Assembly: GCF_033153115.1 (NCBI RefSeq)
Contig: NW_026889766.1
Location: 5,518,001-5,582,000 of the forward strand
Length of the DNA stretch: 64,000 bases
Reading direction: 5' to 3'
Origin: Saccostrea echinata
Lineage: Eukaryota
Part shown: in pieces, positions 1 through 64,000 of the stretch
Numbering within the stretch: the stretch's first letter is position 1
Layout of the letters: the number at the start of each line of letters is the position of its first letter
The notes under the pieces: generated by a model
Told to the model about the DNA's origin: nothing
What the model saw: the letters and a program-made list of their open reading frames with translations, nothing else
Databases searched by the model: none
Position numbers and translations under genes: made by a program

Positions 1-669
1 AAACTACTGAAGTCAATCCAAACCAAGTCAGGATATACACCACAGGACATAGCAGTGACAAGGAATGGACATCTAGTTTATACTGACCCCGATACAGGGA
101 CTGTAAACATAGTGAAGAATGACCAGATACAGGAAGTGATCAGACTACAGGGGTGGAGACCTCGTGGTGTCTGTAGTACCTCCTCTGTTGATCTCCTGGT
201 TACCATGGACAGTGATGATGATAAACAAACAAAAGTTACCCGATACTCTGGCTCCACAGAAAAACAGTCCATTCAGTTTGACAGTGAAGGTAACCCTCTG
301 TATACAACTGGTTACAATAAATATATCACTGAGAACAGGAACCTGGATATCTGCCTGGCTGACAATGGAGCCAGTGCAATAGTGGTGGTTAATAAAGCAG
401 GCAAACTCCGATTTAGATACACTGGTCATCCCTATTTTACCCAGGGATCATTTAATCCACAGGGCATCACAACAGACAGCCAGAGTCAGATCCTGACAGC
501 AGACTATAAAAACCACTGTATCCACATCCTAGATCAGGACGGACAGTTCCTCCGTTCCATTTATAACTGTGATCTACAGGATCCATGGGATTTATGTGTA
601 GACACCAGAGACAACCTCTTTGTGGCTGAATTTGTCAGTGGTAAAATGAAGAAAATCAAATACATGTAA
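1..669 (+). CDS. TRIM-like B-box/coiled-coil/NHL protein, copy 1 (C-terminal NHL propeller; 5' end outside window)
   Basis: Open frame from base 1 ([19 protein letters not shown]...) to KIKYM-TAA at 669. NHL-type repeats ([27 protein letters not shown]) are highly similar to 18916-20574. Confidence 0.88.
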
Positions 670-1256
670 ATACTTTATTGTAATTGAAAGTTTCCGTGAG
701 TGATATACAAGATGAAAAAATATTAACATGTAAAAATTTATGTACTGGTAAACAACAGTGTATGAACAGTGGGTAAATACATTTTAATACCTAATTTCAT
801 TCTGTTTATGCCACAAAAATATTCTATTTCCTTTATAATTATTTTATTTTTGAATAAATATCATTACATAGCAAATGTAAAACATCTTACTGAATCAAAT
901 GAAAACTAGTACTAATTGTAAAGGGAACCGTTACATATGTTCCCCAAACCCTCCCCTGCTCCACTTTGGGCCTTATTTCCTGCGTATACTAGTTTCATTA
1001 AATTAGACAATTGTTTTGTTTAATAAATCCTGTTAAAATCATTGAAAACTTCATCACATATTATACAATTAAACATTGCAATTGCTAAATTGTGCTGTTT
1101 TCCTACAATGCTCTACAATAAAAATCTTTAAATTTGTACGGGCAGTAATTTTTCCTTCAAAATTTCTTATTCCTACATGCATCTACTCAGTGTGATTTAA
1201 GTATTTACAAATATTTACTCTTGGAATGTGATAAACTTTTGGAAATCTGAAAGCTT

Positions 1257-3648
1257 AACAAAGTGCCCCGCCACAGCATGATACGCCGGTCAAATATTGT
1301 TCAATTATCACAGTGCAAAAAAATCATATCAACCTTGATAGAAAGATTTCACTGATATTTTCCCTTCCTTTTAATATTTGAAGTTTATAATCTCCTGTGG
1401 TGTAAGACTTAATTGTAACAAATATTACATCATACATTTCTCAACTGGTTGTGTTAGTCTAACAAATGCCCATCTGCAGCTTTGTTTATTGTATATTTCT
1501 GATTGATTAACAATGCTGCAGCCTAATAAAACATCAAAACAAATTATGTGTATCCTTTACAATATAAAATTGTCATCTTAGTGAGACATGACACTCTGCA
1601 ATTTTCCGTAAAGATATAAAAATTAAAATTAAAAATTTTATATTAAACAATATTGAACTAAAACTGTCCAAATGGGACTATTACCCCCCGCTGGATTTTT
1701 CAGGAAAGGTACCAAATCACTAAAGGTGTTTTTTATGGATCTAGAGATGTTAAAAAAAATTTTAACATTGACAGTCAAAATTTCATTGAAATTTTAAAGT
1801 TACAATTTAGCTAAGCTAGCTAATAAAACATCAAAATATTATTCATTATATTGTTTTTTTTTTATTAGATTGTAAAACTTAATTAATTGCAACCATCTTT
1901 CATATCTGTGAGACATGACCCTCTGAAATTTGTTTGTTGATATTTAAAAAAAAATAATAAAAGTATAATATTTAACAATATCAAATAAGTCTTAAAAACT
2001 TAATCTATACCAAATCAATTTTGAAAATGGCCATTAAATGACAGAATTTGCTATTAACTACAATTAAGAAAGAGACCAGTAGTCCTTCTGCCTAATTCCC
2101 AAAGGATACAGATAAGAGCTGCTTGATCAGAGATGCTCTAACAGAAATGATTGAGACAGCTAGCCTACATTGAACACATTATTTAATCTTTAACTGGATG
2201 CATTTCCACTCATTACTCCCGGATTCTTTTTTGTAGTCTGTAGTACAATAAAAAAGCATATTTATGTCATTCTGTTGAAAACAAAGGGGTTTTTTTTGTT
2301 TGAAAGATTTATAAAATGAAATAAAATTATGTAATCTTGATGCAACATTTTTGATATGATTACTGCATGACTCTTAGATTTCTAGGTACTATCTACCATA
2401 AAAATTGCTTTAATACTTTTATTTATTTTTTTTTTTTTTTAGATTTAATGACTGGTTTTAAGCTGCAATTCATATGGACAGACGGGAATGCTGATTCCAA
2501 TATACCCCCTCCCTTCCCCCATCGGGGTATAATTAATTTGAATTATATCATAGAATATTAAATTAGTTTTAATTATTTTACACCAAAATATTTAAAGTTA
2601 GGCTAGCCAACAAGAACTATTTAATCCAACACAAGCAATTAAGAGGCTGATTCCTTTGTCCAATTCCCAAGAGATAGTATAGATAACACCTGCTTGATCA
2701 GAGATGCTCTACCAGTTATTTCCTCGAACTAGACTCATTAATTTCTCTCTAATTCGACGTGCAATTTTCTGTTATCAAAATTCTCCTTGACCAGTGTTTG
2801 ATAATTACATCCATGGGAGAGGTGGAATATCTCTTATAACATTACATTTGTTATAGATTGCTGTAAAAGATATAATGAAAAATATATGTATTTTCTTGGT
2901 TTTAACATTTTCTAAAAATAAGGATACTGCAATACTCTTACATTTTTGGGGATTTTGTAATTAAAAAGTTATAAGACATATTTTTTTTTTAATTTCACTT
3001 AAATAAAAGGTAACATTGACCTTCATGTAGGGTGCGACACACCTTCTACATAAGAAGTTTTAATTGGCCATGTTTGATGATTTACCGACTAATAGTTTTC
3101 TTGTTATGAGTCGGACAGGGTTTTTCCATATTTGGCCATAGCATCTTAATTAAAGTAAGAGCGAACTACATTTTATGTGCGACACACCTTCTACCCAAGA
3201 AGTATCAGCTGAAAAAGTTTGATACTTCTAAGCCTAATAGTATTCAAGTTATGATTTGTTTGTATGTTGTTCAACGTCCCTCTCAAGAATTTTTCACTCA
3301 TATGGATACGCCACCACTTGCTGGTGGAGAGCTGCAAATTTTGTCCTATACTCGGCACTTACGGCCATTGAGCAGTGATGGATCTTTATCATGCCAACAC
3401 GGGGCCTCGGTTTAAACGGTCTCATTCAAAGGACAGGTCGCCGTGTCCCAAAGTGGGATTCGAACCCGCGACGTTAGGATTAAGTCCTTACTTCGCGACT
3501 CTAGAGCAGACGCTCTAACCACTGCGCCACGATGGCGACTATTCAAGTTATGAGCCGGACGAGAAAAAGCCAACAGACAGACAAGCTAACAGGCCGGACA
3601 TGAACGCCAAAACATAATACGTACCGTCTTAAGTCAGGCGCATAAAAA
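1257..3648 (+). mobile_element. Old HINE-like element with internal duplications
   Basis: Its start (AACAAAGTGCCCCGCCACAGC) and end (CAGACAGACA..CATGAACGCCAAAACATA) match both ends of a deleted remnant at ~54172-54435 in a Sin3 intron. Confidence 0.5.
3255..3539 (-). mobile_element. tRNA-derived SINE (Meta-domain-like bivalve SINE)
   Basis: A box TGGCGCAGTGG and B box GTTCGAATCC on the minus strand, (CAAA)n tail, and a 14-bp TSD TATTCAAGTTATGA at 3241-3254 and 3540-3553. Confidence 0.92.
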
Positions 3649-3852
3649 GTCTAAGATATGGTAACCATTGTTTGCTTATGTTTACCATTGGATCCCATCG
3701 ACAACCAATTGTTGTTGTTTGTATGTTACAAAATAACCAATGTTAGAAACTGGAACTCACCCACCGTTGATACCACCAAAAGAAACACTGACCTACAGGG
3801 CAATAATAACAGAACCGCTTATTTAAATCAAGGATGACTTTGTCATAAACAC

Positions 3853-6320
3853 ATATTTCCATTGCGAGCTGACCCTCTCCTTCCCAAGGGCACCTTGGAA
3901 TACCGCCTCTCTGGTGCCTCCAGACTCCTTACATCCTAGGAAATCCTTGAACCACTTGTTCAACTCAGGCGATCTCCTGCAGGACAGTAATAGTGTGCGT
4001 AACAAATGAGGCATCAAAATGATTTTTTTTTCACGAAGTTAGGACCATTATTAACTTTGCTAACAATTGTCTTAGTCAGCTTGAAAATAAAGAATTTTTG
4101 TTTTATAAGTTTGGTTTCAGCATAAATAAACGAAAGGAATTATAGTTTAATAATTTTGGTCAAAACACAGAAAATGGGCTGAATTAGGAACTGATAATAG
4201 GAAAGTCTTGACTGGAACAAGGAACTCACTGTTGGAAGGTCTGGACAAGCTAAACCAGTTTTGTACGTGAAATTACTTCCTGGTTAAATAGAACCAGACA
4301 TCGCAGGGAATTCTCATGAACCTCATGGTGCTTCTGGAATTTCCTCACTTGAAAATTACAATGTAAAATTTATTTTTAAAATAATTGCATTCTACATATT
4401 ATGTGCAGTTTAAGATTTTAAGATTTTCTTCCCGCCAAAATCCTTCAAAAAAAGGGGGGAGACTGCCGGAATTAGAGAATGATTGATGCATAAATTAAAT
4501 TCTACATGATCTTATAGTTAATGCATTGACAATTTTTATTGGTGGCAAAACCTAGATTTCTGAAATATATAAAGGAAACACAGGTTTTTTCCTGTCCTTT
4601 ATTGATAAAAATGTAAAAGGTATTTGTTGCTCAGCTTGTTACTAAGCCTTCTCCTTCTTACCGTTCATACAATTTTTCTCCTAAACTTGTAAAAAAAATT
4701 CTGCTGAAAAATATAATATGGCTCTATTTTTTACATCACTAACTTTGAAGGCAAACTCGTTAGGAGTTCCGTATCGTCGACCTGCAGTAAGTGAGGTGTC
4801 TTTCAAGGTTCTGATTCTCTGTTTCTGGAAAAACAAAAAATACTTTCACAATATAGACTTAGGGTTATTCCATTAAAAATACTCTACCCTACCTTAGAAC
4901 TACAGAATGTTTCAGATCTAGCACCCTAAACATGCTAAAAGGACTTTGCTTACTGACTCTTTATTACCGCAATCCTTCTGTTTAGGTTTGGAACATAACC
5001 CTGCTGATTTTACCATCCAACACTGACCTTCTTTGAAGAATTACAACGCTACCCTTCTCTTAAGGTTGTACATGTGGTCCAGGACCCTGCTTATTTGACT
5101 AAGTACTACTCTATAAATAATTTTCACATAAGCTTTCCTGTACTCACTCATTCAAACAACAAGTTACCTTCACCAAGGAAGGTAACACATCTTAAGAATA
5201 CTTTTCCATCATAAAATGACCCCCCCCCCCCCGACCACCCTCCCAAATGGTCTACAGTATAAATCATCGACTTTCTTCAGGGAGTGATTTCAGACCTCAT
5301 CCAATACACTACCTATCACTATTAACCTTCTGTGGAGGCTTTGAGTCATCTGAAGATTGTGTTGATTTCCGCTCTTCCCCATCTGACTTACGTTGTTTGC
5401 TTTTTTAACGGTATAAGAGTGGTCATTTCTGACCCCCAGGGACGAGCTGTCAGTCTGTAACATATTCAGCTGTAAAACAAAGCAGATAGTGGGGATATTA
5501 GACCAAAGAAATTTTCAAAAATATTAAACAACTGCAAGGCAAATTTTTTCAGATGTATTTCAATCATCAGAGTTCCAAAATTAAGATATGTCTAAGCTAA
5601 AATCAGGTATAGTCAGTTTGTTTGTTTGTATGTTGTTTAATGTCCCTCTCGTGAATTTTTCACTGATATGGAGACGCCATCACTTTCCGGTGGAGAGCTG
5701 CAAATATGTCCTATTCTCGGCACTTACGGCCATTGAGCAGTGAGGGATCTTTTTCGTGCCAGCACCTACTGCGACACGGGACCTCGGTTTATACGGTCTC
5801 ATCCGAAGGACCGGTCTCCACGTCACACAGTGGGATTCGAACACGCGACGTAAGGATCAACTCCTTACGCCGTGACTCTAGAGCAGACGCTCTAACCACT
5901 GTGCCACGCGGGCGACCAGGTATAGTCAGATGTATCATATTATCTAGCATTACAGTAGAAAAAGTGACCTTTAGTATTCTTCAACAACACAAAGACTACA
6001 ATAATCTGACAGTTACAAATGTACTACTTAAGTGTACATAGATTTTCCACTGAATAGCTTCCCTGTACTTACATACACTTTCAAACCTCATGTTAATTTC
6101 CCCCAAGATGTCACATCTCACCAGTACTTACTTTTCCATCATAAATGACCCCACCCATAAATTCGATTTCCCCTTTAAGACAGCATATTTCCCCGGTACT
6201 AACATATCTTTCATAAGATATACCTTTGGTTTCAGGCAGGAACTGACCAAACTCGGGCAATAGATCCTGTTTCTGGAACAGCTTGACCACCTTAGAGTAG
6301 ACTTCAGCCTCTGCTAGGGG
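3853..6320 (-). pseudogene. Sin3 partial duplicate A (PAH2-end, linker, PAH3 exons)
   Basis: Exon homologues in the correct order: ~6204-6320 (AEAEVYSKVVKLFQKQDLLPEFGQFLP), 5326-5469, 4743-4824, 4230-4348 (in-frame TAG, acceptor lost), 3853-3976. Sequence at ~1020-1255 also matches the Sin3 intron at ~58925-59155. Confidence 0.88.
5617..5916 (-). mobile_element. tRNA-derived SINE, same family
   Basis: 13-bp TSD CAGGTATAGTCAG at 5604-5616 and 5917-5929. The paralogous site near 48895-48910 is empty. Confidence 0.93.
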
Positions 6321-7999
6321 CTTACAACCAATTTTAATGTCATAAAGCATTTCAGGACGTATCAGTTTTACATTGTCTGTGTTATAAATGTTTTCATTCT
6401 TAGTCTGGAAAAATCTGGCAGTATATTGACCAGGTACGTATAAACATCCCTCTATAAACAAGACTTTTTTAGTTGATAACTAATCCAATATACATGTGGC
6501 TCACCTGAGCAACATGGCTAAGAAAAGTATAAATATGACCATCATAACTTTGCTGTTCTCGAGAAGATTTTTTAGGATTTTTCATAGAAATTCCTATGTA
6601 AAAATTTTATCGCCCATTGTGGTCCCACCATACCGTCCCCCCTCCCCCCCCCCCCCGGGGGGGAGGGGGTCACGATTTGAACAAACTTGAGTTTACACTA
6701 CCTAAGGATGCTTCCATAGAAATATGACCAATCATGGCTTTGTTGTTTTTGAGAAGATTTTTATGTATTCCTGTGTAAAACTTTGATCCACTGACGGTCA
6801 AAATTGTTTTCCTGTGACTTTTTTTCAAAGAAGTTGACAGAAAAAGCCTAAATCCATTTAACTTCGCAATATTATTCTTAAAAACTAAAAAATATATCAA
6901 CCCAAATATGCCTGGATTTACGTAATAGGTCTGCTATTTCCAAAATTTAATCAATAATAATCTGTTGTAAAAATCTGCTGGACCTCTTCGGATAATCTGT
7001 TTTTGTGCTTTCTTGAATTTATGTCAGTTGCTAAATTTGAGATGGTTGGTAAGCTTGAAGAAATCGTACACCCTATGGTGTGTAATGTAAACATAATTTC
7101 TTAACTTTAGTCCATGAAAATGTTGAAAATAAATACTGGTAATATGTCCCTGCCTTCTTCCTACAGTTTTCATTTTTAAAATGATTATAATAAAGTAACC
7201 AATGAAAAGGACTAACTCCACCCCTTCCAGGAACCATGTAAAAGCACTTACCCCACATAAATTGGTAAGAGTCATTTGTAAGAAAAACACGGATCCTTTG
7301 TAAAACGTTAAGAAGCATTATCTTGTAAAAAGCAAGCGATTCATTCATGTTATTAACCCTCCCTGCCCCCATTTGCGAGGTATAGATTTTTTGTGTTTAA
7401 ATTTATGATTTTTTTGGGGGGGGGGGTGTAGAAAGGGGGGGGGGGGCTTGTCCGAATTTATTTGTTTTCATTATTAAAAAAATACAGCTAGACAGATTTA
7501 ATATTAATTTTACTGCTATATTAGGTTCAATCAAAATGTATCTTAGTCTAGAGAAATGATAAACCGTTAACTTTAAAAAATAATTCAGACAATTTGTACT
7601 TCTATGCCCCCCCGCCCCCCCTCCTCCAAAAAAAAAAAAAAAATGAAAGTATAATTTTGATTGGTCGACCTGAAATATACACACATAACTTTTCTCTCTT
7701 TTTTGTGATACTGATGAAGGCAAACAGTAGAAGGAATTAAAAAGATTGAGTTTTCTGTTGCATCCTTCACTAAAAACAGGGTTTTTAGGTGTGGATTTTT
7801 TTTATTCTACACTTAGCCTTTAAAAAGAGATAACATATACTTTTCCGTTTTTTAATTTTAGGATTGGGGTGTAAAGAGTGTCAGTTTACATTTAAAGAGA
7901 AACCTATGAAGTTAAAACATTTATCATATAAAAATTATGTTATGCCTGACATATAAATCCTGTTTAAAACTGCATAATATGACTTCGTTAACATTAGGT

Positions 8000-8431
8000 T
8001 AAGGGACAACCATTTGATTCAGAAAGGAGGGGGGGGGAGGCAAATTTTTCCAAGTCAGATTATTTATTTTCATTGTAGTGAAAGAGAGATTATTTATTTC
8101 CAAGATGATCCGGGACAGATTATTTATTATCAGCTTCACTGAAAAAAGTCTGAAGAGTCAAAAAAAAAAAAAAGGAAAACGCCTAAATGCTTTCATGTTT
8201 GTGTGTATGTGTGTGTGTGGGGGGGGGGGGGGGGGCACTAGTTCCTGTTATAAATTTTTAACCCATAGTATAATAAGGTGGGGGATGTAGCACGTATCAA
8301 GGATCGATTATTTATTTTCCTATCAGTCGAGGACAAATTATTTAATTTCAGTATTTTCAAGAACAGACTATTAGTTTCTAAAATCTGTCACCCTCTTCCC
8401 CCCACCCTCGAATCAAATGGTCATCCCTTTA
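8000..8431. mobile_element. MITE with ~21-bp TIRs
   Basis: TAAGGGACAACCATTTGATTC ... GAATCAAATGGTCATCCCTTTA. Confidence 0.75.
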
Positions 8432-11120
8432 CTGACAGGCATCAACTTACATAACATATCATTCAATACGAACATGATACACCTGAACTTTGTTGTTGCC
8501 AAGTCTATTTGTTATCCAACTTTCAACTTCCACTTTTGTATGGTCATGTAAATGTAGCTTGACTTTAATTATTTAGGTAAAATCAATAGCCTAGTTCTCT
8601 CACATTATAATTCAGTTTTGGGTTTTTTTCCACACTTTTTTCACATTCGTTTTAAAAAAAAACACAATGGCTTTCCAAGGCTGTATTCATTATATAATAT
8701 ATCACTCTGACTGAGAAACTACACCTCTTCTTACAACCAATTCAAAGTAATTCTGATATCTGAAGTTTATTTTTTATCCCCATTTTGAAACTCCTAAGAC
8801 CTTGAGGCTTAGGCTTCAATATCATGAATGTGTACAGAGTTGATTTCCTGTACCATGTGGTCTTGTACATTTCCCCTTTGTTCACACATCAAAATCACTC
8901 TTTTGCATGCAGGAAATAAACAAAGTGGTTAAAATGTGTGTGCACATTAAATAAACAGAAAAAATACTTGATTTTACTTGAAATCCAGGATATTTGTTGA
9001 CAATGTAAACAACTTCCAGTCAGTTTTGTCCAATGATTTTTTTTTATCTCTCACACTAAAGAGCTCACAATTATCAAAGGGAGATAATTCAATTTTTAAA
9101 TGAATATCTGCTATTTTAATCATAGATTTCTCATATTTATAGACTGAATACCAACAATGTTTTTAAATTTTTTTTTTTTTTTTTTTTTAATTAGATGTCA
9201 TATTTTTCATTTCTGTGAATAACGTGAATTGAAGTAGCCATTTCATTAAATAACATTCCCAAAAATTGCATTTTTTTCAGGAAAAAAATCCACTTTAGAC
9301 ACTGTTTCCATGGTAACTATTAAACATTCATATGATCTAACAATATTTTTTGGAGTAGTTTATGAAGTGGTAAATTCCAGCAAAATTTGAAAAAAAAATC
9401 TGTGACTATGCGTGCCACAAAAGTATAAGTGGTTACAGAGAATGGTTAACCACACCGAGTTCAGCACACATGCATGCATGTCTTTGCAATCAGGTTTGAT
9501 AATAGCATAATGTAAGAACGCACTTAATTTATAGATCTTTATTAAAAATTTCTTCCTTTTTTTTTCAAAACTATGAAAGTTACAGCCGTATTCAATTTCA
9601 ACCAATCTAATTGTAGCACATTTTCAAGATTCCTCATATCAGTTTTTGTAGAACATTATATGTCCATATTTTAAATTTCATTGTATTTTGGAAACCAAGG
9701 AAGTTATCGAAATTTTTATGTCAGCCAATCAGAGTGAAGCGCATGTGCTGTTTTTGCAAATTTTCTCACATCACCTAGATTACAATACAAAAGTAATTTA
9801 AGTTATTAATAAACAGACGTTCAAAGCAAATCATCAAAAAGGACATTAAATGACGTTTCAATTTTACCAATCACCATGTGCATGCCAATTTGTTTCACAT
9901 GCCTGTTAACTCTAAAACGTTTCATGTTAATCGGATGAGTAGTTTCTGAGAACACACAGGACAAGAAAATACTGGAGAAGAAATTTTAAAAAAGAAAGTA
10001 AAACAATATATTCCCAAATTTCGTTTGGGGAACATACTTGAATAATAACAGTACTTTTCAGAAGAATGGCTGAAAATGAAATTTCATAAGACAACAATTT
10101 TTTACTTATTTTTAATACACGTTTTCTACACTAAAAACACACAAAGTGAAAGTCAATGACCACATTAAGGTAGATGAGAAGGCAGCATCAGTTTGACCAA
10201 AAGAGAAATTCATGTACCAAAGTATAACAATGCATTTTGTGATAAATGTTATAATATTACCTTTTACAATATGATTAATCAGTAAGGAAAATTTATTGAC
10301 ACAAGTATTATAATGCAATATGCAATATATGTAATACATAATAACATTTCCTTTTACAATCTGTTTGACCAGAAAATTCAATGACACAAATATTACATTG
10401 CAATATATAAAAAAAAAAAATGTAACGCTACAATCTTACAAGATGCATTTCTTACAATCTTCAATCTGCAACTCTGAGATTTCTGACTATTTACAGGCAA
10501 AGCTTTTACAATAATATGAGGTACATAAGTCTTATCCAATTCATAGAATTACAGTTCCAGGTATATACATACAAGTAATGAAGTAATTGTCATGCAGTCT
10601 CTATTCACAAAAAAAATTAAAGATTTTATATTACAGAGGCGTTATGAAAAAAGAAAAAAAAATTAACAGTGAAAATTAAACTTTACGGCTCATATAACCA
10701 CCCCTAACTGGAGACAAATTTTATATGTACATGTTTTGAATTTTAAAGGATGAGCATACAATTGTGCAGTTGTAAACAGGGCTCTGATTTACTGCTCTTT
10801 ACATACCTTGTAAATACAGGGGCAGAAACAAAACGTTAATCCTGCACATAGCAAATCTGATCAAAATATGATCTTGCACAGATAATATGAATAAATATAC
10901 AATATGTCTAGGCAATCTGCTGACTTTGAAAAAAAAAGATACATTGATTTTAGATGTAATCAAATTTGTTACACTGTGTCTCTGCAACAGCTGATGTAAA
11001 AATACAAAGATTGTATGTATTTTAAGAGATTTACACATGTTTTACTTAGATATAAAGACAGAGAGGATGATAGATGATTGACTCATATATGTAACATAAT
11101 GAAAATATACAATGATACTG

Positions 11121-12201
11121 CCCAGGTAGCACAAAAAATTTTCAAAACATTTTATTGCAGTTATAAAAAGGTTTTTTCAAAACATTTCAGAGTTAACATT
11201 TTTAAAATGTTTTAAAAACATTTTTCTTTCCCATTGTAACATTTTAAAAACATTTTAAAAATGTTTTCAGAAAGGTTAAAGTAAAATCTTTAAGGAACAT
11301 TTCTAGAAAATGTTTTTGAAACGTTTTAAAAATGATTCCAAAGGTATGTCTTGTTTGTATATATTAAACAGTTTCATATTACGTTATAAAAATGTTTTTA
11401 AAACATGAAATAAAACATTCCTCTTCTCCATATATGAAACATAGTAATGTTAGGTTTCTAAAACATTTCGAAGGAACGTTGTCAAAATGTTTTAAAAACA
11501 TTCTTAATATTGCTTATAGTTTAATATTTAAATGTTTCAGTGTTGATTGTGAAAATGTTTTTAAAACATTGAACAAAACGTTTTCCACTCCTACAACTGA
11601 AACATTTTATTTATAATTTATGCAACATTCTATAGAAACATTTTCAAAATGTTTTTAAAACATTTATATCATTGTTAATATTAATGCATTTGTTTATTTT
11701 CAAAGTATGTTGTAAAAATGTAATTAGAACATTGACTATAAAATTTATCCTTTTAAAGACTAAAACATTTTATTTAACATTGATGCTATATTTTGTAATG
11801 TAATTTTCAAAATGTTTTAAATGACTAACCCAATTTTTCCCGAGAAAGTTTCTGAAAAAAATATATAGAATATCCAGAGAGGATTGAGATTAAATGAAGA
11901 ATTGTTTTTTAAAATGTTCCGAAAACATTATCCCTGTATTTTTCTTTCTTTTTTCAAAAATTCTTATTGAGTTGACAGACATGTAATCAATACAAAGTTC
12001 ACTGAATAAACAAAAGATACTTTAATTTAAAAAAGAAAACAAAATAATAAGCACACTGTTTACAATAATTAACACAGCCTGATTTTTTACGATCTCGTCT
12101 GTTGCATCATATTTCTTCAACTCCAAGGCAGCAGATTAGGAGTGGCTTCACTGGTCAGTTTCAGTGTCATGATAACCTTGTTATGCAATTCTCCTGCTGG
12201 G
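11121..12201. repeat. AT-rich insertion with many short AAAACATTTT/AAAATGTTTT inverted units, probable non-autonomous DNA transposon
   Basis: Begins CCCAGGTAGC exactly where homology to the Sin3 3'UTR stops. A candidate CTGCTGGG end lies at ~12200, but the right boundary is uncertain. Confidence 0.5.
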
Positions 12202-14240
12202 TAGCGCGTTAGAGTGTTTAGTGGTTTGCAGCTTATCTAGGCCAAAATCTGAATTCTGGTAAACAGGATGTGCGCGTTTTCTTGTTGCTGATTTTCAAAC
12301 AAGATTTTTGCATCATATAAGCCAGAAGAATTAGCGCTGGATTATTAACACCTGCTTTGTGAGTATAATTTCATCAGAGATTTCAAAAGATAATTTTTAA
12401 ACATGTTTAAAGTGACTTTTTTGTTACCAGTACATCATTGTATTTTAGTATGCATATGTGTAGCAAAAACAAAGCTATTATGTATTTGAATTGAATACTT
12501 TAGGCAACAACAAATGTACCTCCTTGTCTTATGTTGATCATAACTCAAAATATCTAAGTGTTGAAACATGAAACCATATTGCAGTTAGATGACAGTTCCA
12601 TCAACAGACATGAATTTCATTCGAACTGATTACATATTTCCTGACATACACCCTAAAATATGTCTATTCCATGTTCTTGCAGAATATCAAAACCAACGGT
12701 ATTAAGACCTATGTTAAAATACTCATTTTCACCTTCCCCCTTACCAACAATGACAATTTTGAAGCAGTTTTCCTCACCGAAACACTGTTCGGCCTTTTTT
12801 CTGGAAAGCGCTCTCCTTGGCTGACCGCTGGTGGACAGTTACCACTCGTCCTCCTGTCGAGTTGTTCTTGCGTTCCTCCTGGAACAGTGCAGTGATCTTC
12901 ACACAAACCTCATCCTGAACATAGTGCTGCATCTACAGATATAGAATAGACAACATATATTATTACAAATCAAGAACCCTTTTGAGCATGTACAAATACA
13001 GAGAGTGATAGTCTTATTTTACAATCCTAATGTATGTTAGTGAAACGAGTAAATGTTATTCACGTTTATTTATGACAACTAGCAACTTTTTTGATTAAGG
13101 TAATCTACAATTTGATTTTATTAATTATCAATTTGGTCTCTGACCAGTAGAGCTAAAACAGCAACATTTATCTAATTTAGACATTTTTTAATAAGATTTT
13201 TCAATATGATAAAATTCAAAATAAATTATATATCAGTTACCTTTCTTTTAAACACATTGTATAAATCAATTTAAGATTTTTTTTAAAATGATAAATATCC
13301 TTTATTTTGAGAACTACATGAATGTATAAATGTTTCTTTTTTTTAATACCAAAGGTGTAGATTGAAAAATTATCTGAAAGGCTTATACATTGACAGCTAT
13401 TTAAATCACATGACCTGGATTTAAATCACGAACTGGATATAAATCATATGACCTGGCAAACCAACGTAACGAAGTAGATTATCAGACAGTATTTAGAAAG
13501 CCATATTGATACTACAGGGAATTCGCAGACATTAACTCAATTTTAATATATATCACTTTTTTGCTAGTAAATATCCTCTACCTGAATTAAAAACAAACAT
13601 TTTGAAAAGTCCAAATCCTTCAACAATAAGGAGCGATAATATAATTATGCATGAATATACTGTACATGTGTTAAGAGTTCCAGCACAGGGATTTGAGATC
13701 ACATTTAATTTGTATCTATTACCCCATCAATGATAATTTTCCGATAAAATTCTGGCTTTAGATTGGTTGAGGTCTGTCACGTGAAGCCAGTGTAATACTT
13801 ATATACGGTCACTTGAAAATATTATATACATGATCGTGGTCAATACAGAGTTATCTTTTCTTTTGTTACACTTAGAATAACTCTACTTTCTTAGCTTTTT
13901 AAATTGTTAATAGACAACAGGCTTGCTGATTAATAAACACAAACCCCAGTTAAAGGTGAACTTTTATTTAAAACAAGCTAGCTCTCACAAATATTAACTA
14001 TTCTCCTTGTTTAATTTTCTTCACATTGTCAAGTACTTTCAATGATTTTCATCCTTGATAATTTTGTTTTACATGTCAATCACTTATTATCATGATAATT
14101 TAATATATATTCTTACTTAAAAATATTTTCATTTTTTTTTATTTATTTATATTGTCATTTTGGTTTGCACAAAGCATAAAAAAAAACAAAATTCTCAACA
14201 AAGAATTTATCCTTAACAATTTTGTATTAATTTTTTACAG

Positions 14241-15783
14241 CATCATCGTAACCTGGTCATTGACCCCCTGGACAGAGTTCAAGTACTGTGACCTGTGTCA
14301 AATAGCTGCATTAAATAGTCGCTGTGAACTTTGTCACGTTAACCTACGTAAGGCTTGTGTAAGGAGCATCTCTTTGATTCTTTCAAAAAACACAAGGTTG
14401 TACCTAACAAGCACAGAAAATCTGCTCCTAACTATCGAAAATGTCCAAACCATACCCAGAACCACTGTGAATTTTGCTGTGAGAAATGTGACATTCCTAT
14501 CTGTTCTATCTGCATCTTTTCTGATAACCATCATTGGCATGAATTTATAGATGTTCTGAAAAAGGATTTAGAAAAAGACTTGGAAGAACTAGAGAAAGAA
14601 TTTATCCTGCATATGAAGAAATTACCTTTGATTTAAAGTCTGAAAAAGTAAACTTTCAAATACATTATGAGAAAGTGACAACAGCTGTCACGAAACAAAG
14701 AAAAGACTGGCTCAAAGAAATTAACATCACTGTCACCAAACAGAAATCTCAAATTGATGAGATAAAAAAAGACACCTAGCTGTTCTAAAAATAATAACAG
14801 GAAAAGAAATTAAACAGAATACTACGGATGTAAAACAGAGTATTCTTGATCTGAAGAAAATTCTGGACTCCAATGATGTCTCCCTTACCTCTGCATACAA
14901 ATCCAGGAATGCTGAATTCAGAACTTTACCTCCTAAAGTCAATGTTTCATTAGCTTTATCTTGTCCCCCAGTCAAACCACTGCTTGATAAACCAGAGCTC
15001 GTCACCACCTTAAACACTGGGTATAAATATCTACGCAGCGTTACCTGTATCAGTGATGAAGAAATCTGGACAAGTGGACAAGACAACATCATGAAACTCT
15101 ACAACCTCCAGGATGAACAACTGAAGTCAATCCAAACTAAGTTAGGATACATACCACAGGACATAGCAGTGACAAGGAGTGGACATACAGTTTATACTGA
15201 CCCTGATACAAGACCTGTAAACATAGCAAAGAATAAACAGATATAGAAAGTGATCAGACTACAGGGATGGAAACCTTGTCATGTCTGCAGTACCTCCTCT
15301 GGTGACCTCCTGGTTAGCATGGTTAGTGATGATAAACAATCAAAGGTTTTCCGTTACTCTGGCTCCATAGAAAAACAAACCATTCAGTTTGATACTGAAG
15401 GTAAACCTCTGTATTCATCTGGTTACAGTAGATACATCAGTGAGAACAAGAACCTGGAAATCTTTGCAGCTGACAATGGAGTCAGTGCTGTAGTGGTGGT
15501 TAATCAGGCAGGAAAACTCCGATTTAGATACAATGACCATACCTCTACTACCAAGGGATCTTTTAATTCACTTTGCATCACAACAGACAGACAGAGTCAG
15601 ATCCTGACATCAGACCGCGACAACCACTGTATCCACATACTAGCTCAGGATGGACAGTTCCTTCGTTACATTGATAACTGTGAGGTATACAAACCATGGG
15701 GTTTATGTGTAGACACAGAGACAACCTCAATCTGGCTGAATTTTACAGTGGTAAAGAGAATTTAGGAAGTCAAATACATGTAA
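14241..15783 (+). pseudogene. TRIM-like B-box/CC/NHL copy 2, pseudogene
   Basis: Collinear with copy 3, but the start codon region is deleted, there are several frameshifts, a deletion near 14951, an in-frame TAG near 15244, and the upstream leader-exon donor reads GG instead of GT (13518). Confidence 0.9.
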
Positions 15784-17049
15784 ACACTTCATTGTCGTTG
15801 AGAGTCTATGTGACTGATATGCAATATGAAAAAAAACCCATTACATTGATTATGTGAACATGTACGGATATGTGCAAACGAAAGTGTTTGGACAGTGGGA
15901 AAATACATTTTAAAACCTAATGTTATTCTGTTTCTATTTCAAGAAATACTCTACTTACATTATAAATATTGATTTCTGATTAAACATCATATTATGCAGT
16001 GAATGTTCCAGCTATCAATAATTAACAAGAATTCTCTGATGAGACTGAAGCTCTACTGATATGTACTTATAATTAAGAAAGATGTATTTTGGTAGTCTAC
16101 ATTTGAAAAAAAAAACCTAATCAGCTCAATTAAGTATTAAGCATTATTAAAAGTGGACCAAAGTTGTAGGAGAAGAGTCATTTTGAATGGATTTCAAGGA
16201 AAAATTCTATTTTTAGTATCCAGATAACACCACATGTTACAAACAAAACCAATTTGCATAATGATGTTTCTTAATCTAGTCTACTTGTGTTCTAAGTCTT
16301 ATTAACATTATACATAAACTGTAAAAGAGATAGTGTTTTGAAAGAATTTCAAGGAAATATCTATTTAGAGAAGCCTTGCAATACTGTTTGTCAAAATCAA
16401 AAACTGATACATGGAATTAAGTATCTTAATGTAGTCTGCTTTTCCATGTTTTACTTGAATTAGATTAAAACTGTAGGAGGAGTAGCATTTTGAAAGTTAA
16501 ATGACTAAATTTTCAAACTTCAATTCTTGTAGGAGAAAAAATTATTGGGCCTAGTTTTTCATGGAAATGAGTGGCCACTAGTTCCCCTGTGGCGTTGTTC
16601 TTCCTCCTGGAACAGTGCAGTGATCTTCACACAAACCTCATCCTGAACAATATGCTGCATCTACAGAGTAGAATAGACAAGATATATTATTCTAAATCAG
16701 GGTCCTTTTGGGCATATACAAATACAGAGAGTGATACTATTATTATATATGTCTTACATTATTCTGGTCTCTGACCAGTAGAGCTAAAGACAGCAACTTT
16801 TATCTAATTTAGAATTTTTAAATCAGATTTCTGATAAAATTCAAGATAAATGATATATATATTTTTTTAACACTTTTATTACCTTTCTTACACATTGCAG
16901 AAATCAATTTATGATTTTAATGATTAGATCAATACATCTAGAACATCCTCTATGATGAGAATATCCTGAATGTATAAATCTATCAGTGTTTTACTTAAAT
17001 ACCAAAGTTGCAAGATGAAAAATTATTTAAAAGGCCTATATATTGAAAG

Positions 17050-17132
17050 GTATTTAAATCACATGGCCTGGCAAAAGAACACCAGGAAGTAGATTGTCAG
17101 GCAGCATTTAGGAAGCCTTATTTATACTACAG
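17050..17132 (+). promoter_or_regulatory. Putative core promoter and non-coding leader exon of the TRIM-like gene
   Basis: TATTTAAATCACATG followed by a ~65-nt block ending TACAG|GTAA. The block recurs upstream of copies at 13455-13517, 17870-17935 and 33390-33457, and each coding exon begins at a polypyrimidine-AG acceptor. Confidence 0.55.
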
Positions 17133-18915
17133 GTAAAACTTTTTTTTTCAATTTTAATATATTACACCTTTTTGCTACTAAATATTCTGTACCTGAATTA
17201 AAAACAAAAAATTGTGAAAAGTGGAAATCTTTCAAAAATAAGGAGCAATATAATTATGCATAGTTTTTTTTTTTTTGTATGTGTGTAAGTCTCAGCATGG
17301 GGATTTGAGATCACATTTGTATCTATTACCACACCACTGATGATTTTTTTATGAAATTCTGGCTTTAGATTGGTTGAAGTCTGTCAAATGAAGGCAATCT
17401 CATACTTAAACACGGTCACTTGAAAATATTATATACATGGTGGTATTCATTACAGAGTTATCTTTCCTTTTGTTACACTTAGAATAACTCTTAGTCTTTT
17501 TTTTTTAAATTTTATTAGACAATAGGCTTGCTGATAAATAAACACAAACCCCAGTTAAAGGTGAACTTTATTTAAAATAGGACAGCTATCAAAGATATTA
17601 AGTATTCTCCTTGTTTAATTTTCTTCACATTGTCAAGTACTCTCAATTTTTTTCATCCATGATAATTTTGTTTTACTCGTCAATTAGTTATTATCATGAT
17701 AATTATATATATATATTTAACTACAAAATATTAAACTTTTACTTTTTTATTAATATTGTCATTTTAGTTTGCACAAAGCATAAAAAATAAAATTCTCAAC
17801 AAAGAATTTATATTTCACAATTTTTTTGTAAACAGTATCATCGTTACCTGTCATATGAGAAGACTATTATGGCAAGTCAACACCAGGAAGAAGATTGCCA
17901 GAAAGTATTTATAGGAAGCCATATTGAAACTACAGGTAAGACATTTTTTTTCAAATTGGAAAATATCCCATTTTTGCTACGAAATATCCTCTACTTGAAT
18001 TAAAAACAAAAAATTGTGAAAAGTGGAAATCCTTCAAAAATAAAGAGCAATATAATTATGCATGATTATATTTTACGTGTACATGCCAAGACTATGATGG
18101 TCTCAGCATGGGGTTTTGAAATCACATTTGTATGTATTACCCCATCTCAGGTGATTTTTTGATAAAGACCTGGCTTAAAATTGATTCAAGTTTGCCACGG
18201 TAAGGCAGTGTAATACCTATACACGGTCGCTTGAAAATATGATATACTTGGTTGCGGTCATTACAGAGTTATCTTTTCTTTTTTCACACTTAGAATATCT
18301 CGAGTTTCGTAGGTTTTTTTTCTTAATTTTAATTGTTATAATAGTCAAGAGGCTTACTGAGTGTCTATTGACGAATTAAAAGTAAACTTATGTCAGCAAC
18401 AATCACAAATTATGAAAACATTTTCTCCTAATACTAAAATAAGTTATTACTTCATGAAACACAAAAAACAATGTAATATATACCACAACATGACATCAAA
18501 ACAGGCACTGTATTGGAGAAGTAAAACATATACCGAAAAGAAACAATTAATTTATTCATATGCCCTGACAGGGCATATTAAAAAAACTTAACGTAAAAAA
18601 AAAAAATACGTAAACTCAAACCCATGTTAAAAGTGAACTTATTTAAAACAAGACAGTTCTCGCAAAATTTATTATTAACAATTTCATTTGTTTCTTTCGC
18701 TCAATGATTTTTATCCTTGATGATTTTTTTTTTCACATATTAAGCTCTTCTTACCATGATTATACATATTTCATACTACAAAATATTTCACTTTTACCTA
18801 TCTATTAATATTTTTATTTCAGTTTGCATAAAATAAAATCCTTAACACAGGAATTTTTGCGTTACAATTTTAAATATTTTGCAGCATCACCTAGACTTGG
18901 TCATATGAGAACACT

Positions 18916-20574
18916 ATGATGGATCCCCTGAACAGAGCTCAAGTACTACTCCTCTGCGACTTGTGTCAAAGAGAGGCAGTACAAAGTCATTGTGAACTTT
19001 GTCATATCAACCTGTGTAAAGCCTGTGTAGGGGAGCATCTCTCTGATTTATCCCAAAGACACAAAGTTGTACAATACAAAGACAGAACTTCTACTCCTAA
19101 ATACCCGGAATGTCCAATCCATTCAAAGAAACATTGTGAACTTTACTGTGAGAAATGTGACATTCCTGTCTGTTCTACCTGCATCTCCTCTGATAAACAC
19201 CATGGGCATAAATTTACAGACATCCTGAAAAAAATAAGTTCCAAGAAAAAAGATCTAGAAAAAGACTTGGAAGAACTCGAGAAAAGAATCTATCCTGCAT
19301 ATAGAGAAATTACATTAGATCTAAACTTTCAAAAAGCAAACACTGAAAAACATTATGAGAAACTGACAAATGCTGTCACCAAACAAGGAGAAGACTGGCA
19401 CAGAGAAATTAACATCATTGTCAAGAAAAGGAAATTTGAAATTGATGAGATGAAAACTAAAGGCCTGGTTGCTCTAAATAAACAGGAAAATGAAATAAAA
19501 AAAATTACTTCTGATGTAAAAAAGAGTATTCTTGATCTGAAGAACATTCTTGACTCAAGTGATATCTCCCTAACTTCTGATTACAAATCCAGGAATGCTC
19601 AATTCAGAAGTTTACCTCCTAAAGTCACTGTTTCATTACCAAGTTTCTCTCCTCATCAGATCAACAGAGAACAACTCAATCAAATGTTTGGTTCTCTGTC
19701 AGCATTATCCATTACAAATGAAAAGCATGGCTACACAATGAACACACTAGAAGCGGTATCCTGTCCTCTAGTCAAACCACTGCTTGATGAACCAGAGCTC
19801 ATCACCACCATAGACACTGGTTATAAATACAGTGTTACCTGCCTCAGTGATGAAGAAATCTGGACATGTGGATATGACAAAACTATGGAACTCTACAACC
19901 TCCAGGGTAAACTACTGAAGTCAATCCAAACCAAGTCAGGGAAGATAACACGTGACATAGCAGTGACAAAAAGTGGTGATCTAGTTTATACCGACTCTGA
20001 TACTAGAACTGTAAACATAGTGAAGAATAAACAGATACAGGAAGTGTTCAGACTACAGGGGTGGAAACCTTACAATGTCTGTAGTACCTCTTCGGGTGAC
20101 CTCTTGGTTACCATGGACAGTGATGATAAACAATCAAAGGTTGCCAGATACTCTGGCTCCACAGAGAAACAAACCATTCAGTTTGATAGTGAAGGTAAAA
20201 CTCTCTATTCATCTGGTTACTGTAAATACATCAGTGAGAACAAGAACCTGGATATTTGTGTAGCTGATTGGGGAGCCAGTGCAGTAGTGGTAGTTAATCA
20301 GGCAGGAAAACTCCGATTTAGATACACTGGTCATCCCTCTACTACCAAGGGATCGTTTGATCCCCTCGGCATCACAACAAACATAAAGGGTCAGATCCTG
20401 ACTGCAGACCGTAACAACCACTGTATTCACATCCTAGATCAGGATGGACAGTTTGTCTGTTACATTGATAACTGTGATCTACATCTTCCATGTGGTTTAT
20501 GTGTAGACACCAGAGACAACCTCTTTGTGACTGAGATGAGCAGGGGTAAAGTAAAGAAAATCAAATACATGTAA
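18916..20574 (+). CDS. TRIM-like protein copy 3, intact 552 aa: B-box1, B-box2, coiled coil, NHL beta-propeller; no RING
   Basis: [21 protein letters not shown] (B-box1), [24 protein letters not shown] (B-box2), a heptad-rich helix and six NHL-like repeats. Single coding exon preceded by acceptor ttttgcag at 18884; AATAAA near 20745. Confidence 0.93.
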   Translation: MMDPLNRAQVLLLCDLCQREAVQSHCELCHINLCKACVGEHLSDLSQRHKVVQYKDRTSTPKYPECPIHSKKHCELYCEKCDIPVCSTCISSDKHHGHKFTDILKKISSKKKDLEKDLEELEKRIYPAYREITLDLNFQKANTEKHYEKLTNAVTKQGEDWHREINIIVKKRKFEIDEMKTKGLVALNKQENEIKKITSDVKKSILDLKNILDSSDISLTSDYKSRNAQFRSLPPKVTVSLPSFSPHQINREQLNQMFGSLSALSITNEKHGYTMNTLEAVSCPLVKPLLDEPELITTIDTGYKYSVTCLSDEEIWTCGYDKTMELYNLQGKLLKSIQTKSGKITRDIAVTKSGDLVYTDSDTRTVNIVKNKQIQEVFRLQGWKPYNVCSTSSGDLLVTMDSDDKQSKVARYSGSTEKQTIQFDSEGKTLYSSGYCKYISENKNLDICVADWGASAVVVVNQAGKLRFRYTGHPSTTKGSFDPLGITTNIKGQILTADRNNHCIHILDQDGQFVCYIDNCDLHLPCGLCVDTRDNLFVTEMSRGKVKKIKYM

Positions 20575-21024
20575 CTACTTCATTGAAAAACAAAGACAAG
20601 ACATTAATTATGTGAACATTTAAAAATTAATGTAATCAGCAGTGTATGAACAGTGGGTAAATACATTTTAAGACCTCATGTTATTCTGTTTATATTATAA
20701 AATAATCCTCTATTTACTTTATAATAACCGGTATTTATTTTTTAAATAAATATCATAATGTAGCAAATGTAAAACTTCATACTGAATCAGACGAAAAGAA
20801 ATGCAAAAACACGAAATAAAAATTGGTTTGTACAAGGTTAGTTTATAATGAGAAAGAATGCCATGGACCTAAACAATGGAAATTAGAACAATATAAATTC
20901 CTTTAGTCAATATTTCAAACTTTTGTTGATAGGTTTATGTTCCAATCATCAAATATCTTTCACCAGAATTCTCTGACAAGACTGAAGCTCTACTGATATG
21001 TACTAATAATTAAGAAAGATGTAT

Positions 21025-22650
21025 GAAATATATGTAGATAACGAACAGTATTCAATCTCAAAAGTCCATTAAACATTACAAAATAGGAGCAGAGCAAACA
21101 CGGACCTCCAAAACATCAGAGGTGGGATCAGGTGCCATGGAGGAGTGAGCATCCTTTGCCGACCGGTCACACCCGCCGTTTGCTCCTTGTCATCATCGGG
21201 AAATAATTCAGTGTGTAAATAATGGCCTAACAATTAGTATGAAAAACTTCAGTCAACATTTGACTCAATGATAAATTATATCATTTGCTGACTAGGTCAT
21301 TGTATCGACCATAGAACTTACGAAATGATGACTTTAAACGAGACTGCTGATATTCTTGTTTCATCAACTTGTTTGTCAATAATTAACCTTGTTTTAGAAA
21401 TTGTACATACGTAAAGCATGCTCTTGCGTATCGAATCAACTGAGAGATATAAACCCCGTATGCAGGTGATGAAGGTATATTGCTGCATAAGTAAGGGAAG
21501 TTGACGATTGAAAAGTTAAAGTCATCACGTTTATCATAAAGCTTGGTTATTAGATTAACATTAACGTCTTTTTCAAGTAAAATATCCAAATATGAAACAG
21601 ATGTGTCAGACTCTGTGGTATCTTTTATCTCAAGCTCACCAGGATATATCGTATCGACATAAGAATGGAAATAACCATTGTTAATTGACAATACGTCGTC
21701 GATATATCTAAATGTCGAGTTGAAGCCCAGAGCAAGTATTTTCTTCTTTTCAGGTCTATATTTTGGACAAATTCTGCTTCATATGAATACAAAAAAAGGT
21801 CTGCTAATAACGAGGCGCAATTGGTACCCAGGGAATTCCAATAGATTGTTGGAAGACCTGGTCTCCAAAAACCACATAGATATTGTCAATCAGAAACTCA
21901 AGCATCTGTTTAATGTCAACTTCAGAGTACTTGTGTGTACAATCAAAATGTTTTTTTAACAAAATAATTTTGCAAATGACCAATGACAAGGTAAGTAAAT
22001 TTACGAGTTCCATTTTTATTGAAAAAGCAGCTGTCAATGATATCAAAAAGCCTGGACTTTAATTTATCGTGGGGAATGGTTGTGAATAAAGTTGAAAAGT
22101 CGTAAGTTTTTAGCTGTTGATTTTGGTAAATTCTTGTGATTTCAAAATTTCCAAAAGTTCCTTGGAATTTTTAAGTATCCACATCAGATTTACACCAAAT
22201 ATTGAAAATATTGTTGCACAGTACTCTTGAAGTTTTCCCTTCACTACTGTTAATATCTTAGTGAGGACTAAAGAAAGAGGCTTGGTTGAGCATTTACTGG
22301 AACATGCTATGTACCTTTGTTTGTAAGGATTTTCATGAAGTTTCGGAATCCAATATAAATATGGCAATTCAAATTCATTTTGGTTGTTTGGAATATTAAA
22401 ATATTCAAAAATGACATATGATTTTGAAGAATTTCTTCCTTTGAAAGGGAACTATGAGTATAAGTTGGATTACCACTTGTAGAATTAAATCCAAGTTCCT
22501 CTTAAACACATTTAGTATAATGAGCCTTACAAACAAAGACAATGTTATTACCTGCTAAATGTCAGCAGGGACCAGTACGTACGGACATGTAATCTATCTA
22601 ATTCTTTTTTCACTTCAGGATTACTGAATACAGAAGGATAGATGGTAAAA
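21025..22650 (-). mobile_element. Penelope-like retroelement remnant (reverse transcriptase, frameshifted)
   Basis: Motifs YLYWIPKLH..PYKQRYI, YDFSTL.TTIPH, QQSIGIP, FRYIDD, LYDKRDDFNFSIVNFP..SNIP..PAYGVYISQL.RY. It interrupts a TRIM 3' flank that is continuous in copies 2 and 4. Confidence 0.82.
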
Positions 22651-23659
22651 TGGTAGATGTGTAAAAAAGCCTAATCAGATCAAAACTGTAGGGAGGAGTA
22701 GCATTTAAAAAGAATTCAAAGAAATATATACTTTGTAATAAGCACGAAAGACCAAAATTATAGGAGTGGAATAATTTTGAATGGATTTTAAATAAATGCT
22801 ATTTTTAGTATCCAGACAACACGACTTGTTACAATCAAGACCTATTGAAAATGTACATAAACTGTAAGAGAGGTAGTGTTTTGAAAGAATTTCAAAGAAA
22901 TTTCTATTTCTGGAAACCTTGCAACACTGTTTGTCAATATCAAAAACTGATACATGGAATTAAGGATCTTAATGTAGTCTACTGTTCCATATTTTACTTG
23001 AAATAGATTAAAATTGTAGGAGTAGTAGCATTTTGAAAGTTAAAAGACTGAATGTTCAAACTTCAATTCTCATAGGAGAAAAAATTATTGGACCTAGTTT
23101 TTCATGGAAATGACTTACAAGAAAAAAACATAACCTTTCAATACCCTTTGTCAAAATCAAAAACTTATATATGGAATTATGTATCTAAATGAATCAAAAC
23201 TGTAGGAGGAGTAGATTTTTGAAAATCAAATGGTCAAACTTTAATTCTTGTCAAAGTAAATTTATTGAACAGAGTTATTCATGGAAATGACTTACCACAA
23301 AAAAGTCAATTATACACGTATAACGACTCAGGTTTCCAAATTAAAGCCATTATTTCCTCAACTGTCTGACAAGGTTCTATACTAGATTCTCCATGGTGAA
23401 GGCAATATAGGAATGGATACCACACATCTGTCTTAGCTGATCCTCATACTAAGTGGATTCTAGGTTCCCGTCCAGCAAACTCTTTACCGTATCCAGGAAG
23501 TATGGATAGTATTCCTCAGGCTCATTCTCATCTGTAAACATGGCAACAATCAAAACAAGAGGCCCATGTGTCACATCGCTCACCTGAGCAGATTGGCTAG
23601 GCAAAAGCACAAATCAATTCAGTATTAAAAAGATTACCGGAGGTGGGTGGTTGGGGTTG

Positions 23660-24960
23660 AATTTAAAACTACCTGATGATGCTTCCATGTCAATATAACA
23701 AATGGCTTTGTTGTACTTGAGTAGATTTTTTTTTTAAATTTCCCATATATTCCTTTGTAAAACTTTGATCCCCCATTGTGGCTCCTCCATATCCCAGGGG
23801 TCATTATTTGAACAAAATTGAATTTACACTACCTGAGGATACTTCCATATCAAAATGACTAAACATGATTTTCAGTTCTTGAGAAGAAGATATTTTCCTA
23901 TCTGTTCCTATGTAAAATTTTCGACCCCCCATTGTGGCCTGACCCTATCCCCGGCGGTCATCATTTAACAAAACTTGAATCTACACCCTGAGGATGCTTC
24001 CAAATCAAAATGACTAATCATGGCTTCGCAGTTCTTCAGAAAAGGATATTTTCCTTTATATTTCTATTTAAGACTTTGATCCTCCATTGTGGCTCCACCC
24101 TATCCTCCAGGGGTCACGATTTAAACAAAATATAATCTACACTACCTGAGGATGCTTCCACATAAATATGATTAATCAGGGCTTTGCTATTCCTGAGAAG
24201 AAGATTTTCAAAGATTTTTCCTATATATTTCTATATAAAACTTTCATCCTCCATTGTGGTCCCGCCCTACCCCCGGCGGTCATGATTTGAAATAACTTGA
24301 ATCTACACTACCTGAGGATGCTTCCATATAAATATGACTCATCATGGCTTTGCTGTTCTTGAGAAGATTTTTCCTTAATATTTCTAAGTAAAACTTTAAT
24401 CCTCCATTGTGACCCCGCCCTATCCCCAGGGGTCATGATGTGAACAAACTTGAATCTACACTACCTGAGGATGCTTCCAAATCAAAATGACTAATCATGG
24501 CTTTGCAGTTCTTCAGAAAAAGATATTTTGTTATATATTTCTATTTAAGACTTTGATCCTCCATTGTGGCCCCAACCTACCCCCTGCGGTAATGATTTGA
24601 AATAACTTGAATCTACACTACCTGAGGATGCTTCCATATAAATATGACCAATCAGGGCTTTGCTGTTCCTGAGAAGAAGATTTTCAAAGATTTTTCCTAT
24701 ATATTTCTATGTAAAACTTTGATAGTCCTTTGTGGCCCCGCCCTATCCCCAGGGGTGATGATTTGAACAAACTTGAATCTACACTACTTGAAGACTTCCA
24801 CATGAGTTTCATCTTTCCTGGCCCTGTGGTTCTTGAGAAGAAGATTTTTAAAAGATGCTATTAAATTTTCACTAATTCTTTATTATCTCCCCTTGAAAGA
24901 GGGCGTGACCCTTCATTTGAACAAACTTGAATCCGCTTTACCCAAGGATACTTTGTGGTA
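23660..24960 (+). repeat. Tandem satellite array, ~8 units of 152-166 bp
   Basis: CTACACTACCTGAGGATGCTTCC recurs at about 23670, 23825, 23980, 24137, 24303, 24455, 24613 and 24779. A further fragment lies at ~6495-6800. Confidence 0.9.
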
Positions 24961-25044
24961 AGTTTGGTTGAAATTGGCAGACTGGTTCTTGAGAAGAAGT
25001 CGAAAATGTTAAAAGTTTACAGACAGACAGACAACTAGACGGAC

Positions 25045-26172
25045 GGTAGACAGACATCTCGGCCCAACGACACCTCGGCCCGTCACGTTTGACACCTCGG
25101 CCCTGACAGGTCGGCCCAAGATAATTGACACGTCAGCCCATATAAAAGACTCCTCGGCCCAAGCAAAATTTTGTGATAGAAATAATTAATCCAGTGTCTT
25201 TCTGACGATTTAACGATTTTCTTCATAAAAATCAAATTGGGAAAGGATGGGGGTCTATGATAGATAATTGGTTCATTTCTATTTATAACTAAATAACTAA
25301 AATCATATACCTCCTTAACTTGCATCTCTTTCATGTGGAAAATGCGCAATATATATGCTAAGTAATACTATATTCAACATACTAGCAATTTCTCTGACGA
25401 TTTGAAACATTTGAGATAGGTCAATAATCCGTGCATGAAAAGAAATGGATTACATTTAAACTTTTTTTTTTTGGTGAGGTTAAAGCGAGAATAAACAGAT
25501 GCAACCTTTATAATTTTTTTTTATCTACAATATGGTTGAAACCATTAATCTTACATTAAAATTTTATGTTTCATTGACTGAAAAGCACACATTGATAGAA
25601 GAAGCGTAGAGAAAAATCGGATTCGAGATAGTTTAGCGATGTAAATGAATTTATGAATCTACAAGGGACATTTAAAAGTTCTGTTAACTGTTTGATAAAA
25701 TGTAAACTTTCGTGAGTGTTTACTTGGAAAATAAAATAGAAAATATCCAATGGATGTAAATGTACTGACTCACAATTAAGCATGTTCGTAATTAACACCT
25801 CATTGTCACCAGTATAATACACACTTGACACTCCAAAGGATGCGCCGTGGCATACTGCATGTTTGTTTATCAATTAGCAGTTTAATTATATGTCTTCTCA
25901 TTCCTTGATTATAGTCAAAATGCTCATGGAAGGTTTTTTATAATCTAAAAAAAAAAATTGATCGCATATTCGATTATTTTTTTCAACCAATATTTTATTT
26001 AAGTCGCAATTTGGAAATATAATATATTTCGTAATGAAATTTTGCTCGGCCGAGGTGTCTTATAGATGGGCCGACCTGTCTTAAATCTTGGGCCGACCTG
26101 TCTGAGCCGAGGTGTCATTGGGCCGAGATGTCAATGGGCCGAGGTGTCGTTGGGCCGAGGTGTCTGACATTC
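25045..26172. mobile_element. Non-autonomous TIR (Mutator/foldback-like) element nested in the HINE microsatellite
   Basis: ~125-bp imperfect TIRs built from GACACCTCGGCCC / GGGCCGAGGTGTC sub-repeats; 8-bp direct repeat AGACGGAC at 25037-25044 and 26173-26180. Confidence 0.8.
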
Positions 26173-26349
26173 AGACGGACAGACAGACAGACGGACGCCG
26201 GACAAAAAGTGATCAGAAAACCTCACTTGAGCCTTTGGCTCAGGTGTGCTAAAAATTGTCTTGCCAACCATTATGTTATTATATTCTATGCAATAAGCGA
26301 AAAACTGAATGCTTTGTAAAACATATTCTATTCTAACTGGTAAGGGTTA

Positions 26350-26525
26350 CAGTAAAAATTGTCTAATCTGGATGTTGTGTATTCCACAATTTGTTTTAAT
26401 ATGATATAATTTTCAGGTTCATATTAATTAATTCAATCGATAAAAATATTTTCTACTCCAGAATGTTGTCTAATCCAGCCAATTTATATGGAATCAGTGG
26501 AGTCTGGATTAGGCTTGTTTCACTG
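26350..26525. mobile_element. TA-flanked MITE shared by duplicates B and C
   Basis: TA-CAGTAAAAATTGTCTAATCTGGA...TCTGGATTAGGCTTGTTTCACTG-TA, with a homologue at ~39155-39330. Confidence 0.65.
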
Positions 26526-27228
26526 TATATCTGGAACACTGACATATCCATGCAAAATGAATCCCACAACAATATACTGAATTCAAATTTCAAGCTTAAT
26601 ATCTTGAATGCGAAAAACTTCCCATTTGCTTAAGATTTGACTGTAAGTGTAATATACTAATGTCCTCTAGGTTTCTTACTTGGACCTTTGAGTCTGAGGG
26701 TCACTGCAGTAGATTCCTTTCTGTCTTTCCTACACTGCGCCTCCTCTGCGGCGATTTTAACGGAATATTTGTATATCTTGTACAGGCGTTCACAAAGAAT
26801 TTGATGGAGGTGGAAAAAAAGATACCAGTTATTGTTGACAAAGAACAGAGAATAAACATCATTCTGATTTTTTTTTTAAAAAGTTAGGTTCAAGAAAAAG
26901 TTGCAACTACATGTATGTGCATGTATTAAATAAGAAACCATTTGAATACAACCTATAACATTACTGAAATGACATTACTGGTGGGAATTTACCAAATTCT
27001 GCCTGTACATCCTCCTGCTTCTGGAACAGCTCGGCCACCTGAGAGTAGACTTCAGCCTCGTTAGGGGCTTAAAACCAAGAAACACGATTTGAACGTCACA
27101 AAACATTTCAGTGACCAATCAGTTTTACATTGTCTGTGTTACAAGTCTACTGCCACAAAAGTTTTCATTCTTAGTCTGGTATGGTCTGGCAGTATTTAGA
27201 CCAGGTAAGTATAAACGTCCCTCTATGG

Positions 27229-28097
27229 ACAAGATGTTCCCCAAACAGCTCCCCCACTCCCTTATGGTGCCACATTCCCAAACTTAATTAAAATTAGGCA
27301 ATACTTTTGTATTATAGATGCACACTTTATTTTCCAGACTATTTTAGCGGATAACTACTCCAATACAACCGCACAGGTATTAGCCAATCAAATTTCAGTG
27401 CATGTGCTTGCATATGTTTTCTAGATTTTTCCACATATATTTTCTTTAAGAATCTCACAATATTTACCTACTTTAAAATATCAAAGACTTTCATTAATAA
27501 TAAGCAAGATATAGGTATTAGCTAATCAGAATTCAGCACAGATTGCATGCATGTCTTTGCATTCAGATTTGACAATAGCATAATGTAAGGACACACTACA
27601 CTTAAAGATCTACATTCTAAATTTTGTCCTTTTTTCAAAACTAAGAAAGTTATAGCCACTTAAGTTTCAACCAATCAAATTGCACCACACGGACATGAGC
27701 ACATTTTCAAGAATTCTACATATTTTTTGTAGAACTTTATAATATATGCCCATACTTTAAATTCCGTTGTATTTCGTCAAAAAAGATTTTTTTCTCAGCC
27801 AATCAGAGTGAAGAGCACGTGCATAATCTACTATTTTTGCTAATTTCCTTACATCACCTCGATTACACCACTAATTGAAGTTAATATACTGATGTTCAAA
27901 GCATATCATAAAAAAAAGGAAAGTAAATGCTGTTTCAATTATACCAGTCATCACGTGCAAGCAAAATGACCTTTGTTCCGCATGCCTGTTAACCCTAAAA
28001 GGTTCCATGTCAAATGGATGACACTCGTGGACACAGAAGTTTTCAAAAAGAAAGTGAAAGCAATATATTCCATAACTTCGTTTTGGGAACATATTTG
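27229..28097 (+). mobile_element. HINE/Helentron-like element at the junction between Sin3 duplicate units
   Basis: Starts ACAAGATGTTCCCCAAAC and ends with a hairpin plus GTTT(T)GGGAACAT, an inverted match to the start. Homologues lie at 49455-50676 and, partially, ~9290-10040. Confidence 0.65.
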
Positions 28098-31000
28098 AAA
28101 TAACAGCTATTTTCAGAAGAATGGCTGAAAGTAAAAGTACAAAAGAAGACAACAATTTTGGACTTATTACTTTTAATACACTTTTTCTACACTAAACATA
28201 CACAAAGTGAAATTAGATGACAAACAAAGTGAAAGTAAATGACCACGTTAAGGTAGATGAGAAGGCAGCATCAGTTTGACCAAAAGAGAAATTCATGAAC
28301 AAAAGTGTTACAATGTAATTAATAATAATTGTAATATATAATAACATTACCTTTTACAATCTGTTTGCTCAGTATGGAAAATTCAATGACACACATATTA
28401 AATTGCAATATATAATAAAAATGTAATACTAGAATCTTAAAAGTTGCATTTCTTAAATTTACATTGCAATTCTGAGGTTGATGACTATTTACAAGCAATT
28501 ATTTTACAATAATAAGAGTTATATGTCATATTCCAGTCATATAATTACAGTCCCAGACATTACATGTAATAATGTAATTGTCATGCAGTCTCTATTCACA
28601 AATTGAAGATTTTACTTTACATAGACCATGTAAAAAATGATTAAAAATAATTAACAGTGAAAATAAAAATTTGTGGATCATATAACCACACCCATATGGA
28701 GACAAATTTCACCTGTTTTGAATTTTAAATGATGAGTTATACATTTTTTGCAATTGTCAATAGGGCTCTGATTTAATGCTTTTTACATACCTCGTAAATA
28801 TATGGACAGAAACAAAACTTCGATTTTGCGTGTAGCGAATCTTCTCAAAATATGATCACTCACGGATAACATGAATAAATATACAATGTTTCTACGCATT
28901 ATGCAAAGTCAGAGAAAATGCTGACTTCGAAATAAAGAATATTACACTGATATTAAATGTAATCGAATTTGTAACACAGTGTCACTTCAACAGTTGATGT
29001 TACAATATTTTATGAGATTAAGATATATTTTACTTCCCAGTGACGGAGTACATGATAGATGATGGTCTCAAAGATGTAACGTAATGAAAATATACAAACG
29101 TGAATTATAACTCAGTCCTTTTACAATAACAAACAAACTTTACTGGGGGATTAGGTATTTTTCTACATAATAAAATTTACCTTCCTGAATAAAAAAAAGT
29201 ATATATATCTACAGATTGTTCAACTTAACACAGAAGTATATACATTAAAAATCTTATCTACAACTTCATTTTTAAAATCATATATTAAATCTCTTGTTTC
29301 AGGTACATTAACGTATAATCAATCAGACTGCAATTTTTTTACCAAGGCAAATGCCTGCATGTTGACATGAAATATACAGGGTGGTGTAAATTAATTATAA
29401 AAATCCCCATGATCAAATGACATGCAACCTTTAAGAAATGAAATTCAGCATTGTTTGAAAGTGTCAACCTATATAAATAATGACAATTAGTTGAATGCAC
29501 TATCTCTTTAAATACATCATACAACGCCTATAAAAAGAGAGTTGTTTAAATGCATTCATTCTACCGTGTTTAAATGCATCAGTTTAGTTTCTTCCTATAG
29601 TTAACTTAAGATAATATTAAGCAAGTACTTGTTGAAACTTAGGTTATTATCTATAGATTCATTGGTAACCTCCTTAACTAGTGGCCTATTTCACTGGCTC
29701 AACTGGTTCCCTTGCCTCACTTTTGGTCTCGTATTCATATTCCACTTTGTATTTGTTAAAGATGAAGTAGCGCGTGGCATCCTCGGCATCGCAAGATTCC
29801 TTGGTGGTGGTACACGCTACCAGATCCTCGGTGCGTCCCATCAACCAATCCTCACTGGCCGACTTTTGATTCTCCGTTAGATTTTCCTCCCGCCAGCGAT
29901 TTATCCAAGTGGAGAATTTGTCATGCAGCTTCAGGGACACTATCTTGTGCGACTGTAGTGACAAATACAAAAACTTTGAAAATCATAAAGTAATTGAAAA
30001 TGTCTGAAATAAAGTTGCCAAAATATCTTGCATATCATGGCTATTACAAAATGATGTCAACTATCCTAAAAGAACAACTTAATTTTTAGGGGAAAAAGAT
30101 TACACACAGACAGAATGATGCTTGAGAAACTTCTATCAGAATAGTTCACATAAACTTAAGGGCTCATAAATGTCACAGGTGGTAAAAAGTCAAGTCTCAA
30201 CCTGGAATGGAACCCAGGGCCTCTGGCTTACGTGCCCGAGCTCTAACCACTGATCTAACGAAACCTGGTTTCAGGGGCATAAAACTTGAACCAGCTAACC
30301 TTCGATCTCTGTCTCACTTTTACAAAAGGAATACATACTGAAAAAGTCAGACTGAGATCAAAAGTGATCTCATCTAAGTTTTATGACTTGGAGCTTGACA
30401 TATTGACAGACTCTCACTCACCTGTGAACCCTTTGACATAAACAATACAGAATTTTAAACCGTTCGTGACTTTTGTGCACTTACCCCCCTGCCTTGGTGA
30501 GTGCTGAACGTTTGTATAAGTAATACTCGCTATACACGATTTTGAATGAGTTGACATTAAATTTACACTCAGTGTTGTCCACATCCTCCGTGGATTGCTT
30601 AGGGACCCGGGGATTTCCTCCGTCTCAGTGTCAGACCGAGATTTCTGATTCTTCTAGTGAAGTCACCATTGTCTCACATTTCTATAGCAGATTTAACTTT
30701 AACACCTTCACCCATCTCTTAATTTAATGAAAATCATGCACATGTGCATGTATTAACAGGGTAGTAAAACAATATCTAGATAAGATAAAATAGACTTTAA
30801 AGAGAAACTAGCCCGTTCTTCCAAGGCCTGGCTACATCACCTTAACCTCTGACCTTGAGTCAAGGTCATGACACACTTTTAATTCATTAACAACAACGCA
30901 GATGAATACAAATTTAAGTCCTCATAAACACATGCTCAAGTCTGAGTTCATTCTAATCCAGGGTTCAAAAGTAACACCGTGTATTTTGCAGTTACTATTT

Positions 31001-31802
31001 CAAAATCTCATTGATCAGTGACCTTTAAAATATGACTTTGAGTTAGGAAGAAAGATTACCTGAGTAAAAAGAACTACCTGGTTGTGAAAAAATTACCAGG
31101 GTAAGAATATGGGTTTGTGGTTAAGGTGTTCCATCAGGTCTTCTGACACTGTGTCATTCATGGAGACGTACTTCTCCACATATTCAGATCAACGCTCCAC
31201 TTCTATTGGATCATCAGACTGCTTGTGGTCAGTGTGTAGGAGTTCATAGGTCAACTTACACTCTTTCTTGAACTGTTGAAGAACAATTAAGACCTCTTTC
31301 TTTTTACATTTCTTGAATTACTTATGGTTACAAAGTAGCAGATAGGAAACTTACAAATCCAATAGCTTTAAAATATTCTTATTCTTCAAAATCTTTATGT
31401 ACATCGTAGATGAAACTGAACATTTTAGTTTCGTGAGGAATTTATTATTTTACTTCAAATAATGAAAAATGAGCTAAATTCTTTCTTATTTTACAGGCAA
31501 ATTCATCCAAATTTTAGGAATAGCTTCTTTAAAGATACCTGCAAATAACTGTATTTTGAAATACTTCTCACCCTTCTTTTTCTCCCCCGCCCCCTTTTGC
31601 TCTTTCTTCTATTACAGGTACTTACAATGACCACTTTGAAACAGTTTTCCTCACTGAGACACTGTTCGGCCTTTATCTGGTAGGCGCCATCCTTTGTCTG
31701 ACCGCTGATGGACACTGGCCACCCGTCCCCCTGTAGCATTGTTCTTGTGTTCCTCCTAATACAGCTCAATGATCTTTACGCAAACCTCATCCTGAATAAT
31801 GT

Positions 31803-32045
31803 GCTGCATCTACAAATACAGACAGTGATAATCTTATTGTGCTGCATCTACAAATACACACAGTGATAGTCGTATTGTTCTGCATCTACAAACTCAGATA
31901 GTGATAATCTTACTGTGCTGCATCTACAAACACAGACAGAGATACATTTTTGTGCTGCATCTACAAATATAGACAGTGATACTTTTTTTGAGCTGCATCT
32001 ACAAATATAGACAGTGATATTCTTATTTTACTGCATCTACAAATT
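31803..32045. repeat. 7 x 37-38 bp minisatellite spanning a Sin3 pseudo-exon splice acceptor
   Basis: (G/T/A)CTGCATCTACAAA at 31803, 31841, 31879, 31917, 31954, 31992 and 32030. Confidence 0.92.
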
Positions 32046-35000
32046 TTAATACAGACATGATACTCTTATTTAACAATCATATGTCAGTTAAGCATGGACA
32101 TTCTATTCACATTTTATTTTTTTAAACTAGCAGTTTTTTTTTATTCACATTTATTCAGGAAAATGATTCAAAAAATGAGCCAGTAGTCTCTGAGGAGACT
32201 GACGGTCAACAGGTGCGTACTTATAATGTAAAATCACATACTTTTGGGGGTTCAAATTTTCGTGGTTTTAGGAAAAATGCTTCGTTCAAGAGGATTTGAA
32301 TTCATGGTCGAAGAAGTGTTCTGTAAATTGTGATATATATTAATTTTTTATTTTCTTGAGGATATGAAAATGGGTCACTTCATACCACGAAAACAAAGAA
32401 AAATAAAACCCATGAAGATTAGTGATTTCAAGTAATAATTTAAAAGAAAGATGTACCTTAGTATAGTCTACTTGTGTACCAAGTCTATTCAGACTAAAAA
32501 CGTAGGAATAGTATTTTGAAAGAATTTCACAGAAATTTCTATTTTTGTAACCATGGCAACACCATTTGTCGTAAACAAAAACTAAAATAAGGAATTATGT
32601 TTCTTGGTATAGTCTACTTGATTTCCAAGACTTACTGAAATTGGACCAAAACTGTAGGAGGATTAGCGTTTAAAAGAATTATGTATCTTAATATATATAT
32701 TTTGCTTGTGTACCAAGTCCTACAGAAATTGGACCAAAACTTGAAAAAACGTGTTATGTGGAATCATCAAAATTACATGTAGTGGGGCAAATTTTCGTGG
32801 ATTGCTTAGATTTTACTGGATCGTGGAGATGTAATTTCGTGTTTTGACTTTTATCTACAAAAAGAAACATAGATTTAAAACCAAGGATGAAGGGTACCCA
32901 CGAATTTCACTAATATTGAGCCACCAGGAAATCTAATGATTCCAAAGTATAGACGGACAGACAGACAGGCAGACAGGTGGACGTACAGGGAACTCCTAAC
33001 TAATGCATAAGCTCTTCTAGTCTCTGACAATTAGAATCTTTACCTAAATTTGAAATTTTTAATCAGATTTCTGAATATGATAAAATTCAAGATAAAAAGA
33101 TATAAACTTATATGCCATTTGTTTACCAGATAACTTATAAATCACTACATGTAATCGGTTGATTTTTTTTTTTTTTTTTTTACACTTCATTTACCTTTCT
33201 TTAAAACACATGTCAAAGATCAATAAATGATTTTCTTTTACAATGATTTGATCAATATATCTAAAATATCCTCTATTTTGAGAACTTCATGAACATATAA
33301 ATCTATGTCATTTTTTTTAAAACCAAAGGTGCAAACTGAAAAAAATATTTAAAAGGTCTATAAAATGACAAGTGTTTAAATCCAGTGACCTAACAACATG
33401 TTATCATCGGGAACTAGATTGTCAGACGGTATTTAGGAAGCCGTATCGATTTTACAGGTAAGACATTATTTTAATTTTAATATCACACTTTTTGTACAAC
33501 TTACCTCCTATCTAAGTTAAGAAAAACAACTTTTGTTAAAAGTGGAAATCCTTCAAAACAAACAGGAGCAAAATAATTATACATAATTATACTGTACATG
33601 TGCATAACAGACAGTGTTGGTCTCAGCATGGGGTTTTGAGATCACATTTGTATCTATTACCACTGATGATTTTTTTAAATGAAATTCTGGGTTAAGATTG
33701 GTAGAAGTCTGTCACGTGAAGGAAGTGTAATATTTACATCATGTATATATGGTCACTTGAAAATCAATATATGCTCACTGTCAATTCATAATTGTCTAAT
33801 CTTTTGTAAGACTTAAAACAACTCAAGTTCCTTAGTTTTTTTCACTTGTTATTAGACAAGAGACTTGCGGAGTTTCTGTTGACAAATACAAATTTAACCA
33901 AGATCATAATGAGCACAAATTTGACCTTTTTCTCCCCATACGATTTTTTTAAAATGTCTGTAAGTTATTACTGCACGAAACACACACAAAACAATATAAA
34001 GTAGAGCACAATATGACGTCACAATAGGCACCGTATAGGAGAAATAAAGCATATAACGGGAAGAAACACTTTTACAAGCCTGAATAGAATTATGTCATTG
34101 GTGGGGTATATTCGTCACAGTTTTGTAGTGACCAAGTACGGGATGATATCTGGTTAGGAAGTAAGTTTCCTACCTGGCCAGGCAAGTAACTCAGCTATGT
34201 TAAGGACGGTAATGGGAAATGTGACCATAATACCTTTTCAATATGTATTGCATTTCATATTCACTATAAAAATAGTAACTATAAAGAACAAGGTACGGTT
34301 TCAATACAAATCTTGCCCTGTGTTTTTCTTAAAAATAAAAGTGATGTAAAAAATTAAAACTCATGCTTTTTGAATTATTGAAATTCCATGCAGAAAGATC
34401 ATACAAATCTTTTTTCTCACATGACCTTCCAAATGCTAATTGTGACGTCATAAACTTGCGCATTTTCCCGTATTTTCTTAAAAAGTTGCAGAAGACATCA
34501 ATTTTCAATGGAATTTTCTTTCAGATAATATTGTCCACAGGCATCGCCCACAAAGATTTTGAGATATGTGATTTTTCAAAGAATTTTACACAACATATCT
34601 AAAAATTAACGTGGGCGACGGCTGTGGACACTATTTTCTTAAGGAAAATAACCCTTGAAATGGGTCATTTTGAGGCTTTTTCTGTTTAAAATAGAGAAAT
34701 GCATCAAATTAATGATGTCATATATCAAGAATGGTACTCCATCATGCTATATTCTTTCCTGACTTATTACAGTCATATACTCAACTAATATTTAAGTCAG
34801 TTTCAAAACTTTTTGAAAACATTAAATTTTCAGGGCACAATAAAGCTAAAACCATACCTTCTTCTTTGTAGAAAATGTAACATAGTTACCTGTAATGAAT
34901 ATGTTTACGTCGTACTTAGTATCAGTTACATGACATGTATCAGCTGTGTGTCACGTGACTGGTATAAAAATAGAATTGTTAGGCTGAATGTAGAAAATCG

Positions 35001-36271
35001 CGCTAGTGCAAGGGCATCCACTTGTCTTTGGCCATAAAAATTGATACACATTAAAAGAGGTTTAGATCATTTACCTGAAAAGTGCTGGGAGCTAGTTTGT
35101 GTTGGTTAGGAAGTACTCGTAATTTTGCCGATAATGCGTGTAATAGCAAAAATATTTCCACTTCGCCTCTACATTGTAATGAAAAAAAAATCTTCAGATC
35201 AGAATCAACTCCCAGCACTTTTTAGAATATAGATGATATAAGCAATATATTTTCGTATATCAGCATAAACAGTCTAGTGTATGCCCTTGCACTTTTGAGG
35301 TTAATCGGGCATGTGATTATCGTATTAGCGATATTCTTTGCATTCTCCGACGCTGTGCAGCTTTATAAGATCTTGATAAAGTAATTATATGAACAATTAT
35401 GTTTAAGAAATGTTTTGTTTTCATTTTTTTATTATTAGATCTAAATATTGACGGTAATTTTGTATTTAATTAAGCATGTTTGTAATTATATAACAAATGG
35501 ATCCACTCCTCTGGATCACTTGTACTGCGTCAAGTCAAGACAAATGAGGTCATATATGACATAAGATTTGTTTCTAAATACTCGGCAGTATTGTTATTAT
35601 GTGGTGAGATTTTGCATTTCCTAATAAATAATAGATAAACAAATGCAGGCTACCTTTTATTTACGTATCATAATGCGGTATAATTTATTTTTGTAACTTG
35701 TTAAAATTTTAATGACGTCACAATGATACTTGCTACACGATGCCTAACAAATGTGAACTCAGACATTCCTAAACGTAGCTGAGAAAACTTCAACCTGACC
35801 ATAGTAAAATTCAGCTGAATCATGGATTAACCATCTTGTAAATTTACAAATTTTAAACACTGATCTTACAAAAAAATATTCTTTGAAACATTTATAATTT
35901 CCATGACAAAAACAACGTTTTGATCTGTAAACACAAACCCGAGATAGAATTAATCTTTATTAAAAACAGGCCAGCTCTCTCAAAAGTATAAACGGATCCC
36001 TTGTTTAATTTTCTTCACATCTCAAGGACTTTCTTTCAATGAATTACATCCTTGGGAAATAGTTCTATGTCAATCACTAATTATCATGATAACTTCATAT
36101 GTTTTTTTTTTTTTTTACTATAAAATATTTCAATTGTACCTGTTTATTGATATTATCATTTTAGCTTGCACAAGGGAAAAAAAAAATAAAATCCTCAAAA
36201 AAAAAATTAAACTTTACAATTTTTAATTTTTGTAGAGTTTCATCTAAACTTGGGCATGTGAGGAGATTACT

Positions 36272-37930
36272 ATGGACCCCCTGGACAGAGCTCAAGTACT
36301 CCTCCTCTGTGACATGTGTCAAAGAGAGGCAGTACAGAGTCATTGTGAACTTTGTCACATTAATCTGTGTAAGGTCTGTGTTGGGGAGCATCTCTCCGAT
36401 TCATCCCAAAGACACAAGGTTGTACACTACAAGCAAAGAAAATCTGCTTCAAACTACCCAGAATGTCCAAACCACACCCAGAACCACTGCGAACATTACT
36501 GTGAGAAATGTGACATTCCTGTTTGTTCTACGTGCATCTCCTCTGATAAACATCAATGGCATACATTTACAGATATTCTGAAAAAACTAACTTCTAAGAA
36601 AAGAGATTTAAAAGAAGACTTGAAAGAACTAAAGAAACAAATCTATCCTGCATATGAAAAAATTACATCGGATTTAAACTCTAAAAAATTAAACGTCGAA
36701 AAACATTATAAGAAACTGACTACAGCTGTCACCAAACATGGAGAAGACTGGCACAGAGAAATTAACATCATTGTCAACAAACAGAAATCTGAAATTGATA
36801 AGATGAAAACTAAACACCTGGCTATTCTAAATAAACAGGAATAGGAAATTAAAAAGATTACGTCTGAAGTAAAACGGAGTATTCTTGATCTGAACAAAAT
36901 ACTACACTCAAATGATGTCTTCCTAACCTCTGCATACATATCCAGGAATGCTGAATTCAAAAGATTACCTCCTAAAGTCAATGATTCATTACTACGTTTT
37001 TTCCCCTATCAGATCAACACATATCAACTACATCAAATGTTTGGTTCTTTGTCAGCATTATCCATAACAACAGAAGAACATGGCTACACGATGGAGACAC
37101 CAGAAGCTGTATCCTGTCCTCCAGTCAAACCACTCATTGATTTACCAGAGCTCATCAGCACCATAAAAACGGGATATAATGTATATAGTGTTACCTGTCT
37201 CAATGATGAAGAAATATGGACATGTGGACATGACAAAATCATGAAACTCTACAGAAAGGGAAAAATACTGATGTCAATCCAAACCAAGTCAGGGAACAAT
37301 CCATATGACATAGCAGTGTCAAGTAGTGGAGATCTAGTTTATACTGATCCTGGTACAAGAACTGTAAACATAGTGAAGAATAAAAAGATACAGGAAGTGT
37401 TCAGACTACAGGGGTGGAAACCTTACAATGTCTGTAGTACCTCCTCTGGTGACCTCTTGGTTACCATGGACAGTGATGATAAACACTCAAAGGTTGTCCG
37501 ATACTCTGGCTCCATAGAGAAACAAACCATTCAGTTTGATAGTGAAGGTAAACCTCTCTATTCATCTGGTTATTATAAATACATCAGTGAGAACAGGAAC
37601 CTGGATATATGTGTGGCTGACAATGAAGGCAAAGCAGTAGTGGTGGTAAATCAGACAGGTAATTTCCGATTTAGATACACTGATCATCCCTCTACTACCA
37701 AGGGCTCATTTGATCCAATCGGCATCACAACAGACAGCCAGAGCCAGATCCTGACAGCAGAGCGTTACAAAACCCGTATCCACATCCTAGATCAGGACGG
37801 ACAGTTCCTCCATTACGTTGATAACAATTATGATCTACAGTTTCCATACGGTTTATGTATAGACACAAGAGATAACCTCTTTGTGGCTGAGTGGAGCAGT
37901 GGTAAAGTGAAGAAACTCAAATATATGTAA
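36272..37930 (+). CDS. TRIM-like copy 4: full-length frame interrupted by a single TAG (36842-36844); B-box/CC ORF 36272-36844 and NHL ORF 37037-37930
   Basis: Both ORFs are in the same frame and the 64 codons between them contain no other stop. Total span is 1659 nt, the same as copy 3. May be a young pseudogene or a split gene. Confidence 0.75.
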
Positions 37931-39371
37931 ATTCCCCAATGTTATGGAAAGTTTCTGTGACTGAAACACAAGGAAAAAAAGCACTATTACATTGATTATG
38001 TAAACATGTAAAAATTTATGCTAACAAAAGTGTATGAACAGTGCTTACAATGTAAATACATTTTAAGACCTAATGTTATCCTGTTTTTATTATTTAAAAA
38101 AGTACTCTATTTACTTGATAATTACTAATTCCTGAATAAACATGATTATGTAGTGAATGCAAAACATCTTACTGAATCACATAAAATATATATATCGGCC
38201 TAAATACAAAACAAAGATTGCTTTGAACAAGGGTAGTTTATGATGAGAAAGTATGCCATGGACCTAAACAATGGGAAATAGAACTATATAAATTCTGTTA
38301 CAGTCAATATTTCAAACCTTTGTTGATAGTGGTGTTCCAATCAATAATAATAATTCATCAGAATTCTCTGACGAGACTGAAGCTCTACCGGTAAGTACTT
38401 ATAATAAAGTAAGATGTATTTAAGTAGTCTACTTGTTTAAAAAAAAAACAGATCAGGTCTAAACATTAGGAGGAGTAGTATTTACAAAAGAATTTTTATA
38501 AAATATATCTTTTAGTAACCATGGCAACGCCTTATACTTCATTATCAAGAAAAAAACAAACAAAACTTAGAATTATATATCTTAGTGCAGTACCAAGTAT
38601 TATTTAAACTTAACAAAAACTGTATGAGCATTAACGTTTTGAAAGAATTTCAAAATTTCCATTTTTAGTATCCAGAAAACACCGTGTGCTGAAATCAAAA
38701 TTAATTTCTATAATTATGTTTCTTTATGAAGTCTTTTTTTTAATAACCTTTCAATACCCTTTGTCAAAATCAAAAACTGATGGAATAATGTATCTTAATG
38801 TAGTCTATGTAGATAATTTTTGTAAAAAGTCTTATTAAAATTGGAATCAAACTGTAGGAGGAGTAGCATTTTGAAAATCAAAATTTCAAACTGCAATTCT
38901 TTTAGAAGAAAAAAAAATTGTCGGGATTGGCTATTCATTGTAATGAAAAAGTAAATAAATTATATATGTTAACTGACTCAGGTTTGTAAGTTAAAACCAT
39001 CATTTCCTTACCTGTCTGACAAGATTCTGTACCAGTGTCTCCATAGTGAAGGCCATATAGGCATGGATACCATACATCTCTCTTAGCTGGTCCTCATACA
39101 GTGTGGATTCCAGGTTCCCCTCGGCATATTCTACTGTAATTACTGGTAAGAGTTAAAGTAAAACTTGTTTAATCCGGATAATGTTTTCCAAAAAATTTAT
39201 TTATTACAATATAAATTTTAGATCCCTTTTTTGTTAGGTCATTGATGAAAGTATTGTCGAATCCGGAATATTGTCTAATGCAGCCAATTTTTGTGGAATC
39301 AGGGGTGTCTAGATTAGACAAGTTTCACTGTATGTCTGGAACACTGAGATATCCATGCAAAGTGAATCCTG

Positions 39372-40406
39372 TACGCAGCACAGTTAAGGTGCCAAATGGA
39401 AATATAGACGAATTTTTTAGATAGAAAATACATTCTTTACAAGGATGGGCATTTCTTTTTAGGACTTTACTATTATCGGACAAATGTAATGTGGTTGAAA
39501 ACTGAATGTTGAGGACGATTAGATTTCTTATTAAGACTTGTCACGTGATGTGGCAGTCACGTGATTTTAGCAAATATACTTGAAAAATTGAGGTCATCTA
39601 CAAATTCTAATATTGCAAGGGCATAACCAAGTTAAAAATCTAAGTTTAACATATAATTATTTTTAACACTCTCTGTAGTTTTTGAAAATTGCTGCGAACC
39701 TATATAGATTCTACTATCTAATTGCTAGAATTACATTTGTTAGACCGTATGTTGAATATTTTGCTGGTCAAGTACATTAAATATAGATATAATTAATTCA
39801 TTTGCAAGATTTCAGCAGGTTCGCAGCACTTTTCAAATATCTTCACACTTCTTGAGTTTATGTGTAAAAGCTTGTCATAATTCATTGAGGGTATGCCCTT
39901 GCAATATATCGATTTATTACGACCCTTCTATTACCCTTCAATGAATCTGCATACAAATATACGACAGTATCGCTTGTCTAGGGAATGTACGGGAAGTATA
40001 TGAATAAAATCATAAAACAGACATCGCATCCAAGTTAATGGCCTCTTATATATCTACAATTTATATTTTATTTAATTACAAAATACATTTTTCATTGCAT
40101 AAATATAACTTGATCCGCCTCTCACTGCATACAAACTGCGTCAAATTTTCCGATATGACGTCACATTGACAAGTGCATTGCGATCAGTGAATTGTTTATA
40201 TATTGCTGTGTGGGATTTAACCAACGACAATAATGCATGCGCTAGTTAGTATTGATGTAGTTTAAAGGTATTCATAAGTTTAAAATAGCAAATCATTTCA
40301 TTTTGTGGTAATTTGAAGAACTTATATTTTTGTGTGATGTCATAGTAAGCATTTCCCGGATAAATTAGGCCCCGCCTCCTTACTGCAGCCTTAACTTTGC
40401 TGCGTA
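39372..40406. mobile_element. ~1 kb TIR element
   Basis: TACGCAGCACAGTTAAGG at the left end versus the reverse complement of CCTTAACTTTGCTGCGTA at the right. Absent from the paralogous site at ~26565. Confidence 0.75.
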
Positions 40407-40602
40407 ACCATATACTAAATTTCAATATTTTGAATCTGAAAAACTTCCCGTTCTTAAGATTTGATTGAAGTATATTATACTAATGTCCTCAAAGTTACCT
40501 ACTTACTTGGAGCTTTGAGTCTGAGGGCCAATGCAGTGGATTCCATTTGGTCTTTTCTACACTGTGCCTCCTCTGCCGCGATTTTAACAGAATATGTGTA
40601 TA

Positions 40603-40777
40603 CAGTTGAATTTCGGTATTTCGAACACGGATATCTCGAATACCATGGATATGTCGAAGTGATTTGGAAGTCCTAACCACGGATTTCCTAAGTATTTTAT
40701 CCTTAATATCTCGTACCCTTGGATATCTCGAAGTTTTTTCTCGATACTATGGAGTTCGATATAACGAGGTTTCACTG
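40603..40777. mobile_element. Tc1/mariner-pogo-type MITE inserted in a Sin3 pseudo-exon
   Basis: Imperfect TIRs CAGTTGAATTTCGGTATTTCGAAC...GTTCGATATAACGAGGTTTCACTG with a TA duplication. The intact exon at ~55895 reads TGTGTATATCTTG with no insert. Confidence 0.88.
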
Positions 40778-40977
40778 TATCTTTATAAAGTCGTTCACAC
40801 AGAATTTGATAAAAACATGTACAAGTTATTGTTGACAAAGAACGGGGATTAAACATATTTTCATACTACAAAATATTTCTACTTTACCTACTTATTAATA
40901 TTGTTATTTTAGTTTCCGCAAAGCATAAAAAATAAAATCCTTAACATTGGACTTCAATTTTTGTTTATTTTTTACAG

Positions 40978-42697
40978 TATAATCTAGACTATATTGGATC
41001 CCCGTTACAGTGCCCAAGACATCCTTTTCTTTGACCTGTGTCAAAAAACTGCATTACAGAGTTATTGTGAACTTTGTCAGATTAACCTGTGTAAGGCCTA
41101 TATAGGGTAGCATCTCTCTGATTCATCCAAAAGAAACAAGATTGTACCATAGAAACACAGAACTTTTGTTTCTAACTACCCAGAATGTCCAAGTCATTCC
41201 AAGAAACATTGTGAACTTTACCGTGAGAAATTTGACATTCCTGTCTGTTCTACCCGCATCTCCTCTGATAAATATCATGGTTTTAAAATTATAGATGTTC
41301 TGAAAAAACTTACTTCCACAAAAAAGGATTTAGAAAAAGACTTGGAAGAACTGGAGAAAAGAAATTTTCCTGCACATGAAGAAATTACATAACATTTAAA
41401 CTCCGAAAAAGTAAACTTTGAAAAACATTATTAGAAACTGACAACAGCTGTTACCAAAGAAGGAGAAAAATGGCACAGAGAAATTAACATCATTGTAAAT
41501 AAACAAAAATCTGAAATTGATGAGATGAAAAAAAAGACACCTGGTTGTTCTAAATAATCAGGGTAAAGAAACTAACATCAACTGTCACTTAACAAGGAGA
41601 AGACTGGCACATTGAAATTAACATCATTGTCAACAAACAGAAATCTGAAATTGATAAGATGAAAAATAAACACTTGTCTGTTCTAAATAAACAGGAAAAA
41701 GAAATTAAAGAGATTACGTCTGAAGTAAAACGGAGTATTCTTAATCTGAAGAAAATACTGGACTCCAATGATGTCTCCCTAACCTCTGCTTACAAATCCA
41801 AGAATGCTGAATTCAGAAGTCCCCCCCCCCCATAAAGTCAATGTTTCATTACCAAGTTTCTCTTCTCATCAAATCAACAAAGAACAGCTTCATTGAATGC
41901 ATGGTTCTCTGTCAGCATTATCCATTACAACAGAAAAACATCGCTACACAAAAAAGACACCAGAATCTGTATCCTGTCCTCCAATCAAACCACTAATTGA
42001 TGAACCATAGCTCGTCAACACCATAGATACGGGGTATAATCTATACAGTGTTACCTGTCTCAGTGATGAAGAAATCTGGGCACGTGGAATTGACAAAATC
42101 ATGAAACTCTACATCCTTCAGGGCAAACTACTGAAGTCAATCCAAACCAAGTCAGGGAACATAGCAGATGACATAGCAGTGACAACGAGCGGAGATCAAG
42201 TTTATACTGACCCTAATACAAGAACTGTAAACATAATGAAGAATAGACAGATACAGGAATTGATCAGACTACAGGGCTGGAAACCTTACAATATCTGTAT
42301 TACCTCCTCTGATGATCTCCTGGTTACCATAGACAGTGATGATAAACAATTAAAGGTGGTTCGTTACTCTGGATCCACAGGGAAGCAAACCCTTCAGTTT
42401 AATCATGAAGGTAAACCTCTGTATCATCTGGTTATATTAAACGCAGTGAGAACCGGAACCTGAATATATGTGTGGCTGACCTAGGAACCAGTGCAATAGT
42501 GGTGATGATTAATCAGAAAGGAAAACTCAGATTTAGATACACTAGTCATCCCTCTACTACCAAGGAAACATTTGATCTAGTCGGCATCATAACAGACAGC
42601 CAAAGTCAGATCCTGACATCAGACCGTAACAACAACTGTATCCACATCCTAGATCAGGACGGACAGTCTTCCGTTCCATTGATAACTGTGATCTACA
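40978..42697 (+). pseudogene. TRIM-like copy 5, pseudogene, 3' truncated
   Basis: No ATG at the homologous start, multiple stops and frameshifts, an internal duplication of ~130 bp of coiled-coil sequence (~41440-41570 and ~41580-41710), and truncation after GATCTACA where it joins the intron of copy 6. Confidence 0.9.
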
Positions 42698-43050
42698 CAC
42701 ATTTGTATCTAGAACCCAACTGATGATTTTTTATGAAATTCTGGCTTAAGTTTGGTTAAAGTCTGTCACGTGGAGGCATGTGTATACGGTCACTTGAAAA
42801 TCAAAAAATGCTCACGGTCAATTCATAGTTGTCTCATCTTTTGTAACACTTAGAACAACTCAAGTTCCTTAGTTTTCCACTTGTTATTAGACAAGAGGCT
42901 TGCCGAGTTTCTGTTGATAATTATCTGTTGACAAATACAAAGTTAACAAACGTCACGCATAAAAATAAAATCCTCAAAAAAGAAATTAAACTTGACAATT
43001 TTTAATTTTTGCACAGTATCATCTAAACTTGGTCATGTGAGTAGACTATT

Positions 43051-44718
43051 ATGGACCCCTTGGACAGAGCTCAAGTACTCCTCCTCTGTGACCTGTGTCA
43101 TTTTAAGAGCTGTATTACAGAATCATTGTGAACTTTGTCAGATTAATCTGCGTAAGACCTGTGTTGGGGAGTATCTCTCTGATTCACCCAAAAGACACAA
43201 GGTTGTACCCTACAAGCACAAAAAATCTGCTCCTAACAACCCAGAATATCCAAACCACACCCAGAATCACTGCAAACATTACTGTGAAAAATGTGATATT
43301 CCTGTTTGTTCTACGTGCATCTTCTCTGATAAACATCATGGGCATAAATTTACAAATGTTCTGAAAAAATAATTTCTAAGAAAAAAGATTTAGAAGAAGA
43401 CTTGGAAGAACTAGAAAAACGAATCTATCCTGCATATGAAGAAATTACGTTGGATTTAAACTCTGAAAAGTAAACTTCGAAAAACATTATGAGAAACTGA
43501 CTACAGCTGTCACTAAACAAGGAGAAGACTGGCACAGAGAAATTAACATTATTGTCAACAAACAAAAATCTGAAATTGATGAGATGAAAACGAAACAACT
43601 GACTGTTCTAAATAAACAGGAAAAAGAAACTGAAAAGACTACTTATGATGTAAAACAGATCATTCTTAATCTGAAGAAAATATTGGACTCCAATGATTTC
43701 TCCCTAACCTCTGCTTACAAATCCAGGAATGATGAATTCAGAAGTTTAACTCCTGAAGTCAATGTTTCGTTACCAAGTTTCTCTCCTCGTCAGATCAACA
43801 GCGAACAGCTCCATGAAATGTTTGGTTCTCTATCAGCATTATCCATAACAGAAGAAAATCATGGCTACACAATAAAGACACCACAAGCTGTATCATTCCT
43901 GCAGTCAAACCACTGCTTGATGAACCAGAGTTCATCACCACCATAAATACTGGGTATGATCTGATCAGTGTTGCCTGTCTCAGTGTTGAAGAAATCGGGA
44001 CACGTGGAATTGACAAAATCATGAAACGCTACGACCTCCAGGGTAAACTACTGAAGTCAATCCAAACCAAGTCAGGGAATATACCATCTGACATGGCAGT
44101 GACAAGAAATGGAGATTTAGTTTATACTGACCCTGATACAAGAACTGTAAACATAGTGAAGAATAAAAGATACATGGAGTCATCAGACTACAAGGGTGGA
44201 AACCTTACAATGTCTTTAGTACCTCCTCTGATGACCTCCTGGTTACCATGGTCAGTGATAATGATAATCAATCAAAAAGTTGTCCGTTATTCTGGCTCCA
44301 CAGAGAAACAAGCCATTCAGATTGATGGTGAAGGTAAACCTCTGTATTCATCTGGATATATCAAATACATCAGTGAGAACAGAAATCTAGAAATCTGTGT
44401 GGCTGACAATCGAGTCAATGCAGCAGTGGTGGTTAATCAAGCAGGAAACTCACAGATTTAGATACACTGGTCATCTCTCTACTCACAAGGGAGCGTTCAG
44501 ACTAGTCGGCATCACAACGGACAGTCAAGGTCTGATCCTGACAGCAGACAGTAACAACCACTGTATATATCTACATCCTAGATCAGGATAGACAGTTCCT
44601 CCGTTACATCCATAACTGTGATATACAGTATCCATGTGGTTTATGTGTAGATACCAGAGAGTACCTCTTTGTGGCTGAATGGGTCAGTGGTAAAGTGAAG
44701 AAAATCAAATATATGTAA
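43051..44718 (+). pseudogene. TRIM-like copy 6, frameshifted pseudogene
   Basis: Runs from ATGGACCCC to ATATATGTAA and is full length, but is broken over several ORFs (42992, 43584, 44021, 44397) by frameshifts. It lacks the upstream leader exon. Confidence 0.9.
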
Positions 44719-45389
44719 ATAATTCATTGTCACTGAAAGTTTCAACAGTTTATGAACAGTGGGTTATTACATTTCAAGACCTAATGTTGTTGAACTGTTT
44801 ATACTGAAAAAAATCTTTAAGTAGTCTACTTGTGTACAAAGTCTGTCTAAAATTGTACAAAAACTGTGGGAGATGTAGCATTTTTAAATAATTTTAATGA
44901 AAATGTCTGACAAGGTTCTGTAATAGCTTCTCCATGGTGAAGGCGATGTAGGCATGGATACCATACATCTATCTTAGCTGGTCCTCGAATTGTGTAGATT
45001 AGAGGTTCCCGTTCAGCAAACTCAAAATCAAAATAATAAACCATCATACAAGAAGTTTAGTTGAAACGTAATCATATATCAAACATTTCACTTGATATAT
45101 TCTGCAGTTTTACACCTTTGTGCAGCATTAAAAATCTTTAAATGTGTATGAGGAAGTTTGTGTCCTTCAATGTTTCTCTTTCCCTTCTCGTGTTTGCAAA
45201 GTATTAAGGACTCATGGAACCCTAAGACTGTTTATTTGAAAACTTAAACCCCATTCAACCCCTCTTCACACACAGTCACTCATCCCTAACCTCTTTATGG
45301 ATATTCTCTGAAGAACGTCAGATGACCCGCCCTAGTACTGCTTCCAGGAAACGAATAGTGGCCAAGTTTGTCTCTACGATGAATGAGGG

Positions 45390-46980
45390 CAACTCTTCCA
45401 AATTGTGAGTATCTTGGTCCCTGGGTTATGGGTTCTGGTGTTATGGCGGGGCTCTATTGATTATATGGTGAAATTGCATTAATTCTTGGAAAATCTTCTC
45501 TGCTCCTGGGAATTTAGCAGATAAACTAAGTGTATGGTTATGATTGATAGATTGTGTGCTGTTTTACGTCTCGTTCGAGAATTTTTCACTAACATAAAGA
45601 CGTCACCATATATCGGTGAAGGGCTTCAAATTTATACCTTTACTCGGCACCCAAGGCCATTGAGCAGTGACTGTGTTTTATCGTGCCAACGCCTATCGTG
45701 ACACGGGGCCTTAGTTTTTATGGTCTCATCCGAAAGACCCGCAATTTCACTCCAAAGTGCCGATCGCTTGGCGAAGGAACAGTTGCTACGGTAACTTATT
45801 TTTTATCGACTTAGGTCAGTCGCAGCCGTGATTCAAACACAGAACTTTCGATCACTGAGCGAGCGCTCTGCCGACTGAGCTACCGTGACGGTCAGCATGG
45901 TTATGATAATGAATGATGCCTCTTCCAAAATTGTGAAATTTGTGGCCGCAGGATCAGGGGATCATGTCGGGGGGGGGGGGGGGGGGGGGATTTGGTCTAT
46001 TTCATATAAAGTGGAAATTCTTTCTTTGAAAATCTTCTTCTCTACCCCTGGGTACTTAACAGAAAAACTAATTGCATGGTTATGACGAGCAAGGAATTCT
46101 TTTCAAAGAGTTTGAAATTCATAACCCCGGGGTCAGGGATGTTGGTGTTAGGATGAGGCTCTTTTAAATGTATAGCAGAAATGCATTTTTTATTTGAAAA
46201 TCTTCTTCCCTCCTCATTGTTATTAAGGAAACATACTATTTGCATGGTTATGATGAGCAAGGGTGCCATTTCCAAAATTATGAATATCTTAACCTATGGG
46301 TCAGGGGCTTTGGTATTAGGGTTGGGCTATAATGAATCTATATAGTGAAAATGGCTTATTTCCTTGAAAATCTTCTTCTCTGCTCCTGGGCACCTAGGAG
46401 GCAAATAAAGTATATAAAGTAACGAGATTTTGAAATTCTGTACTCTTTGGTCAATTTATGAATTTCTACTGAAAGAAGTTATTTCCCTTTGCTATTCACC
46501 TATAACAGTTAATCACTGTAAATAATGTAACTTAAAAGGTCAATTGAATAAAAGAATTATACAAGAAATGTTATAATATTTAATACAAAAAAACTTTCAT
46601 ATTTTTTAATGATCAGGTAAAATTTTATATAAGAGATAAATGAAAATGAGACAGAAATACCGTATCTTTGTACAATAAGTAATCTTCAAGGACTAAGAGA
46701 GGCCAAAGCGAGGGGGATGAAAAGTGTTAACTAATAGTGCTGTAGAACTATTGTTTTGTGTAGTCCGCATGAAGATAGTGACAAATGGGGGAAAGTACAG
46801 GCAAATAAATAGATCAACTTTAAGATTGGTTATTGATGTACTAAATTAATATTTAGCTGATCGCTGATTATCATATTTCCTTGCTTTTGGACAACATAGC
46901 TTTATCAGCTCATTTTGTTTTAATCTATGGATCGTTACATTATACTCAGGTGACCGTTAGGGCCCTTGGGCCTCTTATTA
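45390..46980 (-). mobile_element. HINE-like element in reverse orientation with degenerate ~150-bp internal repeats
   Basis: The end CTCAGGTGACCGTTAGGGCCCTTGGGCCTCTTATT is the reverse complement of an AA(C/T)AAGAGGCCC..TCACCTGAG 5' terminus. GAAAATCTTCTTC and ATGGTTATGA recur internally. Confidence 0.7.
45545..45894 (-). mobile_element. tRNA-derived SINE, related subfamily with a different head
   Basis: Shares the central block (GGCCATTGAGCAGTGA..CGTGCCA..GACACGGGGCC) with the other SINEs. Head GTAGCTCAGTCGGCAGAGCG; flanking direct repeat ATGGTTATGAT at 45534-45544 and 45897-45907. Confidence 0.85.
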
Positions 46981-49454
46981 ATTTACAAATCAGTGATGTG
47001 AACCCTATTATGACTACTTTATACATGGAATTGTTCCTCCCTTCTTTTCTGATGAGATAAAAACAACTATATTACAAGACAAACCTCGGGGTGCTTCAGG
47101 AACTTCCTCACCTGAAAATTACAATGTAAAATTAATTTTTTGTTTTTTTGAATGGCATTCTATAATTTATGATTTTTCCGCCAAAATCCTTCAAAATTAA
47201 AAAAATGGAAAATTTGCAGGAATTGAAGAGTAGTTGATGCTTAAATGAAATTTTCCACATGATCTAGCAGTTAATGTATTGACATTTTTTTTTATTTGTG
47301 GCAAAATTTAGAAATATAAAGAAGAAACACATTTTTTTTTTCTGTCATTCTTTTTAAAAAATGTAAAAGAGTTTTACTGCACAGCCTTTAGCTTTTTCCT
47401 TCATACTGTTTTCAAACAATTTTTCTCCTAAAATTGAAAAAAAAACCTGCTTAAGGTATTCAATGCATAACGACCATATTTTGTACCTAAATAATGAATG
47501 GTCCAATATTTTAAACCATGATAGAATTTTGAAAATGTTATCAAATAAAAATGCTCCACCAAAGGAATATACAAAATTTTGATTATTGTCCAATTTATTG
47601 CACCTTGAATTTTACATGGAAGTCTATGGACAGGGCATGTGTTATTTAGATATTGTAATTTCATACAAATCTCGTGGTGAAAATAAGCACACACTCTCTC
47701 TCTCTCTTTATAAAAAAATTAAAAGAAATAAATCATTTACCACAGTTATTTTGACAATTTTTTTTCTTCTTTTTATCAAGGGCAGATAACTCCTTATATG
47801 TTATAAGTCATTTGAATTTGGTTTATTTCACTTTTATCATTATCCAGCAGTACATATTAATCTTTTCACAATGATTCAAAATAGTTCAATTTCTCTTTAT
47901 TATACATTGAATACCTTAAATCATAAAACATGACTGATTTTCACATTACTCACTTTGTCAAAGAAGGCAAACTCGTTAAGAGTTTCATATCTTCTAGTCT
48001 CAGCGAGCGAGATATCTTTCAATGTTCCTGTTCTCTTTTTCTGCAAAAAATGAAATACTTAACACTCTGGGCTTCCCAGTAAAAAAAACCTACCCTACCT
48101 TGGGACGTTAGGAATAAGATATTTTAAATCTAAAACTCAAAATATTTAAGATCAAGCACCCTAAAATTCTGAGGACTTTGCTCAGAATTTTTAGCTCTGC
48201 AAATCTTCTGAGAAGGTTTGGAACATAACCCTGCTGATTTTACTACATAACACTGACTTTCTTTAAACGGGAAAAATAGAGATTTCAGACCTTGTATATA
48301 AGGCATTCTTACAACACTACCCTTTGGTTGAGGTTGCGGCCCAGGACCCTGCTTATCTGACTTCTGTAAATCTAAAAACTTTATTTTCACACAATAGTGT
48401 AAAACCGTCTGCTTGTTAAAATTTTATTCTCATGTATTAAAAATTATATCGAGCAATAACCTAAATTTGTGGAAATTTTCTCTCCCTTATAAATACCAAA
48501 CAACAATCTTGGGAAAATAAAGTGTCGCAAAAAATTAGTGATCTACAATATATAACACCGACTTTCTTTAGAGGTGATTTCAGACCTCACCCATTACATT
48601 ATCTCACACTAGCATCCTCTGGTGGCTATGGGACACCTGAGGGTCGTCTGTGTTGATTTCCGCTCTTCCCCATCTGATATTTGTTGCCTAGGGATGGTTT
48701 CTTCACAGTGGAGGAGTGATCATTTCTGACCCCCAGGGATGACCTGTCAGTTTGCAGCATGTTCATCTGTATAACAAAGCAGATAGTGGTGGTGTTAGAC
48801 CGAAACAATTCCAAAGAATATGAAACAAGGCAAAACATTTTCAGATGTATTTGAATCTTCTAACTTCAACATTAAAACATGTCTAAGCTAAAATTAATTA
48901 CAGTCAGACGCATAATGGTATCTTGTATCACAGTAGAAAAAGTTACCTTCATTATTCTTCAATATCACACAGTCTACAATAAGCTGACAGTTATAAATGT
49001 ACTACTCTACAAAGATTTTCCACCCAAAAGCTTCCCTTACATACACATTCAAACCTCAAGTAACCTTCCCCCAAGATGTAAATCTCACCAATACTTACTT
49101 TTCCATCATAAATGACCCCCTTCTCCATCAACTTGCTTTCCCCTCCAAGATATCATATTTTTGCAGTATTTACATATCCTCCAAAAGATGACCCATTGGC
49201 GTCTGGCAGGAATTGACCAAACTCTTCCAGATCATCCTCCTGGTTCTGGAACAGCTTGGCCACCTGAGAGTAGACTTCAACCTCTGTCAGTGGCTTAAAA
49301 CCAAGGGACACGATTTTAACGTCACAATACATCTCAGTGACAAATCAGTTATACATTGTCTGTGTTACAAATTTACTGCCACAAAAGTTTTCATTCTTAG
49401 TCTGGTATTGTCTGCCAGTATATAGACCAGGTATGTATAAAAGTCCCTCTATGG

Positions 49455-50676
49455 ACAAGATATTCCCTAAACAGCTCCCCCACTCCCTTATGGTGTCACA
49501 TTCCCAAGCTTAATTAAAATTAGGCAATACTTTTGTATTATAGATTCACACTTTATTTTCTAGACTATTTTATTGGATAACTACTCCAATATAGCTGCAC
49601 AGGTATTAGCCAATCAAATTTCAGTGCATGTGCTTGCATATCTTTTCTAGATTTTTCAACATACATTTTGTCGCCCGCGTGGCGCAGTGGTTAGAGCGTC
49701 TGCTCTAGAGTCGCTGAGTAAGGAGCTGATCCTTACGTCGCGGGTTCGAATCCCAGTGTGGGACGTGGAGACCGGTCCTTCGGATGAGACCGTATTTATA
49801 AACCGAGGTCCCGTGTCGCAATAGGTGCTGGCACGAAAAAGATCCCTCACTGCTCAATGGCCGTAAGTGCCGAGTATAGGACAAAATTTGCAGCTCTCCA
49901 CAAGCGATGCGTCTCCATATGAGTGAAAAATTCTCGAGAGGGACGTTAAACAACATACAAACAAACAACATACATTTTCTTTTAGTATCTCACAATATTT
50001 ACATACGTTAAAAATATCAAAGACTTTCATTGAAAAATAAGCGAGACATAAGTATTAGCTAATCAGAATACAGCACAGAATGCATGCACGTCTTTGCATT
50101 CAGGTTTGATAATAGCATAATGTAAGGATGCACTATACTTAAAGATCTACATTCTAAATTTCGTCCTGTTTTTTTTTAACTAAGAAAGTTATAGCCATTT
50201 AAGTTTCAACCAATCAATTGAAATTGCATGCCCATATTTACAAGAATTCTCCTACATAATTTTGTAGAACTTTACAATATATGCACATACTTCAAATTCC
50301 GTTGTATTTCGTCAAAAAACAAGGAATTTATTGAGATTTTTGTCTCAGCCAATCCGAGTGAAGCACACGTGCAAGATCGTACTGCTTTTGCTAATTTCCT
50401 TACATCACCTCGATTACACCACTAATTTAAGTTCATATACTGACGTTCAAAGCATGTCGTAAAAAATAGGAAAGTAAATGCTGTTTCAATTATACCAGCC
50501 ATCATGTGCGCACAAAATGACCTTTGTTCCGCATGCCTGTTAACCCTAAAAGGTTCCATGTTAATTGGATGAGTAGTTTCCGAGAACACTTGTGGACAAA
50601 AAAGTACTGAAGAGGAAATTTTAAAAAATAAAGTAAAAACAATATATTCAAAAACTTCGTTTTGGGAACATACCTG
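49455..50676 (+). mobile_element. Second copy of the junction HINE-like element (contains SINE 49670-49965)
   Basis: Collinear with 27229-28097 apart from the SINE insertion. Confidence 0.65.
49670..49965 (+). mobile_element. tRNA-derived SINE, same family
   Basis: Head GTCGCCCGCGTGGCGCAGTGGTTAGAGCG...GTTCGAATCCC; 13-bp TSD CAACATACATTTT at 49657-49669 and 49966-49978. The paralogous site near 27430 is empty. Confidence 0.93.
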
Positions 50677-50729
50677 AAATAACACTAAGCTATTTTCAGA
50701 AGAATGGCTTAAAATGAAAGTACAAAAGA

Positions 50730-52264
50730 CAACTATTTGGACTTATTACTTTTAATACACTTTTTCTACACTAAACATACACAAAGTGAAAGTAGATGAC
50801 AAACAAAGTGAATGTAGATGACCACGTTAAGGTAGATGAGAAGGCAGCATCAGTTTGACCAAAAGAGAAATTCATGTACAAAAGTATTACAATGTAATTA
50901 ACAATAATTGTAATATATAATAATATTAACCTTTTACAATCTGTTTGACCAGTATGGAAAATTCAATGACACATTATTACATTGCAATATGTAATAAAAA
51001 TGTAATACTACAGACTTACAAGTTGCATTTCTTATAATCTACATTGCAATTCTGAGGTTTATGACTATTTACAAGAAATTATTTTACAATAATAAGAGGT
51101 ATATGTCATATCCCAGTCAAACAATTACAGTCCCAGGCATTACATGTAATAACGTAATTGTCATGCAGTCTCTATTCACAAATTGAAGATTTAACTTTAC
51201 AGAAACCATGTGAAAAATGATTAAAAATAATTAACAGTGAAAATAAAAATTTGCGGATCATATAAGCACACCTTTATGGAGAAAAATTTTACCTGTTTTG
51301 AATTTTAAAAGATGAATTATACATTTTTTGCAGTCGTGAATAGGGCTCTGATTTAATGCTTTATACATACCTCGTAAATATGTGGGCAGAAACAAAATTT
51401 TGATTCTGCATATAGCGAATCTTCTCAAAATATGATCACACACATGTAACATGAATAAATATACAATGTGTCTATGCAATATGCAAAGTCAGAGGAAATG
51501 CTGACTTAATAATATAAAATGTTACATTATTAAATGTAATCAAATTTGTAATGCTGTGTCACTGTAACAGATGATGTAACAATATACAGACTGCATGCAT
51601 TTTAAGAGATTTAGATATTTTTAACTTAAACCCGAAAACATGGAGTATATGATAGATGGCCTCATAGATGTAGCGTAATAAAAATATACAACAAACATGA
51701 TGTATAACTCAGTCCTCTTATGATCACAATTACAAACAAACTTTACTAAGTGATTAGGTATTTCTCTAAGTAATCAATTTACATTCCTGAATTAAAAAAA
51801 TTACATATACCTACAGGATTCTTCCATTTAACACAGAAATATATACACTGAAAATCTTATTTACAACTTCATTTTTAAGATCATATATTAAATCTCTTGT
51901 TTTTGGTACATTTACATATAATCAATCAGACTGCAATTTTTATTCCTGCATGTTGTCATGAAATGTACAGGGTTGTGTAAATTAATTATAAAAATTCCCA
52001 TGATCAAATGACATGCAACCTTTAAGAAATGAAATTCATCATTGTTTGAAAGTGTCAACCTATGTAAATAATGACGATTGGTTGAATGCATTACCCCTTT
52101 AAATACATCATACAATGTCTGTAAAAAGAGATTTGTTTAAATGCATCCAATCTACTTTCTTTAAATGCATCAGTCCCGTTTTCTCTTATAGTTAACTTTA
52201 GATAATATTAAGCAAGTACTTGCTGAAATTTCGGTTGTTATCGATAGATTCATTAGTAACCTCC
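50730..52264 (-). other. Probable Sin3 3' UTR
   Basis: AT-rich sequence downstream of the stop codon, with an ATTAAA on the minus strand near 50750. It is conserved in duplicates at ~28150-29680 and ~10090-11115. The end point is inferred. Confidence 0.55.
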
Positions 52265-55200
52265 TTAATTAGTGGCCTCTTTAACTGGCTCAGCTGGTTC
52301 CCCTGCCTCACTTTTGGTCTCGTATTCATACTCCACCTTGTATTTGTTAAAGGTGAAGTAGGGTGTGGCATCTTCGGTACCGCAAGATTCCTTCGTGGTG
52401 GTACACGCCACCAGATCCTCAGTATGTCCCATCAGCCAATCCTCACAAGCCGTCTTTTGATTCTCCGTCAGATTTTCCTCCCGCCAGCGATTTATCCACA
52501 TGGTGAATTTGTCATGGAGCTTTAGGGACACTCTCTTGTGTGACTGTAATGATCAAAAATTAAATCTTTGAAAAACATATAGTAACTGAAAATGTGTGAT
52601 ATAAAGTTATCAAAATATTTTGTATATTATGGTTATTACAAAATGATGTCAATTATCATTAGAGGTCAATTACAACTACAATTTTAGGAGAGAAAAATAC
52701 AGACAGACAGAATGATGCCAACTTGTATCAGAATAGCTTACTAACTGTAAGGGCTGACAAACAATATAGAATTTTAAAACGGTTCATTACTTTTGTACAC
52801 TTACCTCCCTTGCCTTGGTGAGTGCTGTACGTTTGTACAAATAGTACTCGCTGTTGACGACGTACACTATTTTGAATGAGTTGACGTTAAATTTACACTC
52901 TGTATTGTCCAGAATATCCATGTCCTCCGTAGACTGCTTGGGTGACCCGGGGATTTCCTCCGTCTCTGTGTCCGACCGAGATTTCTGATTCTTCTGGTGA
53001 AGTCGCCACTGTCTCACATTCCTATAGCAGACAATTTAAGATATTAAAGATCCTACATGTATGTGTCCAATACATAGTTCTCAGGTTATATAAAAGCTAG
53101 ACCCCAACAAATGTGCCATTTAACAGAGCTGATAGTTTTGAAATGGAAATAACTGAGCAGGTTTCATCAATCTTAACTCCCACTTGCCTCTTCAATGAAT
53201 AAAAATATCAGTGTTACATATATGTACTAACTGGGTAACAAGACAAATCGCCTGGACAAGACAAACTAGATCATTTTACACCTTCCAGTCATAATGACCT
53301 CCATATTTACATCTGAATCCAACTTTGAAGTCATCATCAACAACCTTGTCTGAGTCCATTCTAATCCACAGTAACAATGTTGCAGACACAATTTAAAAAA
53401 TTTTCTTGCTCAGTAACCTTAACTCTTTTGAAAAATATGACCTTAAGATAAGAATACAAATTACCTGGGAAGGAAAACAGGTTTGCGATTAAGGTGTTCC
53501 TTCAGGTCTTCCGACACTGTGTCGTCCTTGGAGACATATTTCTCTACATACTCAGACCAACGCTCTACTTCTATTGGATCATCAGACTGCTCGTGATCAG
53601 TGTCCAGGAGTTCAAAGGTCAACTTACACTCTTTCTTGAACTGTTGAAAATAATAAAGATTTTAAAATACTATAAACATACAGATTATGAGTGGAGGTTA
53701 TTTGTCTTGCTTATTAGTAGAAACTTTGCCTAAACATTGCAATCCTAAATCAAACAAGTAGACATCCCTGAAATACAACCTAAAATATGTCCATTCCATG
53801 CTCTTGCAGATTTTCAAAACCAACGGTATTTAGATCTATGTTGAAATGCTCGTTTTCCCCTTCCCTCTTACTTACAATGACAACTTTGAAGCAGTTTTCC
53901 TCGCTGAGACACTGTTCGGCTTTCTTCTGGTAGGCGCTCTCCTTGGCTGACCGCTGGTGGACAGTGGCTACCCGTCCACCTGTGGCATTGTTCTTGCGTT
54001 CCTCCTGGAACAGTGCAGTGATCTTAACACAAACCTCATCCTGGACAATATGCTGCATCTACAAAAACAAACAGTGATACTATTATTCAACAATCCTATC
54101 TTAGTAAAGCAAGTAAATACATTTATTTTCGACTACTGGAATTCTTTTGATTTATGTTATTTTATTTGAAATAAAGTGCCCCACTACAGCGTGATATGCC
54201 CATCAAATACTGTTTAATTATTATAAAAAGTTTAGAGTGCATATCACTCTAGAAAATCATGTCAACCTTGACACAAAGATTTCAAAGATTTTTCCATTCC
54301 TTATAATGTTTGATGCACATACATCTCCTGTGGTGCAGCTGACAATATTTGATAATGCCTAATAGTATTTAAGTTGTGAGCCGGATACGAAAAAGTCAAC
54401 AGACAGAAGGACAGATGGACATGAATGCCATAACATAGTCTTTAGATGGGCTTATACATGATAGAAATGACTCACAAAAAAACACTTAATCTTTCATTTT
54501 TTTATGAGTCATTTCTAAGTGTTCAAACTTTAATTCTTGTAGGAGAAAAATTTGTTTGATCAAGCTGTTCATGGAAATGACTAATAAACAACAAAAAAAG
54601 TAAATTATACAAGAATACAGACTCAGGTTTCCAAATTAAAACCATCATTTCCTCACCTGTCTGACAAGGTTCTGTACCAACTTCTCCATGGTGAAGGCAA
54701 TGTAAGCATGGATACCGTACATCTCTCTTAGCTGGTCCTCATACTGTGTGGATTCCAGATTCCCATCAAGCAAACTCTTCACCATCTCCAGGAAGTAAGG
54801 ATAGTACTCCTCAGGCTCAATCTCACCTGTAACCATAGCAAAAATCAAAACAATTGTCTTGGCAACCATTGCAAATTAATACATTCAATGCAATAAGAGG
54901 AAGACTAAAGGCTTTATAAATGATGTCATAATTGTAAATTCATGTATATTATTGTAAAAGGGTTTCATGAAAAGTGTGGACAACCTTTTGCTAAACTAAC
55001 TAGGAATTTTCTATAAGTATAACAATTTTTGAAAAAGTTTGATATAAAACTGAAATTCAACAGTGCTCCAAGTCACACATACTATTAGGGCGATAAATGG
55101 TGACCTAAAAAAATTTTTGGTCACCATTTCAGATTTTCTGGTTGCCATCCACAAATTTTTCACTCGCCATGGTGAAAACATTTTGTGAATAAAGCATTTA

Positions 55201-58200
55201 ATATATTATAACAGCAAGGAACAAACACTCATATAAATGTATGTACATGTATAATGTCATTTTCTTGATATAGAATCTTAGAAAAAAATAAATCTTATTT
55301 CTGATTATAGAAATGAAAACTCGCCAGGTCAAATTTTCTTGGTCGCAAAAATGCGAGTCAGTTTTAATTTGTAGTCCCCAAATTAATTTTTTGGTCGCAA
55401 ACTCGGAGCTCTGTAATCAAGCATATTTTGTATACCATACGGGGCAGAATTTGGAACACATCACTGCTGAAAATAAAATACTTTTAAAGGAAGCAGTGAT
55501 TTATTAATTCTTAGGGCTATCTCTATCTTTGCTAAGGATCATTCCACCTTAATAGCAATATATTATTGATCTTTGACACCTGGACCACCACCATGTCCAA
55601 TATCACCAATATTGTCAAGTGAATCAAATATCCTGATTTCATAACTAATTCAAATTTCAACCTTCAAATCTCTAACCCTTCAATATCTCAAATTTCTGAC
55701 AGTTTCATTTTGTTCTAGGTAGAAAGGTTTGACTGTGCATGCATTAATAACAGACAAAATGTATAACAACTTCATTTTACAATGTCCCTTTAATTTTTCT
55801 TACTTGGGGCTTTGAGTCTGAGGGCTACTGCAGTGGATTCCTTTCGGTCTTTTCGACACTGCGCCTCCTCAGCTGCGATTTTAACAGAATATGTGTATAT
55901 CTTGTACAGGCGTTCACACAGAATTTGGTGTAAGCGGAAAAACAGATACCAGTTATTGTTGACAAAGAACAGGGAATAGATGTCATCCTGCAAATTTACA
56001 ACAAAGTCAGGTTTAAGAAAAAAGTTGCAACTATGTGTATTTGTATTAATCAGAACAGAAACTGTTTAAACACAAACTATAACATTACAGAAATTGAACA
56101 GTAAAATCTTACAAAAGAAAACATTCTTATACATGTTTATACATGTAAATTAATTAATTTTAAATTTTTCTAAAAAATCATATACTCTTACATCCTCCAT
56201 ATCATCATCGTTAGTGTTTTCCTCCTGGTCGCCATTGACAACAGCCGAGTCAGCAGACTTACTCTCATCCCCCTCCTCCATCTTAATCTCGGGGTCCAAC
56301 TTTTCCTCCTTGATCTTCACTTCCTCACTCTCCTTTCCGTTTTTCCCTGAACTTGAAGATTTGTCCTTTTCCGATTCTTTCTTTTCCTCTGCTTTTGGCA
56401 TTTCCTTGTCTGCATCATCAACATCCATGTCATCTACAATATAACATGTACACTCCATTGGTAAAGTTTGCTGAAAATTTCATTAAAAACTGGTAATAAA
56501 ATAGTTAAATGTTCATATTTATACCCAAAGAAAATTAATACTAATAATTATAAGTAATAAGTAGATTATGATTCTGAGAAATTTAAATACTGAAATTTTA
56601 CCAAAAAAGTTGATTTTTCATTTCTACATACATGCCTATTGTAAATATTTGAGATAAATGCATTGAGAAGCACTAACAACAATTAACTGTGTATCTAGTG
56701 GATACTTTCAGAATGACTAAGAGTTATCTCCCTGTACCTTCTTCCTCGTCGTCACTCATTTCCTGTCGCGGCATGAAGAACAGATCTGGTATCAGCTGAC
56801 GTAACAACAGCTTGATCTTGTGTTTGTCATCTTTGTGAATTCCTACAATTTAAAAATATTGATTTATTTTAATATCACTACATGTATTTTATATCAATTG
56901 CTCTCAAGCTCATAAAAATCAGCAAAATTTTCTAGATCTCCTCTCTCAAAACATTGTTGGAATAACACTTTCAAATGAACTTTTAATATGTAAAATCTTT
57001 TTTTCTCTCTCTTCTCTGGAAAAAGTTTTGATATCTCACTTTTCTTAGAGATTTACTTGATATATGACAAGTAATCTTATTTTTTCAGCTTTTGTTTATG
57101 TAATTTACAAAATAAAAAATAGTCAAGCTAAATAATGTAATTGTAATATAATACATGTAACTGACCAGCTTGTCTCTTCATGTGATGTAGAATGAGGGAG
57201 GCCGCATCCTCAATGACAGATCGGTCCTTATACACATAACTCAGATGGGGGTTAAATGCTTCAGCACTCTCTGTTTCCTGTTCTGACCGCTGTTATACAA
57301 AATATTGAACAAATATTGTTAATACAATTTGTTACTAATTACTATATTTCTTTCCAGATTGGTGTGCAGGTTAAATCTATGAAAAGTGTAGCATTGAAAT
57401 AACTGGACCTTACAAAATGAATAAATATTTTTGGAGGGTGGGGAGGATGGATCAATCAATAATTAATCATTATGAAACTTAATTTTCTTTCTCAAATGAC
57501 TAAAGAAAATTAATCTAAGGACAGAGAAATCTTAAAAGGAGACTTTTATCAGAAATCTTTAATTATCAAAGAACCTAGAGTTTTCTTCCTCAATTCTAGT
57601 ATTACAGTGCACATGAACAAATACCATTTCTGACAAAACTTGTCCGTCTGCATCTTCTATGGATATAAATTAAGACACAATGACAAAGTCTCAAACCTAT
57701 TTCATAATCACAAGTTTGCAATTGTCCATTACCAAAATCAATACAGAGCAGATTCAGGTTATCCTAACTTTGACCTTTCACCTCAATACAACCTTTGACC
57801 CACCTCATCATATATAGTCTCTATCTCATTGAGCAGTCCTTTAGATCGGATGGCCTTGACATCATTCTGTTTGAAGTTAATCCCCTGATGGTCCAGTGAC
57901 TTGAGATAATATTTCTCATTCTGCTCTCTCCAAATCTTGTTGAAGTTCCTCTGGGCTTCACGCCATTCTTCCTCTTTGGCCTTCAACCTAAAATTTCAAA
58001 CATAAATTGTTTTATAACATATTATAAGTATAGAATTCAATGTAATACAGGTACTCTGTTGTCTTTTTTTCCTGACAAGCTGTGAATTAATTTCTGACAA
58101 GCTGTGTCTTAATTGGTTCAAATTGGCAGGTTCCCAACAAAGATATCGACATTAGTCTGGTTTGCTGCTGGTTACACAAGGAGATGCATAGAACGTGATC

Positions 58201-61200
58201 TCCCTCCTTCATTTATAAAATATTTTGCGTCTAAAATTTTGAATAACGGGGCTGTCAATGCCCTTTTTTGGTCCATGGTCTGGGTCTCACCAGATTGGCA
58301 AAATTATCGATGTTTTGGGTCAAATTGGAAATTTTCACTTTTATACAATATAATTTTATAAAACCATTAAAACATGAATTGATTGTTCTAAGGTAAAGAC
58401 AAAAACAACAGAGTAAGATCAATTAGGTTTTAAACTAACAGGATTTAATTTTTCATATGAACACAATTAACAATTTCTGATATTGGGAATTTCTAAATAA
58501 GTTAACTGGGAATTTTGGGGGGGTTTCCCAATTAGGAAGGGTCTGTTTATCAGACCCAAATCAGACGAGATTGATGGCCTTGAATAAAAATATATAATAG
58601 GTGACAGCCTCTTCCGTCTTTACTTACCTCCTCAGCACTAGTGGTACGGCTACAACAGGGTTCTTCTTCAGACCATCAATAATATCTGGAGCTTTGTCAC
58701 CATAGATTCTACAATATACACATGTTCATTTAACATGACTGTTATGAATACCCTTGTACATGTAGATCCCAAAATCCTTATTTTAAGAACTGTACACTGT
58801 TTTAAGGTATCTGCTCTCTCTTTCGTGAACTCTCTCTCTCTCTCTCTCTCTTACATTATCACAATAATTAACCATCAAACAAAAAGTTCCTCTTCTATTT
58901 ATTTTACTACAATATTAAACATATTCTAATCCCATTAAATTCATTGAAAACTTTATTGCATATTATAAAATTAAACATTGCAGTTGCTAAATTGTGCAGT
59001 TTCTCCACAATGTGCTACACTACAAATCTTTAAATTTGTACAGGTCAGAAATTTATCCTTCAAAATTTCTTATTCCTACAAATCTACTCAGTGTACAAAA
59101 ATATACACGTGTTACCTTTGGAATGAGATAAATTTTCGGAAATTTGAGAGCTTAAAAATCCCCCACCCCCTTCCACACAAACAGTCACTCCTCCCTAACC
59201 TCTGTATGGATTTCCTTTGAAGAACATCAGATGACCCGCCCAGGGAGTTGTCCAATCGGAATTTAGCTGCTTCCTCTGAGCTCATTCGACTCATTTTCTT
59301 TTGTACCGCTTCCAGGCAACGGATAGTGGCCAGATTTGTCTCTACGACAACATCAAGCTGAAATAGATGTTATTTCAGAGTCAATATTCATTTACATTAT
59401 TTTCAATTTCAAACTGACTATTAATGAGGAATCCTTTAGAGAAGTGGACAATTTAAGAGCCAAAAAGCAACATTTTTCACATGACCTGTCTGCTTTTTTT
59501 TCATTGGAGTACTTTTTTAGTCTTCTTGTTGCCAGCGGAAGGCTGCAAATGTATCCTATACTCGGCACTTAGGTGTATGGTCACTGAGCAGTGAGGGACT
59601 TTTTTTGTTAACATCTACTGCAACATGGGACCTTGGTTTGAAGGATATGGATCTCATCCAAAGGACCGGCTTAAATGGTTAACTGAACCTTAAAGCAGCT
59701 CAAAACCTACCTCAAACCTTTCATCCTCACAGCGGTATATGTGTTCCTCATACTGCGTTTTCCGTGATGTGACAAACGTGGAATCCTCCGACCAGGAGGG
59801 GAAAGAGACCCAGGTGTCATTCAATACCTTCAAATGTAAACAAAGCTTATGTAATGTCAGTGACATTTTACATTATGAAACTACATGTGCAAGAGATAGG
59901 GTGGGGGGAAGTAAAACAGATAATATTAAAATACACATATTATATTACAGAAAATAAGTAATTTTTGCAAGTATGCAATATTTCTAGAACTTTGTGTGTT
60001 AAAACAGAACCACAATATTTTAATTTCATTCCCAACACTGATTTCCAAATCTCAGAATATCAAGGACAACTGTTAGTTACCTCTCTACACAGCGGGGTTC
60101 GTCCTGAACACTTAGGCTGAGGGTAGGACTTGGGCAGTGCTCTATAGCTGGCTCCGTATCTCTTACATGTGGCATAGTCTGAAACAGTGGGGATACCATT
60201 ATAATAACAAACTTCTGTACAGTAAAAAAATTACTTGCCAGTATTGAAAATGACGCTGAAACTAAAAAGTCTTGTTTTCATACAAATATGTAGGGACTAA
60301 CATTTATTTCACGACTTTTATATAAAGTTCAGAAAAAAATCCATCAAACAGCAAGACCAAAAAGAAAAAAACCTATTTATTTTCTTACAAATATAAATCA
60401 AGGTAAAGTTGAAATTCATATTACTCATAACCATGTACCTTATTGTGTTTATATAACATAGATAAGAAACTTTATGTGTAACAGTTTTGGCTTTATATAA
60501 TGTACATATCTATTAGCATCAACAGAGTAGCTATTTCAATACTGAGAGTAATATCACCAACAGAAACACTGACCTACATGGCAATAATAACAGTACAGTT
60601 CATTTTAATTTGAGGATAACACTGCCACAAATACTGACCTATTTCCATTGCAAGCTCCCCGCTGACCCTCTCCTTCCCAAGGGCACCTTGAGGTACCGCC
60701 TCAGTGGTACCACCTGACTCCTTGTATCCTAGGAAATCCTTGAACCACTTGTACAACTCTGGGGATCTCCTGCATAACAAAAACAGTGTGTTTAACAAAT
60801 AAGGCATGGAAATGATTTTTTTTTTTCCAAAGAAAGATGATCATAAATAACTGCTTTTACAAACTACTTTCCTCTAGAACTACGTGTAAAAGAAATAACA
60901 GTTTTTTAAAGCTTGTTTTCTGCATAAAAACATTTAAGTGTAAAGATTTTTTTTCTAGTAATATTGTATAAAAGAATTCTACTTCTATAATTTCAGTTAA
61001 AACAAAGATAATGGACTATTAACATGAATATCATGATTTCATTTTAAAAAATTCCTAGGTATACTGTATATACATTGTATGCATGAATCAGAATATAAAA
61101 CTGGAACCAGGAACTCACTGTAAAAAAGTCTGGACAAGCTGAACCAGTTCGGTTCTTGAAATCACTTCCTGGTTAAATAGAACCAGACATCGCAAGAAAT

Positions 61201-62515
61201 TCTCGTAAACCTCAGGGTGTTTCAGGAACTTCCTCACCTGAAACATACATCGTAAAATTAGTATGAAAAAAAAACTTGCATTTTTTCTTCTAAAGTCCTT
61301 TGAAAAAATTGTAAGAATTTCAGAAAGTTTGACCCTTTAATTAAATATCTAAATGATCTAATAGTAAATGCATTAACAATACCATTCATTTTGTTCTTTT
61401 TCTTTTAACTTAATTTTCGCAAAAACTTTTATACATGCATGAAGGAAATACATCTCTTTTTTTTTTTTTTTTTTTTTAAATAATCTTACTAAAAGTTTTT
61501 ATTGGTAAGTATGTACATTTTTCCCCAGATAATATTCAAAATATCCCCCTCCATTAAAAAAAAAGCTACAAAAGTTTCTTAGTTTGATTTTCTCATAAAT
61601 CTAAAATAAAAAATTCTTTTGAAAACTTAAAAACATGGCTCTGATTTTTACATATCACTCACTTTGTCAAAGAAGGCAAACTCATTCAATGTTCCATATC
61701 TTCCGGCCTCAGCAAGTGAGATGTCTTTTAAGGTACCCGTTCTCTGTTTCTGAAAAAAAAAATTCAACAATAAAGACTTGTATCAAATAAGGTATCATAT
61801 TGGTCCTCAAATCCTCTTGCTCAAATGAAAACAATGCAGCCTCATAAAAATTCCAATCTGAAACATCAAATTGTCAATAAAATTTTTTTTGCATGTTAAC
61901 TTTGGAATGTATTTAATCTTAACTTTACATTTATACACAGACCTCTCTTCTGTCCATGTTAACTGGCTATGATATTTCTCTCCAGGTATGACAAGTTAAA
62001 ATTAAAATCAATATGTGGAATATCAGGGAAGGGGCATTGACCCCATTTCATTTGAGTTTCAACTTCATTATCTCAAACATTCATATCTCAAAGTTTTTCA
62101 AGAATAGGGTTCAACTGTATCTAATCTGAACTATACTTGAGTTCAGCTCCTGTTCCTCAATTGACTCTCTAGCATTCCACATATGTGGGGGTTCTGCTCT
62201 CTCTCCCCTCCTTCCCTGAGAAGTATTTAATTCATTCAATCCTTGTCTTCAGACTTTGCTCATCAACTTTCCAACAAAACTACCTTTCTATGGCTCTCTA
62301 ACACCAACTCTCTGTAGGGGTGGTTTCAGACCTTGTGAATTAGACTATCTGACAATACTAACCTTCTGTGGAGGTTGTGGCCCACCAGAGGGTCTTCTGT
62401 GTTGATTTCCGCTCTTCCCCATCTGACTTTTGTTGCCTAGGGAGGGTTTTTTGACAGTGGAGGAATGGTCATTTCTGACCCCCAGGGATGAGCTGTCAGT
62501 CTGTAACATGTTTAG
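52265..62515 (-). CDS. SIN3A: Paired amphipathic helix protein Sin3 (Sin3A-like co-repressor), 3' 17 exons; 5' exons lie beyond the window
   Basis: Exons read by hand, all GT-AG with consistent phase: 62363-62515, 61663-61749, 61119-61237, 60639-60769, 60081-60178, 59711-59827, 59200-59357, 58628-58708, 57804-57987, 57166-57289, 56738-56842, 56192-56433, 55804-55987, 54657-54826, 53876-54058, 53465-53640, 52805-53021, plus terminal 52265-52543. Peptides recognised from vertebrate SIN3A: [35 protein letters not shown] (PAH3), [106 protein letters not shown]. Confidence 0.96.
59528..59672 (-). mobile_element. Degraded SINE fragment in a Sin3 intron
   Basis: GCTGCAAAT..CCTATACTCGGCACTTA..TGAGCAGTGAGGG..CTCATCCAAAGGACCGG matches the SINE body. 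Confidence 0.7.
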
Positions 62516-63313
62516 CTGTAAAACAAAAAGTCTTCAAAATATTAAACCAGGTAAAATGTGTGAGATGAATTTCAATCATCTGAGTTTAACATTCAGGCAT
62601 GTGCTAAAATTGACTTAGATGGGTAATATGTATGTTCAGTAATAACAGTATCTAGTATTATAGTACAGAGACTGACCATTTGTATTCTTCAATGGATGCA
62701 GACAAAAGTAAATTCAGTTATCAAGGTTTTACTCTATAAAGATTTTCCACACAATCCAGTGATTTTTCTACACCCAATTTAGGTCCGAATATCGGCCCTT
62801 TCCCCTATCAAAAATTACCGATTTTTTCCCAATTTCAGTTGCTTTTTCCCCCCAGAAAAACCGTTATTGATTTTGTTACATTAAATTTTTTATGTACGAC
62901 TTATCTAAATTGGAACGCTATTGCTCTCCGTCATTCATACTCTTAAAATAATAGTGAAATACAGCAGATCATTTTGTGCGTTTACAAGACATAGAAAAAC
63001 ACATTGATCATGTCAAACGTCAAACTAAATACATCGTAAGAAAGTGTAAGATGCATGTGAACAGGCGAAACATAGCTTTATTTGTAAATCCAAGTACTAG
63101 TAGTTCTACAACAAGCATCCCTGATTCCATGAAAATCAAACTGTTTCTACACCCGGCAGATGCAACTAATATTGCAGGGTAATTGCAGCACTGTGACAAT
63201 GATTAGGGTGATTTAGAAAGCTAGAAGAAAAATGATTTGTTTTAAATCATGTCAGATTATATCATCTTCAATGGCTATTATGAGTAGGATTTTTTCTTAT
63301 GTCTACCATTATG

Positions 63314-63352
<39 letters not shown>

Positions 63353-64000
63353 AATATAGGACGGTCACGACTAATGACAACTTTCAAAGATTAAAAAAAA
63401 AGTTGAAAATGTAGAACTGTGTCTAATTTGTTATTTTGTAGTAAATGTTTTGAATAAATGATGTTACATTTACTTACATATTTATATTTTATTTTACCTG
63501 TCAATTAAGGATACACCAAAGGTTTCGATATGCCAGAATTTAATTTGCATGTAATTCTTTCATCATCAAAGATAACATAATAAAAGTATATATCATTTGA
63601 AAGCTTGTTAAATTTACTATTTAATTATCCTAATTTAAACTTTAATTAATAACTTATTTAAAAATTATTTAAATATTAATGTAAATTTTAGTGCATAAAT
63701 ATTTTATAAATCAACTTTTTTGTATTTAACCCCTCAAAGTGGTCATTTTACCTCAAGGTAGATTAAAGATTGAACTTAAAAACTGTATCTCAGATTTTTG
63801 ATAAATCTTCTAATTCAAAAGTTACAGCCATTTGCCCTTCAATGTTACCAATTTATTAGCCTAATTTAACATTTCCTTCAATAATTCCAAAACTAAGGTA
63901 GATATCAAAAATCTGAGACACGGTTTTGTAAACACACATTTGAGAAGCAACTCATCCAATTTTCAGAGAATTTGGTCAATAAATAAGGGAGCTGAATCCT

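What the first reader, a model, noticed from the sequence alone, without database searches (positions are those of the whole stretch)
12749..45022. TRIM-like genes nested antisense in one specific Sin3 intron and amplified together with decaying Sin3 copies
Seen: the order [Sin3 MQH exon] - [TRIM gene, opposite strand] - [Sin3 ..VRQ exon] - [Sin3 DD.YS exon] occurs at 12749/16575-TRIM2/3-23362-26680 and at 31626-TRIM4-39012-40507, and TRIM5/6 are again followed by a VRQ remnant at 44904. The intron flanks on both sides match the real intron 54059-54656, which is only ~600 bp and has no TRIM gene. Inference: a TRIM-like gene entered (or was retained in) this intron of a Sin3 duplicate, and a unit running from the PAH2 exon to the 3'UTR was tandemly expanded. 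The Sin3 host decayed while the passenger was kept, so fragments of a housekeeping gene serve as the scaffold for expanding a candidate immune family next to the live gene.
Basis: partly seen in the sequence, partly recalled or inferred. Interest (0 to 1): 0.82.

Follow-up and report, generated by a model that had tools for sequence, protein, structure and literature searches.

The report
TRIM-like genes amplified inside Sin3 pseudogenes
Next to a working Sin3 gene lies a long, old tandem array of broken partial Sin3 copies, each carrying a B-box/NHL "TRIM-like" gene on the opposite strand in the same intron; this is an ordinary by-product of segmental duplication, and about half of the TRIM-like copies are dead too.

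Summary
The order MQH pseudo-exon, TRIM-like gene on the opposite strand, VRQ pseudo-exon (then DD.YS) recurs in the window and twice more within 200 kb upstream. It also occurs on a second contig (C63). All copies share the same intron breakpoints, about 54169 and 54513. A head-to-tail junction (Sin3 3' flank joined to the intron before the PAH2 exon) recurs at seven or more places, so one founder unit was amplified.

The live intron (598 bp) has no trace of the TRIM block. At least 270 of its 343 unmatched bp are a high-copy dispersed repeat.

- Of 11 array TRIM copies, 5 are intact, 1 has a single stop and 5 are broken. In the window only T3 and T1 are intact.
- Host and passenger trees are both star-like. 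This is compatible with co-amplification but has little power.
- Neighbouring copies T5 and T6 are not sisters, and the 3' parts of some units exchanged with the live gene. The array therefore grew by repeated unequal exchange.
- Whether the TRIM gene entered a duplicate or was lost from the live gene could not be settled, because no outgroup was reachable.
- T3 is transcribed, with a spliced 5'UTR.

I found no evidence that the Sin3 fragments act as anything more than hitch-hikers.

The parts
52268..62533 (-). Live Sin3 gene. The part in the window runs from about residue 483 of a full-length Sin3 to the stop codon. Exons lie at 61660-61752, 61118-61336, 60577-60840, 60063-60230, 59693-59872, 59115-59369, 58609-58710, 57786-57995, 57131-57292, 56739-56846, 56153-56479, 55793-56065, 54657-54875, 53783-54058, 53464-53661, 52790-53035 and 52268-52552. 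The 5' exons, including PAH2, lie beyond 64000.
   Evidence: Open frames; Pfam PAH, Sin3_corepress and Sin3a_C; colinear tblastn against the 1362-aa Sin3 P0138.
54059..54656 (-). Live intron between the VRQ and MQH exons: 598 bp, with no TRIM block. The left flank 54059-54169 and right flank 54513-54656 are shared with the copies.
54170..54437 (.). High-copy dispersed repeat inside the live intron. It makes up at least 270 of the 343 bp that the copies lack. Its left edge coincides with the left homology breakpoint.
   Evidence: Genome searches: 1274 and 527 first-look candidates, copies 81-87% identical, edges at query positions 111-112 and 99.
49203..49968 (.). Unit junction J next to the live gene: the Sin3 3' flank (from 49968 upward) is joined to the intron/PAH2 exon of the next unit (49669 downward). 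It is interrupted here by a young repeat at 49670-49967.
   Evidence: The same junction without the repeat lies at 27433/27443, at four upstream units and twice on C63.
44903..49669 (-). Sin3 pseudo-unit C: PAH2 exon 49156-49344, linker 48605-48781, PAH3 remnant 47081-47455, HID remnant 45078-45379, VRQ remnant 44903-45043.
43048..44718 (+). TRIM6, a pseudogene with many frameshifts. Its sister is TRIM4.
40995..42697 (+). TRIM5, a pseudogene with an internal duplication and a truncated 3' end. Its sister is the copy at -12524.
27433..40872 (-). Sin3 pseudo-unit B: DD.YS 40474-40872, VRQ plus flank 38885-39132, MQH 31619-31838 with left flank 32031-32155, then 31096-31292, 30440-30692, last exon 29677-29961 and 3' flank 27433-29676.
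36272..37930 (+). TRIM4, full length but with one in-frame TAG.
9446..27443 (-). Sin3 pseudo-unit A': PAH2 26978-27443 abutting DD.YS 26659-26970, VRQ plus flank 23228-23559, MQH 12640-12937 with left flank 13004-13115, and 3' flank 9446-11112.
17852..20815 (+). TRIM3 transcription unit: 5'UTR exon at least 17852-17935, GT..AG intron 17936-18884, coding exon with ORF 18916-20574 (552 aa, intact), and AATAAA signals at 20745 and 20815.
   Evidence: ORF; Pfam; a 218-nt contig of run X2 joins 17852-17932 to 18882-19018 with one mismatch; splice sites.
21019..22646 (-). Young retroelement, 93-94% identical to many copies and 5'-truncated, inserted downstream of TRIM3. It is not part of the ancestral unit.
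   Evidence: ORFs on the minus strand.
16505..16698 (.). Illegitimate junction at 16570: the right intron flank (54515-54580) abuts a partial MQH exon plus left flank (53963-54095). This is where the TRIM2 nest and the TRIM3 nest were joined. It is unique within the 264 kb examined.
14259..15783 (+). TRIM2, a pseudogene with frameshifts and an internal deletion.
1026..6463 (-). Sin3 pseudo-unit A: PAH2 6111-6463, linker 5265-5603, PAH3 3770-4860, HID remnant 1026-1272.
1..905 (+). 3' part of TRIM1. The ORF runs from 1001 bp before the window to 669 and is intact. A decayed MQH remnant lies about 3 kb upstream of it.

Best explanation
This is an old tandem segmental-duplication array lying 3' of a live Sin3 gene.

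SHOWN
- The repeated unit is a 3' portion of Sin3. It runs from the intron before the PAH2 exon to about 2.3 kb past the stop codon, and units are joined head to tail at one recurring junction.
- The founder unit carried a complete RING-less B-box/NHL (TRIM-like) transcription unit on the opposite strand. It sat in the intron between the exons ending ..VRQ and starting MQH...
- That TRIM unit has a 5'UTR exon, a 0.95-kb intron and a single coding exon.
- Every later unit inherited the nest at the same breakpoints.

INFERRED
- The array, at least 290 kb on this contig, then grew and was reshuffled by repeated unequal crossing-over or gene conversion between units, and in their 3' parts with the live gene. 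Deletions and transposon insertions were added on top.
- The Sin3 pieces have no promoter and no 5' exons, and they decay as unprocessed pseudogenes.
- The TRIM-like genes follow birth-and-death evolution. About half are dead. The intact ones are under moderate purifying selection (dN/dS 0.35-0.55), and at least TRIM3 is transcribed.
- The TRIM unit arrived by DNA-level duplication from the large TRIM-NHL family, whose closest relatives lie on contig C13. It most probably landed in the redundant Sin3 duplicate (about 0.6-0.65) rather than in the live gene.
- The Sin3 fragments are hitch-hikers that also supply homology for further unequal exchange. They are not a functional scaffold.
For: - Domain identity of the pieces.
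- The nest recurs with shared breakpoints at about 54169 and 54513-54522 in all units, in the window and up to 189 kb upstream.
- Units at -174.7k and -84k kept the MQH exon, the left flank and TRIM-block remnants but lost the ORF.
- Junction J (49968|49669) recurs at 27433/27443, -21.9k, -104.8k, -166.5k and -179.1k, and twice on C63.
- Sin3 pseudo-exons are spread from C17:5284712 to the live gene.
- Array TRIM copies form one cluster in the ML tree (58/94), star-like with end branches of about 0.09. The host trees are star-like too. TRIM dS of about 0.3 is of the same order as neutral host divergence of 0.16-0.25.
- T5+T6 as sisters is rejected; T5 pairs with -12k and T6 with T4.
- The live gene's 3' flank is nested among the copies (100/99). 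Divergence from the live gene rises from 0.06-0.09 in the 3' flank to about 0.2 at the nest in those units. This fits chimeric or converted 3' parts and a single deep split at the nest.
- 33 of the 43 aligned pseudo-exon pieces carry stops or frameshifts.
- TRIM ORF status.
- The spliced RNA-type contig and its GT..AG sites.
- The C13 paralogue shares the ORF, 147 bp upstream, 317 bp downstream and the duplicated pre-ATG segment about 1.05 kb upstream. That is the same exon-intron layout, so the move was DNA-based and not retroposition.
- The live intron has no TRIM remnant, and its unmatched middle is mostly a dispersed repeat.
Against: - The direction of the event (entry into a duplicate versus loss from the live gene) is not shown. 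On the copies alone, one gain and one loss are equally parsimonious, and there is almost no stem branch uniting the copies.
- The TRIM block in the copies and the dispersed repeat in the live intron sit at the same spot, within about 10 bp on the left side. That is an unexplained coincidence under two independent insertions.
- Monophyly of the array TRIMs has weak bootstrap support (58). Array copies are no closer to each other at synonymous sites than to the C13 clade.
- Differences shared by several pseudo-exons are strongly biased to the third codon position (20/14/81, against 0.12 per column in non-coding DNA). I attribute this to exchange with the constrained live gene, but a period of coding constraint on the copies is not excluded.
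- No long reads were available to check the assembly.
- The RNA evidence is one low-depth contig from a run whose RNA status is a guess.
Confidence: 0.75

Rival explanations
1. Retention and loss. The TRIM-like gene was already nested in the VRQ|MQH intron of the ancestral, functional Sin3 gene. The duplications copied it, and the live gene later lost the whole block.
For: - It needs the same number of events as a gain (one loss).
- There is virtually no stem branch shared by all copies.
- The live gene's 3' flank groups inside the copies.
- The live intron has foreign sequence (a dispersed repeat) exactly where the block sits in the copies. That could mark a rearranged site.
Against: - No remnant of the 4-8 kb block is found in the live intron, even with sensitive settings.
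- The close relationship of some units to the live gene is confined to the 3' flank and fades to about 0.2 at the nest. No unit therefore shows a recent split from a TRIM-bearing live gene.
- TRIM divergence from its C13 relatives (dS 0.22-0.30) is about as old as the first Sin3 duplication, not older.
- An antisense transcription unit in a roughly 255-bp intron of an essential single-copy gene is more likely to be tolerated in a redundant copy (inference).
Confidence: 0.3
2. Independent insertions. TRIM-like genes entered the same intron of different Sin3 copies several times, for example through a preferred target.
For: - Array TRIM monophyly is only weakly supported (58/94).
- dS between array copies is as large as dS to the C13 copies.
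Against: - The left and right breakpoints are identical in all units.
- All units share an array-specific upstream block (about 0.8-2.3 kb) and downstream block found nowhere else in the genome except C63.
- Block remnants persist in the units that lost the ORF.
Confidence: 0.02
3. Assembly artefact. The array is an over-expansion or mis-join of haplotypes or repeats.
For: - No long-read check was possible.
- Public runs held only 5-6% of the sampled words.
- C63 carries a 100% identical copy of the live-gene segment but different array units.
Against: - The units differ by 10-30%, and each has its own deletions and transposon insertions. Collapsed or duplicated haplotypes would not look like this.
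- There are no N runs in the 264 kb.
- An independent contig (C63) shows the same nest and the same junction J.
Confidence: 0.03
4. Functional coupling. The Sin3-derived pieces are kept because they do something: as truncated Sin3 proteins for a time, as antisense or small-RNA sources against Sin3, or as regulatory context for the TRIM genes.
For: Differences shared among pseudo-exons are depleted at codon positions 1 and 2 (0.03-0.04 per column, against 0.12 in non-coding DNA and 0.16 at position 3). Copy-specific differences are near neutral.
Against: - The same pattern follows from exchange with the constrained live gene, which searches show for the 3' parts.
- All copies lack the 5' exons, and most aligned pieces carry stops or frameshifts.
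- The TRIM3 transcript evidence starts more than 1.1 kb from the MQH fragment, and its poly(A) signals lie about 2.4 kb before the VRQ pseudo-exon. Overlap is therefore unlikely.
Confidence: 0.06

Closest known systems
Nested (intronic, opposite-strand) genes, for example OMG/EVI2A/EVI2B in an NF1 intron and the many Drosophila cases (own knowledge; general background in PMC3192792)
   Same: A complete transcription unit lies inside one intron of a larger gene on the opposite strand.
   Different: Here every host that carries the nest is a truncated pseudogene. The functional host gene lacks the nested gene. The nest is multiplied many times.
Tandem segmental-duplication arrays with co-duplicated partial genes (unprocessed pseudogene fragments; primate 'core duplicons') that evolve by non-allelic homologous recombination (own knowledge)
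   Same: - One head-to-tail junction is inherited by all units.
- Partial copies of a neighbouring gene are carried along.
- Units are reshuffled by unequal exchange and conversion.
- The two contigs differ in unit content.
   Different: - This is a mollusc genome.
- The unit couples a housekeeping co-repressor fragment with a member of a very large TRIM-NHL-like family.
- The copies are old (10-30% diverged).
Birth-and-death expansion of TRIM families (fish finTRIM/btr, primate TRIM5/6/22/34 cluster) and expanded TRIM-annotated genes in oysters implicated in antiviral response (PMC9437489)
   Same: There are many tandem paralogues, a mix of intact genes and pseudogenes, and a moderately elevated dN/dS.
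   Different: The proteins here have no RING and end in an NHL propeller rather than B30.2/SPRY. An immune role was not tested here.
Other RING-less TRIM-NHL arrays noted by this scan in the same genome, including one about 309 kb upstream whose unit is said to carry the 3' end of a neighbouring gene (s1-806646, unchecked)
   Same: It is the same gene family, on the same contig. It shows the same idea of a duplication unit dragging a piece of a neighbouring gene.
   Different: That note names a different co-duplicated gene and a convergent rather than nested arrangement. I did not examine it.

Membership tests
TRIM (tripartite motif) proteins, NHL subclass | N-terminal RING finger | tested here: not met
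   Pfam scan of the 552-aa TRIM3 protein at E<=0.01 lists no RING family. The N-terminus is occupied by two B-box stretches.
TRIM (tripartite motif) proteins, NHL subclass | One or two B-box zinc fingers | tested here: met
   PF00643 zf-B_box, E 6.2e-10, 39.5 bits (cut-off 24.1), two stretches, the best at residues 62-102.
TRIM (tripartite motif) proteins, NHL subclass | Coiled coil after the B-boxes | not tested
   No coiled-coil predictor was run. The region of about residues 105-260 is rich in K/E/L by eye only.
TRIM (tripartite motif) proteins, NHL subclass | C-terminal NHL-repeat beta-propeller | tested here: met
   PF01436 NHL, E 2.1e-9, 37.4 bits (cut-off 20). There are also sub-threshold propeller-type hits over residues 304-549.
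Sin3 co-repressor (live gene 52268-62533 and beyond) | PAH repeats, HDAC-interaction domain and Sin3a_C in the canonical order | tested here: met
   Exon-by-exon Pfam gives PAH (33.6 bits), Sin3_corepress (21.8 bits, below the 25 cut-off for this single exon) and Sin3a_C (83, 43 and 44 bits). Sixteen exon matches are colinear with residues 483-1351 of the 1362-aa Sin3 P0138. The exons were never joined into one model.
Sin3 co-repressor (live gene 52268-62533 and beyond) | Complete, uninterrupted coding sequence | tested here: inconclusive
   All exons in the window are open and colinear. The 5' third (PAH1, PAH2) lies outside the window. No spliced model and no RNA evidence were examined.
Unprocessed (duplicated) pseudogenes | Copies keep intron sequence and exon order, are truncated, and carry disabling changes | tested here: met
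   Intron flanks and the 3' flank were copied with the exons. All copies lack the 5' exons. 33 of the 43 aligned pieces have frameshifting gaps or in-frame stops.
Nested intronic gene | The whole gene lies inside one intron of a host, with both intron ends recognisable | tested here: met
   Left flank 54059-54169 and right flank 54513-54656 bracket the TRIM block in units A', B, -14k and -188k.
Nested intronic gene | The host is a functional gene | tested here: not met
   Only pseudogene copies hold the nest. The live intron has none.
Tandem segmental duplication array (NAHR-type) | The same head-to-tail junction in successive units of one orientation | tested here: met
   Junction 49968|49669 occurs at seven or more places on C17 and C63, always in the same orientation.
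Retrogene (retroposed copy) as the origin of the nested TRIM | Loss of introns, with homology to the parent limited to the mRNA | tested here: not met
   TRIM3 keeps a spliced 5'UTR intron. The C13 paralogue shares the intron's 3' end and the duplicated pre-ATG segment about 1.05 kb upstream.

The most novel reading that the evidence does not exclude
The Sin3-derived segment acts as a mollusc counterpart of a 'core duplicon'. Its homology, renewed by exchange with the neighbouring live gene, would keep driving unequal recombination. That would give each haplotype its own repertoire of TRIM-NHL genes; C17 and C63 already differ just 3' of an identical live gene. The founding event may have been repair of a break at a transposon site in the intron using a TRIM gene as filler. 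A bolder variant is that the pseudo-exons were, or still are, expressed and feed back on Sin3.
Probability: 0.12. Interest if true: 0.6.

Novelty: new member of a known kind. Interest (0 to 1): 0.33.

Why it matters
It gives a clean, datable example of how one of the very large RING-less TRIM-NHL families of this bivalve genome grows. Growth is by segmental units that drag along pieces of whatever gene lies next to them, followed by birth-and-death.

It has two practical consequences:
- For annotation, dozens of Sin3-like exon fragments over about 290 kb should not be called genes. Only some TRIM copies in the array are coding.
- For population genomics, the two contigs that share an identical live Sin3 segment differ in array content. 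Copy-number and presence/absence variation of these candidate immune genes is therefore likely here.

It does not reveal a new mechanism.

Tried and rejected
1. Outgroup test.

2. More own-genome sequence (further upstream and C63). I worked from match tables and from the loci returned by searches instead.

3. Sequencing runs. The best holders had only 5-6% of the words. Laying four runs mostly showed short pieces of paralogues at 90-95% likeness. The useful records were one spliced contig (X2) and one 3'UTR contig (X4). No long reads were available, so the assembly stays unchecked.

4. Host versus passenger trees. The MQH and VRQ blocks are too short and the radiation is star-like, so the trees are unresolved. 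AU tests do not reject T3+(-187k) or T2+T3 (p 0.19 and 0.23). There is therefore neither demonstrated congruence nor conflict.

5. An apparent match of the live intron's middle to 1199-3616 in unit A. It looked like a TRIM-free paralogous intron. It is another copy of the dispersed repeat, and the part outside the repeat aligns spuriously.

6. Similarity between the ends of the TRIM block and the repeat in the live intron (transposon capture). None was found except a doubtful match of about 25 bp at the right edge.

7. Retroposition as the origin of the nested gene. Rejected.

8. GC-to-AT decay as the cause of the third-position excess. Rejected, because the rates are about 0.2 from all four bases at position 3.

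9. Earlier scan notes. A word search including 'Sin3' found nothing.

10. Joined Sin3 model. Exons were searched one by one by reference.

Full report
WHAT IS THERE

The window is G000:C17:5518001-5582000 of a 923-Mb assembly. It has no N runs and is 34% G+C.

On the minus strand a Sin3 gene occupies 52268 to beyond 64000.
- Its exons are open.
- Exon-by-exon Pfam scans give PAH, Sin3_corepress and Sin3a_C.
- The exons are colinear with residues 483-1351 of a 1362-aa Sin3 returned by the representative search.
All searches were by single exon.

On the plus strand there are six copies of a gene with a single coding exon. The only copy that is complete and intact inside the window is TRIM3 (18916-20574, 552 aa). 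It has two B-box stretches and an NHL propeller but no RING.

Self-BLAST and tblastn place the pieces as follows.
- Set 1: MQH at 12640-12937 with a partial second copy at 16570-16698; TRIM2 (14259-15783); TRIM3; VRQ 23228-23559; DD.YS 26659-26970.
- Set 2: MQH 31619-31838; TRIM4 (36272-37930); VRQ 38885-39132; DD.YS 40474-40872.
- Then TRIM5 (40995-42697) and TRIM6 (43048-44718), followed by a VRQ remnant at 44903-45043.

The live intron is 54059-54656, 598 bp with canonical ends. Its first 111 bp and last 144 bp align to the sequences that bracket the TRIM blocks. The homology always stops at about 54169 and resumes at 54513-54522.

THE ARRAY IS MUCH LARGER THAN THE WINDOW

Sin3 pseudo-exons are scattered from C17:5284712 to the live gene. 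They are also present on a second contig, C63. I fetched the 200 kb upstream. The same nest is found at -188960/-187227/-183358 and at -14495/-12524/-9474 in window-relative coordinates. TRIM1 has a decayed MQH remnant on its left.

Two units, at -174.7k and -84k, keep the MQH exon, the left flank and pieces of the TRIM block's upstream and downstream parts. They have lost the ORF.

The Sin3 3' flank (live coordinate 49968) is joined to the intron before the PAH2 exon (49669). This junction lies next to the live gene, at 27433/27443, at four upstream units and twice on C63. One founder unit with one nest was therefore amplified.

THE LIVE INTRON

At least 270 of the 343 bp that the copies lack (54170-54512) belong to a dispersed repeat.
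- The first-look searches gave 1274 and 527 candidates.
- Copies are 81-87% identical.
- Its left edge falls exactly at the left breakpoint, and its right edge at about 54437.

A match of this stretch to 1199-3616 in unit A is just another copy of that repeat. No remnant of the TRIM block is detectable in the live intron. The coincidence of the repeat's position with the position of the TRIM block in the copies remains unexplained.

THE NESTED GENE

A 218-nt contig from run X2 joins 17852-17932 to 18882-19018 with one mismatch. The skipped stretch is a GT..AG intron (17936-18884). TRIM3 therefore has a spliced 5'UTR exon and is transcribed. This is weak evidence: one low-depth contig from a run whose RNA status is a guess, although the splice itself argues for RNA.

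The family is very large. There were 1859 first-look candidates, and at least 79 scored matches covering most or all of the protein. Most paralogues share only the ORF.

The closest one outside the array, C13:2690671-2692840, also shares 147 bp upstream, 317 bp downstream and a duplicated pre-ATG segment about 1.05 kb upstream. That is the same exon-intron layout. The TRIM unit therefore moved as DNA, not as a retrocopy. The roughly 0.8 kb further upstream is found only in this array and on C63.

'HOST DECAYED, PASSENGER KEPT' IS ONLY HALF TRUE

- All Sin3 copies are fragmentary. 33 of the 43 aligned pseudo-exon pieces carry frameshifting gaps or in-frame stops.
- Of the 11 array TRIM copies examined, 5 are intact (T1, T3, -137k, -43k, C17:5305465). 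T4 has a single TAG. Five are broken by many frameshifts (T2, T5, T6, -12k, -187k).
- The intact copies show dN/dS of 0.35-0.55. This is moderate constraint, the same as among the C13 paralogues.

HISTORY

TRIM tree. The array copies form one cluster, but with weak bootstrap support (58/94). The radiation is star-like with end branches of about 0.09.

Host trees. Those from the MQH and VRQ blocks are equally unresolved. AU tests find no significant host-passenger conflict.

Evidence that growth was not simple local tandem duplication:
- T5 and T6, although adjacent, are rejected as sisters (p-AU 0.004). T5 pairs with the copy 50 kb upstream, and T6 pairs with T4.
- The junction at 16570 between the TRIM2 and TRIM3 nests is an illegitimate join. 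Its MQH fragment groups with units 190 kb away rather than with the MQH next door.
- In 1.6 kb of non-coding 3' flank, the live gene is nested among the copies: ((live, -19k), (-166k, B)), support 100/99.
- For those same units, divergence from the live gene climbs from 0.06-0.09 in the 3' flank to about 0.2 at the intron flanks. That is the value seen in all units.

I read this as repeated unequal crossing-over or gene conversion, which involved the live gene only in its 3' part, on top of one deep split at the nest.

This also explains why differences shared by several pseudo-exons are concentrated at third codon positions (20/14/81), while copy-specific differences are near neutral. The pattern is not GC decay. 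A past phase of coding constraint on the copies cannot be excluded.

TIMING AND DIRECTION

The following values are all of one order, which points to one burst:
- Synonymous divergence among array TRIMs: about 0.3.
- Synonymous divergence between array TRIMs and the C13 clade: 0.22-0.30.
- Neutral divergence between units: 0.16-0.25.
- Neutral divergence between the live gene and the copies at the nest: about 0.2.

Whether the TRIM unit landed in a fresh duplicate or sat in the ancestral gene and was later lost from it cannot be decided without an outgroup. I favour entry into the duplicate, at about 0.6-0.65, for three reasons:
- No remnant is left in the live intron.
- No unit shows a recent split from a TRIM-bearing live gene.
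- A redundant copy is the more permissive target for such an insertion.

SECOND CONTIG

C63 carries a 100% identical copy of the live segment 53464-56094. It also carries its own nest (MQH 320029, TRIM 321263-324338, VRQ 326233, DD.YS 326987).

It has no near-identical counterpart of TRIM6/unit C or of the live gene's 3' flank/junction. This supports the reality of the nest. It also suggests large structural differences between haplotypes or a further duplication. I could not fetch C63 to decide which.

VERDICT

This is a real and neatly reconstructible structure of an ordinary kind: a tandem segmental-duplication array in which a partial housekeeping gene and a nested member of an expanding family were copied together and then decayed by birth-and-death.

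Another note of this scan describes a TRIM-NHL array 309 kb upstream whose unit also carries a neighbouring gene's 3' end (unchecked). That suggests this is a common mode of growth in this genome.

Background from papers: TRIM-annotated genes belong to the expanded families implicated in oyster antiviral response (PMC9437489). I tested no immune function.

Noticed in passing
window 54657-54875 / 53783-54058 versus proteins P0005, P0153, P0154: In one other lineage (ENA contigs of 0.26-3.4 Mb), a single genomic ORF reads straight from the VRQ exon into the LQH/MQH exon while keeping the outer exon borders. That lineage therefore lacks this intron. Most other genomic ORF fragments (P0001-P0029) read through VRQ into an intron, so the intron is old and was lost there.
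   Followed up: partly
G000:C63:298000-437600 versus window 42957-56094: C63 holds a 100% identical copy of the live Sin3 segment. It has no near-identical copy of the sequence only 3-10 kb downstream of it (junction J, unit C, TRIM6). Its nearest TRIM copies lie about 82 kb from the gene, against 9 kb on C17. This is either a strong structural difference between haplotypes or a further duplication.
   Followed up: partly
L014 and L005 (C17:5380604-5382268 and 5474782-5476446; window-relative -137396 and -43218): Two intact TRIM copies lie exactly 94,178 bp apart and differ by only dS 0.078. They have no Sin3 pseudo-exons beside them. This looks like a much younger duplication of about 94 kb inside the array region.
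   Followed up: no
window 23739-24791: A satellite of about 160-bp period, 6.6 copies at 78-84% matches, lies in the VRQ-to-DD.YS pseudo-intron of unit A'. Related copies lie at 6528-6789.
   Followed up: no
window 49670-49967, 5618-5916, 3255-3539: A young element of about 300 bp, 93-95% identical to very many copies genome-wide, is inserted into the unit junction next to the live gene and twice in unit A. Its insertion at the junction post-dates the array.
   Followed up: no
window 21019-22646: A 5'-truncated retroelement, 93-94% identical to dozens of copies with a common 3' end and variable 5' ends, sits just downstream of TRIM3. It has minus-strand ORF fragments at 21383-22367.
   Followed up: no
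window 17069-17525 / 17870-18344 and 17534-17872 / 18606-18915: The region upstream of TRIM3 contains an internal duplication of the segment just before the ATG. The 5'UTR exon (17852-17935) starts in the upstream duplicate. The C13 paralogue has the same arrangement.
   Followed up: partly
window 54463-54516: A 13-bp inverted repeat (TAGAAATGACTCA ... TGAGTCATTTCTA) with a 28-bp loop lies between the end of the dispersed repeat and the start of the right-flank homology in the live intron.
   Followed up: no
window 55053-55401: A second dispersed repeat, with many copies at 79-87% identity on other contigs, lies in the live intron between the DD.YS and VRQ exons.
   Followed up: no

Follow-up and report, generated by a model that had tools for sequence, protein, structure and literature searches.

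Why do neighbouring genes in an oyster genome encode proteins that share a conserved framework and differ from one another at a few short spots? The question is raised by a 64,000-nucleotide stretch of Saccostrea echinata DNA (contig NW_026889766.1, positions 5,518,001 to 5,582,000), referred to here as the window. A translated search of the window identified six homologous gene copies (c1 to c6), all on the + strand, each related to a gene for a protein with B-box1, B-box2, a coiled coil and an NHL propeller (Table 1). One of the six is intact (c3), one is truncated by the start of the window (c1), and four are broken. Repeats and reverse-transcriptase-like fragments surround the six copies.

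A sequence-only reading of the window had proposed a RING-less TRIM-NHL family under diversifying selection on the binding face of its propeller, possibly serving as sensors of intracellular pathogens or viral RNA. All the variable motifs that it listed were found by codon alignment in the copies to which it had assigned them: G[YTPQ/YIPQ/KITR/NNPY/NIAD/NIPS]D, AD[NGAS/NGVS/WGAS/NEGK/LGTS/NRVN]A, F[NPQG/NSLC/DPLG/DPIG/DLVG/RLVG]I, those of blade 6, E[FVS/FYS/MSR/WSS/WVS]GK, and the first-blade loop with its in-frame indels. Spots beyond its list were equally variable (residues 320, 361-362, 434-436 and 499-502). Its description of the framework as nearly invariant was overstated: the framework is conserved, with an amino-acid identity of 76% over all six copies and 81% over the three whose propeller frame is open. 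Propeller DNA identity between the window copies is 82-87%.

Table 1. Gene copies in the window and features of the intact copy c3 (window coordinates; aa, amino-acid residues of c3).
Feature	Position	Strand	Description
c1	1..669	+	3' part, equivalent to aa 332-552; frame open; truncated by window start
c2	14241..15783	+	Pseudogene: start codon deleted, frameshifts, linker deletion, stop at 15244-15246
c3	18916..20574	+	Intact 552-aa ORF: B-box1/B-box2/coiled coil/linker/NHL propeller; single coding exon
c4	36272..37930	+	Full length; one in-frame TAG at 36842-36844; propeller frame open
c5	40991..42697	+	Pseudogene: several stops, frameshifts; internal duplication of ~134 nt in coiled coil; last blade replaced
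c6	43051..44718	+	Pseudogene: several frameshifts
Acceptor-like site	18870..18915	+	Pyrimidine-rich, ends 18884; in-frame stop 18892-18894 just 5' of ATG; splice use inferred
B-box1	18955..19062	+	aa 14-49; C14 C17 C26 C29 C34 C37 H41 H49; Pfam zf-B_box, two stretches
B-box2	19111..19209	+	aa 66-98; Pfam PF00643, E 6e-10 at 62-102
Coiled coil	19216..19605	+	Predicted helices aa 101-213 and 217-230; AlphaFold2 model
NHL propeller	19795..20565	+	aa 294-550; six blades, velcro closure; 24 predicted strands
Blade 1 sites	19825..19875	+	aa 304, 305 (d-a loop, with indels), 318, 320 (b-c turn)
Blade 2 sites	19945..20001	+	aa 344, 346, 361, 362
Blade 3 sites	20065..20118	+	aa 384, 386, 387, 401
Blade 4 sites	20215..20280	+	aa 434-436 (with indels), 452, 453, 455; 455 = Brat H802 in alignment
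Blade 5 sites	20350..20421	+	aa 479, 482, 484, 499, 500, 502; 482 ~ Brat Y829, 499 ~ Brat R847
Blade 6 sites	20482..20541	+	aa 523, 524, 526, 541, 542; 526 ~ Brat R875

The domain assignments of c3 are supported by conservation and by predicted structure. In an alignment of 102 sequences, the zinc ligands of B-box1 were nearly invariant and C81, C86, C89, H95 and H98 of B-box2 were invariant; the two boxes were typed by their order, following the domain description in PMC2533329. The B-box and coiled-coil region gave profile matches to the structures of TRIM5, TRIM72 and TRIM28. The propeller has a Pfam NHL match (PF01436, E 2e-9), and its AlphaFold2 model reached block pLDDT values mostly above 90; the overall pTM was 0.51, so that domain packing in the model is unreliable. 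The 15 highest-ranked Foldseek hits were all TRIM-NHL domains, led by the TRIM2 NHL domain (7b96; E 2e-18, 19% identity). The coiled coil and propeller are separated by a 57-residue, partly low-confidence linker, with no Pfam match to a filamin domain. No signal peptide or membrane helix was apparent on inspection of sequence and model, as distinct from a dedicated predictor.

The absence of a RING, proposed in the sequence-only reading, agrees with Pfam, the model and a motif scan. No RING was matched by Pfam in the c3 protein, no RING-like motif was present in the six frames of the window, and none was found among the 120 and 49 matches listed or in 40 scanned representatives. An upstream RING exon was considered and ruled out by in-frame stops in c3, c4 and c6 together with the motif-free window. 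In c3 the acceptor-like site is separated from the ATG by an in-frame stop, and a TAA occupies the corresponding position in c4 and c6; no RING exon could therefore be joined in frame through that acceptor. The mapped reads contained no splice joint at the 5' end of c3. The RING was probably lost from a RING-bearing ancestor, since a RING is present in Atlas clusters of molluscs and echinoderms that are more distant. The B-boxes are treated as the defining TRIM domain in PMC2533329; the oyster proteins are TRIM-like by their B-boxes and differ from the canonical RBCC-NHL proteins in having no N-terminal RING finger.

Where do the variable spots lie? To avoid circularity, variable sites were defined outside the window, as positions with an entropy above 2 bits in 85 Saccostrea proteins. 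These came from an alignment of c3 with 101 of the 120 matches listed, 19 others, mostly long double-unit or partial models, having been dropped. By this definition 29 of 260 propeller positions were hypervariable, nine of them above 3 bits, a level reached by nothing outside the propeller; 14 of 133 coiled-coil sites exceeded 2 bits. The top face was taken as the b-c and d-a loops, following the description of the NHL fold in PMC4015489, with strict predicted strand limits. Hypervariable sites made up 20 of 72 top-loop positions and 0 of 47 bottom-loop positions (Fisher p 2e-5), as well as 9 of 138 strand positions, all nine at the top ends of strands, where strand a begins or strand b ends. 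All 29 thus map to one face in the predicted topology, neither scattered over the model nor buried in it, as expected from the proposal of a variable binding face. The linker, with its low-confidence stretches, had none (0 of 57); floppiness is therefore not enough to account for the pattern.

The variation follows the repeat of the propeller. The residue after the closing one of strand b is hypervariable in six of six blades, and the two residues flanking the conserved proline before strand a are each hypervariable in five of six. Variation in loop length is concentrated in four top loops, and bottom loops are almost fixed. Averaged over pairs of the 85 proteins, identity was only 22% at hypervariable sites; bottom loops reached 82% and strand cores 84%. 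The hypervariable sites are rich in Tyr (13.9% against 4.1% overall), Trp (3.9% against 0.8%) and Arg (8.3% against 3.7%), with Asn, Gly and His likewise enriched. Such a residue make-up is like that of antibody paratopes; base-stacking surfaces also fit it.

Selection on these sites was analysed with GY94-type codon models in our own code, not PAML (F3x4, four beta classes, naive empirical Bayes); the site models used branch lengths obtained by scaling those of an initial fit. We masked stops, frameshift codons, codons 303-304 and the part of c5 past 522. In a fixed-site test on the six copies, omega was 2.50 at 28 sites defined outside the window and 0.56 at 229 others (p 4e-8), and it stayed at 2.33 with double mutations (p 4e-6). 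Restricting the test to the three copies whose propeller frame is open gave 2.70 against 0.42 (p 3.5e-5). Site-class-specific dS weakened the test, to p 0.048 for six copies and 0.21 for three. Comparison of M8 with M8a gave p 1.6e-4 for the propeller of the window copies (0.013 with double hits) and no signal of selection for residues 10-292, which hold the B-boxes, coiled coil and linker. Among the 11 sites with a posterior above 0.5 in the window M8 analysis, 10 were on the top face and nine belonged to the 29. CpG hypermutability was rejected as the cause, since omega was 3.0 (p 1.5e-7) without codons touching CpG. The nearest outside relatives of the window copies were 79-90% identical to them in the framework and only 11-37% identical at hypervariable sites; the set that defined the sites is therefore largely independent of the window.

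The proposed dN/dS above 1 held for the hypervariable subset of positions, also when only the three open-frame copies were used, and did not hold for the top loops taken as a whole class, where omega was 1.09 in the window copies and 0.58 in 20 further loci. We concluded that selection above neutral is confined to a propeller subset of about 29 positions.

The 20 further loci, which are independent of the window copies, served as a replication set. They are those of 60 metagenome-contig loci whose frame is open over at least 246 propeller residues, and they are 44-64% identical to c3. Their alignment comprised 221 columns, with 24 indel-prone columns and the residues before 306 omitted. M8 was favoured over M8a (p 7e-12), and 16 of the 17 flagged sites were top-face positions among the 29. 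With double hits the M8 comparison still gave p 2e-4, but with double mutations the fixed-site test fell to omega 1.12 (p 0.18). This loss of the fixed-site signal is the chief result against selection. The location of the variable sites was recovered at greater distance, in 91 distant representatives picked from 150 listed, whose site entropy had a rank correlation of 0.85 with the Saccostrea profile.

Could the pattern come from relaxed constraint in a decaying multigene family, with omega above 1 produced by multi-nucleotide mutations, misalignment or gene conversion? We disfavour this explanation and consider it improbable. It draws on the four broken copies of six, the near-neutral omega of the top loops as a class, the double-hit result in divergent loci and one possible conversion tract between c3 and c4 (codons 364-390; corrected p 0.01). 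Widespread gene conversion was examined and rejected: the propeller test was significant in 1 of 15 pairs and the whole-gene test in 0 of 10, and otherwise divergent proteins share no near-identical propeller segments. A model-free comparison of the six copies also speaks against relaxed constraint. At hypervariable codons, positions 1 and 2 were 61% identical; four-fold synonymous sites reached 83%, and positions 1 and 2 in the rest of the propeller 88%. Replacement positions at these codons thus differed by 39% and four-fold sites by 17%. Conservation extends to the bottom loops and to the floppy linker; three protein or DNA sets, besides the 91 distant representatives, yield these same sites; and dS did not differ significantly between the 28 codons and the others (p 0.35).

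The timing of change points in the same direction as diversifying selection. Pairs of Saccostrea proteins shared 19-25% identity at hypervariable sites at any framework identity from 60 to 95%, and pairs with 90-95% framework identity still shared only 25%. As site identity is flat with respect to framework identity, we conclude that the face is remodelled soon after duplication. Polymorphism was not enriched at hypervariable sites in five near-identical clusters (2 of 141 against 30 of 1131), which are distant subfamilies, and whose 90% clustering hides divergent alleles. This result argues against a mutation hotspot, as alleles are not more variable at these sites, and it also argues against ongoing diversification within loci.

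What might such a face bind? In Brat, RNA binding was impaired by mutating H802, Y829, R847 and R875 on the top surface, according to the mutational results in PMC4015489. We aligned the oyster profile to Brat (1q7f), using a numbering offset of 751 that reproduces eight residues named in that paper; the match between Brat and c3 is at the level of the repeat and not proven blade to blade. The four Brat residues align to S455, D482, R499 and C526 of c3, all hypervariable, with entropies of 2.9, 2.9, 3.3 and 2.0 bits, while R837 on the bottom surface of Brat falls in a conserved a-b loop of the oyster propeller. By this alignment, the variable sites would indeed correspond to binding positions of Brat, as the sequence-only reading had suggested.

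Its further suggestion of viral-RNA sensing gained no specific support, as the top face is not conserved as basic. A Brat-like role, in which the top face of each paralogue reads one foreign RNA motif, viral or from a transposon, and represses or destabilises that RNA, is in our judgement rather unlikely. The correspondence of the four RNA-binding residues to hypervariable positions is in its favour, and Brat too is a RING-less TRIM with an NHL propeller (PDB 1q7f, 4zlr; RING absence as described in PMC9070667). RNA-binding surfaces vary widely among NHL subfamilies in the comparison given in PMC5908797. The enrichment of aromatic residues and Arg could likewise serve such a role, Tyr, Trp, Arg and His being suited to nucleic-acid binding.

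The charge of the face fits this role poorly. By a crude residue count, which is not a calculation of electrostatics, the net charge of the top loops averaged -0.5 and ranged from -10 to +6; it was at or below 0 in 46 of 86 proteins and at least +3 in 15 of 86, compared with about +3, judged by eye, over five blades of Brat. No conserved basic residue was found on the top face, whereas the RNA-binding NHL domains described in PMC4015489 and PMC9070667 have positively charged tops. An electropositive top is thus no property of the family, though it may occur in some members. Brat has an electropositive top and a defined RNA motif, while the corresponding oyster positions vary freely and their charge differs between paralogues. 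The closest structures are those of TRIM2 and TRIM3, for which Brat-like RNA binding is judged unlikely in PMC9634614, which also notes that the TRIM2 NHL domain binds myosin V. The RNA-contact residues that RNA binders of the Brat/LIN-41 type conserve on the top face are not conserved in the oyster family.

The window copies are members of a large family marked by tandem duplication and frequent gene death. A protein search found 3185 homologous sequences among 8000 scored candidates. The 120 matches listed were all from oysters, and among them single-unit relatives 62-79% identical to c3 occurred in Saccostrea, Ostrea, Crassostrea and Magallana, the best being a Saccostrea protein at 79%. 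Most longer matches comprised two units within one gene model. HEPN_DZIP3 was joined to the unit in two C. virginica models, and Ig-Roc-COR or PTB domains in single models; in each of these cases annotation fusion is possible. A scan of metagenome contigs with the single protein gave no match and the alignment-based scan gave the 60 loci; viral contigs contained no relative. Oyster proteins that NCBI names TRIM2-like, TRIM3-like, TRIM36-like, TRIM71-like or uncharacterized belong to the same family as the window copies. These names are automatic and often include 'E3 ligase', though those oyster proteins have no RING.

The canonical TRIM-NHL proteins of class VII (TRIM2/TRIM3, TRIM71/LIN-41, TRIM32; PDB 7b96, 7qrw, 8j72) share the B-box, coiled coil and six-bladed NHL propeller with the oyster family, and TRIM2/3 are the best sequence and fold matches of its propeller at about 19% identity. 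The oyster proteins differ from them in lacking a RING and a filamin domain. Canonical TRIM-NHL families number three to five members per genome according to PMC4015489 and have conserved surfaces; the oyster family forms a large radiation whose top face is not conserved.

In its way of working, the family is closest to the finTRIM, btr and trim35 families of fish, although the oyster proteins are not finTRIMs. For fish TRIM B30.2 domains the same evolutionary pattern has been published (PMC3137616). As described there, finTRIM, btr, trim35/hltr and TRIM5-alpha are expanded TRIMs with hypervariable ligand-binding loops in the C-terminal domain under positive selection, read as sensing or restricting viruses; the analysis reported there used the same entropy cut-off of 2 bits and the same site-model logic as ours. 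Proteins of the finTRIM type have a RING and B30.2/PRY-SPRY; the oyster proteins have neither RING nor B30.2 and carry a six-bladed NHL propeller instead, in which, unlike in the finTRIM type, the variable positions are repeated in register in all six blades.

The F-box and MATH-BTB proteins of nematodes offer a further parallel: cytosolic adaptors in large families that turn over by birth and death, positively selected in the part that binds substrates and proposed to target foreign proteins. Their domains are different, and they have a known link to cullin ligases.

For the oyster family, we lean towards a role in recognition: its members would likely form a repertoire of cytosolic adaptors that recognise ligands derived from pathogens, more probably protein surfaces than RNA; ligand, cytosolic location and immune role are our inference. 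By analogy with TRIM5-alpha and finTRIMs, dimerisation through the coiled coil would let two propellers bind together with avidity, and on a repetitive target the B-boxes may bring about higher-order assembly. Selection would favour a new specificity in each duplicate as it arises, and the duplicate would be lost when it ceases to be of use. As it has no RING, the bound protein might coat or sequester its target, or an effector could be recruited in trans, through a RING-bearing partner or autophagy. The fused HEPN domain of a few relatives could also supply an effector.

A non-pathogen conflict or self-recognition, in which the proteins would be adaptors against proteins of selfish elements or factors of gamete recognition or allorecognition, seems unlikely to us. 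The sequence evidence shows selection for new specificities and not its driver; the position of the copies among repeats and reverse-transcriptase-like fragments is consistent with conflict with selfish elements, and the binding of endogenous myosin V by the TRIM2 NHL domain, reported in PMC9634614, with a non-pathogen ligand. The apparent absence of a signal peptide or membrane helix makes a poor fit to recognition at the cell surface. Allorecognition loci typically show excess allelic polymorphism, and the five clusters had none at the variable sites.

An extension of the pathogen-adaptor reading is possible, though we hold it only tentatively. Oysters, and possibly other marine invertebrates, might have a germline repertoire of hundreds of cytosolic, antibody-like NHL-propeller receptors, in which the variable residues, about five per blade and carried on a fixed scaffold, would form a six-fold paratope. 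The stem of B-boxes and coiled coil would dimerise and polymerise, with effectors acting in trans or through a HEPN nuclease-like fusion. Such a system would be an invertebrate counterpart of the restriction factors TRIM5 and finTRIM, and might be a main determinant of specificity in resistance to OsHV-1, Perkinsus or Bonamia.

A positively selected NHL binding face in oyster TRIM-like genes appears undescribed, and the TRIM-like type itself is known. A literature search, mostly outside subscription journals, found no account of such a face or of the domain architecture of these proteins, and a term search of the Saccostrea, Ostrea and Mytilus genome papers found no relevant passage. PMC8382680 reports one bivalve-expanded B-box orthogroup, given without further detail. 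If the reading as pathogen adaptors is true, the family would offer a testable model of intracellular pathogen recognition in an animal without adaptive immunity, and the NHL fold of conserved developmental RNA regulators would have been reused as a variable receptor. The 29 positions are targets for swap and mutation tests of specificity, and their haplotypes could be typed in breeding lines.

In a related oyster, members of the family are transcribed: poly(A) reads in two runs covered the coding region. Reads of the four runs mapped were mostly less than 95% identical, so this evidence concerns relatives and not c3 itself; at most 14% of c3 sequence words were found in any sequencing run. 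Studies of oyster disease repeatedly report 'TRIM' transcripts by the dozen and take them for RING E3 ligases whose action is unknown. Should many of these transcripts belong to the present family, they encode no RING and instead a rapidly diversifying binding face. For example, PMC9892467 lists 79 TRIM transcripts, mainly TRIM2/3-like, in a module for Dermo tolerance. Looking up accessions in four supplements of that study, we found 2 of 11 verified C. virginica relatives in the differential-expression tables, one up in the tolerant family 89 only, the other in the tolerant family 84 and the sensitive family 120; a look-up by gene symbol gave no match in these supplements. The contrasts are between families under Perkinsus challenge, do not measure induction by infection and may reflect genotype. 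The link of verified relatives to Dermo is thus weak and mixed. Induction of TRIM after priming with poly(I:C), or by OsHV-1, is noted, in passages that give no domain detail, in PMC7064767 and a preprint (10.64898/2026.05.15.723513). TRIM-annotated transcripts recur across oyster disease studies.

In the window, c3, the sole intact copy of the RING-less B-box/coiled-coil/NHL gene, and c4, a copy with one in-frame stop, were identical at 26 polymorphic sites in a row, over codons 364-390 of c3 and the corresponding segment of c4. This run is possibly a gene-conversion tract, and it spans one loop of the propeller's predicted top face.

Variability was also found in the coiled coil (aa 103-235), where 14 of 133 positions exceeded 2 bits of entropy among 85 paralogous Saccostrea proteins, with the maximum at residue 141 (2.9 bits). 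There was no signal of positive selection in the coiled coil among the window copies. The variable positions could influence which paralogues pair.

In two Crassostrea virginica gene models, P0169 (XP_022316097) and P0193 (XP_022316885), HEPN_DZIP3 lies upstream of the B-box/coiled-coil/NHL unit, and their N-terminal parts share 58-68% identity. These models might represent a sensor-effector fusion or, possibly, an annotation join. The propeller is joined to Ig-Roc-COR or PTB domains in single gene models of S. cucullata (P0167) and M. gigas (P0248).

An index search of public sequencing runs detected at most 14% of the c3 31-mers in any run. Either coverage of the species by the index is poor, or the c3 copy is rare or private.

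The remaining features of the window include a gene remnant, duplicated upstream DNA and repeats (see the table). The 2.8-kb repeat is probably a transposable element. The two retroelement-like ORF pieces resemble, by motif, the remains of a reverse-transcriptase retroelement, and the acidic ORF piece may, by resemblance, be an exon of a chromatin-remodeller gene; a Pfam search gave no match for either. The Sin3-like fragment lies within repeated sequence, and DNA resembling it recurs elsewhere in the window.

Features in the window, with strand where assigned
Feature	Position	Strand	Remark
Sin3-like fragment	6111-6479	-	PAH-domain match, weak (E 0.028)
DNA resembling Sin3-like fragment	26984-27234; 48899-49460		
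2.8-kb repeat	27433-30170; 49968-52761; 9457-11112 (third copy, partial)		85% identity
Duplicated upstream block	13134-14260; 16765-17854		
Further similarity to upstream sequence	33174-34071; 42698-42923		
Seventh gene remnant, orphan	17539-17872		Copy of intron end and first codons
c3 coiled coil	19216-19620		
c3-c4 identity run	20005-20085		
Two ORF pieces, retroelement-like	21383-22451	-	
Tandem repeat array	23657-24852		Unit ~160 bases
Acidic ORF piece	56150-56479	-
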